NCBI GenBank assembly: GCA_964016885.1
Contig: OZ024750.1
Span: forward strand, 36,146,001 to 36,210,000
Direction: 5' to 3'
From: Eledone cirrhosa
Taxonomy: Eukaryota
DNA length: 64,000 nucleotides
Shown: piece by piece, positions 1 through 64,000 of the stretch
Numbering within the stretch: the first letter of the stretch is position 1
Layout of the letters: every line of letters begins with the position of its first letter
Program-made: the position numbers and the translations under genes
Notes under the pieces: generated by a model
The model's database searches: none
The model's input: only the letters and a program-made list of their open reading frames with translations
What the model was told of the DNA's origin: nothing

Positions 1-237
1 CAACCTCATTTACAGTGAGTGCTGGGTGCTTTTTTGCCATGGCACCTCCACGACCACTTTGCAGTGGAATGATATGGACCCCAGTCCCTATCATCTCATT
101 TCTACAGCTGAGTAAACTGGAGCAATGTGAAATAAAGTGTCTTGCTCAAGGAAACAACACATCACCCGGTCTGAGAATTGAACTCACAACCTTTCGATTG
201 CAAGGCCAATGCTCTAACCACTAAGCCATGTGCCTTC
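1..237 (-). mobile_element. tRNA-derived CORE-type SINE, family A (cut by window edge)
   Basis: Reverse complement of a tRNA-like head (GGCACATGGCTTAGTGGTTAGAGC...GAGTTCAATTC, A/B boxes) plus MIR/CORE-like block CCTTGAGCAAGACACTT...CAGTTTACTCAGCTGTAGAAATG; near-identical to the copy at 3262. Confidence 0.9.
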
Positions 238-833
238 CTATATTCTTTATACTTTATAGATAAAATACAGCTTTATTTAAGCATGTATCTGAGCTAACAC
301 TAATTATCAAGCATGCCCTGGGTCAATATTTCCACAATTCTGGCATTAGACGGATTGTCCAGTATTGGTGAGCGAAGGCTTTGTGGTCTCACCTCTTACT
401 CAAAGGTGTAACAAGGGAAAATAGTGCCTATGGCAAACATTGAAATTGAGCCCCTGCCCATGCAGCAAGCTATATAGTAGTTTAGTAGTTGTTAGACAAT
501 GGGATTGACAGTGAAGTTTAAATAAATGACGGTTTAGGGTATTAAACTGAATTTTCATTTGTTCTAAAGGTATCCTTTACACTTAAGTATACGTAAAGTA
601 TTGGCATAAGTGTTAGTATATTTAAAGGAAGTGATCTGTGTAATACTGATCTTTGACAAATATTAAAACCCTATTAAAATATTTGACAAGTCATACTATG
701 AGGTATGCCTCTGTGATAATGTAGTTCCCAGCACTGTATTTTTATCTATGGTGGCCTAGTAATTTATATAAATGGTTTAATGATCCAGCTACAATAGTGT
801 TTCTCACCCATGATAATCAAAGACAGATCATAC

Positions 834-980
834 TTCTCAAGAAGTTACTTTTTTCACACTCTAATGGTAGCTTATCTGACTTTAATAGAAAGCGCTCCTC
901 GTCCAGGTAGCGCTCCCTTTCAAGTTGTGCCCTTGGCACGCGCCATGCTTGCCATACCTTGGATATGTCTCTGGTCTTAC
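834..980 (-). other. possible isolated exon (147 nt, phase 1-1), product unrecognised
   Basis: Minus-strand acceptor TTTTTACCCATAG, donor GAA|GTATGA, open frame KTRDISKVWQAWRVPRAQLERERYLDEERFLLKSDKLPLECEKSNFLR, locally CpG-rich; no homology recognised. Confidence 0.25.
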
Positions 981-1094
981 CTATGGGTAAAAAGTTGATG
1001 TTTCATTTAGAATTCCACACATAGTGACTGTTTTGTTCCTTTCCATAACCTCAATGTTATGGCAAAGGTGAAGTTCATTGCATTCATCATCAAA

Positions 1095-1295
1095 TGGTGG
1101 CAGGTTGGCAGTAACAGTAGAGCATTGAACACCATGCTTTGCTGTATATAGTTACAACCTTTACATTCTGAGTTCAAATCCTGTCAAAGTTAGCTTTACC
1201 TTTCATCCTTACAGGGTCAGTAAAATAAAGTACCAGTAATGCACTGGTTCGATTTAATTGACTTTCATATTCCCCCAAATTGTTGGCCTAAATCA
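1095..1295 (+). mobile_element. SINE family B, degenerate
   Basis: TTGGCAGTA..GTAGAG head, GAGTTCAAATCC B-box, CCTTTCATCCTTACAGGGTC..TAAAATAAAGTACCAG core. Confidence 0.8.
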
Positions 1296-1744
1296 GGAAT
1301 GATTCCTAGTCAAATGGAATAAAATTCTAGAATACCAGGAATTATTTGCAAACTACTTTTTTCAGCAGTCTCTGGTATTTGAGATGGTTGTTTTTTGTGG
1401 GGTGGCACTGCCAAGTAGATTTTTGTTATTGTTAGTGACTCACTTTACTAACATATCATGTGATTCCCATGGGGGTGCTTGGTTATTCCAGTGTCTTAGC
1501 CTTGCCATCACCCGTAGTAATGCTGTGAATGTGTTGGCTTGCCTAAAAAGTCTTTCAAGGGAAACTCCAGTGCCTCTTTCTTGATATGTGTCTTTTCTCC
1601 CACTCTTTTTGCTCTTTCATTATATATATTATTTTAAATATATATATTGTGTTTATTTATATTCTATTGAAATGAAGGATCTACTTCCATGTATCCTTTG
1701 TTTCCTAAAACAATGTTTAAAGTTGCCTTATAATGTTCAATACA

Positions 1745-2136
1745 CCTTGTCTTTGAACTATGTCTATAACCCATCTCTATAATCCTTGTCTATAAACCTT
1801 GTCTATGGACCTTGTCTATAAGCACTGTCTATAAACCCTGTCTATAAACCTTGTCTATGAACCTTGTCTATGAACCTTGTCTATGAACCCTGTCTATAAA
1901 CCCTGTCTATAAACACTGTCTATAAACCTTGTCTATGACCCTTGCCTATGAACCTTGCCTATAAATCCTGTCTATAAATCCTGTCTATAAACCTTGTCTA
2001 TAAATCCTGTCTATAAACCTTATCTATAAACCTTGTCTATAAACCTTGTCTATAAACCTTGTCTATAAACCTTGTCTATAAAGCGTGTCTATAAACCTTG
2101 TCTATAAACCTTGTCTATAAACCTTGTCTATAAACT
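1745..2136. repeat. 13-bp minisatellite (AAACCTTGTCTAT)n
   Basis: About 28-30 tandem, partly degenerate units. Confidence 0.95.
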
Positions 2137-3204
2137 TTGAAATCTCATTTTCTATGCCAAATCCACAGCTTCCCTCTCAGTAATAACCTGATCAAATGCT
2201 TTGATTCCTCTTTTAAGTTTTGGAATAATTGTTACAATTATTTTTCCAATTGTAGCAGTAATTATTTACAATCATATCATAATTATGTATATAGCATTTG
2301 ATATGGGTTTTAGTTGAAATGAAAAATTAGCTCTTAAATTATTTATTCCTTCGTTAATGTTTTTCAGTTGTAACAGTCTTTTGAAGGACACTTAAAATGT
2401 AGTTCATTATTACATTAGATTTTATAAACATGGATGAAAGAGTTTATTGTGTTATAAACAAAGAAAAGAAAAACATCAACATTCATGTTGAGTTTCAGGA
2501 AAAATATGATACATTTGAGACACTTAAATAAAAACATATTACATATTTATAAATAATCCCTAAATAGTGACAAAAAATTGACTCTTCAAAGAAAAGTGAT
2601 ATCCATTAATAGAGATGGAAGCGCTACTGGTTGTGTGACCTTCTGGTTTGTCTCTAAGGCAGATCGAAAAACATTAATGAAATGATGGAAAATTTAATGT
2701 TAGTTTGTCAGTTTAACACTAATATAGCACTAGATAATGCAACACTTTCCAAAGAAGCTAATGGATTCCTGTCCTTATAGAATTAACATTATTTCATAAA
2801 ATAACTAATAAATACAGACCACAATTTAGTTAATCTTTCGTAGTTTTTTTTTTTTTTTTTTTTTTTTCAAAATTGCCAATTTATGTAACCAGAAAGGTCT
2901 GGCTTATGGTTGTGTCTCTTGTCAATAAAAAATATTTGACGTCTCAGCAATTAATCACAGTTAACCTGCATTTCTTCTGTCTGCATTTTTATCATTCTAT
3001 TTTTTTAATTGTTTTATCAAAATCTGACACAAGTTTACTGTACAATATTTTTGATTTCTTTTGCATGAGGTAATTTTGATGAGAATTGAACATAATCATT
3101 TTAAAACAGAGGCGGGCAATCTTTTAAGTTTTAGTACTGGAAACTGTAAGTGCATAAAAACCTATAGGTTAAGGTTAGGGATATATTGGTGCTGAAAAAA
3201 TATC

Positions 3205-3720
3205 AGGAAGGCGATTAAATCAACCCCAGTGCATTACTGGTGCTTTATTTTACTGACCAATGGAGGCACATGGCTCAGTGGTTAGAGCATTGGCCTTGCA
3301 ATCGAAAGGTTGTGAGTTCAATTCTCAGACCGGGTGATGTGTTGTTTCCTTGAGCAAGACACTTTATTTCACATTGCTCCAGTTTACTCAGCTGTAGAAA
3401 TGAGATGATAGGGACTGGGGTCCATATCATTCCACTACAAAGTGGTCGTGGAGGTGCCACGGCAAAAAAGCACCCAGCACTCACTGTAAATGAGGTTGGT
3501 GTTAGGTAGGGCATCCAGCTGTAGAAATCAAGCCAAAATCAGTTCCCGTCCCACCCTTGCAAGCAGGGAAAAAGCGGACATAAAATGAAATGATGATGAT
3601 GAAATGAAGGATGAAAGGCAAAGCAAACCACAGCGGGATTTGAACTCAGAATGCAAAGGGCCGTAATTCTATGCAGCAAAGCATATTGTCTGATGCTCTA
3701 TTGATTCTGCTAATTCACCA
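3205..3720 (-). mobile_element. SINE family B split by a nested family A SINE
   Basis: 3205-3260 and 3607-3720 are consecutive parts of the family B consensus on the minus strand. Confidence 0.8.
3262..3606 (+). mobile_element. full-length CORE-type SINE family A with RTE-derived tail
   Basis: tRNA head, CORE block, GGTGTTAGG.AGGGCATCCAGC block, tail CCCGTCCCACCCTTGCAAGCAGGGAAAAAGCGGAC+(ATG)n. Confidence 0.92.
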
Positions 3721-3797
3721 AATTATAATATATGAAACAAAAGAAATGGAAAGAAGAAAAATAAAAAAGCGAATTAAGAAAGGAAAGGAAGATAGAG

Positions 3798-4122
3798 AGG
3801 TGATGGTATGGTTGTGGTGGTGTGGTGGTGATGGTATGGTTGTGGTGGTGATGGTATGGTTGTGGTGGTGGCGTTGGTATGGTTGTGGGGAGGGAGGGGG
3901 GTATGGTTGTGGGGGTTATGGTGATGGTGCTGTGGTGGTGATGGTATGGTGGTGATACTGGTGATATGGTTGTGGTGGTGGTTGTGGTATGTTTGTGATG
4001 GTGATGGTGATGGTATGGTTGTAATGGTGATTGTGACAATATGGTGGTGGTGTGGTTGTGGGGTGGTGGTATGTTGCTGTGGTGGTGGTGGTATGGTCAT
4101 GGTGCTGTCGTGATGGTGGTGG
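3798..4122. repeat. GGT/GAT-rich compound microsatellite
   Basis: Tandem GGT/GAT/GGTATGGTT units; source of spurious His/Thr/Pro ORFs. Confidence 0.95.
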
Positions 4123-4224
4123 GCTCCCATTTGCTCACAATAGTGAGAGATGGGGAGAGCGAGTGAGATGGAGGCAGTGACAGTGGGAGTTTGGTTCCTT
4201 TGTGTTCGGACCTGATGTATATGG

Positions 4225-5003
4225 CAGTAGCTATGATGGTTTAAAATGACCAACGATCTAATGACAGTAGCTGTGATGGTTAAAACAGTCTAATTATCTA
4301 ATGACAGTTGCTGTGATGGTTAAAACAGTCTAATTATCTAATAACAGTTGCTGTGATGGTTAAAATAGTCTTAATATCTAGAGACAATAGCTGTGATGGT
4401 TAAAACAGTCATAATATATAATTGTTTCTACTTTTGGCACAAGGCCAGCATTTATCCCAGTGTATTACTGGTACTTTATTTTATCGACCCCGTAAGGATG
4501 AAAGGCAAAGTTAACCTCGGCGGGATTTGAACTCAGACTGTAAAGGGACGTAACTCTATGCTTCAAAGCATGGTATCCGACTCTCTACCGATGATGGTTA
4601 AAACCATCTAAATATATAATGACAGTGTCTATGATGGTTAAAACAGTCAAAATATCTAATAACAGTAGCTATGATGCTTAAAAATGACTAAATATATAAT
4701 GACAGTAGCTATGATAGTTAAAACTGACTTAATATCTAATGACAGTAACTGTGATGGTTAAAACTGACTAAATATGAAATGACAGTAGCTGTGCTGGTTA
4801 AAACTGACTAAATATGAAATGACAGTAGCTGTGATGGTTAAAACAGTCTAAATATCAAATGTGATGGTTGTAACAGTCTAACTATCTAATGACAGTAGTT
4901 GTGATGGTTAAAACAGTCAAAATATCTAATGACAGTAGCTGTGATGGTTAAAACTGACTAAATATTTAATGACAATAGCTATGATAGTTAAAACTGACTA
5001 AAT
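4225..5003. repeat. 40-bp minisatellite interrupted by a SINE B (about 4419-4590, minus)
   Basis: Unit ATGACAGTAGCTGTGATGGTTAAAACAGTCTAATTATCTA. Confidence 0.92.
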
Positions 5004-5717
5004 AATAGTAAACCTTGTTAAATTTTGTTCTATGCTGTTAAAATCTTGACTGGCATGTGGTTTTTTGTTTAACTCTTGGTCAACTTTGATCAAAATGACT
5101 GATGTTCTATCTTTTATAAATTATAAGGTCTACACTATTTTATATATCCTTTCCTTATTCATGGTAGCTGAGTATGATTTAGGCTGATTTGGCTGCTATT
5201 TCTAACAGGTTGTGCGACCACAATGAGGTCCCCAAATATAATCTTGTGCTTCTGCTTGTGCTATATTTAGCAAATAAATCATGTAAGTCTTGTTTTTTTT
5301 CTCATCCATAACTGTTGAAGACAAAATGTTTTCATAAGATCTAAATATATTTCAGCAGCTGAAATGGACACTCTGTTGGATTCGATATGTTCTTCAGACG
5401 TCTACAGATGTTAAACCTTCAACAAATATAAAATGTACCTTCCTAGAATGTTTCCAGATTCTGAAGATGTTTGTGAACATTGTCGTATTTATAGTAACAG
5501 ATTCAAAATATAATTTAACAAATCTAATAAATACTATTTTATATCTGTCTTGTTAATTTCACAAGAGTTCATGTGGCAATAAACTATTTCGAATTGTATA
5601 TTTTTATAGCATTTATATAACTTATAACTCATTACTTTTGACATAAAATAAACTTTAAGAAAATTTAATGCTTTCAGGAAATTATTTTCAAGACATTGCA
5701 ACATAATTTAATAAATT

Positions 5718-5972
5718 GTCACGACAAAAAAAAACACAGTCCACGCTGTAATGTGGCCATGTAGGTAACACGGTAAAAAGTTCCCAGTTACACGCAGTAA
5801 ATGTGGTTGGTGTTAGGAAGGTCATCCAGCCATAGAAAACCTGCCAGATAGTCCTATATTAGCGAGACACGACGGTCACCCGACCAACCTTGCCTCAAGT
5901 GGGACAACTCCCGTCTAACCCATGCTACCATGGAAGATGGACGTTAAACGAAGATGATGATGATGATGATGA
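5718..5972 (+). mobile_element. SINE 3' part, family D (AGGAAGGGCATCCAGC block plus different RTE-like tail)
   Basis: Shared with 49450-49600 (-), 53960-54120 (+), 61880-62290 (-), 63480-63750 (+); ends CCATGCTA.CATGGAAGATGGACGTTAAAC+(GAT)n. Confidence 0.8.
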
Positions 5973-6176
5973 ATGTTAATACAACTCAATGTTATGATGA
6001 ATTCTAACAGTTTGAAATATTCAATTTTCATAATAAAAATTATAATTACGAATACAAACACACAAAAAAACTATTAATATTATTAAACTATAATACATCT
6101 TATAATGATTTATCAGTTAAGAATTTTATTTTATTCTTAACCCATATTAGCCGTTATATGTATTTAATTCTACAAT

Positions 6177-7144
6177 ATCTGATCACCTGGTAAAATGTCA
6201 GTGTATATCAACTAAATGTAGACCTCTGGTTCATCTGATCCCCTGGTAAAATGTCAGTGTATATCAACTAAATGTAGACCTCTGGCTCATCTGATCACAT
6301 GGTAAAATGTCAGTGTATATCAACTAAATGTAGACCTCTGGCTCATCTGATCCCCTGGTAAAATGTCAGTGTATATCAACTAAATGTAGACCTCTGGCTC
6401 ATCTGATCACATGGTAAAATGTCAGTGTATATCAACTAAATGTAGACCTCTGGCTCATCTGATCCCCTGGTAAAATGTCAGTGTATATCAACTAAATGTA
6501 GACCTCTGGCTCATCTGATCACATGGTAAAATGTCAGTGTATATCAACTAAATGTAGACCTCTGGCTCATCTGATCCCCTGGTAAAATGTCAGTGTATAT
6601 CAACTAAATGTAGACCTCTGGCTCATCTGATCCCCTGGTAAAATGTCAGTGTATATCAACTAAATGTAGACCTCTGGCTCATCTGATCACATGGTAAAAT
6701 GTCAGTGTATATCAACTAAATGTAGACCTCTGGCTCATCTGATCCCCTGGTAAAATGTCAGTGTATATCAACTAAATGTAGACCTCTGGCTCATCTGATC
6801 ACATGGTAAAATGTCAGTGTATATCAACTAAATGTAGACCTCTGGCTCATCTGATCCCCTGGTAAAATGTCAGTGTATATCAACTAAATGTAGACCTCTG
6901 GCTCATCTGATCCCCTGGTAAAATGTCAGTGTATATCAACTAAATGTAGACCTCTGGCTCATTTGATCACCTGGTAAAATGTCAGAGTGTATATCAACTA
7001 AATGTAGGCCACTGACTCTGGTAAAATGTCAGAGTGTATATCAACTAAATGTAGGCCACTGACTCTGGTAAAATGTCAGAGTGTATATCAACTAAATGTA
7101 GACCTCTGGCTCACCTGATCCCCTGGTAAAATGTCAGAGTGTAT
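6177..7144. repeat. 56-bp minisatellite, about 17 copies
   Basis: Unit CTGATCCCCTGGTAAAATGTCAGTGTATATCAACTAAATGTAGACCTCTGGCTCAT; CCCCT/CACAT variants. Confidence 0.97.
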
Positions 7145-7682
7145 GGATGCAAAATGCAGACCAAATGTTTCTACTAGAGAGGTGTCATAGAAAGATGAAT
7201 CTATAGCTAGGCAAGACATCAACAGCAGTGTCATACTGGGGGTTTTGGAGCATGTCTGCAGCTCCATCAATCCACTTCCAATGTAGTCTTTCCCTGCCTC
7301 TGAAGCTTGAGATGGCTAGCCAATTAGTATACTTATCAGATGACTAAACCCTTTTACATATTGTTGAGCTATAAACAGGATGACAAGGAGAAGGGAGAAG
7401 GAGTAAGAAATAATTGTTTCTACTTTAGGCACAAGGCCAGCAATTTGAAGGAAAGAGGAAAGTCGATTAAATCAACCCCAGTGCTTATTGGTACTTTATT
7501 TTATTGACCTTGTAAGGATGAAAGGCGAAGCTAACCATCTGCCAAAGATCTTCATTACTCATCTAATTCCTTCAGATCTTGACAGCAGCTTGCAGGAGCA
7601 TAGGTTGAGAGGATATACACCAGGGCTTAGTTCAGAGTTTGGCTCTGGAACGTGTATGTTTGAGCGGGGATATTAACTGTGT

Positions 7683-9480
7683 CAACCAGGCAGGTTTTGG
7701 TTGTCCATAGATATACTTTGAGTGTTTAGGAGCGGTGCTAGTTGATAGTTGGATTGACCAGGCAGGTTTTGGTTGTCCATAGATATACTTAGTGTTTAGG
7801 AGAGGTGCTAGTTGATAGTTGGATTGACCAGGCAGGTTTTGGTGTCCATAGATATTCTTAGTGTTTAGGAGAGGTGCTAGTTGGATTGACCAGGCAGATT
7901 TTGGTGTCCATAGATATTCTTAGTGTTTAGGAGAGGTGCAAGTTGATAGCTGGGTCGACCAGGCAGGTTTTGGTTGTCCATAGATATTCTTAGTGTTTAG
8001 GAGAGGTGCAAGTTGATAGCTGGGTTGACCAGGCAGATTTTGGTGTCCATAGATATTCTTAGTGTTTAGGAGAGGTGCTAGTTGATAGCTGGGTTGACCA
8101 GGCAGATTTTGGTGTCCATAGATATTCTTAGTGTTTAGGAGAGGTGCAAGTTGATAGCTGGGTCGACCAGGCAGGTTTTGGTTGTCCATAGATATTCTTA
8201 GTGTTTAGGAGAGGTGCAAGTTGATAGCTGGGTTGACCAGGCAGATTTTGGTGTCCATAGATATTCTTAGTGTTTAGGAGAGGTGCAAGTTGATAGCTGG
8301 GTTGACCAGGCAGATTTTGGTGTCCATAGATATTCTTAGTGTTTAGGAGAGGTGCAAGTTGATAGCTGGGTTGACCAGGCAGATTTTGGTGTCCATAGAT
8401 ATTCTTAGTGTTTAGGAGAGGTGCAAGTTGATAGCTGGGTTGACCAGGCAGATTTTGGTGTCCATAGATATTCTTAGTGTTTAGGAGAGGTGCTAGTTGA
8501 TAGCTGGGTTGACCAGGCAGATTTTGGTGTCCATAGATATTCTTAGTGTTTAGGAGAGGTGCAAGTTGATAGCTGGGTCGACCAGGCAGGTTTTGGTTGT
8601 CCATAGATATTCTTAGTGTTTAGGAGAGGTGCAAGTTGATAGCTGGGTTGACCAGGCAGATTTTGGTGTCCATAGATATTCTTAGTGCTTAGGAGAGGTG
8701 CAAGTTGATAGCTGGGTCGACCAGGCAGGTTTTGGTTGTCCATAGATATTCTTAGTGTTTAGGAGAGGTGCAAGTTGATAGCTGGGTTGACCAGGCAGAT
8801 TTTGGTGTCCATAGATATTCTTAGTGTTTAGGAGAGGTGCTAGTTGATAGCTGGGTTGACCAGGCAGATTTTGGTGTCCATAGATATTCTTAGTGTTTAG
8901 GAGAGGTGCAAGTTGATAGCTGGGTCGACCAGGCAGGTTTTGGTTGTCCATAGATATTCTTAGTGTTTAGGAGAGGTGCAAGTTGATAGCTGGGTTGACC
9001 AGGCAGATTTTGGTGTCCATAGATATTCTTAGTGTTTAGGAGAGGTGCAAGTTGATAGCTGGGTTGACCAGGCAGGTTTTGGTTGTCCATAGATATTCTT
9101 AGTGTTTAGGAGAGGTGCAAGTTGATAGCTGGGTTGACCAGGCAGATTTTGGTGTCCATAGATATTCTTAGTGTTTAGGAGAGGTGCAAGTTGATAGCTG
9201 GGTCGACCAGGCAGGTTTTGGTTGTCCATAGATATTCTTAGTGTTTAGGAGAGGTGCAAGTTGATAGCTGGGTTGACCAGGCAGATTTTGGTGTCCATAG
9301 ATATTCTTAGTGTTTAGGAGAGGTGCAAGTTGATAGCTGGGTCGACCAGGCAGGTTTTGGTTGTCCATAGATATTCTTAGTGTTTAGGAGAGGTGCAAGT
9401 TGATAGCTGGGTCGACCAGGCAGATTTTGGTGTCCATAGATATTCTTAGTGTTTAGGAGGGTGCTAGTTGATAGCTGACT
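7683..9480. repeat. 69/70-bp minisatellite, about 26 copies
   Basis: Unit GACCAGGCAGATTTTGGTGTCCATAGATATTCTTAGTGTTTAGGAGAGGTGCAAGTTGATAGCTGGGTT with a 70-bp variant. Confidence 0.97.
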
Positions 9481-9970
9481 GAGTTTTCCTAGTTTCAACA
9501 CTAGTTCTCTATTTCTCTGCCTAACTCCATGTCATCAGCAACAATGCCAATTAAGTATGTGAACTCAGTTGTTTAATTGTACTCTATATCATTTTGAAAA
9601 AAAAATTAAACTTTTACCATGGAAATGACAAAACCAACTATTACCTCATCAATACATGATAATAATAATAATCTATTAACAATAATCAATAATAAATATT
9701 TCTGATATTCCTATAATCTTCAATACAAAAGACAAGATGGAGTAACAGATTAAGAACAGAAAGAATAGACACAAAAGAGAAGAGACAGTCATTGAGGAGG
9801 TCATGTCTTCAATATATATTTTCTAATATTCCTTATTTTGATTAACCTAATAAAGTTCAACTCTACATACATCAGCAACATATATAGTTGATAAGAATCT
9901 ATTAGTAATAAGATTTAATGCATGTCTTCGATATTTTCATAATCTTTCATATATTTTCTAATATTCTTTC

Positions 9971-10598
9971 TTAACCGTTTAGCATTTACATTACTCTTAT
10001 GGAGGCACATGGCTTAGTGGTTAGAGCAATGACCTTGCAATCGAAAGGTTGTGAGTTCAATTCTCATACCGGGTGATGTGATGTTTCCTTGAGCAAGACA
10101 CTTTATTTCACATTGCTCCAGTTTACTCAGCTGTAGAAGTGAGATGATAGGGACTGGGGTCCCTATCATTCCACTGCAGAGTGGTCGTGGAGGTGCCACG
10201 GCAAAAAAAAAAGCACCCAGCCCACACTGTAAAGTGGACGTGTAGGCGCCACAGCAAAAAAGCACCCAGCACTCACTGTAAATGAGGTTGGTGTTAGGAA
10301 GGGCATCCAGCTGTAGAAATCAAGCCAGAATCAGTTCCCGTCCCACCCTTGCAAGCAGGGAAAAGCGGACGTAAAATGATGATGATGATCTCTATATATA
10401 CAATTATATTTTCATGGTAAAGGCTTTACCTCTCATAATTATCTCACATAATATGGAATCTACAAGATTTTGATGTTATTATTTATTTTGAGAACAATAC
10501 CTTAATGTCAGTATGAGTGGCCACTTATGGCTAGTTGAAACAGAAAAAGATGAGAGAATTGTGGCAGGATATGGCCAGTTTGAATGCTAAAGGGTTAA
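9971..10598. mobile_element. TTAA-flanked piggyBac-like MITE containing a nested SINE A
   Basis: Ends TTAACCGTTTAGCATT ... AATGCTAAAGGGTTAA; interior matches copies at 13619, 27189, 33577, 40303, 61527. Confidence 0.8.
10001..10389 (+). mobile_element. SINE family A, long variant with internal duplication
   Basis: Full head, CORE block and tail; extra AAAAAGCACCCAGC..CACTGTAAA unit. Confidence 0.92.
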
Positions 10599-10811
10599 TT
10601 ATTCTTTTTTCCTCCTCCTTAACCTTGAAATTAGGTTTATAAGCTTTTATCCTACAGTTTCTTCATATTCTTCTCTTTTTTTTTCTCTCTTAGACTGATA
10701 TTATATACACTTGATTTAAAATACTTGCTACCCATGCAGCATTGTTGTTGTTGTTGTTGTTGTCACAGTTGTTGTTGTCTTCACTGTTGCTGTTGTTATT
10801 GTTATAACAGG

Positions 10812-11005
10812 GTGGTGGATTGGCAGTATCGGTAGGGAGTCGGACAACATGCTTTGTAGCATAGAGTTACGGCCCTTTATGATCTGAGTTCAAATCCCGC
10901 CGAAGTTAACTTTACTTTTCATCCTTACAGGGTCGATAAAATAAAGTACCAGTAATGCACTGAGATAATTGCTGGCCTTGTGCCAAAAATAGAAACAGTT
11001 ATTGT
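10812..11005 (+). mobile_element. SINE family B, full length
   Basis: GGTGGATTGGCAGTATCGGTAG head through GGCCTTGTGCCAAAA.TAGAAACA tail. Confidence 0.88.
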
Positions 11006-11139
11006 TATAACAACAGCTTTGCTGTAATGAAAGTGATATTAGAAGTTTTGTCTGAAGAGTAACATTTTATTTGAGCCACATATGATATCAACATTAACGG
11101 AAAGATGTGATACGTGATAGGAGGGAAAACTGATGTGAA

Positions 11140-12135
11140 ATGATGATGGTGGTGTTAGTGGTGATGGTGATGATGGTGATAGTGGTGATAGTGGTGATTG
11201 TGATGATCTGGTGGTGGTGATGGTGATGGTGGTGATTGTGATGTGGTGGTGATGATGGTGATAGTGGTGATTGTGATATGCTGGTGGTGGTGGTGATAGT
11301 GGTGATTGTGATATGCTGGTGGTGGTGGTGATAGTGGTGATTGTGATGATATGGTGGTGGTGGTGGTGATGATGGTGATAGTGGTGATTGTGATGATATG
11401 CTGGTGGTGGTGGTGGTGGTTGTGATGATATGCTGGTGGTGGTGGTGATGGTGGTGATTGTGATGATATGCTGGTGGTGGTGGTGGTGGTGGTGGTGATG
11501 GTAGTGCTGGTGGTGATGATGATGATGACAATGATAGTGAAGATATGTTGGTGGTGATCATGGTGATGATGATTGTGATGATGATGATGATGATATTGAT
11601 GATGATAATGATGATGGTCATGGTCATGGTGATGATGATAGTGATGACAACAACGATGATGATGATGATGATGTGATGGTGGTGGTGGTGGTGATGATGA
11701 TAACATGCTGTTGTTGGTGATGACAACAATGATGATATGCTTTTGGCGGTGATGTTGATGATGATAATAATATACTGGTCATCGTGCTGATGATGATATA
11801 TTATGTTATATCTTGTTATGATATATTGTTATTATATGATATGATATGTTATGATATATATGATATGATATGTTATGATATCGTGTTATGATATCTTGTT
11901 ATGACATCTTGTTATGATATCTTGTTATGGTATGATATGATATGTTATGATATCTTGTTATGATATCTTATGTTATGATATCTTATGTTATCTTATGTTA
12001 TGATAACTTGATATGATATGATATATGTTATATGATATGATATGTTATGTTATGATATGATATGATATGATATGTTATGATATGATATGATATGTTATAT
12101 GATATGATATATGTTATGCAATAATATGTTATGCA
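11140..12135. repeat. (GGT/GAT)n tract followed by (ATATG/TTATG)n tract
   Basis: Trinucleotide tract to about 11800, then pentanucleotide tract. Confidence 0.95.
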
Positions 12136-13618
12136 AACAGGAAATATATCCAGTATTCTCAACTTTTGTACAGAAAACAACTATCAAAGAAATAATTTGA
12201 ATACAATTTACATAAGACTATATTATAGGTTTTCAACTTATATTTTAATGATGGAGACGAGATCAAACTATCTTTTGCAGTCAATATAGAAATAATTTCT
12301 AATATATTCAAATCTTTTAATCATATTCAGTTTATAATTTGCAAATCTGATTTCATTTTTGTTTAGTTTTTTTTCTCCAGTTCTCCAGACATCTTTTCCA
12401 GTTCTTATAAATTTTAGTTAATCACATACATCTGAATATAAGATGGTCTTAGGGGAATAAATATAAATAAATCTATATTGAAGATTTATATGGTAACTTT
12501 CAGTGTTTGTATTGTAATAAGTATCAAATTTAGTATTTTATTCATGCATAGAACTGAGTGTGCATCTGTTGACTTATTGAATATCAGTTGGAGTATGGAA
12601 TAGATAGTTTGTCTCTTATCTAATCAATTCCTCTTTCTTTTGAATTCTCAGAACATTGATGATACCAGAAACCTTTCAGCTTTTATCTTTTCTTCTATAT
12701 TTCTGATTTTCTAATAGAAATAATCACCTGCCACAAAATATTTCCAGCTTAATTTATTTTGATTGTTAATAAAGCTTTCCTTCAATCTTTTGCTCAGGCT
12801 TTAGAAGTCATTATAGAGTTTAAAATAAGGAATATAAATTAACAAAAGTAATACTGTAATATATTCATGTATTTGCTTATCCTTGAATCTGAAACAAAAC
12901 CAAACAAAAAAAAGCAACAAAAATAACAAAGAAGAAAGAAATATTTACAAATTTACATCTATAGAATTTATAGTTTAACCTTTAGTTCTCATTCTTGGGT
13001 TCATTGCCAGAAAGCTTAACATTCTTTCTATGTGTCTTTTCATGTATGGCAGTCATTGGAAGAAGAAAGACTTTGAAAGGAAATGAATGTATTATTGTGG
13101 AAAAGTGTGTTTCTAATGATAGGGGCATACTTTAATTTTGTAACAGCTGGTATACTAATGCTTCAGACAAGTGAAAAGTTATATATAGAAATTAATGTAT
13201 TGTTGATATATTAGGAAAATAAGGCAGAAAACTATTAAGAAAGACTTGAGAACCAAAGATAGAATATAATTTTTTTTTTAAGCACATTAGAAGATAGATG
13301 CATGAAAAAAAGTTTTCAAATTGGAAAAAGAAAGAAACATTTTATCGAGAATATGTTGGTATTCTATTAAAACCCTCAGTAAAGACATAGGGTCATTGGA
13401 TATGGTGATATCATCAATGCTATTAAGACATTTAATAAAGACATAGGTGTATTAATTCCAATTTCCCTATTTTCTGAATTCAACAAAGATAATTTAAATT
13501 GATTTTGTTTATCACACCTGTGTCTCATCAATGAATGACCTACATGATATATTTCACTATATAAAGTGGTTGGTGATAGGAAGGACATCCATATATATGC
13601 TAGTGGGAAAAATGGACA

Positions 13619-13847
13619 TTAACCCTTTAGCATTTAAACTGGTTGTGTCCGACCAGAATTCTCTCACCTTTTTCTGTACAAACCATCCGTAACCGGCCAC
13701 TCATACTTATGTTAAGGTACTGTTCTCAAAATAAATAACACCAAAATCTCGTAGATTCGATATCATGTGAGATAACTATGTAAGATAAGCCTTTACCACA
13801 AAAATAAAAATCATATATATAGAGTAATGTAAATGATAATGGGTTAA
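13619..13847. mobile_element. TTAA-flanked piggyBac-like MITE
   Basis: TTAACCCTTTAGCATTTA ... TAAATGATAATGGGTTAA imperfect terminal inverted repeats, about 225 bp. Confidence 0.82.
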
Positions 13848-13854
13848 ATGGTGA

Positions 13855-14180
13855 TATACCTGCCATCAGGCATCTACCATACTCTGATCGCCTTGCTTCC
13901 CTGGGCATGAATACATTAAAGCTCCAACGTCTGGCAATTGACTTCGTAGACACCCACAAGATTATTAACCATCTTTCCTGCAACAACCCTGGGCACCTTT
14001 TTCAATTCTGTGTCTAACACCCATGGGCATGCTTACAAAATCAGAAAATAGTACAGCTCCCATGATGTTTGGAAACATTTTTTCACGCTCAGAGTTGCTG
14101 AAGCATGGAACAAACTACCTGCATCAGTTGTTAGCTGTCAGGATACTACATCCTTCAAAACTTCCATTCTTCCAGAAATT
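13855..14180 (+). mobile_element. CR1-clade LINE ORF2 3' fragment (decayed)
   Basis: LPYSDRLASLGMNTL...HGHAYKIRK...FFTLRVAEAWNKLP; same family as 54690-55075. Confidence 0.85.
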
Positions 14181-14187
14181 ATTATTA

Positions 14188-14833
14188 TCTGTAAATTAAA
14201 GGTGGAAAACTGGGAGAGGGCACTTGCCCTGGTGGTCAGGGTCACTGTGGCCTTTTAATGGGCTTTCTCCACAAATGTCCCTCTGAAGTCTCCCCCCTAT
14301 TGGGGAATTTTTCATTGTTATTTTTTTATTACATCCTCTGTTTTTGTTTTTTATCTGTCTGGTGGCCATGGCGAAAGAGATAGTATGGTGGACACGTTTG
14401 AAAGGGCTGAAACGAGCACTTACCTCTTCGGTGATGCCCTGATTAACTTTTTCAAATTTCATTTGAAAAGGAAAATCAGGGTAGAGAGGGAAGTGCTCTC
14501 TTCCCAGCATTTTGTTGAAAGATGGGTGAGAGAGGCAAGAATGGCCTGAGTGAATGGGCCTACTCTGAGTATGTGTCTGTAAAATAAAGGTGGAAAACTG
14601 GGAGAGGGCACTTGCCCTGGTGGTCAGGGTCACTGTGGCTTTTTAATGGGCTTTCTCCACGAATGTCCCTCGGAAGTCTCCCCCCTATTGGGGAATTTTT
14701 TCATTGTTCTATTATTACATCCTTTGTTTTTTGTTGTTTTACACGCAGAAATGCCCTTTTGTACCATCCTGTATTGTCCTGTACTATCCTTAATGTCTAC
14801 TTTGTGTAAACCCTTGTGGTTAATAAAGAAAGC
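14188..14833 (+). mobile_element. Tx1-like LINE 3' end with a duplicated 3' UTR block
   Basis: ICLVAMAKEIVWWTRLKGL...LINFFKFHLKRKIRVEREVLSSQHFVERW; block of about 160 bp repeated at 14188-14350 and 14576-14740; AATAAA at end. Confidence 0.7.
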
Positions 14834-15096
14834 ATTCTGGCCTTGTGCCTAATGTAGAAACAATTATTATTATTATTATTATTATTATTGTTATTATATA
14901 TAAGGGCAGAAAGGGCTATTTATTTGAGTGAATACCTGACAGTCTCCCTAGTGCTGGTGCCATGAGAAAATGTAGCCATTATTCTCTATAAACTGTAGAA
15001 ACATGAGAATAATATGTCCCCTGGCCTGCCTTTAGAAACAATAGCTCAGATTGACTCCTGACTTAGTCTGTGATGTTAAATGATGCTGATGATGAT

Positions 15097-15288
15097 AATT
15101 GTTTCTATATTTCGCACAAGGCCAGCAATTATCCCAGCGTATTACTGGTGATTTATTTTATCGACCCCGTAAGGATGAAAGGCAAAGTTAACCTCGGCGG
15201 GATTTGAACTCAGACCATAAAGGGACGTAACTCTTTGCTGCAAAGCATGGCGTCCGATGTTCTACCGATACTGCCAATCCACCGCCCT
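15097..15288 (-). mobile_element. SINE family B, full length
   Basis: Reverse complement of family B consensus. Confidence 0.88.
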
Positions 15289-15625
15289 TGATGATGATGA
15301 TGATAATGGTGATAATTATGATGGCGATGATGTTGATGAGGGTGGTGGTGATGATGATGATGATTTTTGGTGGTGATGGCAGTGATGATGATGGTGGTGG
15401 TGGTGGTGATGGTGATGGTGGTGGTGATGATTGTGATTGTGATGGTGGTGATAATGAAGATGGTGATGATAATGATGATGATGATGGTGGTGATGGTGAT
15501 GATGGTGGTGATGGTGATGATGGTGGTGATGATGGTGATGGTGATGATAATTATGATGATGATGATGGTGATGGTTGTGATGGTGATGGTGATGATGATG
15601 ATGGTGATGATTTTAATGATGATAA
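15288..15625. repeat. (GAT/GGT)n microsatellite
   Basis: Direct observation. Confidence 0.95.
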
Positions 15626-15961
15626 AGTCGTCTATAACCATTAAGTTTCTTCTATGACAACTTAGCAGCTTCCTATCAAATAAGATGTACTATTATTCTA
15701 CTAGATAAATATTGAGATCAAATTTTATACAACACAAGCACTGAACAAATGGTTTTGGTAATGTTAAAACAGGTTATTTCTCAGAATTCTCACTGATTCC
15801 CCCACTAGGTGTCTCTCTCTTTCAAATAAAACACTTGAAAAAAATCAAATCTCAAAAGAAACTTCCTGATATGAACAGTTCTTATATACTCTATTAATCT
15901 TTGCTTTTCCTTTTCCCTGATGTCACCATTGTCTGCAACAGAAAATTCTTGCAGAAAAATC

Positions 15962-16940
<979 letters not shown>

Positions 16941-17026
16941 TAACATTCCATATTTAGGCATCCAGATTAATGGTTTTTATATACCAACTAGATATCATTG
17001 TGTCTTTCAGCTTACAATAGAAATGA

Positions 17027-18258
17027 TTTGGATACATCAATAATTTGTAGACATCAATAATTTGTAGACATCAATAATTTGTAGACATCAATAATTTGTA
17101 GACATCAGTAATTTGTAGACATCAATAATTTGTAGACATCAATAATTTGTAGACATCAATAATTTGTAGACATCAATAATTTGTAGACATCAATAATTTG
17201 TAGATATCAATAATTTGGATACATCAATAATTTGTAGACATCAATAATTTGTAGACATCAATAATTTGTAGACATCAATAATTTGTAGACATCAATAATT
17301 TGGTAGACATCAATAATTTGTAGACATCAATAATTTGTAGACATCAATAATTTGGAGACATCAATAATTTGTAGACATCAATAATTTGTAGACATCAATA
17401 ATTTGGATACATCAATAAGTTGTAGACATCAATAATTTGTAGACATCAATAATTTGGATACATCAATAATTTGTAGACATCAATAATTTGAATACATCAA
17501 TAATTTGTAGACATCAATAATTTGGATACATCAATAATTTGTAGACATCAATAATTTGGATACATCAATAATTTGGATACATCAATAATTTGGATAATCA
17601 ATAATTTGGATAATCAATAATTTGGATACATCAATAATTTGTAGACATCAATAATTTGTAGACATCAATAATTTGTAGACCTCAATAATTTGGATACATC
17701 AATAATTTGGATACATCAATAATTTGTAGACATCAATAATTTGTAGACATCAATAATTTGGAAACATCAATAATTTGTAGACATCAATAATTTGTAGACA
17801 TCAATAATTTGTAGACATCAATAATTTGGATACATCAATAATTTGTAGACATCAATAATTTGGATACATCAATAATTTGTAGACATCAATAATTTGTAGA
17901 CATCAATAATTTGGAAACATCAATAATTTGTAGACATCAATAATTTGTAGACATCAATAATTTGTAGACATCAATAATTTGGATACATCAATAATTTGTA
18001 GACATCAATAATTTGGATACATCAATAATTTGTAGACATCAATAATTTGTAGACATCAATAATTTGGATACATCAATAATTTGTAGACATCAATAATTTG
18101 TAGACATCAATAATTTGGATACATCAATAATTTGGAGATATCAATAATTTGGAGACATTAATAATTTGGATACATCAATAATTTGTAGACATCAATAATT
18201 TGTAGACATCAATAATTTGTAGATATCAATCATTTGTAGACATCAATAATTTGTAGAC
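17027..18258. repeat. 17-bp satellite (ACATCAATAATTTGTAG)n, about 72 copies
   Basis: GTAG/GGAT variants interspersed. Confidence 0.97.
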
Positions 18259-18315
18259 TAGTGGAGACTAATACTGTAAATTAAAGAGGATTGTGGTAGG
18301 AAAGTTAATAGCAAT

Positions 18316-18505
18316 AATTGTTTCTAATTTTTGGCACAAGGCCAGCAATTACCCAGTACATTACTGGTACTTTATTTTATCGACCCTGTAAGGATGAAAG
18401 GCAAATTTAACCTCGACGGAATTTGAACTCAGAATGGCAAGGGCCGTAACTCTATGCGTCAAATCATGGCGTCCGACCCTCTACCGATACTGCCAATCCA
18501 CAGCC
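18316..18505 (-). mobile_element. SINE family B with target-site duplication
   Basis: TTAATAGCAATAAT on both sides (about 18305 and 18512). Confidence 0.88.
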
Positions 18506-18694
18506 CCTTGTTTAATAGCAATAATGAATGTTTGGGGTTTATGGAGAAGAGGGACAAGGCAAAGAAGATTGAAATATTAATATGAAGGAGAACATTTCCA
18601 GTAGGAAGTGAAGAAGAGAAACTTCTTTACATGTCACACTTAAGACATCTAAAAAACAACAAAGAAAACTTTCAACAGATAACGAAAAATAACA

Positions 18695-21600
18695 AACTGA
18701 CACACAGACACATACATTGACTCAGACCCACACAGACACACACACACACACGCACACAGACACACAGACTGTGGCACACAGAGACACACACACAGACACA
18801 CACAGACACACACACACACGCAGACACAGAGACAGAGACTGTGGCACACAGAGACACACACACAGACACAAAGACTGGCACACACTGCCACACAGACACA
18901 TACATTGACTCAGACCCACACAGACACACACACACACACACACAGACACAGAGACTGTGGCACACAGACACACACACAGACACACACACACACGCAGACA
19001 CAGGCACAGAGACTGTGGCACACAGAGACACACACACAGACACACACAGACACACACACACACGCAGACACAGAGACAGAGACTGTGGCACACAGAGACA
19101 CACACACAGACACAAAGACTGGCACACACTGACACACAGACACATACATTGACTCAGACCCACACAGACACACACACACACACACACAGACACAGAGACT
19201 GTGGCACACAGACACACACACAGACACACACACACACGCAGACACAGGCACAGAGACTGTGGCACACAGAGACACACACACAGACACACACACACATGCA
19301 GACACAGACACAGAGACTGTGGCACACAGAGACACACACACAGACACACACACACACGCAGACACAGAGACTGTGGCACACAGAGACACACACACAGACA
19401 CACATACTGTGGTACACACTGACACACAGACACATACATTGACTCAGACCCACACACACACACACAGACACAGACACTGTGGCACACAGACACACACACA
19501 CAGATACAGACACACACACACACGCAGACACAGACACACTGACACAGACACAGAGACTGTGGCATACACTGACACACACAGACACAGAAACTGTGACACA
19601 CAGACACACACACATACACACAGGCACAAAGACTGTGGCACACACAGACACACAGACTGTGGCACACACAGACACACACACACAGACACAAAGAATGTGG
19701 CACACACTGACACACACAGGGGCACAAAGAATGTGACACAGACTGACACACTGACACAGACACATAGACTGTGACACACTGACACACACACTGACACACA
19801 CAGACACACACACAGACACAGAGACACATAGACTGTGGCACACACAGACACAGAGACACATAGACTGTGGCACACACAGACACACACACACACATAGACT
19901 GTGGCACACACTGACACACATACAGACACAGAGACACAGACAGTGACACATACTGACACACACACAGACACAGAGACACATACACACACACACTGACACA
20001 CACACAGACACACACACACAAGCTATGGCACACCGTGACACACAGTCACACAGACACACACCCACACACACACACACAGAGACACACACATACAGACACA
20101 AAGATTGTGGCACACACTGACACACAGTCACACACACATAGTCACACACACACAGACACACAGACTGTGGAACATACTGACAGAGACAGAGACAGACACA
20201 CACAGAGACAGACACACACAGAGACAGACACACACAGAGACTGACACACACAGAGACTGACACACACAGACAGACACACACAAAGACAGACACACACAAA
20301 GACAGACACACACAAAGACAGACACACACAAAGACAGAAACTCACAGAGACAGACACACACAAAGACAGACACACATAGAGACAGACACACACAGAGACA
20401 GACACACACAGAGACAGACACACACAGAGACAGGCACACACAGAGACAGGCACACACAGAGACAGACACACACAGACAGACACACACAGAGACAGACACA
20501 CACAGAGACAGACACACACAGAGACAGACACACACAGAGACAGACACACACAGAGACAGACACACACACAGAGACAGACACACACACATACACAGACACA
20601 CACACAGACACAGACACACACACAGACACAGACACACACACAGACACAGACACACACACAGAGACACACACTCAGAGACAGACACACTCAGAGACAGACA
20701 CACACACATACACACACAGAGACAGACACACACACAGAGACAGACACACACAGAGACAGACACACACACAGAGACAGACACACACACAGAGACAGACACA
20801 CACACAGAGACAGACACACACACAGAGACAGACAGAGACAGAGACAGACACAGAGACAGACTCACACAGAGACAGACACACACAGAGACAGACACACACA
20901 GAGACAGACACACACACAGAGACAGACACACACAGAGACAGACACACACACAGAGACAGACACACACACAGAGACAGACACACACACAGAGACAGACACA
21001 CACACAGAGACAGACAGAGACAGAGACAGACACAGAGACAGACTCACACAGAGACAGACACACACAGAGACAGACACACACAGAGACAGACACACACAGA
21101 GACAGACACACACACAGAGACAGACACACACAGAGACAGACACACACAGAGACAGACACAGAGACAAAGACAGACACAGACACACACAGAGACAGACACA
21201 CACAGAGACAGACACACACAGAGACTGACACACACAGACAGACACACACTCAGAGACAGACACACACACAGAGACAGACACACACACAGAGACAGACACA
21301 CACACAGAGACAGACACAGAGACAGACACACACAGAGACAGACACGCACAGAGACAGACACACACAGAGACTGACACACACAGAGACTGACAAACACAGA
21401 GACAGACACACACAGAGACAGACACACACAGAGACAGAAACACACACACACAGAGACAGACACACACACACACAGAGACAGACACACACACAGAGACAGA
21501 CACACACAGTCAGACACACACACAGAAAACAGACACACACAGAGACAGACACACACGGAGACAGACACACACGGAGACAGACACACACGGAGACAGACAC

Positions 21601-24545
21601 ACACAGAGACAGATACACACGGAGACAGACACACATGGAGACAGACACACTCGGAGACAGACACACTCAGAGACAGACACACACAGAGACAGACACACAC
21701 AGAGACAGACACACACAGAGACAGACACACACACAGAGACAGACACACACACAGAGACAGACACACACAGAGACAGACACACACAGACAGACACACCCAG
21801 GGACAGACACACACAGACAGACACACACAGAGACAGACACACACAGAGACAGACACACACAGAGACAGACACACACACAGAGACAGACACACACACAGAC
21901 ACAGACACACACACAGACACAGACACACACACAGACACAGACACACACACAGACACAGACACACACACAGAGACACACACTCAGAGACAGACACACTCAG
22001 AGACAGACACACACACAGAGACAGACACACACAGAGACAGACACACACACAGAGACAGACACAGAGACAGACACACACAGAGACAGACACACACAGAGAC
22101 TGACACACACAGAGACTGACACACACAGAGACAGACACACACAGAGACAGACACACACAGAGAAAGACACACACAGAGACAGACACACACAGAGACTGAC
22201 ACACACAGAGACTGACACACACACACACACAGAGACAGACACACACACACACAGAGACAGACACACACACAGAGACAGACACACACACAGAGACAGACAC
22301 ACACACAGAGACAGACACAGAGACAGACTCACACAGAGACAGACACACACAGAGACAGACACACACAGAGACAGACACACACAGAGACAGACACACACAC
22401 AGAGACAGACACACACAGAGACAGACACACACAGAGACAGACACAGAGACAGAGACAGACACACACACAGAGACAGACACACACAGAGACAGACACACAC
22501 AGAGACAGACACACACAGAGACTGACACACACAGACAGACACACACTCAGAGACAGACACACACACAGAGACAGACACACACACAGAGACAGACACACAC
22601 ACAGAGACAGACACAGAGACAGCCACACACAGAGACAGACACGCACAGAGACAGACACACACAGAGACTGACACACACAGAGACTGACACACACAGAGAC
22701 AGACATACACAGAGACAGACACACACAGAGACAGACACACACAGAGACAGACACACACAGAGACTGACACACACAGAGACAGACACACACAGAGACAGAC
22801 ACACACAGAGACAGACACACACAGAGACTGACACACACAGAGACTGACACACACAGAGACATTCACACACAGAGACAGACACACACAGAGACAGACACAC
22901 ACAGAGACAGACACACACAGAGACAGACACACACTCAGAGACAGACACACACTCAGAGACAGACACACACATAGACAGACACACTCAGAGACAGACACAC
23001 ACTCAGAGACAGACACACACACAGAGACAGACACACACACAGAGACAGACACAGAGACAGCCACACACAGAGACAGACACGCACAGAGACAGACACACAC
23101 AGAGACTGACACACACAGAGACTGACACACACAGAGACAGACACACACAGAGACAGACACACACAGAGACAGACACACACAGAGACAGACACACACAGAG
23201 ACTGACACACACAGAGACAGACACACACAGAGACAGACACACACAGAGACAGACACACACAGAGACTGACACACACAGAGACTGACACACACAGAGACAG
23301 ACACACACAGAGACAGACACACACTCAGAGACAGACACACACTCAGAGACAGACACACACAGAGACAGACACACTCAGAGACAGACACACACTCAGCGAC
23401 AGACACACACTCAGAGACAGATACACACTCAGAGACAGACACACACAGACAGACACACACAGAGACAGACACACTCGGAGACAGACACACACAGAGACAG
23501 ACACACACACACACAGAGACAGACACACACACAGAGACAGACACACACACAGAGACAGACACACACAGACAGACACACACACAGAAAACAGACACACACA
23601 GAGACAGACACACACGGAGACAGACACACACGGAGACAGACACACACGGAGACAGACACACACAGAGACAGATACACACGGAGACAGACACACATGGAGA
23701 CAGACACACTCGGAGACAGACACACTCAGAGACAGACACACACAGAGACAGACACACACAGAGACAGACACACACAGAGACAGACACACACACAGAGACA
23801 GACACACACACAGAGACAGACACACACAGAGACAGACACACACAGACAGACACACCCAGGGACAGACACACACAGACAGACACACACAGAGACAGACACA
23901 CACAGAGACAGACACACACAGAGACAGACACACACACAGAGACAGACACACACACAGACACAGACACACACACAGACACAGACACACACACAGACACAGA
24001 CACACACACAGACACAGACACACACACAGAGACAGATACACACTCAGAGACAGACACACACAGACAGACACACACAGAGACAGACACACTCGGAGACAGA
24101 CACACACAGAGACAGACACACACACACACAGAGACAGACACACACACAGAGACAGACACACACACAGAGACAGACACACACAGACAGACACACACACAGA
24201 AAACAGACACACACAGAGACAGACACACACGGAGACAGACACACACGGAGACAGACACACACGGAGACAGACACACACAGAGACAGACACACACAGAGAC
24301 AGACACACACAGAGACAGACACACACAGAGACAGACACACACACAGAGACAGATACACAGAGACAGACACACACACAGAGACAGACACACACACAGAGAC
24401 AGACACACAGAGAGACAGACACACACAAAGAGACAGACACACACAAAGAGACAGACACACACAAAGAGACAGACACACACAAAGAGACAGACACACACAA
24501 AGAGACACACACACAAAGAGACAGACACACACAGAGACAGACATA
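18695..24545. repeat. about 5.8-kb CA/GA-rich compound satellite with higher-order duplications
   Basis: GACTGTGGCAC-punctuated left domain; (GAGACAGACACACACA)n right domain. Confidence 0.97.
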
Positions 24546-25261
24546 CTGAGACAGCTTAATTACAGGAAAACATTGCTCTCTCTATTTTATCACAGATAAA
24601 ACTGTTGTTTATAAGATCATCAATGGAGTAGTTTTACTAAACATTATGTTAATAGAAAGAAAACAATGTATTAATTAACTAATAGAAAGAGAATATATGA
24701 TAAGAAACTACATTGATTTAATAATTCTTAACTTCTTCAATAAATAATTTTGGCTAAATAAATTGCATCTCTATTGAATTTTTGTAAAAACCCAAATAAG
24801 ATATTGAGGTTTCCTATCTATAAACATCATTGAATATATTTTTTATTTCACTTTTTATTGCATAATGTTTGTATATTAACAGATAGCCCCCCCCCCCCCC
24901 CCCCCGAAACAATGAAATATTTTGCCTTATTTTGACTAGATGTCAAGGAAAGGGAGAATATGTATGGTACTAATAATATTTCCATATTTTTTTTTTTATA
25001 TAAAATATTAATTTTCTTTTTTTGTCTAAGAATATAAGATTTCATATTCAAATTTTTTGAGGTAAGAATTAGATTTATGAATAAGTATTTTTTCAATGCA
25101 TGATATATCGTAGGACTTTACCATAAATTCAATGTTAAGACTTTGTAATTTATGTAAATTTCTGTTGCTTTGAATATAGTTATAACCCCCCCCCCCAAAA
25201 AAAAAATGTGTTTGATATTATGACTATGGTAATGCTAGAGCATCAATTTCATATATATATA

Positions 25262-25305
<44 letters not shown>

Positions 25306-25306
<1 letters not shown>

Positions 25307-25420
25307 GTTATTCCGGGTTGAATAGGAGGTAACCACAGTAAGTAAGGTACTCAATACATAGCAGAGTATAAAAGTTTTAATATAGAAGAGCTTCTACAGG
25401 ACTAGAACTGTTTCATTCGT
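25306..25420 (-). mobile_element. truncated Penelope-type terminal module next to (TA)n
   Basis: Minus strand GAAACAGTTCTA remnant, TTGAGTAC box at 25347-25354, abuts (TA)n; cut by SINE A at 25421. Confidence 0.5.
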
Positions 25421-25761
25421 GAGCATGGCTTAGTGGTTAGACCATTGGGTTTGCAATAAAAAGGTTGTGAGTTCAATTCTCAGACCGGGTGATGTGTTGT
25501 TTCCTTGAGCAAGACACTTTATTTCACATTGCTCCAGTTTACTCAGCTGTAGAAATGAGATGATAGGGACTGAGGTTCAAATCAAGCCACTGCAAAGTGG
25601 TTGTGTAGGTGCCACGGCAAAAAAGCACCCAGCACTCACTGTAAATGAGGTTGGTGTTAGGAAGGGCATCCAGCTGTAGAAATCAAGCCAGAATCAGTTC
25701 CCGTCCCACCCTTGCAAGCAGGGAAAAAGCGGACGTAAAATGAAATGATGATGATGATGAT
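25421..25761 (+). mobile_element. SINE family A
   Basis: Head, CORE block, RTE-like tail and (ATG)n. Confidence 0.9.
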
Positions 25762-25901
25762 ATATATATATATATATATGTCCTATGAATATGATAGGAA
25801 TTCTTTCTGTCAGAAGCATTGAAAATACTGGTTAAACATGTGTAATGATAAAGAAGAGAGGCACACATTGTTTCATTTGTCTCTCTCTATATTTTCATAT
25901 T

Positions 25902-26180
25902 CTAGGGCGGGTAAAATTCCCGAGATCCATGGACGAGTTCTCTCCAGCGGTCTCTGTCCCTCATTACCGCTGCCATGTCCTGCGTCTCCAACAGACAAGT
26001 GTCTGTCCTTAGGGCATCAACATACATTAACCTTGGTCTTCCTATTCCAGTGTGTCCATAAAGGGGCTCCCACAGGAGCACTGAGTGCAATGTCAACTCT
26101 GGATGCCGGTGAGCATGTCCAGCTAACCTCAGTCTCCTCTGTGTCACTTTTGAGCTGACTTTTGGGAGGCTCCCATACAG
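25902..26180 (-). mobile_element. RTE-like LINE 3' fragment
   Basis: QRRLRLAGHAHRHPE...LLWEP...GRPRLMYVDAL...MRDRDRWR; second copy at 50161-50405 (+). Confidence 0.85.
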
Positions 26181-26530
26181 CTCATATATATAACCTCATA
26201 TATATTTTCATATAGTGTAGTATATCTCTATTTTCATTGGTAAGATGAGATAGCTCAATGATCTTTACCACCTTCTGTTCTTCGGGAGCAAAAAACAGGA
26301 TGATTAAGGCCAGTTCACGTAGCAGAGCATTTAAAATTGAAAATTTGAAGAAAGCCAATTATATAAAATTATTATTTATTTATTGGTGGATTGGCAGTAT
26401 CAGTAGAGCATCTGGCAACTGGCCAGCATATCCCTAGAAAGACTTCACGCAGTATATATTATATGAGTGGGAGATATATCTTACAGTTGGCGTAGTAAAT
26501 AACTCATGTGACCACTTACATCTCCTGTAG

Positions 26531-26603
26531 ATTTTATCTGAAGAGAACATGTCGACTGATGTTATACAAAAGCCATACATCTTCGAAATACATATAATAA
26601 AAT
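26531..26603 (+). ncRNA. minimal type I hammerhead ribozyme (Penelope-type), core intact
   Basis: Stem I ATTTTAT/ATAAAAT; CTGAAGA; stem II GAACATGT/ACATCTTC; GAAA-TACATA-TA; predicted cleavage after 26596. Confidence 0.8.
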
Positions 26604-27188
26604 ATATAGGGATGGACAAACGTAACCGTCTTATTTGTTTATTATTATAACAAAACTTAGGATAAACATAAATCGTTGAGTGCTTTACATCTGTTATGTA
26701 AAAGTCGGCTGATTTTCAATCGACCAATTTTCTCTAATTGAATATATCTGTGTATGTGTGTGTGTGCGCTTGCTTACAGTATGTATGTATTGTGTTTGCT
26801 TTCTTCCCATCATCATTCCTATTTTAATATTAATGTCTCCATGCTAATATAGATTGGATGAGATTGACGGAAAACCTGTTGCTAGTGATCTTCATCTTGC
26901 TGTATCTTGCCATTTGAGAAGTCTATCACTTTCAGATATCACATCCTTACTTCCTCCATTGCTGTCAGCTCATAGCACTCTTATATCTGATACAAAATAT
27001 AATCTCTATTTATATATCTAAATTCTTATTTTTATTTCAAATGATGTCATTTATAAACAATATCATTATTGGTTATATGTTTACAGTGAGCCAATCACTG
27101 TTTCTCTGTATTTCCAATAGCAACAGAGACAATGGATTGTCTATGCAACTAAAGCAAAAGGTATTTTGATTTTTGAAAATCCCCAGCT

Positions 27189-27375
27189 TAACCCTTTAGC
27201 ATTTAAACCGACCATATCCGGCCAGAATTCTCTCACCTCTTTTTGTTCAAACCAGCTGTAACCAGCCACACATACTGATGTTAAGGTACTGTTCTCAAAA
27301 TAAATAATATCAAAATCTTGTAGATTCAATATTGTGTGAGAAAATATAATAGTAAATATAGAGTAATGTAAATAC
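27189..27375. mobile_element. piggyBac-like MITE, one end truncated
   Basis: TTAACCCTTTAGCATTTAAACC start; family-identical interior. Confidence 0.8.
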
Positions 27376-27689
27376 AGTTTTCATGGTGAATGAGATATGC
27401 ACACATACACACACGCACATATATTTGTAAATGCAAAAAGTAAATGATTGTCAAATATTTTTACCGGCAACTTAGCGATGGGTTTTTACCAGTTCATATT
27501 AAAAATGCAAAACAAAATAACTTTTCTCATGATGTCATCTTAATAGTCTTAGAATTCTACTGATAAATAGCGAGATATTAACCATTTTAAAAATTATTTT
27601 TCTAAGTTATCATATTGCTAGATTTCATTTAATTTTCAAAATAATCAGAATTTAGAGGGTAATACTAAAATAACTGTTTCAATTTATTT

Positions 27690-28388
27690 AGTTACTGTTT
27701 TGAAGGCAAATTAAAGGTTGTTATATAAAATTACTTAGCTGTTGTTTAGAAGGCAAATTAAAGGTCATTGTATGAAGTTATGGCTGCCGAGATTAACTTT
27801 GTCTTTCATCCTTATGGGGTCGATAGAATAAAGTACCAGTGATGCACTGGGATAATTGCTGGCATTGTGCCAAAAGTAGAAACAATTATATAAAATTACT
27901 TAGCTGTTATTTAGAAGGCAAATCAAAGGTTGTTATATAAAATTATTTAGCTGTTATTTAGAAGGCAAATCAAAGGTTGTAATATAAAATTATTTAGCTG
28001 TTATTTAGAAGGCAAATCAAAGGTTGTTATATAAAATTATTTAGCTGTTATTTAGAAGGCAAATCAAAGGTTGTTATATAAAATTATTTAGCTGTTATTT
28101 AGAAGGCAAATCAAAGGTTGTTATATAAAATTATTTAGCTGTTATTTAGAAGGCAAATCAAAGGTTGTAATATAAAATTATTTAGCTGTTATTTAGAAGG
28201 CAAATCAAAGGTTGTTATATAAAATTATTTAGCTGTTATTTAGAAGGCAAATCAAAGGTTGTTATATAAAATTATTTAGCTGTTATTTAGAAGGCATATC
28301 AAAGGTTGTTATATAAAATTATTTAGCTGTTATTTAGAAGGCAAATCAAAGATTGTTATATACAATTATTTAGCTGTTATTTAGAAGG
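27690..28388. repeat. 47-bp minisatellite with SINE B fragment (about 27780-27890)
   Basis: Unit ATAAAATTATTTAGCTGTTATTTAGAAGGCAAATCAAAGGTTGTTAT. Confidence 0.93.
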
Positions 28389-28646
28389 ACTGGATGTACA
28401 GTTAGCACACTCTGGCCCTTCACTGCATGGATACCTGTCTAAAAAGCAATCCAGAGACAACAACAATCAATGCTTGCTGACTAACTGCCCCATCTGCGAT
28501 ACAGGTATGTGCCAGCGGACACATGTGGTATACCAGCGGACACATGTGGTATACCGGATTGAATGCAACAAATGTAAGGAGTTCTACATTGGTAGCACGA
28601 CTCGAGCGTTTCACACTCACATTAAAGAACACCTCAACACACATGC

Positions 28647-28850
28647 TAAAAAACACTTCATTTCACGTTGCTCCAGTATACTCAGCTGGAAATGAGTACC
28701 AGCAATAGCTGGCGGTTTAACCCTGCGATGGACTGGCTTCCTGTCCAGGGGGGGGGGAGTCTTGTACTCTCAGTCGCTTCACGCCATGAACCCAGGATAA
28801 GCACCGGCCAAATGAGCCTTCTGGCTCAAGACAGACTTTAGACTTTTAGA
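28647..28850 (+). mobile_element. 5'-truncated SINE family C inserted in the GIY-YIG ORF
   Basis: 12-bp TSD CAACACACATGC (28635-28646, 28851-28862); matches 3' part of 55374-55660. Confidence 0.9.
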
Positions 28851-29233
28851 CAACACACATGCATCCTCATTCAAAAAACACATTGACAAATGTAGAAACA
28901 TCAACGAACATATTACCGTTACCATTAAAGCCAGTGATAGAAATGTGGGCAACTTAAGAATTAAGAAAGCCTTGCTCATATGTAGACTCAACCCGTAAAT
29001 AAATAATAGACTAGAACTCAGCACACAGTACTTAACATAAAAAGACTCCCCAACAGGCACACAAACTAAACATCTCATACAAAAAGAAAATTGATTTCAT
29101 TGGCAATTGACATCATTCACGTGGAAAGTGAAGTAACCATCGAACAATGCTTGAAAACGACTTAGAAAATATTTAAATCAAGATTTAATCCTAAAGAGAG
29201 AAAATTGGAATATTATCCACTGAAGGCTCCTTA

Positions 29234-29274
29234 AACCCTGATGAAGGAACTTTTAGGTCCCGAAATATTGGACA
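29234..29274 (+). ncRNA. minimal hammerhead motif in the PLE terminal repeat (degenerate stems)
   Basis: CTGATGA-AGGAAC-TTTTA-GGTCCC-GAAATATT; homologous to 60620 and 49265. Confidence 0.65.
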
Positions 29275-29721
29275 GATAAAAGAACTACAACAACAACCAC
29301 AAAACAAAACAAGGATTACTAGGTAACCTTTACTTTTCGTTACCTCATCTGACAGTCCATTTTTGCATTGTTTAGCCTTCTATATATTTCAATGTTATAT
29401 TTCAATGTTATATATTATATAGAATGCTTCAAGCAAACTATAACATTTATAAAGAATATTCATGTTTAATCAAGAGCTATGAAATTTTGTAGATAAATTA
29501 CATAATATTCATTCATGATTTATTCAAAGTAAGCCAACTTATTTTGATAATGTGTTCAGAAAAAAATATCCCTGACACGGTCTCACAGTCCTCCAATCAT
29601 ATTTTCGATAGTAATGACAGTTTAGCTACAATATAAAACAATACAACTAATAAAATAGTATTACTTATACTTTTGTATAAATACTTTAAAACAAACTCCC
29701 TAAACAAGTTAACATTCTTAA

Positions 29722-30112
29722 TAATTGTTTCTACTTTTGGCACAAGGCCAGCAATTATCCCAGTGTATTACTGGTACTTTATTTTATCGACCCCCGTAAG
29801 GATGAAAGGCAAAGTTAACCTCAGCGGGATTTGAACTCAGATCTTAAAGGGCCATAACTCTATGCTACAAAGCATGGTGTCCGACTCTCTACCGATACTG
29901 ACAATCCACTGAACATTCTTAATAATTGTTTCTACTTTTGGCACAAGGCCAGCAATTACCCAATGCATTACTGGTACTTTATTTGATCGACCCCGTGAGG
30001 ATGAAAGGCAAAGTTAACCTCGGCGGGATTTGAACTCAGATCATACAGGGAGGTAACTCTATGCTTCAAAGCATGGCATCCGATCCTCTACCGATACTGC
30101 CAATCCACCACT
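29722..30112 (-). mobile_element. two head-to-tail SINE B copies
   Basis: Separated and flanked by three copies of AACATTCTTAATAAT. Confidence 0.9.
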
Positions 30113-30562
30113 GAACATTCTTAATAATGATTTCTGAAAACCCCTGAAGTTGCTGTTATTTGGAAAGCTTCCCACATTTTCTTCAAAATCTTGATTATCC
30201 TATTTTGAGTAACTCAACAATCTCTCTAACTGTCTCTTGGAGAATGAGGTTCAATTAGGGTTACAATTAGGTTCTTTTTCCTTCAATTTAGTATTGTTGG
30301 GTGGGTTTATTTTATATAGGAACGAAGAATACATACTTATAATAGAGAGCTTCAATTAAGAAGTACATGGCCTAGTGTTTATAGTGTCGAACTCATGATA
30401 AAGTCATGTGTTTGATTCCTGGACTGGATGGGATGGCGCATTGTGTTCTTGTACAAAATACTTTACTCTTTATTTCACGTTGCTCCTTCTGGCAGGAGAT
30501 GCTACTGGTAGACAGTATCAGCAATGGACAGACCAATGGAAACATTGTTCCCTTGGTCCGAT

Positions 30563-30883
30563 CTGATGATGATGATGATCATCATCATTTCATTTTACGT
30601 CCGCTTTTTCCCTGCTTGCAAGGGTGGGACGGGAACTGATGCTGGCTTGATTTCTACAGCTGGATGCCCTTCCTAACACCAACCTCATTTTACAGTGAGT
30701 GCTGGGTGCTTTTTTGCCGTGGCACCTCCACGACCACTTTGCAGTGGAATGATATGGACCCCAGTCCCTATCATCTCATTTCTACAGCTGAGTAAACTGG
30801 AGCAATGTGAAATAAAGTGTCTTGCTCAAAGAAACAACACATCACCCGGTCTGAGATTTGAACTCACAACGTTTCGATTGCAA
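30563..30883 (-). mobile_element. SINE family A (head truncated), tail-to-tail with a degenerate CORE SINE at about 30361-30560
   Basis: Reverse complement of family A consensus. Confidence 0.88.
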
Positions 30884-31284
30884 GATCATAAAATAAAAAA
30901 AAATATATATGGTTAATTTCTATGGAACAACTTCCTTTGAGTTATTCAACAGACATGTAGCTGGTGTAATATTCCATACAGATTCGTACGAGCAAGATGG
31001 GGTCTCCAGACTTGACTTGTCTCATAATCTGACAAACCATCAAACCCATGCAAGCATGGATAAATAGATGTTAAATGATGATGATGGAAAGTGACATGCT
31101 GCTGGCTTAATACTGTTGATAGAAGTATAAAGACTAAAGAACTGATGTGGAAAGACTGTGGACAACAGAGAATAATTGTTTCTACTTTTGGCACAAGGCC
31201 AGAAATTATCCCAGTGCATTACTGGTACTGGACTAAAGAACTGTTGTGGTAGAGCAAGAGGAGATGACTTTGATATTGAAAATG

Positions 31285-31892
31285 GCATATTGTGGATGAC
31301 TAGAATATTGATGACTAGTATATTGTGGATGACTAGTATATTGATGACTAATATATTGGTGTGGATACTAAAGTATTGATGGCTAATAGTTTGGGTGGAT
31401 AACTAATATATTGATGACTAGTATATTGGGGTGGATGACTAAAGTATTGATGATTAATATATTGGGGTGGATGACTAAAGTGTTGATGGCTAGTATATTG
31501 GGGTGGGTGACTAGTCTATTGATGACTAATATAATGTGGATGACTAGTATATTGTGGTAGATGGCTAGTATATTCTGATGGATGGCTAGTATATTGATGA
31601 CTAGTATATTGTGGTGGATGACTAATATATCGAGGTGGATTGCTAGTATATTGGGATGGATGGCTAGTATATTGATTAATATATTGGTGTGGATGACTAA
31701 AGTATTGATGGCCAATAGATTGGGTGGATGACTAATATATTGATGACTAGTATAATGGGGTGGATGAGTAAAGTATTGATGATTAATATATTGAGGTAGA
31801 TTGCTAGTATATTGGGATGGGTGGCTAGTATATTTATGATTAATATTTTGTGGATGTCTAGTACATTGATGACTAATATATTGTGGATGACC
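31285..31892. repeat. degenerate minisatellite (GGATGACTAGTATATTG core)
   Basis: Variable-length units. Confidence 0.9.
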
Positions 31893-31995
31893 CAATCATC
31901 CATCAAGAATTTAAAGACATTTCTAAGTGCTGTTACTTCTGTTAATATCCTTATAAAACAATCTTCCTTTTATTACACACCAAAAAATATACTTA

Positions 31996-32899
31996 TCTAT
32001 ATATATAAAACTGAGGATGTCTGTCTGTCTGTGTGTGTGTGTTTGAATCCCTAAAACTCGAGAACCACCCAAACTTTACACATGTAATACTTACGTTTCA
32101 GGGAGTGTTCTGACCCCCCAAAAAATTTAAATTTTCAATGTGCTAAGGACCACATTGGGCGATTTAGCGATCTCTCTCTATAATTCTTAGTCTTTCTCTT
32201 TTTAGATAGATACATACATATAACGTCGCGCCCTTATAATATCTGTCTGTATGTCTGCATTACATCACTTCCCTGAGGATGTGTGTGTGTGTGTCTGTGA
32301 GTTTGAATCGATAAAACTCGAGAAGTACCCAACCGTTTTTCTTTCAAACTTTACATGATATTTACTTATGTTTCAGGGAATGTTATGCACATAAACAAAT
32401 TCAACTTTTTGAGCTCCTAGGGCCCGCATTAGATGAAAAACTGCGTTGTTTAAGCTTTTTAGGGATTTTTTGAGGCGTTACGTCAGACCGATTTCCTTAA
32501 AATTGTAACTATGTATTAGCCAGTCTCTTCTTCATACTGTGAGCAAAGAAAATCCAACTTTTTTATGGCCTAGGGCCCGCATTAGGTGAAAAACTTCATT
32601 TTTTCAGCTTTTTAGAGCTTTTTGGAGGCGTTACGTCTAGCTGATTTTCCCGAAATTTCAAGGCATATTATGCACATAAAAAAAATTCATTTTCTTGATC
32701 CCCTTGAGGCCCACATTAGGTGAAAACCTGCATTTTTCCTGCTTCATCGAGGAAAATCTTAAAGATTATCCAGCCATCAGAGTATTCGGGTTATTTTCTT
32801 TACATATTGTCCAGGCATGCAGTTTTTCCACGATTAGGTCTGTTGGCGGCCCGCCTTCCAAAATACCTTATCCCATGCAACGCCGGGTACCACTGCTAG
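31996..32899 (+). mobile_element. non-autonomous Helitron-type element
   Basis: 5' TC, 3' CTAG, inserted between A and T, subterminal CCCATGCAACGCCGGG hairpin, internal subrepeats; shorter copy at 60767. Confidence 0.85.
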
Positions 32900-33576
32900 T
32901 TATGTATAAGCCTCTCGTCCTCAAATGGAGCAAAACTATTTTTTTGTCTTTAAGAGATTCTTCTATTGGCCATGACAAATAACATTCCATATAGCTCTAT
33001 ACAAGCATTGAAAAACATTTTCAGATATTAGCCTACTCATTTAATAAACAGTCCTCATTAATCTTGTTGTTTATATTCTTTTCAGTTAGATTTTGATAGG
33101 CAATACAACTATCCATGCTTTCATGAACATCTGGAAGAACATTGAAATCTTTCTTGACCTTAGTAAGTTTCTATGTAATACCTTTATTGATCTTCAGAAT
33201 ATTTGATTCTATTGATCAGAAAATATTTTTAGACAACCTCACATGCAACATTATAGTATTTGTGGTCTAGTTAATTGTGCTTGAGGTCATACATAACAAC
33301 AATTTATCAATATCTATTTCTCTCTTTTCTCTTTAACAGATTTTCATTTGATTTCATGTAAAAGTCTACCAATCATGTGTTAACAGAATGAAATTGTCTG
33401 TCTTATATTATATCTGTTGTATATTAATAATTTATTTACATTGAGCTGTTAATTATTGAATATTCAGTCCAGAAAAGGTTAAACTTTTAAAACTCTCAAA
33501 TTTCTAAAAGTATTTTCAAATACATCTCACCAGCAATTAAGTTTATTACATCAGTGTATATTTGTAAGTTACTATT

Positions 33577-33730
33577 TTAACCCTTCAGCATTTAAACTGG
33601 CCATATCCAGCCAGAATTCTCTCACTTCTTCTGTTCAAACCAGCTGTAACTGGCCACTCATACTTATGAAGGCATTGTTCTCAAAATAAATAATATGAAG
33701 ATCTCATAGCTTCGATAACATTAGAGTAAC
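33577..33730. mobile_element. piggyBac-like MITE fragment followed by SINE B (33745-33850, minus)
   Basis: TTAACCCTTCAGCATTTAAACTGG start. Confidence 0.75.
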
Positions 33731-34068
33731 ATTATTTCAAATTCCGCCAAGGTTAACTTTGCGTTTCATCCTTACCGGGTTGATAAAATAAAGTACCAGT
33801 AATACACTGGGTAATTGCTGGCCTTGTGCCAAAAGTAGAAACAATTATTTGATGATGATGATGACGACGACGACGAAATAATACAGCAATGATCAGCTTA
33901 TATCTGTAACTATATATGTCAAATTCTATATCTATTCCTCTCATATAATCAAACAAACTGGGCTATTGGAAATAAAGTAAATTTACCAAGGATACAAATA
34001 GGATGTATATTTTGCTGACATTTCAACTAACTCAAATAAATGGTACACCAGGATTATATTTTTAAAGT

Positions 34069-34639
34069 TTAACCCTTTTGTTACCAGCCTGTCCAAAACC
34101 AGCTCTGGTTCTATGAAATAAAACCACCCATTTTAAAGCTTTCTAATAAAGATCTTCCCACATAATTTCATATAAGAACCTTACTATCTTAATAATGGAA
34201 TCATTTCATTTCATTTCATTTTACGTCCGCTTTTCCCTGCTTGCAAGGGTGGGACGGGAACTGATTCTGGCTTGATTTCTACAGCTGGATGCCCTTCCTA
34301 ACACCAACCTCATTTACAGTGAGTGCTGGGTGCTTTTTTGCCGTGGCACCTCCACGACCACTTTGCAGTGGAATGATAGGGACCCCAGTCCCTATCATCT
34401 CATTTCTACAGCTGAGTAAACTGGAGCAATGTGAAATAAAGTGTCTTGCTCAAGGAAACAACACATCACCCGGTCTGAGAATTGAACTCACAACCTTTCG
34501 ATTGCAAGGCCAATGCTCTAACCACTAAGCCATGTGCCTCCATATAATAATGAATAATTTTCGTAAATCCCTCAAAATTCGTCATTAACTAATTGAAATA
34601 GAATATATTTCATTAGAAATATGGTAATGAAATGGTTAA
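34069..34639. mobile_element. second TTAA-flanked MITE family with nested SINE A (34201-34542, minus)
   Basis: TTAACCCTTTTGTTACC ... GGTAATGAAATGGTTAA imperfect terminal inverted repeats. Confidence 0.7.
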
Positions 34640-36049
34640 GATAGTGAAGCAGCACTTCTTGAGTTAAAATATATTTATTTATTTTTATTTTTAGACAATA
34701 TCTTAATAGTTTCTTATAACCAGCATTGATTTTGATTCATTATCACAAGAATTTGTAGGAAGATGGAAAAAAATTAACGTAAGGAAGCTGTTAAAATAGC
34801 AAATTGCCATCGAAACGGCATTACCTTGAATCATAGAAATCAGTGGCTCAAAGTCAGTTGGTTTGTAGAATTGATAGGAAGGAAGAAATAGAATGGCGGA
34901 TAGGAGATCACAAACATTTAAATATACTCATCAGCTTTCAGACCACCTGCAGTTTTGACGATTTGACTGAAGGGACTGCTAAGGATAAGTGGTTTGTAAC
35001 AATGGAGAAAGCTATTGTAGCCTTATATTGCGGAGAAAAAAAAATGTTTAAATCTTCACTTGTAATTGATGTAAGGAAATATGCTCTTAATTTTTAGCTT
35101 ACTTTTACTATAATCGTTTATATTTACTTTAGTTATCACAATTTCTATCTCCAACAAGAATATTTGTATGCTTTTGTATCTTCACTGTTTGATTTTGATT
35201 TACTATTCAATAAATTAAACAAATCAAATAGGCATTAATTAATGAGTAAATGTTAATTAAAAGATAAGAGTTGAAAATATTTTGCTTGAATAATTTTCTA
35301 ATGTTAATTCTTTCTTAAAATATTCATAGTATAATTATATATAAAAAAATATATATCTGTTATCAAAGAAATATGTGAGAAACTATGGAGCAGTTTAATA
35401 TCAAAGAATTTTACCAAACAATGGTCGATTCTTTGAAGGTGTTAGAAGCTATGTTGCTGTTGAATTAAATTTGATTAACACGAGAATAGAAATATCTTCT
35501 GAATTTTGTATAGAGTGGTAAAATTAATTACTACTATGCATTGAAATTATTTTAATTAAAGAATATTAAATCAATAGAAGACATATTTAAAGAGATGTTG
35601 GTTCCAATAAAGATACGTTGTTTTTTTTAAAGATTCCTATCAGTTCCTGCTAATTCTTACTAATTACATTACATGGTAAAACATTTTTTTTCTGCTATGG
35701 TCTAAATCACTGCCTTGTAACATTTTGTAAATACAATACAGAAAATGTGTGTGAGTGTGTGTGGTAAAAGATAGTACATGTAAAATCATGTTTGTACTGT
35801 AGGAGGGTTATGTTGCCAATAAAATGCACACTGTTTATATTTCACTTAAATTTTATTTTCAATTAATTAAATAATTGGTTAATTAATTATTAAATAAATT
35901 CTTTAGTTCATTGATCAGTTTGAGAAAATTTTGTCATCCCAACCTGTGACCTTATTTATGATGGTATGTGTCTCATGACAGTAGGTAAGGGCTGGCTTGA
36001 ATACCAAATTGAAGATAGCAAGTTTGGCTTTTAAGCCTACCTCCCTTCT

Positions 36050-36420
36050 TTTGATTACCAAATGCTGAAGCTAGCGCATTACTGTGACCAAAAGAATGCG
36101 ATTGTGAATACAAGTGGCTGAAATGGGGTTCCTCAGAAGGGTCCTTGGAGTACTGTTATTCGATAGAGTGCACAGCTCAGAGATCAGAGAGTCACTCCAG
36201 GTAGAGCCGCTACTTCTCCAAATTGAGAGATAACAGCTCCGATACTAAGGACGTGGTTAGAATGTCTCAGGAAAGAATTGATAGACAGATTTTATGGGTA
36301 AAACCAACTGGCATGAGACCCAGGGGTAGACCCCGAGCAAGATGGTTGGATAACATCTATGAGCTTGGTTGGTCTTGCTTGGAGATCCAACCGACAGGAC
36401 CTGCTGGAGGGAGTGTTTGA
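36050..36420 (+). mobile_element. RTE LINE ORF 3' fragment
   Basis: AEMGFLRRVLG...SSEIRESLQVEPLLL...RPRGRPRARWLDNI. Confidence 0.8.
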
Positions 36421-36691
36421 GAACTCTGCTCTCAAAAATAAGTGGACAAAGAAGAAGAAAAAGATGTATCTCATATATCTTCTCTGTGCTATCTGTCACA
36501 CCTTATTCTGTGTTTGTATTGTCTGAGGAGGAGATTGGCAATGGAGTCAGGTCTATAACTTCTATGGGTGACCCTGAACCAATCCTCTGCAAAACATGAA
36601 TAACAGGTCGATACACAATAAAATAATAAATACATATAAACAAAACTTCATCATTTTATATATGTGTGTGTGTGTGTGCGTGTATGTGTAT

Positions 36692-36721
<30 letters not shown>

Positions 36722-36722
<1 letters not shown>

Positions 36723-37338
36723 AGCAGAAGTACCTAACTATAGGTAAACCTGTCGACTTGGCTTTTGTGGACCTTCAGAAAGCTTTTGACAGAGACCCCC
36801 GTTCCATTATCTGCTGGGCTCTTAGAAAACTAGGAATAGATAATTGGCTGTGAGTGCAGTACAAGCCATGTATAGAGGAACAGTCAGCAAGGTTAGAATT
36901 AACAATGAATATAGCGAAGAATTTAGTGTGCAGGTTGGTGTACATCAGGCCTCAGTTCTTAGCCCTTTCCTAATTATTATTGTCCTGCAGGCAATATCAG
37001 AGGAGTTTAAGACTGGCTACCCATGTGAACTCCTGTATACAGATGACCTAACCCCTATAGCTGAATTAAAGATGAATTTCCAAACCTGGCATGGCCTAGA
37101 ATCAAAAGGTCTTAAAGTCAACTTGACAAAGACTAAAGTTCTAGTAAGTAGAAAGGAAAACAGAGCCCAGATCTCGTCAGGGAAATGGCCATTCTCAGTG
37201 TGCAGAAAAGTACTAGGTAGAAATTCCATCCTATGTCCCAAATGCAAATTAGGGGTAGACAAGAGATGTAGAGGAATCTCAGAGAAGCTAACAAAGAACA
37301 TAGGTTTCACATGTGACTGGTGCACAGGGATTGAGTGA
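36722..37338 (+). mobile_element. RTE LINE reverse-transcriptase fragment
   Basis: LAFVDLQKAFDR, VGVHQASVLSPFL, LLYTDD, GLKVNLTKTKVL, Cys-rich tail; frameshifted. Confidence 0.9.
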
Positions 37339-37654
37339 TTCATTTCTACTGTTTTAAGCCAAATTTTAGTTCATCTTCATCTATATACTACTAAAACTTT
37401 GTGATTGTGTGATTGTCTGTAATTTAATACAGCCAAAACAGCGCATAATAGGAAAATACTTTGAAAGGAAGTTGCCCCTGAAATGGGAATACAAATGGAA
37501 TAAAGCAAATTTTGCGTAAATCAGAACAGGGGTTCCCGAGATATGGGATTTTTCCAGGTACCTTCATAAATATAAAGAGAGAAAGATAGTGGTTGTGAAA
37601 GAGTAAATTGAAAGAGAGACATAGAGAGAAAATATGTATACACACACACACATA

Positions 37655-37692
<38 letters not shown>

Positions 37693-38584
37693 GGCCTTTT
37701 CATTTCATTTTACATTATATACATGTCTGTGTATATTTTAATTATGTGGCCTAGTAAAATATATAAAAGTAAACAACAATATATTTATACTTCATTTATA
37801 AATATATCTAAATCTTCTTGTCGTATGGCAATAGTTAGGGAGGCGGCAGGTTGAAACTGGTGAGCTAGACCAAGCCATCATTTACAGCATTATGGATTGC
37901 CTCCAGGCCACCTGGAAAATGTATGAGGGGGCAATCCCGAACAACATGCGTTACTGTCTGGTCAGGGTCCCCATAGCCACAAGCTGGCCTGTCTTTCGTA
38001 CATATTTAGATATATCGATATATGCACATTGCTCGATATATCTAAATATATTTTATACTTAAAACTATACCTGATACAACAAATTGTAACTTAAATACCA
38101 TGTCTTATGTGGCTAGAATGTTCCTATATTCTACAAGAGAATAGTTGGATATTAACTGTAGGATCATAGCTGATTCTCCAGAGAATAGATGTAAATTTCT
38201 GCTGAGTTATGTCTGTGATTAATTTTACTTTCTGAGTTGTATCCATTTCTCCAGAATTAAGCTTAAGTTACTCATATCTATACGTAGAACATAAGCATCA
38301 TATCTCTTTAACATAGAAGCTGTAAGCTTCATGTTAGTACGCCATCACACAAATATAGCCTTCCCAGTTAATGTATGATATAATAGCAAGGTATATCTCA
38401 TTACAGGTATGCTAAGGAAATAAAGTAAATTTTGGAAATTCTATCTATTTTTACTTTTATGTTTTTTCTGAGATTATGTTTTCAATTCCCTTCAAGTCTC
38501 AATCAGAATAACCAAACCGTTTAGTTATTACATATGAGAGTTAAAACGTCACAGCTCTGATAATGGCATCTATGTTGTAGTTAT

Positions 38585-38835
38585 TACCAGTAATGTACTG
38601 GGTAATTGCTGGCCTTGTGCCTAAAGTAGAAACAATTATTATTTTTATGGTGGATTGGCAGTATCGGTAGAGGGTCGGACGCCATGCTTTCCAGCATAGT
38701 TAGGTCCCTTTATGATCTGAGTTCAAATCCCGCTGAGGTTGACTTTGCCTTTCATCCTTACGGGGTCGATAAAATAAAGTACCAGTAATGCACTGGGTAA
38801 TTGCTGGCCTTGTGCCTAAAGTAGAAACAATTATT
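38585..38835 (+). mobile_element. SINE B tail plus full SINE B in tandem
   Basis: Family B consensus. Confidence 0.85.
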
Positions 38836-38869
38836 TTTATTATTATAATTATTGATAAAAAAAAATAAG

Positions 38870-39240
38870 AAAGAAAACATTATTATTATTATTGATATTG
38901 CGATCCCTCAAGATCACAGTATGGTTGAAAAGGAAATAGAAAATATCAATATGTATGCAGACATTGCTGGTGTTATTAGAGCTGAACACAATGTAGAGAC
39001 AGAAGTCATGCCAAACATCATTGACGCACATGGCACAGTCGCTAAATGTCCAACATCTTTCATCAAAAGCCTTGGGATCTTTAACTTCATAGGCAGTGCC
39101 CAAATTTCTACCATCACCCGCACTGTCAGAATTCTATGTGATATATTGAGCCTCTGAGACCAGGAACTGATCTGAGGCCAATTAACACACTTTAGCTAGC
39201 AACTAAATTGCTAGAGAAACCTTACAAAAGGGAGAAAAAA
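38870..39240 (+). mobile_element. R4/Dong-type (RLE) retroelement 3' fragment
   Basis: IIIDIAIPQDHSMVEKEIENINMY...QISTITRTVRILCDILSL. Confidence 0.75.
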
Positions 39241-39269
39241 AATATTGTTATTATTGTTATTTCCATTAT

Positions 39270-41450
39270 TATTTTTATTATGCATTATTACTGCTTTACT
39301 GAGCACAGCTCTGTGTGCCTTGGGTATGTGCAGTGTAGTTTTTGCTGATGTGGTTTCTATTGTATTGATAGTACTTTTCGTAATAAGTGTGCAGTGCCTA
39401 GTAGTGCTATCTTTTGTAAGTCCTGGGTTTTGGTTATGTATTTGTCTGTGTGATTTTTTATCATTCCTAGAGCACCGATTATTGTAGGTATCATTTCTGT
39501 TTTCATTTTCCAGATTTGTGTTATTTTTCTATCTCTAAATCTTTATATTTGGAGAGTTTCTCTATTTCCTTGGAAGATATATTGTTATCTGTGGGGATTG
39601 ATACATCTATTAGAATGCATTTGTTTCCTTTGTGGTCTTGGACTATGATATCTGGTCAGTTGGCCTTGATCTCTCTGGCTGTATGTAATGGCATATCCCA
39701 GAGAATGGTTGCTTTGTCATTCTCTGACACTTTTTCTGGTGTTGTTTGTACCATCTTTTGTCTGTTGATATTTCATAATGCTGGCATAATTTCCAGTGTA
39801 TGAAGGTCCCAATGCCTGTGGTTATATTCTTTTTTGGCTAGAGCTGGGCATCCAGAGACTATGCGGTTGATTGTTTCTTCCCTATCTCCACATATTGATT
39901 GTTTCTTCTCTATCTCCACATATTCTATAATTACTTATTGTGCTTTGTTTCATCTGGGAGTAGACTCTGGTCCTGTGCTACAATTAGAAATCCTTCCATC
40001 TCAGAACCAGTTTTGTGTGCTTTCTTTGCCTACTTCCTTTCTATTTAACTTTTTTGAGTATTGACCATGTAAGGATTTCTCTTGTCATCGTTTTAACATG
40101 GCATTCTGGATGTCAGTTTTCAATTTAAATTTTATGTCTTTCACAATTTCTGTTGTTTTTTCTTTGTTTTCATTTTCCTTACAATTATCTCTTAGTCTGG
40201 TTTCTGATTTGAATTTTTTGGCTTCCTTGAAGAGCGAGAACAGTTTTTTGTTTTGTTCATGTTTTATGACTATTTGTATTAGCTTTCCTTTATTTTTTAT
40301 TATCCCTTAGCATTTAAACAGGCCATATCCGGCTAGAATTCTCTCACCTCTTTCTGTTTACACCAGCTGTGACCAGCTGCCCATACTGGCGTTAAGGTAT
40401 TGTTCTCAAAATAAATATCAAAATCTCATAGATTCAATACTAAGTGAGATATTTTGTAAGATAAAGCCTTTTTCACAAAATTACAATAGTATATATAAAG
40501 TAGTGCAAATGCTAAAGGGTTAAGTAGTTTGTAGTCCTACAGTAGTTATTTTATAAGAGTTTTCTAGTTGCATAAGGCCCCTTCCTCCTCGTGTTTTTGG
40601 TAGATATAATCTTTCAACGCCTGATTTTGGTTGGTGTATTCTAAATGTGGTCATTATTTTTCTTGTTTTTCTATCTATTTCAGCTAGTTCTTGTAGTGTC
40701 CAGTTCAGAATGTTAGTAGCTCATTACTGGGATTGCTAAAGTATTGATGACAATCACCTTATTCTTTGCATTTAGTTCAGTTTTGAGTATTAACCTAATT
40801 TTTCTGTAGTATTCTTTTCTAATCTTTTCTTTGATCTCTGTGCGTTGAATCTTGTCTAGATCGTTGATTGTTAAATATTTCTATGTCTGAGTTTGATCTA
40901 TTTCTCTTATTTCTGTTTCTTTATCTAACATATTATTGTTTTTCACTAGTTTCCCTCTCTTCAGAGTTGCCTTGGCACATTTTTCTAATCCAAATTTCAT
41001 ACTTATTTCTTTTGTGAATCCGTGTACAGTTTGGAGCAGTGTTTGGAGTTGTTTTTCATTTGTAGCATACAGCTTCAGATGATCCATATAGAGGAGATAG
41101 TTAATTTTCCTATTGTAGCATTTATACCCTAGCCCAGTTCTGTTTAGTGTTTCAGATAGTGGTGTTAATGTTAGGCAGAAAAGCAGTGGTGATAGGGAGT
41201 CTCCTTGGAATATGCCTCTGTTGATTGGGATAGGCTCTGTTTTTATTGTTTTATCCTTTGTTTGTATCAGCAGAATTGTTTCCATTTACTCATGGCATGT
41301 TTGATAAATGTTGTTATTTTAGCTATTTTATTCATGGCTAGTGTGTTGAGTATCCATATATGGGGAACACTGTCAAATGTGTTTTGGTAATCAATGCAAG
41401 CCATAGTGAGGTTTTTTTTTTTTTTATGCAGTTTTCAGTTATGGCTTTAT
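39270..41450 (-). mobile_element. R4/Dong-clade non-LTR retrotransposon fragment (RT plus RLE), interrupted by a MITE
   Basis: RGIFQGDSLSPLLFCL, LLYMDHLKLYA, MKFGLEKCAK; RLE motif PDIIVQDHKGNKCILIDVSIP...KLSKYKDL. Confidence 0.88.
40303..40523. mobile_element. piggyBac-like MITE nested in the R4-type element
   Basis: CCCTTAGCATTT ... AAATGCTAAAGGGTTAA. Confidence 0.82.
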
Positions 41451-41529
41451 GTAGTCGATAAAATAAAGTACCATATTATTATAATCATTACATGATATTT
41501 TAGTAAGGGAGCAGTCAACAACGAATCAA

Positions 41530-42340
41530 CTAAGGTCTCTCACTGCATCATCTCATGTGTTTTACAAAGACAAGACATTCTTTAAAACCCTTGCTTCTAC
41601 CAACAATTGGTATCTTCTGCATAACCTGTAAATTTGCATCAATTCTGAGTTTATTGACACAGCCCTCAAAACTGTCCGATATATATCCCAACACCACTGG
41701 AATTACTAAAACCTTCTTCATCCCCACACAACTTTCCAACCTCCCCCTTCAGTGGCTCATACTTCTCCATCTTTTCATGCTCCTTCATCATCATCATCAT
41801 CATTTCATTTTACATCCACTTTTTCCCTGCTTGCAAGGGTGGGACGGGAACTGATTCTGGCTTGATTTCTACAGCTGGATGCCCTTCCTAACACCAACCT
41901 CATTTACAGTGAGTGCTGGGTGCTTTTTTGCTGTGGCACCTCCACGACCACTTTGCAGTGGAATGATAGGGACCCCAGTCCTATCATCTCATTTCTACAG
42001 CTGAGTAAACTGGAGCAATGTGAAAGTGTCTTGCTCAAGGAAACAACACATCACCCGGTCCGAGAATTGAACTCGCAACCTTTTGATTGCAAGCCCAATG
42101 CTCTAACCACTAAGCCATGTGCCTTCAGAGATGTTATGGATAAAAAATATGAAACAACATCTCTGTCTGATGACCAATCCAGACGTATATTAATGCCTGG
42201 GATCCAGAAACCCTTGGCAATGGAGCAGTTACACCTTGTGGTGTTCATTATACTATTTGCTGGGGCAGATATATCGATAATTTGGGCCACTTTTTTCTTT
42301 GTGTTCACAACTAAAATGTTTGGACTTCTTGCCTCAATCA
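41530..42340 (-). mobile_element. second R4-type RLE fragment interrupted by SINE A (41785-42126)
   Basis: RSPNILVVNTKKKVAQIIDISAP and VIPVVLGYI...QVMQK. Confidence 0.7.
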
Positions 42341-42475
42341 TTTATTGCACTATTATTATCAGGCTAAATAATTTCTTTAATTTCTTTAGTCAAAATACGG
42401 CGATAGCTTACATTTACAATAATTTCAAAACCCGCCCGCTGTTTCGAAATAAAAAAAAATATATATATATATATA

Positions 42476-42665
42476 ACGAAGGAAATGTGGTAAGGAACCA
42501 GGTGGACCATAACGCACCAAAGTACTCAATACTTAGGGTAGTAGAGTGGGTAATAGGAACGAGTAGGACCCCGACAGCTGAGCTCAAGCCGTTTCGACGG
42601 CTAATTCCGTCCAGAATTAGCCGTCGAAACGGCTTGAGCTCAGCTGTCGGGGTCCTATTCGTTCC

Positions 42666-42668
<3 letters not shown>
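42476..42668. mobile_element. Penelope-type terminal module folded back as a 55-bp inverted repeat, between (TA)n tracts
   Basis: Arms 42553-42607 and 42614-42668; hammerhead stem II plus GAAAC remnant; TTGAGTAC box (minus) at 42522-42529. Confidence 0.7.
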
Positions 42669-42716
<48 letters not shown>

Positions 42717-42871
42717 TTTTTTATTAATTTTCATGATTCCAATTTTTTGTTCATCTAATTAAGTAGTAATCAATTATGTATCTGCTTAACATTTGGATGA
42801 AACATGCGTTAATTTATTAAAATGTGATATAATTAACCGTTTTGGTCTTGTGTACTATTATTATTATTATT

Positions 42872-43870
42872 GTTGATTGTCAGTATCGGTAGATGGTTGG
42901 ACGCCATGCTTTGCAGCATAGCTACGTCCCTTTACGATCTGAGTTCAAATCCCACCGAGGTTAACTTTGCCTTTCATCCTTACAGGGCCGATAAAGTAAA
43001 GTACCAGTAATGTACTGGATGATTGCTGGCTTTGTGCCAAAAGTAGAAACAATTTTTTATTAATGTTGGATTGGCAGTATCGGTAGAGCGTCAGACACCA
43101 TGCTTTGCAACATAGAGTTACAACCCTTTATGTTCTGAGTTTAAATCCAACCAATGTTAACATTGTCTTTCATCCTTACAGGGTTGATAAAATAAAGTAC
43201 CAGTAATGTACTGGGTCGATTTAATCTACTTTCCCCTCTCCCCAATTTGCTGGCCTTGTGCCAAAAGTAGAAACAATTATTATTATTATTATTATTTTTG
43301 TGGCCCTTTACATTCTGAGTTCAAATCCTGCTTTCATTCTTATGTGGTCGATAAAATAAAGTACCAGTCACGCACTGGGGTTGATTTAATCGACTTCTCC
43401 TCCCCTCAAAATGGCTGACCTTGTGCCTAAATCAGAAACCATTATTATGCGGTGATTGGCAGTATCGGTAGAGGGACATACATAGTTATGGCCCTTTATG
43501 GTTTGAATCCAAATTCCGTCGAGGTTAACTTTGCCTGTCATCCTTACGGGGTCGATAAAATAAAGTACCAGTAATACACTGGTGTAATTGCTAGCCTTGT
43601 GTCAAAAGTAGAAACAATTATTATTATTATTTGTTTTTGTGTTCACAACTAAAATGTTTTGTGCTCACAACTAAAAGGGTGGTAGATTTGCAGTATCGGT
43701 AGAGGGTCGGCCGCTATGCTTTGACGCATAGAGTTACGGCCCTTGTCATTCTGAGTTCAAATCCCGCCAAGGTTAACTTTGCCTTTCATCCTTACAGGGT
43801 CGATAAAATAAAGTACCAGTAATGCACTGGGTAATTGCTGGCCTTGTGCCTAAAGTAGAAACAATTATTA
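42872..43870 (+). mobile_element. cluster of about 5 co-oriented SINE B copies
   Basis: Family B units starting at about 42875, 43067, 43300, 43450 and 43680, joined by (ATT)n tails. Confidence 0.9.
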
Positions 43871-45024
43871 CTTGTTTTTTTTTTTTTTCATTACAACTGA
43901 ATCTCTTTTAATGAAGTGAACCAAATAGCCTTATGTTAGCGTAACGATCTTTATTTAGTTATGTATATCTATATTTGATACCTGTATGCTGACTAACATG
44001 CAATATGGTGTTGTAAGGATATGAAAGGATATTACAAATAAGAACCAACAAAAAAATATATAGAAAAACAAAAAGCACCACATAACATGTTGGCTTCATT
44101 ATTTAATTATTTTACTGTTGAAATATTGTTTTTGATTTAGAAGAAAAAAAAAAAAAAGCATCAAACCATATTTTAATACTATAGGGTGAACTGTTATTTC
44201 ATTTGATCTGATGAAGTGTATTAAGTACATCACACCTGGAATAAATGGCAATAATGTTCGAGTGGATTAAAAAATTAAAAAATAAAAATTGGATGACATC
44301 AAAGAATTTCTGTCTTCATTTTGTTTAAAGAAAGAAATTTTAATTGATGATTTATACTAAAAAAAAAAAAAAAAAAAGCACACACACACACAGAATCCCC
44401 CCCCCCCCCCCAAAAAAAAATAAACGGAAACAAAAATGCTTTTTGCAAAATTCTGTTGACTTGTTCTCTCTCTCTCTCTCTGTGTTAGACTTTCTATAAT
44501 GTCATTGTTAATGTTTCACATTTAGAAGTTGCTTTCCAAGAAGAATCTTAACAACAATGGCACAATTGAGAATGTTACAATGATGTGTTATTACTTCTAA
44601 CTTGAGAATGTTTCACAATATTTTGTTGTTCTCTTTTCAGATGAAAGTTTTACTTCTGCTTTTCTATTTTCTATTCATTTTGTGTGTGCGTGGAGGGGGG
44701 TGGGTGGAAGGGGAGGGGGTTAATTTGATTTCTTAACTTAAAATTAGAAATTTGTTCTATGTGGTTTCATGTTTCATTTAAACATACAAATATGTCAGAA
44801 TTATGCATGGAAAATAGATATTTTGGTGGTGATGACACACACACATACACATATATATATATTTGTTTTGCAAGGCTTTTGATATGAAACCATGTGTTCA
44901 AACACAAATTGTTATATTTGGGGAGGGTCATATTGTTATAATATTGCCAGAAATATATAATAAAACACACTCACTGTTTGGTTTGGGTTGGTTTTCGCTT
45001 CTCTATATTTTATATCCCTTTAGT

Positions 45025-47750
45025 TAATTTAGCTGAATCCCAGGCTATTGGAATATCTGCTCCTTATTCTAGATGTGAAAGACAGGACCTTTGGCACCAC
45101 ACAGTGCCGTCCTGTTCGGGGGTTGGTCCAGCTCTCAATGCCAAAGTTTGATGCTAGTCCCTCCAGGATTTTCCTTATGTATATCACTGTGTATCTCTCC
45201 CATCTTTGTTCCAATGAGTAGAGTTTTAGTTCTTTTAGCCTCTCCCAGTAACTTATCTCCTTCATCGTGGAAAACCTCTTGGTGTAGCTTCATTGAATTG
45301 CCTCAAGCTCTGTGGTTAGTTTGATACTATGGGGTGACCATAGTTAGGAGCAGTAGTCCAGTTGGCTTAGGACAAATATCCTCCATAGTATCAACATGGT
45401 CTCTTGGTATCTTGTCTGGAAATTCCTCAAGATCCAGCCAGCGAGTCATCTGCACATTGTCGCTACCATCATGATGTATGAAAAAAAAGATGCATCGTCG
45501 CTCATGTCTATTCCCAGGTCTTGTATCGATTTTGACACAGGGATTTCGATCCCTCCTGGTCCAATGTAGCTGCTTTGTACTGTCTTCGTGTTAGCAGTTT
45601 GGTATTGTAGGGCTTGAAATTTTCCAGCATTAAACTGCACGTTGTTGTCCTTAGCCCATTTGCATATGGCATCCAGGTCTTACTGTAAAGGGGCAGCATC
45701 ATCCGGGTTTTGATTTCTTGTGCTACCTTTGTGTCATCAGATGGTGATGGATGTTGTATGTACTACAGAGGGCATGTCTGAGAGACCCACCAAAAACAGT
45801 AGTGGTCCTAAGACTGTGCCCTGGGGCACCCCACTTGTTATTTATGTTTCCTTGGAGAGGGCCCCAGTGGCTGCAACTATCTGGCTTCTGTCTTTTAAAA
45901 AGTCCTGCAGCCGCTCACCTACTTTTCCAGTCATGCCGAGTCTGTGTAGTTAGTGACATATCATTCTGTGGTCGACCTTGTCAAAGGCCTTCGCAAAGTC
46001 AAGATATATCAAGTCAGAACATTCTCACCTCTTGTTGGGAGGAGTACTGCTTGTTCCATGAACAGCCTGTGTGTGAGGGCCAGCAGGGACTATGTCTGTC
46101 TCTGTTCGAGTGATGTCATTCCAAGGAGGAGGTGGCCCTGAGGCCATTTGACCTTTGGTAGGTTAAAGTCTCCCAGCAGCAGAATGTTGAGACCCTAGTC
46201 CAGTTTGTCAAGGACTTCTTCCATCCTTCTGAGACTATCTTCAAACTTACATTCATAACTAGAGGCGTTGGGTGTCCGATATGTGACACATTATCATTTT
46301 CAGTTGCTTCATATGTATGATCAGTGTGTCACCAACTGAGTTTGAATGAGTCAACAGTACAATGGGTGTGACATCTTCATAGATGTACAGGGAAACCCCA
46401 CTATGTTTGAATGAAATACAGTATACTTTCGTATATGTATTTCTGCATCTGTTATACTGCTTGTCAGGTGCGTTTCAGTTAGTGCCATGCATATTTGTTG
46501 ATTGCTTATGGTTAGCTAAGTCCCTCAGGTACAGAATTTTATTTATATTGGTGAGTTTCACCAGGCCTCTGACATTCAACAGCAGCACTGGTGTGACATT
46601 TGGGGTGTCAGCAATGGCTGTCGGTGTGGCACCTGGCCTGGTGTCAGCGGCGGCCACCCTGGGTTCCTTGATTGTGGTGGTCTTGAGTGCTGGTGTGAGT
46701 GACCCTGGCTCTGCAAAATATGTAGCCAAGTCAGTTGTCCCACAATCCTCTCCGCCATTTCTAAAAAATTATTTTGCTCCGCTGCCGGCGTCTGTATTTC
46801 ATCTGCATATGTGTGCTTTCTCTTCTTTGTTGGGGCAGCACGCTCGACATCAGCATACTTCTGGGCAGCTTGCATTGGTTTTGGCTGGGACAACTTGGGT
46901 GAGTAGGTTGGGCATAGCTCACCTGGGGCCTGAGGTGAGTGAACCTACTGCCTATTTCTGTTTCTCCATGCCAGCAGGTCCCGTTCCAGAAGAACTTGCA
47001 TGTTACCTGGGTTTTTTTCTCCCAGTATCTCGACGCCTTCTGTTCTTCCCTTGGACAGTTGTCCACTGGTCCCTTTTTGCTTGGATACTTTCCTTCAGCT
47101 GGTGATTTCTTGTTTCACCTTTACCGCATACCTGTTGTTCTGCCTTCTTTGACTGAGGCAGTGGGTATCTCATTTGTGGTTGTTCTCAGATCTTTCTTTG
47201 TCTCCATAGACCCTTTGTGGTCAGTGTTTATGTTTTCTTTCTTTTCTTTTTCTCTGTCTTCTTCCTCCTTGAGGACACAGCTTAGCAAGGCCATGTGTGG
47301 CACTGTTGGGGTATAGGCCCTCTCCTCCTTTTCCTCTCTATTTGCGCCAAAGTCCACAGAAAGCCATAGCTCTTCAAGGTTTCCGCAATTATTTTGGTTG
47401 GCGGTGACCCACCAGCCAGGCTCCGTCCTTTGATCAGCAACTCCAGTTCTATCTTTGTCCAATTTCGTTGGCTTCTATTTGCATTTCCTCCTTGCATGCA
47501 GTCCATTTCGCTGTAGAGGGGAGAGAGAGAGAGAGGGGAGGGTAGGGAGAAATTTAAATTGAGAGAGAGAGAGAGAGAGACTGTGAGTGGTAGGGAGAAA
47601 GTTAAAGCAAGAGAGAGAGAGAGAAGAGGGAGAAAGCGTGAAAAATCCCAGGACTGGGAGAGATCCAGGGACTGAGAGGGAGAGAGAACGGGGAGCGAAA
47701 AGAGAACCATCAACAGAGAGAGAGGATTATGCTTAGTGACTTGAACAAAC
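45025..47750 (-). mobile_element. CR1/L2-group LINE, internally deleted (ORF1 zinc-finger remnant, APE, RT)
   Basis: CKFFWNGTCWHG; VLLLNVRGL; NILLLGDFNLP; YLDFAKAFDKVDH; GVPQGTVLGPLLFL; MQFNAGKFQ; YWERLKELKLYSLE; CT-rich 5' end. Confidence 0.88.
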
Positions 47751-48371
47751 AAACGTTAATTATAATTATTAGTATACTTCTTTAAATATTATTTGAGACA
47801 CTTCAAAAAACAGGTGTTCACGAAAAATTTAAATAAATAAAAATAAAATAAAATCACGTGGATTCAAATAGATAAATATTATGATTTTAACGATTATTAC
47901 TGTGAGTTTTAATTATTAGGTATCAAGTACTAGAGCGTGTTTGTTTACAATATACATTTCACAGATACTAAATAAATTTAAATTATATATCGGGTAACAT
48001 ACATATATTATATATTTGATAATAATTATAATAATATCAATAAACAAAAACGAAAACCAATAGGCATATAACAAATATACTCACTAAATTACTTAACTAA
48101 ATTTCTATATTTTTTTACGAGAGACAACACATGTTTCATCAAAATGATAAATAAAAATATCAAAGACAAAATAACTCTTTTAAAATGGAAAATATTTTGA
48201 AAAATAAAGACACAGAAAAATAATTACTTATCTTTTACAGGGAATTTGGGTTCAAATAACAGAAGTGGTCAAGTAATTTTTGAGATGTTTTAGGAACAGA
48301 GCAGAAGAAAACCACATCATGCGTCTAAGCAATCCAGCTGTATATATGTATAATATATATATATATATATT

Positions 48372-48800
48372 ATGTCGGGTCACTCTTGAGTGCTACTGGT
48401 AACATGTAACCCAGTACAACCTGTCGCATGGTCGGGTTGTTGGCGACTAAACCGTCAACGCCACCAACTTTACTTGGTGAGGAGAGTGATTTTGGACACC
48501 CTGCAGGACAAAAATCAAAACCTGACGAAGGGCGGAAGAACTCATACGAGTCAACGGCCATCCAAAAGTGTGTAAATATGTATATACACATGTACCACGC
48601 GGTTAAACCTTTGTCAGGGCATTCTTCTAGGAGAAGGCAACTCAGGAAACTGGGATAACTCCGATATAAAACCTGCAGCTCAGTAGTTACCGATGATATT
48701 GATCTTTTCTTCTTTTCGGGTTATAGCTACTGTCGCTCAGAGAATGGGATTGGCTCAGTGCACAGTCTTTCCTCACTTAAAAAAAATATCTTCACACACA
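48372..48800 (+). mobile_element. probable LINE (RTE-type) 5' UTR fragment
   Basis: GC-rich island after (TA)n with GGCGACTAA and GGAGAAGGCAACTC motifs resembling RTE 5' ends; no ORF. Confidence 0.4.
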
Positions 48801-49249
48801 GGCAGTACACGATAGAATTAATTAATAATTCTTAATAGTGGTATATCACACACACATACATACACACATATATATAATCAAGCAATTAAAACTTAGGATC
48901 AATAATTGAATGGAATGAAGTGCACCAGAATGGCTAATTTAAAAGCCTGTATTCCAACATCCCAGTGGCCCGTTTCTAGACTCGCGCGCACACACACACA
49001 CATGCACATGCATATATCACACACATATTTTCCCTTTTTATTATATACATATTCGCACACACCTTTCACTACAAAAATTTACATACAAGCATCCCACTAA
49101 GCACATTTACATTCACGCACACACATGCATATATCAAACACTTTTCTGCAGTCATTTCACAATGCACACGTTCGGAATTTTAATGTCTTTTCATTTCATT
49201 TAACTTAAATCTGCTTTCCAAAGAAGTCAACTTCGATTGATCCTTTAAG

Positions 49250-49430
49250 TCCCATATAGGGATACTCCTTTAATAATGGGTTTTTAAACCCGAAAATATT
49301 TGGGACTAATAAATTTGCTAAGGTAAGATTCTTTTACAATTTTAATTTTCTTTCATGTGCATTGTTTGGTTTTCAAAATTATTAAAATTTGTTTCCTATT
49401 CAACAATGCTTCAAGCAAACTACAACACTC
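49250..49430 (+). mobile_element. decayed copy of the PLE terminal repeat
   Basis: TTAATAA (decayed CTGATGA)-GGGTTT/AAACCC-GAAAATATT; downstream AATGCTTCAAGCAAACTA shared with about 29422 and 61261. Confidence 0.6.
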
Positions 49431-49643
49431 TGATATATATGTATGTGTATCATCATCATCATCGTTTAATGTCCATCTTCCACGCTAGCATGGGTTGGAC
49501 TGGTTTGTCCCATTTGAGGCAAGATTGGTTGGGTGACCATGTCTCACTTGTTTAGAACTGTTTCTGGCAGGTTTTCTATGGCTGGATGCCCTTCCTAACG
49601 CCATACCCCCCCCCCCACACACACACATATATATACACACAAA

Positions 49644-49677
<34 letters not shown>

Positions 49678-49804
49678 TATGTATATAGCGGTACAAAACT
49701 GGGAGGCTATTTACGAAGTTGGTAGAGCACTCAGTCCAAAAGACAAGTCCAGTATAGAGTTAGTTCTGCAATGGCTTGCTTATTTGTTGTGTAACTAACT
49801 AACT

Positions 49805-49876
<72 letters not shown>

Positions 49877-50106
49877 ATATATATATACATATATATAAAA
49901 TGGAGAAATGTCTGCCATGAAAGTATAAAGAATTTGAAAAAATCTTTGTGATCTAACATCTAACACCAAAATCTCTCAAACCTTTCACCCTGCTTGATGT
50001 GTAAATCAGCAGCTGAACTAAAGTGGCATTAAGGCTTAACCATAAAAAATTAACTGAGAAGACATTTCAACCCTCAGAAGTCGATATACAATGGGAGAGT
50101 CCAGTG

Positions 50107-50157
<51 letters not shown>

Positions 50158-50160
50158 GCG

Positions 50161-50405
50161 TGTGTCAAAAGTGACACAGAGGAGACTGAGGTTAGCTGGA
50201 CATGCTCACCGACATCCAGAGTTGACATTGCACTCAGTACTCCTTTGGGAGCCCCTACATGGACACACTAGACGAAGAAGACCAAGGTTAACGTATGTTG
50301 ATGCCCTAAGGTCTGTTGGAGACGCAGGACATGGCAGCGATAATGAGGGACAGAGACCACTGGAGAGAACTCGTCCATGGATCTCGGGAATTTTACCCGC
50401 CTTAG
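50161..50405 (+). mobile_element. RTE-like LINE 3' fragment
   Basis: Same family as 25902-26180. Confidence 0.85.
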
Positions 50406-50421
50406 ATAGATATATATATGT

Positions 50422-50717
50422 GGAGGCACGTGGCTTCGTGGTTAGAGCATTGGCCTTACAATCGAAAGGTTGTGATTCAATTCTCAGACCGGGTGATGCG
50501 TTGTTTCCTTGAACAAGACACTTTACTTCACATTGCTCCAGTTTACTCAGCTGCAAAGTGGTCGTGGAGGTGCCACGGCAAAAAAAAGCACCCAGCACTC
50601 ACTGTAAATGAGGTTGGTGTTAGGAAGGGCATCCAGCTGTAGAAATCAAGCCAGAATCAGTTCCCGTCCCACCCTTGCAAGCAGGGAAAAAGTGGACGTA
50701 AAATGAAATGAAATGAA
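50422..50717 (+). mobile_element. SINE family A with internal deletion
   Basis: Jumps from CAGCTG directly to CAAAGTGGTCG. Confidence 0.88.
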
Positions 50718-50744
50718 AATAAAATGAATATATATATATACAGG

Positions 50745-52098
50745 TAAAATAAAAAGTCATGTTCGGAGGAGCAGAATGTAAGGCTCTTACTATGCTAGGT
50801 AGCTCTGCCGAACATGAGTGTTACTGTTACTTTATTCTGCCCAAAAGGTCGAGTGAGATTGGTTTCCAAGAAACCGTGGAATTGCTTTCAAACATTTTTT
50901 GTGATAGAAGTTCATTGTTTAACACTAGAATGAAGTGTTGGAACTTAACAAAAAATGACAGCGAGGATTTTATCACCCTACGCCGCAGTAGTCAACCCTA
51001 TGTTCGAAAATTTCAAACTCCAGGATTTCACTCAGGATATTTTCAAATCACTTATCTTCATGCAAAGACTTATAGCACCTGAAGATAAAGAAAAGCGAGC
51101 AAGGATTCTCTTGAAAATGGAGCAAACAAACCTAGATTTATCTCTACAGACCATCGCAGATGAGTGTCAGACTATGGTAAATCTTAAATATTACGGGAAA
51201 AAAATACGAGATAAAGACTCTGCAGAAATTCAAAAAAAAAAAAAAAAGTGTCAGGCCTTAATCCATGTTATGGTTGTGGGGGCCTACACTATTGAAAGGA
51301 TTATCCATTTAAATACCAAAAATGTTGTCAGAAGCTGGGACGCAGGAGTTCTCACTGTAGAACAAGACTATGAGGCTCAAACACAAAAAAGTTCTAAGGT
51401 ATAAAAACAAGAAAATAGCTGTGGTATAACGGGCGATAAATTACATTTCTTGGGCAAAATATGTATCGACCTCACATTTCGTGGAGAGACACAATAAATT
51501 GGAAAACTGAGAGTGTGTAAAACAGCGAAAATAGCCATGGAAGAATTCTGTGAAATATTCAATGTACCAGTACCAAAAGTAGTAGAGTGCCGTAGAACCA
51601 GCATGAGAAAAAGAAAGCACACCGAACACCTTGAGATAATGCCCAAGTGAAAGAGATACTTAAATAAAAAAAAAAGCGTAAATGAAAAAAAATTTTCTTT
51701 ATTACTGTGGAAAACAAAATCTCAAAAGGGGAGATGTTGTGCGAGAATGTGATTCCCCACCCCGCCACCCCCGGCGAGAATGGGCTGGACCACAAGATAT
51801 AAATAGTAGTGGCCTGAGTAAGTGAAAAAGTTGGTAGTAGTTCCACAGTTGGTGTGTTGATAGTCAAAGTTGGAGTTCAAGTTCACAGTTCGAATTAGCA
51901 TGTTAGATTGTTGGTTCTTAAAAGATTGTTGTTCTGTTACGTGTGATTATTGCTGTTGGTTTCGATTATATTGTTATTACTCCGTTGCACTGATCCATAA
52001 GGACATAGTTACATAAATAAATAATATAATATTTTTGCTCTTTTCCCGATTGAGCACTGATTTCCTTTATCCTTTTCACACTTATGGATATTGCTACA
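50745..52098 (+). mobile_element. Ty3/Gypsy deletion derivative: gag remnant, PPT and 3' LTR
   Basis: gag-like AEHECYCYFILPK..ETVELLSNIF..SLFNTR..EDF..IFKSLIFMQ; knuckle PCYGCGGLH; PPT AAAAGGGGAGA then LTR TG...CA (51735-52098) with TATA-like and AATAAA motifs. Confidence 0.78.
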
Positions 52099-52142
52099 TA
52101 TATATATATATCATCATCATCGTTTATCATATTCTTTCCCTG

Positions 52143-52174
<32 letters not shown>

Positions 52175-52577
52175 TATATACAGCTTACACTGCAGGACTA
52201 TCTATTCATCAGCTATTAACTGGAAATCTCCACAATTTCAGCTGTCTTCTGACATTATCACTCTTTCCTTCAGTATCAAGCAGCATTAATTTTGGCAGGG
52301 AATGGCCAGGTTTTATGGACCATGATGTAGCACAATCCTCCCTTTTGTTATCCATGACACTAGCACCAGAATCATGATGCTGTCTTAACCACTTTTATAA
52401 TTCATTCATTATGATGTTTATTCTCTGATCTTTGTTAATGTTTCACTTAAATGCTTCTTTCAGATCGAACCTTGAGCTGATCAATAGCGAAATGCACATC
52501 ACTAATCAATAAACGCAATGAAGCCTTAACCAATCATCCTTGTATTATTATATATACATATATATATATAATAAAAA

Positions 52578-52700
52578 CAATAATAATAATTGTTTCTACT
52601 TTTGGTACAAGGCCAGCAATTACCCAGTACATTACTGGTACTTTATTTTATCGACCCCGTAAGGATGAAAGGCAAAGTTAACCTCAGCAGGATTTGAACT
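52578..52700 (-). mobile_element. SINE B, 5'-truncated
   Basis: Family B consensus. Confidence 0.85.
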
Positions 52701-52755
52701 ATAATAATATATAAGGGAACAAAGAATCAGTGTTGCATCATATACATATTTAATT

Positions 52756-52847
52756 ACATATTACATATGTTTCACTGTCGATCAGCTCGAGGAACAATCG
52801 ATTAGTGATCGAACGTGACTCTGAAATCGGAAGCTCCTCAGATGTGT
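52756..52847 (-). ncRNA. type I hammerhead ribozyme with long stem II, core intact
   Basis: Minus: ACACAT-CTGAGGA-G(61-nt rod)T-GAAAC-ATAT-GTA-ATATGT; GUA triplet, predicted cleavage after 52762. Confidence 0.78.
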
Positions 52848-53673
52848 GTTAACATGTAGACTCACGTCTAAGAGTGGTAGATTATTATTCCGATTCATTC
52901 TTTTATGCTGCCACACACTCTGTCAAAGGGGTGTGTCATCACCACATTCTTCTTTTTTGAGTTTTCCATCAAATCGCAGTTGGGGAGGCACCTATAAGTT
53001 AGCTATTACTCCTATCCGTGGTCAAGTTGGAATATTCATCCTTGCGCCACGTCTGTCTGAAGTCTGCTGCTATAGTCTTTGAAGTAAGCAGTAAGGAGAT
53101 AAAGCTGTACAGAAGTAAAAAAATAAAGAGGTCAAAGAATAAAGATACAAAATCCTTACAAAGATGCAGAGGCGATAAAAAATTAAACACTATGGACATA
53201 TCAGAATGGTAGTGAGGTGGAAGTAGTGGGTACAGAAAAACAACATAAAGTAATAGAATAAGACCATAAAAAAATATAATTTTTGCAACACGAATTGGTG
53301 CAAAATTTATAGTGCTTATTCATGTGACATCCAACAACCAACCAAATCTTAATACCTCTGGAGCCACTTTTTTCACATAAAACAGGAAGAATTTCCAAAA
53401 CTGTTCAGATTAGAGAAAAAATCACGAGTGCTCTATCTCAATATTATTTTTGAAAAATATTACAAATGCACAACCGGTAAAACCTTAAAACTAAAACTGA
53501 ATTCTAACTAATACTTATTACTAATTTATACTTATTCCTAATTAAACTATTTTTCACTGGCAAAAATTTGTCAACATTTTCTTTTCCTTTTTACTAATAT
53601 ATATATGTGTGTATATATATATATATATATGGGACATTATATTATGTAACATTATTTTAATTTATATTCCTTT

Positions 53674-53797
53674 GAGTTCCGATGAGCCACTCTGTTTTTT
53701 TTAAATATGTTAATTATTTTCAACTGAACCAGATCAATTATGATATATAGTCATCTGATCCAGAAATATTATACGGAGTAGCGAAACAATTGTAAAC
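53674..53797 (+). ncRNA. hammerhead motif with U4C core change and very long stem II loop
   Basis: GTT-CCGATGA-GCCACTCTGT...ACGGAGTAGC-GAAAC-AATT-GTA-AAC. Confidence 0.65.
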
Positions 53798-54341
53798 GGG
53801 CATTATTATTATTAATATTATTATTATTATTATTCTCTACATTCCTTACATCAAACTAAATATGTTGACAATCTTTTAATAATGTCTTCCTTGTGAAATT
53901 TGTGGTCTTGTTTTGCTTAACTAATGAATATATATATATATACATACACACACACGTTTACAAAATGTGGTTGGTGTTAGGAAGGGCATCCAGCCATAGA
54001 AAACATGCCAGATAGTCCTATACGAGTGAGACACTGTCACCCGACCAACCTTGCCTCAAATTGGGACAACTCCTGTCTAACCCATGCTAGTGTGGAAGAT
54101 AGATGTTAAACGCTGATGATAATGATATACATACACATACATATATATACACACATATATATATATGCACACACTCTGTCTCACCTACATATACACACAC
54201 ACACACACTCAGAGCCACACATACATACATACATACATACACACTCTCACGCACACACACACACATACATACAAACACATATACATACCTACACACACAT
54301 AATACAGTGTTAGAATGAAAACAATACAATTTAAAAAAATA

Positions 54342-54490
54342 TAATTGTTTCTACTTTTGGCACAAGGCCAGCAATTACCCAGTGCATTACTGGTACTTTA
54401 TTTTAAAGGCAAAGTTAACCTCGGCGGGATTTCAACTCAGAATAGCAAGGGCTGTAACTCTATGCGTCAGACCCTCTACCGATACTGCCA
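54342..54490 (-). mobile_element. SINE B with internal deletions
   Basis: Family B consensus. Confidence 0.85.
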
Positions 54491-54689
54491 TAAAAAAATA
54501 TAATATACATGGATCAGTTGGAATCCGACAGGAGTAGTGAAAGTTTAGGCTGATTTCAAATATATATATATGTATATATATTGCAATTTCTAACCACATT
54601 ATAAGCCTATCAAGTAGTCCTAATATCATAGATTTTAGAATGTGACAGTATGCATGTTTTAATATAATGAATATAATGAAAATATTGTG

Positions 54690-55075
54690 AACAGTGCTCA
54701 GGTACACTACAACTCATCAAAAGTGTATGTATAGTACATAGGGTAATTTACAAAACTCAGGAAAATGAACAGAGCATGAGTCATGATATACACATGTGTG
54801 CATGTGTATGGAAGGGGGATATCAGGTGTAGTTTTGGCAAATTTCGGGAAGCATGAGGGTTTTAAAGGATGCAGTGTCTGGACAGCTAACAACTGATGCA
54901 GGCAGTTTGTTCCATGCTTCAGCAACTCTAAGCGTGAAAAAATGTTTCCGAAAGTCATGGGAGCTGTGCCGTTTTCTGACTTTGTAGGCATGTCCACGTG
55001 TGTTAGACACATGGAGATTAAAAAGGTGCTCAGGGTTGTTGTTGGCAAGATGGTTAATAACATTATTTCACCATG
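54690..55075 (-). mobile_element. CR1-clade LINE 3' end
   Basis: SNTRGHAYKVRKRHSSHDFRKHFFTLRVAEAWNKLPASVVSC plus 3' UTR. Confidence 0.88.
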
Positions 55076-55373
55076 CTGCCTCAGCAAAGGAAACAGTATG
55101 TATTATATCTTGTTCCATCTCTCTTAGACTTGAAGAATTAAACTCCCCTAAAGTGTGTGGTGGATTCTTCAATTATTGGTGATTCCAATAATAATTCTAC
55201 CCCATCATATTAGGCTGATCTATATATAAGTGATGGTAGATAGACATTTTCTCTTTATCTCGTTTAATACTTCTTTAGTTTAATACTTCTTTCGTTTTAA
55301 TACTTCTTTCATTTTAATACTTCTTTCCTTTTAATACTTCTTTAGTTTTTTCTCATTTATATATATATATACG

Positions 55374-55660
55374 TGGAGGCACGTGGCCTAGTGGTAAGGG
55401 TGTTGGACTTACGATCATAATGTCGTGGGCTCGATTCCCGGGTTGCGTGTTGTGTTCTTGAGCAAAACACTTCATTTCACGTTGCTCCAATATACTCAGC
55501 TGAAAATGAGTACTAGCAATAGCTAGAGGTTTAACCCTGCGATGGACTGGCGTCCTGTCCAGGGGGCAGTCTTTTACTCTCAGTCGCGTCACGCCATGAA
55601 ACCGGGATAAGCACCGGCTAAATGAGCCTTCTAGCTTAAGACAGACTTTAGACTTTTTTT
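55374..55660 (+). mobile_element. full-length SINE family C (tRNA head, CORE block, distinct tail)
   Basis: GGAGGCACGTGGCCTAGTGG..GGCTCGATTCC; CORE block; AACCCTGCGATGGACTGG; ends AGACTTTAGACTTT. Confidence 0.88.
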
Positions 55661-55695
55661 TTTATATATATGTACATTATATATATATGTACATT

Positions 55696-55772
<77 letters not shown>

Positions 55773-55964
55773 GAGAAAAAAAACTCTAATTCTGGAAGTA
55801 TTAAATGAGATAGAGAAAAAATTTCTATTAAAAATATATTTTAATTAAAATAACAGATTAAAGTTTAAGCAAAGAATCGCTGCTTTCACCCTTAATGGGA
55901 TCTTATATATATATGGGATCTTATATATATATGAGATCTTATATATATAATGGGATCTTATATA

Positions 55965-56362
55965 TAGCTGGAGAGAAATGAGGCAAGCATGCTCCGTTGG
56001 ATGTGCAGTGTAAATGTGCGTGAACGACCCAGCATAAATGTGTTGAGAGAGAAACTGTGTCTGAGAGGGATAGAATGTAGTGTACGGGAGAGGAGACTGA
56101 GGTGGTATGGACATGTGATGCGCATGGAGAATGACCGATGGGTGAAGAAGTGCCAGGAAATGCCAGTTGAAGAAAGACGTGGTAGAGGTAGACCACGAAA
56201 AACATGGGCGGAGGTGGTGAGAACAGACCTCAGATCATTGAAGTTCACGGTGGAGATGACGAGGGACCGTGACGAGTGGAGAGATGCTGTGCTGAATAAG
56301 ACCCGTCCCACCCTTGCAAGCAGGGAAAAGCGGACGTAAAATGATGATGATGATGATGATGA
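55965..56362 (+). mobile_element. RTE LINE 3' end, putative partner of SINE family A
   Basis: MLRWMC...RERRLRWYGHVMRM...RGRGRPRKTW...RDRDEWR; ends CCCGTCCCACCCTTGCAAGCAGGGAAAAGCGGACGTAAA(ATG)n. Confidence 0.92.
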
Positions 56363-56694
56363 TATATATAGGCGGCGAATTGGCAGAGTCGCTGGAACAT
56401 CAGATAGAATGCTTTATTGTATTTAGTCTGGCTCTCTGCTTTCTGAGTTCAAATCCCACCGAGGTCAGCTTTGCCTTTCATCCTTTCGAGGTTGATAAAA
56501 AAAGTACCAGTCTAGTACTGGGGTCGATTCTTCCTCTATATCTCTTTCTCATTTCCTCTCTCTCTCTCACTTTCTATCTTTCTCTGGAAAAAATCTGCTG
56601 TACTGATTGATTCCGCCAGGCTTAAAATGGCCAAGAAACACTGTATGTCAATACAACACCCCTTCGACTCTATCAGGAGTTACAGGACCATACA

Positions 56695-56736
<42 letters not shown>

Positions 56737-56783
56737 AAGTAAAAGTGAAGTAGTTTCAGATGTTCAAGTCCTTTAATAATAAT

Positions 56784-56973
56784 TGTTTCTACTTTTGACA
56801 CAAGGCCAGCAATTACCCAGTACATTACTGGTACTTTATTTTATCGACCCCGTAAGGATGAAAGGCAAAGTTAACCTTGGAGGGATTTGAACCCAGTCCG
56901 TAAAGGGACGTAACTCTATGCTAGAAAGCATGGCGTCCGAACCTCTACTGATACTGCCAATCCACTGCCAATC
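56784..56973 (-). mobile_element. SINE B with 19-bp target-site duplication
   Basis: CAAGTCCTTTAATAATAAT at 56765-56783 and 56974-56992. Confidence 0.9.
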
Positions 56974-56992
56974 CAAGTCCTTTAATAATAAT

Positions 56993-57066
56993 GCTGTCAT
57001 ATATATTTCAATGACGACACTGGCCACACTGTTCTGTGTGCGAGTCTCGTGACATCATCAGACAGC
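56993..57066 (-). ncRNA. hammerhead motif with G at the cleavage position (probably inactive)
   Basis: Minus: GCTGT-CTGATGA-(ACGA/TCGT, ACT/AGT, CACAC/GTGTG rod)-GAAA-TATATA-TG-ACAGC. Confidence 0.7.
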
Positions 57067-57109
57067 TTGTTACATAATAAGGTTGTTTCTGAGGCAATCC
57101 AAATTGAAT

Positions 57110-57410
57110 CGACATGGGAACGGATGAAGTTCGTGCTTTTGGGTTTTTCATCCGTTCCCTTGTGAGTACCAATTCACCCCCACCGGTCTGCGCAAGCGCA
57201 TGTCCGAAGGAAGTTGACCATTAGCACCGCAGATTTCAACGAAATTCGCTGTCAGTGGCCCACCTATGCCTTGCCAAAGTTTACTGCTACCATCGCTACT
57301 GTGGCAGTCAGCCGAAAGCCAGAGGGGATGGGAGGGTGTTAGTTTTTATAGGTCATAATACTACCTTTCACTAAGCGTTGACAGTAAGACTGACCATCAA
57401 CTCATAAGGT
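57110..57410. promoter_or_regulatory. CpG-rich promoter-like island
   Basis: NRF1-like TGCGCAAGCGCA at 57189-57200, ETS-like GGAAGT at 57209-57214, CCAAT, candidate donor AAG|GTAAAA at 57408. Confidence 0.4.
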
Positions 57411-57692
57411 AAAATAAACTTAATTCTAGGTACTATGGTTTTACATAGTAAGTTAAGAGTGAGAGTTGGGAATAAAAATTAAAATTAAAAGTTAAAATCC
57501 TAAATCAAATATCAGAGATTATAAATTAAACAATAAAGAATTCAAAAATTCTAAATTCAAAAAATTTTTCAAGTGATAATTCGGATTAAGTAAAGATATA
57601 CATTGAAGTGAGTAAATAATATGGAGAGAGATGTTTAAGTAATATGTTCTGAGAGATGTTTAAGAAAAGAAACAATAGTGAATAAATGCAAA

Positions 57693-57909
57693 ATCACCCG
57701 GTCCGAGAATTGAACTCACAACCTTTCGATTGCAAGCCCAAGATATATATATATATATCAAACTGAACCTGAGCCGATAAGGTCTGGTTTCTTGGGTATG
57801 TCACTTCTTGGGTATGTCACTTCGCTTTTACTTATTCGATATTTACTCCGTCACTCCTATGTGGAAAAAGTACGTTGAGTGCTTGAATTGAATTGCATCA
57901 ATATTTACC

Positions 57910-57945
<36 letters not shown>

Positions 57946-58269
57946 CAAAGGGATATTTAATTTGTTGGTTATTCAACAAATTTATTTATAACAGATTCGA
58001 AGCACTCTACAAGTTTTCTGGAGTATAATATCAATGATATTAATAAATGAAAACTATATTTATAAAACCATATTTATTTTATTATATATATTTCAAGGGT
58101 ACCAAAATTTTGGTACGCTCTCATCAGATAAAATACAAAATTTGTTTTATAAATAGTGACATACCCAAGAAACCAGACCTTATCGGTTCAGGTTCAGTTT
58201 GATATATATATATATATATCTTGGGCTTGCAATCGAAAGGTTGTGAGTTCAATTCTCGGACCGGGTGAT
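57693..58269. repeat. inverted duplication, arms of about 113 bp (57693-57805 and 58155-58269)
   Basis: Each arm is a SINE A head fragment, (TA)n and CAAACTGAACCTGA.CCGATAAGGTCTGGTTTCTTGGGTATGTCACT. Confidence 0.93.
58075..58135 (-). ncRNA. minimal type I hammerhead ribozyme, core intact
   Basis: Minus: TATTTTAT-CTGATGA-GAGCGTACCAA(AATT)TTGGTACCCTT-GAAA-TATATA-TA-ATAAAATA; perfect 8-bp stem I; predicted cleavage after 58083. Confidence 0.85.
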
Positions 58270-58631
58270 GTGTTGTTTCCTTGAGCAAGACATTTTATTT
58301 CACATTGCTCCAGTTTACTCAGATGTAGAAATGAGATGATAGGGACTGGTGTCCCTATCATTCCACTGCAAAGTGGTCGTGGAGGTGCCACGGCAAAAAA
58401 GCACCCAGCCCACACTGTAAAGTGGATGTGTAGGCACCACAGAAAAAAAGCACCCAGCACTCACTGTAAATGAGGTTGGTGTTAGGAAGGGCATCCAGCT
58501 GTAGAAATCAAGTCAGAATCAGTCCCCATATGAGCAAGACATGGTCAGCTGACCAGACACGGCCCACAACAGGACAACCTGTCTAACTCATGCTAGCATG
58601 GAAGAACGGACGTAAAATGGTGATGATGATG
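58221..58631 (+). mobile_element. SINE A body with a family D-type tail (chimera)
   Basis: Family A to GAATCAGT, then CCCATATGAGCAAGAC...ATGCTAGCATGGAAG. Confidence 0.8.
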
Positions 58632-59419
58632 ATATATATATAATACACATTTAGAGCTTCATATGCAGATATCTTCCTTTTGGAGTTTTATTGTTTCACA
58701 GAGCCTCTGTGACTGACCGCTACCTCTACTGATATTTAGCTGCTACTACCATCACGTGGCTACTTAGTAGTAGTCCACTAGAAAGTTCTATACAAATTCT
58801 ATACCTAAAAATAACTTCAAGCCTCAGCACTTAACTAACTTAATGGAAAGTAAAACTTAGAAGCCTATTAATCATATCGTCAGCAAATTTTTCAATAATA
58901 CTAGCGCTAATTTTTATCATTCTTCTTGAACTGCTACAAAAATAAAAAATAAAAAACAAACAGATTCTTTGATTTTAAAAAGATCTTGAATTTAGCTTTG
59001 AGTTATTAATTTGTGATATATTTTCAATAGGGTTCATATTTGGCAAATATCCAAACCCTGCCAAAAAATGTGATTTTATGGACTTGAATAAAATATTTAA
59101 CTAATTTGGCTGTATATGTAGCAAGATTATTATGTTGGTATATTGCCAGGCAGAATAATTTGAGTCTTCTTTTATAGGAAGAAAATAAGAGGCTATTGCA
59201 AAATATCTATCTCGAAATATTGTGTATGGCACATTGCTGAGAATGTCAATAGTTTGATTACTGACTCTACTCTCAACGTCTCCAGCCTACGGGTTTCTTC
59301 TTTGATCTACTTTACAATCGATAATTTAATTGACTCATACTGGTGTCTTCTTTAAGCAATGAGACTATGGTTGAGAATCCACAACAGATATTTAATGTTG
59401 CTTGCTCTTTAAAGGTGGA

Positions 59420-59789
59420 TCATCATCATCATCATCATCATTTTACGTCCGCTTTTCTCTGCTTGCAAGGGTGGGACGGGAACTGATTCTGGCTTGATTT
59501 CCACAGCTGGATGCCCTTCCTAACACCAACCTCATTTACAGTGAGTGCTGGGTGGTGTTTTGCTGTGGTGCCTACACGTCCCATTTACAGTGTGGGCTGG
59601 GTGCTTTTTTGCCGTGGCACCTCCACGACCACTTTCCAGTGGAATGATAGGGACCCTAGTCCTATCATCTCATTTCTACAGCTGAGTAAACTGGAGCAAT
59701 GTGAAATAAAGTGTCTTGCTCAAGGAAACAGCACATCACCTGGTCTGAGAATTGAACTTACAACCTTTCGATTGCAAGCCCAATGCTCT
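59420..59789 (-). mobile_element. SINE family A, long variant
   Basis: Reverse complement of consensus. Confidence 0.88.
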
Positions 59790-59822
59790 GGATGAAAGTG
59801 TAAATTCCAAATGAACACAGTA

Positions 59823-60580
59823 TAGCTATGAGGAGCAGTGGCCCAAGGTAGCTATGAGGAGCAGTGACCCAAGGTAGCTATAAGGAGCAGTGGCCCAAGG
59901 TAGCTATGAGGAGCAGTGGCCCAAGGTAGCTATAAGGAGCAGTGGCCCAAGGTAGCTATGAGGAGCAGTGACCCAAGGTAGCTATGAGGAGCAGTGACCC
60001 AAGGTAGCTATAAGGAGCAGTGGCCCAAGGTAGCTATGAGGAGCAGTGACCCAAGGTAGCTATAAGGAGCAGTGACCCAAGGTAGCTATAAGGAGCAGTG
60101 ACCCAAGGTAGCTATGAGGAGCAGTGGCCCAAGGTAGCTATAAGGAGCAGTGACCCAAGGTAGCTATAAGGAGCAGTGACCCAAGGTAGCTATGAGGAGC
60201 AGTGGCCCAAGGTAGCTATGAGGAGCAGTGACCCCAGATAGTTATGAGGAGCAGTGACCTCAGGTAGTTATGAGGAGCAGTGGCCCAAGGTAGCTATAAG
60301 GAGCAGTGACCCAAGGTAGCTATGAGGAGCAGTGGCCCAAGGTAGCTATGAGGAGCAGTGGCCCAAGGTAGCTATGAGGAGCAGTGGCCCAAGGTAGCTA
60401 TGAGGAGCAGTGGCCCAAGGTAGCTATGAGGAGCAGTGGCCCAAGGTAGCTATGAGGAGCAGTGACCCAAGGTAGCTATAAGGAGCAGTGACCCCAGATA
60501 GTTATGAGGAGCAGTGACCTCAGGTAGTTATAAGGAGCAGTGACCCCAGGTAGCTATGAGGAGCAGTGACCCCCAGGTAA
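59823..60580. repeat. 26-bp minisatellite, about 29 copies
   Basis: Unit TAGCTATGAGGAGCAGTGGCCCAAGG. Confidence 0.97.
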
Positions 60581-60619
60581 TTATTAGTTTTGGCTAACCA
60601 GTTTTCTCTGATTTCCTTA

Positions 60620-60660
60620 TATTCTGATGAAGGGAATTTTAAGTCGTGAAATATTAGGTC
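60620..60660 (+). ncRNA. degenerate hammerhead in a solo PLE terminal repeat (about 60600-61290, split by a Helitron)
   Basis: CTGATGAAGGGAATTTTAAGTCGTGAAATATTA; downstream sequence aligns with 29275-29450. Confidence 0.55.
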
Positions 60661-60766
60661 AAAAGAAACAACAAAAACAAACAGATTACCAGGTAACTAA
60701 ATTTTTAGTTACTGTAATCTTATCGTTCATTTTGCATTATTTAGCCATATATACCTTTCCACATTA

Positions 60767-61244
60767 TCTATATATATAAAACTGAGGATGTCTGTCTCTG
60801 TGTGTCTGTGAGTTTGAATCTTTAAAACTCGAGAAGTACCCAACCGACTTTTTTCAAACTTTACATGTGTATTACTTATGTTTCATGGAGAGTTATGCAT
60901 ATAAAAGAATTCAAGATTTTGATCCACTAGGGTCCGCATTAGGTGAAAAACTGCTTTTTAGGGCTTTTTTGGGGTGTTACGTCTAGCCGATATTCCCGAA
61001 ATTTCAAGGCATATTATGCACATAAAAAAAATTCATTTTCTTGATCCCCTAGGGCCCGCATTACGTGAAAACCTGCATTTTTCCTGCTTTATCGAGGAAA
61101 ATCTTAAAGATTATCCAGCCATCAGAGTATTCGGTTTATTTTCTTTACATATTGTCCAGGCATGCAGTTTTTCCAGGATTAGGTCCGTTGGCAGCCCACG
61201 TTCCAATATACCTTATCCCATGCAATGCTGGATACCACTGCTAG
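60767..61244 (+). mobile_element. non-autonomous Helitron-type element (short variant)
   Basis: A|TC...CTAG|T ends; homologous to 31996-32899. Confidence 0.85.
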
Positions 61245-61309
61245 TATAATATATTATATACAATGCTTCAAGCAAACTACAACATTTTATTAAATGAAAT
61301 AATGGTTTA

Positions 61310-61760
61310 TGATTTAGACACAAGGCCAACAATTTTGGGGCAGGGAAAAATCAATTAAATCAACCCCTGTGCATTACTGGTACTTTATTTAAAAAACCCT
61401 GTAAGGATAAAAGGCAAAGCTAAACCTTGGTGGGATTTGGAATCAGAACTTAGAAAATTGTAACTAAATACCTCAAAGCATATTGTCTGACATTCTACCA
61501 ATTCTATCAATCCACTGCACTTTTCTCTAACCCTTTAGCATTTAAACCGGCTGTATCCGGCCAGAATTCTCTCACCTCTCTCTGTTCAAACCAGCCATAA
61601 CTGGCCTTTCATACTGATGTTAAGGTATCAAACCAGCCATAACTGGCCATTCATACTGATGTTAAGGTATTATTCTCAAAATAGATAACATCAAAATCTC
61701 ATAGATTTGATATTACGTGAGATAATTATGTAAGGTAAAGCCTTTACCATGAGAATATAA
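61310..61760. mobile_element. degenerate SINE B (minus) followed by piggyBac-like MITE (61527-61760)
   Basis: Family consensus matches; MITE has an internal duplication of about 39 bp. Confidence 0.78.
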
Positions 61761-61879
61761 TAGTTGGAAGATGTGGCACATTTGTCATTATGCTCAATGT
61801 AAGTTGACATCATCTGTGAGGAGATAAATTTTTAACTCATTTAATCAAAGAATATTTTTGAAGAAATTGAGATCCTTTT

Positions 61880-62290
61880 CATCATCATCGTTTAGCGTCC
61901 GTGTTCCACGCTTGCATGGGTTTGGACGGGGGTTTTCCCACTTGAGGCAAGAGTGGTTGTCTTGCTCGCATAGGACTGTCTGGCGGGTTTTCTACAGCTG
62001 GATGCCCTTCCTAACACCAACCACATTTACAGTGTGGGGCTGGGAGGTTTTTACCGTGTTGCCTACATGGCCACATTACAGCGTGGACTGTCTGGCGGGT
62101 TTTCTACAGCTGGATGCCCTTCCTAACACCAACCACATTTATAGTGTGGGGCTGGTTTTTTTTTACCGTGTTGCCTACATGGCCACATTTACAGCGTGGA
62201 CTGTGTGTTTTTTTGTCGTGACACCTACACGACCTCATTTGTTTCGGCCTGGATGTTGTGGCACCAACATAACTTTTCATGGTACCAACT
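61880..62290 (-). mobile_element. SINE family D with tandem internal duplication
   Basis: GGACTGTCTGGCGGGTTTTCTACAGCTGGATGCCCTTCC block present twice. Confidence 0.8.
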
Positions 62291-62789
62291 CTGATTGCGT
62301 TTGGAGGGTGGGAGCGGTGGGGCGAAGGGAGGGATGGGGTTATGTTAGCCATCCTCGGCCGAAATTCTAAATTTCAAGAATTCAATCAGCAATGGTGTAT
62401 TTTGATTATCAGTATCAGTAGTGCGTCGCACAATATGCTTTGTAGCATTTTGTTGTGTCCCTTTATGTTATGATTTCAAATACGTGGGTTGATAGAATAA
62501 AGTACCAGTAATGCACTGTGGTCAATTTTAATCGACTTTCCCCTCCCTCGAAAATTGTTGGCCTAGTGCCTAAATCAATTATTATTATTATTGGGAATTT
62601 GTAGTTTACTTGAAGCATTGTATACGGTATAAAGAATTCAAAGTTGGAAAGGCACAACAATGCAGATTGGATGGAAAATAATTAAGTCTTAAGAAACGGT
62701 GGGTGTACAGCATGGTATAGCAAGCCACATCAGGCACTGGAATAGTTCCTTTATTTTCCTCAGAAGAAGAGATATTAGTCTCGAAATAT

Positions 62790-63360
62790 TAGGACATGAC
62801 AAAATCAGCAGTGGGGGAGGGTGCTCTGAAAGTACAGTAGCCAGAGTGAGAACTGTTTGGAAAAAGTTCAGAGAGCTTATACCACTAATGGCCGCTAAAG
62901 GTTTCTCTCTAAAAATGAAAGGCAGACTGTATGATGCCTGCATACGAACAGCAATGTTACACGGCAGTGAGACATGGACATTGTGTGCAGAGGACCTGCG
63001 CAGACTGGAGAAGAACGAAGCATGCATGCTCTGCTGGATGTGTAATAGTAAAATATGTGAACAGCAAAGCATAAATGAACTAAGTGAGAAATTAGGTATA
63101 AGAGGGATCAGATGCTATTTACTCGAGAGAGGACTATGTTGGTATGATCACGTGATGTGTATGAAAGATGACAGCTGTATAAAAAAGTGCAGGGCGATCA
63201 AAATTTATGGAAGTTATGGAGTAGGCAGACCCAGAAAAACCTTGAACGATTTGATAAATTCCGACCTTACACACTTACACCTCTCTAAGATAATGTCACT
63301 GGACCAAGATCTTTGGCGCTACGCAGTAATACAGAAAACCCGCCTTGCCTAAGTACAAAG
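62790..63360 (+). mobile_element. RTE LINE C-terminal fragment
   Basis: GGGCSESTVARVRTVWKKFREL...KGRLYDACIRTAMLHGSETW...GRPRKT. Confidence 0.9.
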
Positions 63361-63479
63361 TGAAACCTACAGTCAGTAGGCACCGCTTAATCAAATATAC
63401 ACCGCCCTCTCACTACCCCAACTCCCACACCCCCATCAACACCACCTCTTTCTCTGTAAAGTTATGTTAGTGCCACAAC

Positions 63480-63750
63480 ATCCAGTTCTAAATAAATGAG
63501 GTCATGTAGGTGTCACGACAAAAAAAAACACACAGTCCACGCTGTAATGTGGCCGTGTAGGTAACACAGTAAAAACCTCCCAGTCCACCACTGTAAATGT
63601 GGTTGATGTTAGGAAGGGCATCCAGCCGTAGAAAACCTGCCAGACAGTCCCATACGAGCGAGACGACCAATCTTACCTCAAGTGGGACAATTCCTGTCTA
63701 AACCCATGCTAGCATGGAAGATAGACATTAAACGATGATGATGATGATGA
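63480..63750 (+). mobile_element. SINE family D 3' part
   Basis: Matches 5718-5972. Confidence 0.82.
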
Positions 63751-64000
63751 ATAAATTAAGGTAAAGAAACATCCCTCGTTTCCTACAACATGGTTATTTT
63801 CCATCCAGTTCGCATATATCCTTGGATATCTTTATATTCTCATACACCTCACTGGGCTTCAACCAGGCCTGGGGTGTTTGATGGTTTTTTATGAAACATT
63901 TTTCCAGCTCCATTGATAAGTGATTATTATTTATACAATTTGGTTTCACAAGCTGGAACATTCAAACAAACTCTACTACAACATTCTGAGTTTTCTTTTT

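What the first reader, a model, noticed from the sequence alone, without database searches (positions are those of the whole stretch)
25306..60660. Dispersed population of diverse hammerhead-bearing short elements ending at (TA)n
Seen: about 9 CTGANGA...GAAA hammerhead motifs on both strands within 35 kb (26531+, 29234+, 42590, 49265+, 52756-, 53674+, 56993-, 58075-, 60620+). Most have a tiny helix III with a near-palindromic loop (TATATA, TACATA, ATAT, AATT). Stem sequences are unrelated between most copies yet still pair, so the fold is kept across at least 5 families. Several share a T(T/A)GAGTRC box 60-80 nt downstream and end at (TA)n/(TG)n. Established: Penelope-like elements carry minimal type I hammerheads of this kind in their terminal repeats, thought to act as dimers. 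Inference: these are non-autonomous, microsatellite-targeting, ribozyme-processed retroelements or solo terminal repeats (retrozyme-like); only one sits beside coding sequence.
Basis: partly seen in the sequence, partly recalled or inferred. Interest (0 to 1): 0.8.

Follow-up and report, generated by a model that had tools for sequence, protein, structure and literature searches.

The report
Penelope retroelement tails carrying hammerhead ribozymes
This stretch of animal (likely octopus) DNA holds about ten decayed hammerhead-ribozyme motifs that are likely the leftover ends of several families of Penelope-like jumping genes, a known arrangement, although a small conserved hairpin behind the ribozyme may be an undescribed signal that the element's copying enzyme would recognise.

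Summary
The hammerheads are real: 5 strict type I motifs against 0.23 in shuffles (0 of 150 reach 5). Of the 9 listed sites, 7 have a (near-)complete core, 49265 is a decayed U3-A8 variant and 42590 is a 3' half in a fold-back. I add 62761. Four sites (29238, 49270, 60624, 62761) are pLTRs of a Nematis-like Penelope-like element (PLE): one follows a GIY-YIG remnant, and all four carry the ORF start MLQ(A/V)NY seen in full-length RT+EN relatives. The other six end at (TA)n/(TG)n and resemble Hydra-clade ends, but no ORF links them. Public reads show that two of these families are highly repeated, and their majority alleles restore the cut site and helix II. The TWGAGTRC box alone is not enriched. 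It is the 3' strand of a bulged hairpin that I also see in published Hydra consensus sequences but not in that paper's text. A C·C mismatch in helix II is kept across 4 different stems. No tandem retrozyme units are present. A dedicated non-autonomous family is not shown; 5'-truncated PLE ends explain the data. The scan has noted PLE hammerheads in other genomes (358 notes); no meaningful look-alike of these two elements was returned.

The parts
25306..25418 (-). PLE-type 3' end (group D): 3' half of a hammerhead (GAAA 25414-25411), bulged hairpin with box 25347-25367, ends at (TA)n 25251-25305; cut on its 5' side by a SINE
26519..26760 (+). Family B hammerhead (C3 26538, predicted cut after 26596; loop III TACATA; extended helix I; C·C at helix II pair 4), box 26676-26683, ends near (TG)n about 26755
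28384..29040 (+). Decayed C-terminal linker + GIY-YIG endonuclease of a Nematis-like PLE; 5'-truncated; split by a SINE with an 11-bp target duplication (28636-28646 / 28852-28862); in-frame stop at 28996-28998; end stop 29038-29040
   Evidence: Pfam GIY-YIG E=6e-5; tblastn 55-57% to P0153
29236..29450 (+). Family A pLTR: minimal hammerhead (C3 29238, extra A, cut after 29269), 155-nt leader, ORF start MLQANYN at 29424
42458..42714 (-). Group D end between two (TA)n tracts: fold-back (inverted 5'-truncated copy, arms 42553-42668) broken in helix II, 3' half of a hammerhead (position 17 at 42586), hairpin with box 42522-42547
49266..49435 (+). Family A variant pLTR: U3-A8 core variant with G5A (49270), cut after 49301, ORF start at 49406, ends at (TA)n
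52489..52520 (+). Candidate half hammerhead (GAAA-TGCACA-TC) related to 52841 and facing the same (TA)n; core box not found
   Evidence: not tested further
52745..52865 (-). Hammerhead, C3 52841, long helix II, loop III CATATG, cut after 52762; a SINE lies between it and (TA)n about 52570
53676..53930 (+). Hammerhead with U4C (53679), 9-pair helix II with a long loop, loop III CAATTG, cut after 53794; lies between two (TA)n tracts
56993..57066 (-). Family C hammerhead (C3 57061; U·U closing pair, C·C at pair 4; G17 private, C17 in other copies); a SINE with a 19-bp duplication is inserted just 3' of it
57819..57912 (+). 3' tail of a second family C copy with bulged hairpin and box (57845-57882), ending at (TA)n 57913-57943
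   Evidence: opposite-strand joint 56990-57819 in 1 X1 contig and 66 X6 reads; BLAST
57944..58167 (-). Family B end: hammerhead (C3 58127, cut after 58083, loop III TATATA, C·C at pair 4, extended helix I), hairpin with box 58002-58024, ends at the same (TA)n; highest depth in the laid stretch
60622..61290 (+). Family A pLTR (C3 60624, cut after 60655, helix II decayed) split by an unrelated insertion of about 480 bp starting near 60767; ORF start at 61263
62601..62794 (.). Family A pLTR body on the - strand (ORF start 62618) joined to its hammerhead inverted on the + strand (62757-62794, U4A); the junction lies in the helix I arms, next to the predicted cut site; abuts an RTE-like LINE fragment

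Best explanation
The ten motifs are decayed type I hammerhead folds that likely mark the 3' ends (pseudo-LTRs) of 5'-truncated copies of several Penelope-like retrotransposon families in a likely octopod genome. Shown: family A (4 sites) has the order endonuclease end - hammerhead - leader - first codons of the next ORF, and its full-length relatives encode RT plus a C-terminal GIY-YIG with Nematis-type motifs. Families B and C are highly repeated and keep the fold while the stems change. Inferred: the element's protein binds its RNA near the 3' end, probably at the bulged hairpin 55-80 nt behind the ribozyme. It nicks AT-rich DNA, (TA)n for the B/C/D-type families, and starts reverse transcription inside the RNA. 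Synthesis usually stops early or folds back, so most copies keep only the last 150-300 nt, which contain the ribozyme. Cleavage would need two ribozymes pairing through the palindromic helix III (tandem precursor, probably protein-assisted), so these solo copies would be mostly inactive. B, C, D and the two singletons are likely Hydra-clade-type ends whose ORFs are not in the window.
For: GIY-YIG remnant 200 nt upstream of hammerhead 29238. Its relatives carry RVT_1 upstream of the endonuclease region: 8 of 10 scanned have RVT_1 and 8 of 10 have GIY-YIG. The closest named ones are Octopus bimaculoides proteins at 69-70%. Full-length relatives P0153/P0154 begin MLQANY, and that codon run occurs 4 times in the window (0 in 100 shuffles), each tied to a family A hammerhead. 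P0153 has SDKGxEFxV and KTHK like the Nematis rows of Craig et al. Fig. S2/S7, unlike Neptune ADKGGA and KIHK (compared by eye). Laid contigs: summed depth 2.9 million at the 58127 ribozyme, 90,000 at 57061 and 1.5 million on the SINE, against 580-1,800 in the lowest bins. Majority alleles restore C17 and the helix II pair at 57046. Family B runs on upstream in 18 contigs. Fold-backs occur at 42590 and 62761 and as opposite-strand joints in other copies, matching published PLE anatomy (PMC8557442 Fig. 2 legend). Hydra hammerheads close helix II with U·U in 14 of 26 rows and G·U in 3 (File S2), as do 57061 (U·U) and 58127, 52841 (G·U); nearly all Hydra families target (TA)n. Helix III palindromes pair as dimers at -3.2 to -7.0 kcal/mol, against +2.4 to +4.7 as monomer hairpins.
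Against: No ORF links families B, C, D, 52841 or 53679 to an autonomous element, so their clade and autonomy are unproven. Their helix III is a perfect 8-nt palindrome, whereas Hydra rows show 9-10 nt. A similar hairpin also appears in one Naiad consensus, so it is not clade-diagnostic. Single hairpins fold no better than shuffles (z +0.6 to -1.6 for B/C/D). Copy number was tested for 2 of the non-A families only. Summed depth is not a copy count, and the X6 depth is probably biased by a restriction site in one subfamily. Only 40 of 188 variant rows and 24 of 955 loose ends were displayed, so compensatory partners could not be checked fully.
Confidence: 0.78

Rival explanations
1. Family B (and perhaps C and D) is a dedicated non-autonomous short element, a hammerhead-bearing SINE-like derivative mobilised in trans by a Hydra-type PLE and amplified to SINE-level copy number.
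For: Depth at the 58127 ribozyme exceeds that of the abundant SINE in X1. The family is nearly absent from organism B (X4 depth 0-54). No ORF remnant lies beside any of the 6 non-A copies. The position that is ATG in family A reads GTG/GTA in these families.
Against: 18 contigs extend beyond the window copy's 5' end, and 5' ends differ between copies. Heavy 5' truncation gives the same picture, and solo minimal hammerheads far outnumber full PLEs in other genomes (PMC4209133).
Confidence: 0.15
2. They are monomer offspring of non-LTR retrozymes (tandem hammerhead repeats that make circular RNA).
For: Retrozymes derive from PLE pLTRs and leave dispersed monomers (bioRxiv 10.64898/2026.07.22.740005). 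Families B and C have a longer helix I, as canonical hammerheads do.
Against: No tandem unit with a hammerhead in the window. No head-to-tail joint of unit length among the 15 of 35 joints shown. Family A is tied to coding sequence.
Confidence: 0.05
3. The motifs are chance matches in AT-rich, repeat-rich DNA.
For: Relaxed descriptors give about 3 chance hits per window; Rfam finds no hammerhead.
Against: Strict count 5 vs 0.23, multi-copy families whose majority alleles repair the fold, and linkage to a PLE ORF.
Confidence: 0.02

Closest known systems
Minimal type I hammerheads in the pLTRs of metazoan PLEs (Cervera and de la Pena 2014, PMC4209133; results and discussion read)
   Same: [quoted passage not shown]
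   Different: Families B and C have an 8-nt palindrome, helix I of 5-8 bp with an extension, and a fixed C·C in helix II. Local density here is about 10 in 37 kb; the parts read give at most about 9,000 per genome.
Nematis-clade PLEs (as aligned in Craig et al. 2021, PMC8557442, supplement Figs S2/S7)
   Same: C-terminal GIY-YIG with CCHH residues, a cysteine linker, and SDKGxEFxV and KTHK motifs in the full-length relatives of family A.
   Different: The linker reads C-x4-CP-x6-C rather than a strict Cx2-5CxxC; no tree with reference Nematis sequences was built.
Hydra-clade PLEs (Craig et al. 2021; section 11 and Files S1, S2, S7 read), including Hydra-1_Obim from O. bimaculoides
   Same: (TA)n targets, a hammerhead 100-150 nt from the 3' end, U·U or G·U closing helix II, helix I of 4-7 bp, and the same bulged hairpin behind the ribozyme in 3 of 6 novel consensus sequences (a weak fourth; 2 end too early).
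   Different: No Hydra ORF was found here; the window hammerheads do not match the Hydra-1_Obim row of File S2; no C·C mismatch is seen in the File S2 rows.
Non-LTR retrozymes (Li et al. 2026 preprint, introduction, methods and passages read; Cervera 2020 seen as search listing only)
   Same: Non-coding, type I hammerhead, related to pLTRs, dispersed monomers.
   Different: No tandem units here; the ORF start and endonuclease remnant are retained in family A.

Membership tests
Type I hammerhead ribozyme | CUGANGA + GAAA + UH core with three helices, helix I open | tested here: met
   5 exact cores vs 0.23 expected; 4 more complete folds with one core or cut-site change (53679, 57061, 49270, 62761); 42590 is a half
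Type I hammerhead ribozyme | Self-cleavage at H17 | not testable with these tools
   Needs an in vitro assay
EN+ Penelope-like element (family A) | RT + GIY-YIG in one ORF | tested here: met
   GIY-YIG in the window; RT + GIY-YIG in full-length relatives; the RT part is truncated away in this copy
EN+ Penelope-like element (family A) | pLTR = hammerhead plus the start of the next copy's ORF | tested here: met
   MLQ(A/V)NY codons tied to the hammerhead in 4 of 4 copies
EN+ Penelope-like element (all) | 5' truncation and inverted 5'-truncated copies | tested here: met
   42590 and 62761 fold-backs; opposite-strand joints
EN+ Penelope-like element (all) | Retained intron in the pLTR/5' UTR | tested here: inconclusive
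   Donor-like AG|GTAA in 3 of 4 family A copies; no conserved acceptor
Nematis clade (family A) | RT phylogeny and linker motifs | tested here: inconclusive
   Motifs match by eye; no reference tree
Hydra clade (families B, C, D) | RT with DKT/RWK, EN without CCHH, CxCx5C linker | not testable with these tools
   No ORF next to these copies; no genome held
Hydra clade (families B, C, D) | (TA)n insertion and a hammerhead near the 3' end | tested here: met
   6 of 6 non-A sites within 110-265 nt of a TA/TG run; this trait is shared with Naiad and Neptune
Non-LTR retrozyme | Two or more tandem units, each with a hammerhead | tested here: not met
   None in the window; not testable genome-wide
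Non-LTR retrozyme | Circular RNA with a junction at the cut site | not testable with these tools
   Needs RNA data

The most novel reading that the evidence does not exclude
(TA)n-targeting PLEs share an undescribed two-part RNA 3' end: a hammerhead variant with an invariant C·C mismatch at helix II pair 4, followed by a conserved bulged hairpin (RCUC-stem-loop-stem-2-nt bulge-GAGY) that is the reverse transcriptase's loading signal. In this octopod one such end has been amplified to SINE-level numbers (tens of thousands or more), making it one of the most ribozyme-dense genomes known.
Probability: 0.3. Interest if true: 0.6.

Novelty: new member of a known kind. Interest (0 to 1): 0.36.

Why it matters
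The main finding is ordinary: solo PLE hammerheads scattered through animal genomes are described, and PLE expansion and (TA)n-targeting Hydra/Naiad families are known in octopus. A 2026 repeat annotation of O. vulgaris mentions neither ribozyme nor hammerhead. What is open is how PLE RTs recognise their RNA and what the ribozyme is for. The bulged hairpin recurs with changed stem sequences in 4-5 window copies and 3 published Hydra consensus sequences, which gives a concrete, mutable candidate for the RT-binding site. The C·C mismatch gives a testable tertiary or dimer contact. The junction at 62761 hints that cleaved RNA can serve as a template.

Tried and rejected
No whole genome is held, so there was no genome-wide scan. 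Rfam: no hammerhead at E<=5. Word-index protein search with the endonuclease fragment: 0 of 10 candidates; the exhaustive search then found 214 relatives. Flanking DNA of relatives: none in two metagenome scans and one viral scan. The family B DNA pattern gave 0 hits in viral and prokaryote contigs. No RNA holder was listed among 8 runs; this is no evidence either way. The box as a splice acceptor was rejected: AG precedes the ATG in only 1 of 4 family A copies. The box as an enriched motif was rejected. The box as an ORF start in B/C/D is unsupported: GTG/GTA, no matching N-terminus among the long relatives listed. No Hydra-type ORF remnant was found by a motif scan of six frames. CTGANGA at 48522+, 11052+ and 5397- and relaxed hits 35813+, 33347-, 9723-, 6140- were treated as chance. 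No read or contig end at the 58127 cut site among the rows shown, but most rows were hidden and no run was on record as RNA. Lunse et al. (RNA Biol 14:1499) is not held; I saw it only as cited in PMC6765202, and it may already describe the C·C variant. Supplements of the bioRxiv preprint are closed. Literature searches for the hairpin and the C·C mismatch showed no description; these are word searches of an open-access library only.
Full report
Setting. The window is AT-rich animal DNA made of satellites, a tRNA-headed SINE and LINE fragments. No genome is held. The closest named relatives of a protein remnant in it are Octopus bimaculoides proteins at 69-70% identity, so an octopod host is likely; that is an inference.

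Checking the observation. All 31 CTGANGA sites were listed and a type I descriptor applied. With an exact core, H17, helix I of at least 2 and helix II of at least 3 pairs there are 5 hits (26538+, 29238+, 52841-, 58127-, 60624+), all within 25306-63000. In 150 block dinucleotide shuffles the mean is 0.23 and none reaches 5; 100 decoy cores give a mean of 0.07. Allowing one core mismatch adds 53679+ (U4C) and 62761+ (U4A). Adding the published U3-A8 core variant (PMC4209133) recovers 49270+ with G5A. That relaxed descriptor gives 9 hits against 3.25 in 100 shuffles, and I judge 4 of the 9 to be chance. 57061- fails only on G17 and its first helix II pair. 42590 has no CUGANGA: it is a fold-back with 55 of 58 matching bases that breaks in helix II. 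The descriptors were tuned on these motifs, so the odds are optimistic. Rfam finds no hammerhead.

Family A is a PLE pLTR. A GIY-YIG remnant (E=6e-5) spans 28384-29040, is split by a SINE with an 11-bp duplication and ends 200 nt before hammerhead 29238. An exhaustive search found 214 relatives; of 10 scanned, 8 carry RVT_1 and 8 carry GIY-YIG. Full-length 859-aa relatives start MLQANY. The matching codons occur four times in the window, at 29424+, 49406+, 61263+ and 62618-, and never in 100 shuffles. They lie 155 and 105 nt behind the cut sites of 29238 and 49270 and behind an insertion that splits the 60624 copy. The order EN end - hammerhead - leader - ORF start - element end is the pLTR anatomy of PLEs (PMC8557442, PMC11167929). 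Motifs SDKGxEFxV and KTHK in P0153 match the Nematis rows of Craig et al.'s alignment and not the Neptune rows (by eye, no tree). At 62761 the ribozyme is inverted against its own pLTR body, and the body begins at the 3' arm of helix I, directly behind the predicted cut. This fits a cleaved RNA used as template followed by a strand switch, but it is one case, and a DNA inversion or ordinary template switch is not excluded. Only 1 of the 4 family A copies ends at (TA)n.

The other six sites. 26538 and 58127 (family B) share helix I and differ in helix II; both have an extended helix I with different sequences. I laid four runs on 56990-58215 at 80% likeness. In X1 the summed depth is 2.9 million at the 3' half of the 58127 ribozyme, 0.3-0.8 million in the neighbouring bins, about 90,000 at 57061, 1.5 million on the SINE piece and 580-1,800 in the lowest bins. 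The tool warns that this is no copy number; it shows that both families are highly repeated. Organism B (X4) shares family C and the SINE but almost none of family B. Majority alleles repair the window copy of 57061: C17 in 66351 of 66464 (X1) and 365 of 391 reads (X6), and the helix II pair at 57046 in 287 of 311 reads. Loop III of family B varies at 58087 as expected from CpG decay of a TACGTA palindrome (inference). Family B continues upstream of the window copy in 18 contigs. An opposite-strand joint links the 57061 family to the piece at 57819-57912, so two PLE ends face the same (TA)n there. Only 40 of 188 variant rows, 15 of 35 joints and 24 of 955 loose ends were displayed, and X6 is RAD data, probably biased by a restriction site.

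Two structural details. First, pair 4 of helix II is C·C in 26538, 58127 and 57061, whose flanking pairs all differ, and again in a further family B stem read from 5451 loose ends in X6. 52841 has U·C there and 53679 has no such mismatch. In 4 copies it is the 3' strand of a bulged hairpin, ACTC-stem-loop-stem-TT/TA-GAGT, with different inner stems; 26676 is a decayed fifth. The count is only mildly above shuffles (4 vs 1.31; 8 of 200 reach 4), but all 4 lie 38-66 nt before (TA)n, against a background of 0.12. Individually these hairpins fold no better than shuffles. Reading Craig et al.'s File S7 by eye, the same hairpin, with GCTC/GAGC as the outer stem, follows the hammerhead in Hydra-2_Amil and Hydra-2_Ajap and, with one mismatch, in Hydra-1_Crog. 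It is weak in Hydra-1_Amil and not covered in the other 2 of 6. One Naiad consensus shows a similar hairpin. The paper's main text has no 'hairpin', 'stem-loop' or 'bulge'. Family A has an analogous stem, GCATTG/CAATGC, holding its ATG in 2 of 3 copies folded. Hydra hammerheads close helix II with U·U in 14 of 26 rows, as 57061 does, and nearly all Hydra families insert in (TA)n. All 6 non-A sites lie within 110-265 nt of a TA/TG run. They are therefore likely Hydra-type ends, but no ORF was found to prove it.

Mechanism. Shown: the folds, the family structure, the ORF link for family A, repetition of B and C, fold-backs and microsatellite ends. From published work: PLE RT starts inside its RNA downstream of the hammerhead at AT-rich nicks; cleavage is protein-assisted and not required for insertion in vitro (PMC11167929); minimal hammerheads cleave weakly and only as dimers (PMC4209133). 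Inferred: early termination or fold-back leaves 150-300-nt ends, which is why the ribozyme is over-represented; the 8-nt palindromes favour dimer helix III (-3.2 to -7.0 kcal/mol vs +2.4 to +4.7 as monomer); the hairpin may be the RT-binding site. Solo copies with core changes are probably dead.

Comparison and verdict. This works like, and for family A is, the known PLE pLTR hammerhead. It fails the tandem-unit test for retrozymes in this window. A dedicated non-autonomous family remains possible for B (0.15). PLEs are a known large part of octopus genomes (PMC13282606, passages read), and Hydra and Naiad families from Octopus are published. A search for octopus + Penelope + hammerhead listed 4 papers, of which only Craig et al. 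concerns PLE ribozymes by its listing. Lunse et al., which surveys small PLE hammerhead variants, could not be read. Earlier notes of this scan mention hammerhead and Penelope 358 times in at least 29 genomes. None was on this genome, and sequence look-ups gave one unrelated 3-of-73-word match and nothing. Verdict: new members of a known kind, with two modest structural leads; interest 0.36.

Noticed in passing
window 57693-57805 and 58155-58269: A 115-bp inverted duplication (97%) of SINE piece + (TA)n + 46 nt encloses the two converging PLE ends. It may be an insertion by-product or an assembly fold-back; no laid record spanned it and bin 57769-57809 had the lowest depth.
   Followed up: partly
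window 32000, 32273, 60767-61245: A repeat starting with TC(TA)nAAAACTGAGG, possibly a non-autonomous Helitron-type head (label recalled, not tested); one copy splits the 60624 pLTR.
   Followed up: no
window, about 25 copies, e.g. 29711-30135, 38585-38852, 42864-43296, 56774-57005: An abundant SINE that inserts in (ATT)n tracts with clear target duplications, including inside PLE ends; a second SINE-like repeat carries weak tRNA matches (171-228, 3271-3328, 34475-34532, 42060-42117).
   Followed up: no
window 36844-37338, 40881-41285, 55968-56339, 62790-63352: LINE fragments (RVT_1 hits for the first two; the others RTE-like by recalled motifs).
   Followed up: no
window 57100-57480: Sequence upstream of the family C hammerhead is also repeated (X1 depth 5,000-76,000) and has no ORF; it may be a long 3' UTR or another element.
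   Followed up: partly
window 1740-2139, 6177-7144, 7685-9477, 17022-18258, 18700-24543, 27886-28388, 59823-60572: Large minisatellite arrays with units of 13, 56, 69, 17, 16/32, 47 and 26 bp; the 47-bp array abuts the 5'-truncated end of the GIY-YIG remnant.
   Followed up: no
protein P0002 / P0151 (Octopus bimaculoides): A PLE RT-thumb/GIY-YIG piece is fused to a MAP7-domain protein in the gene model; it may be an annotation merge or an exonised PLE.
   Followed up: no
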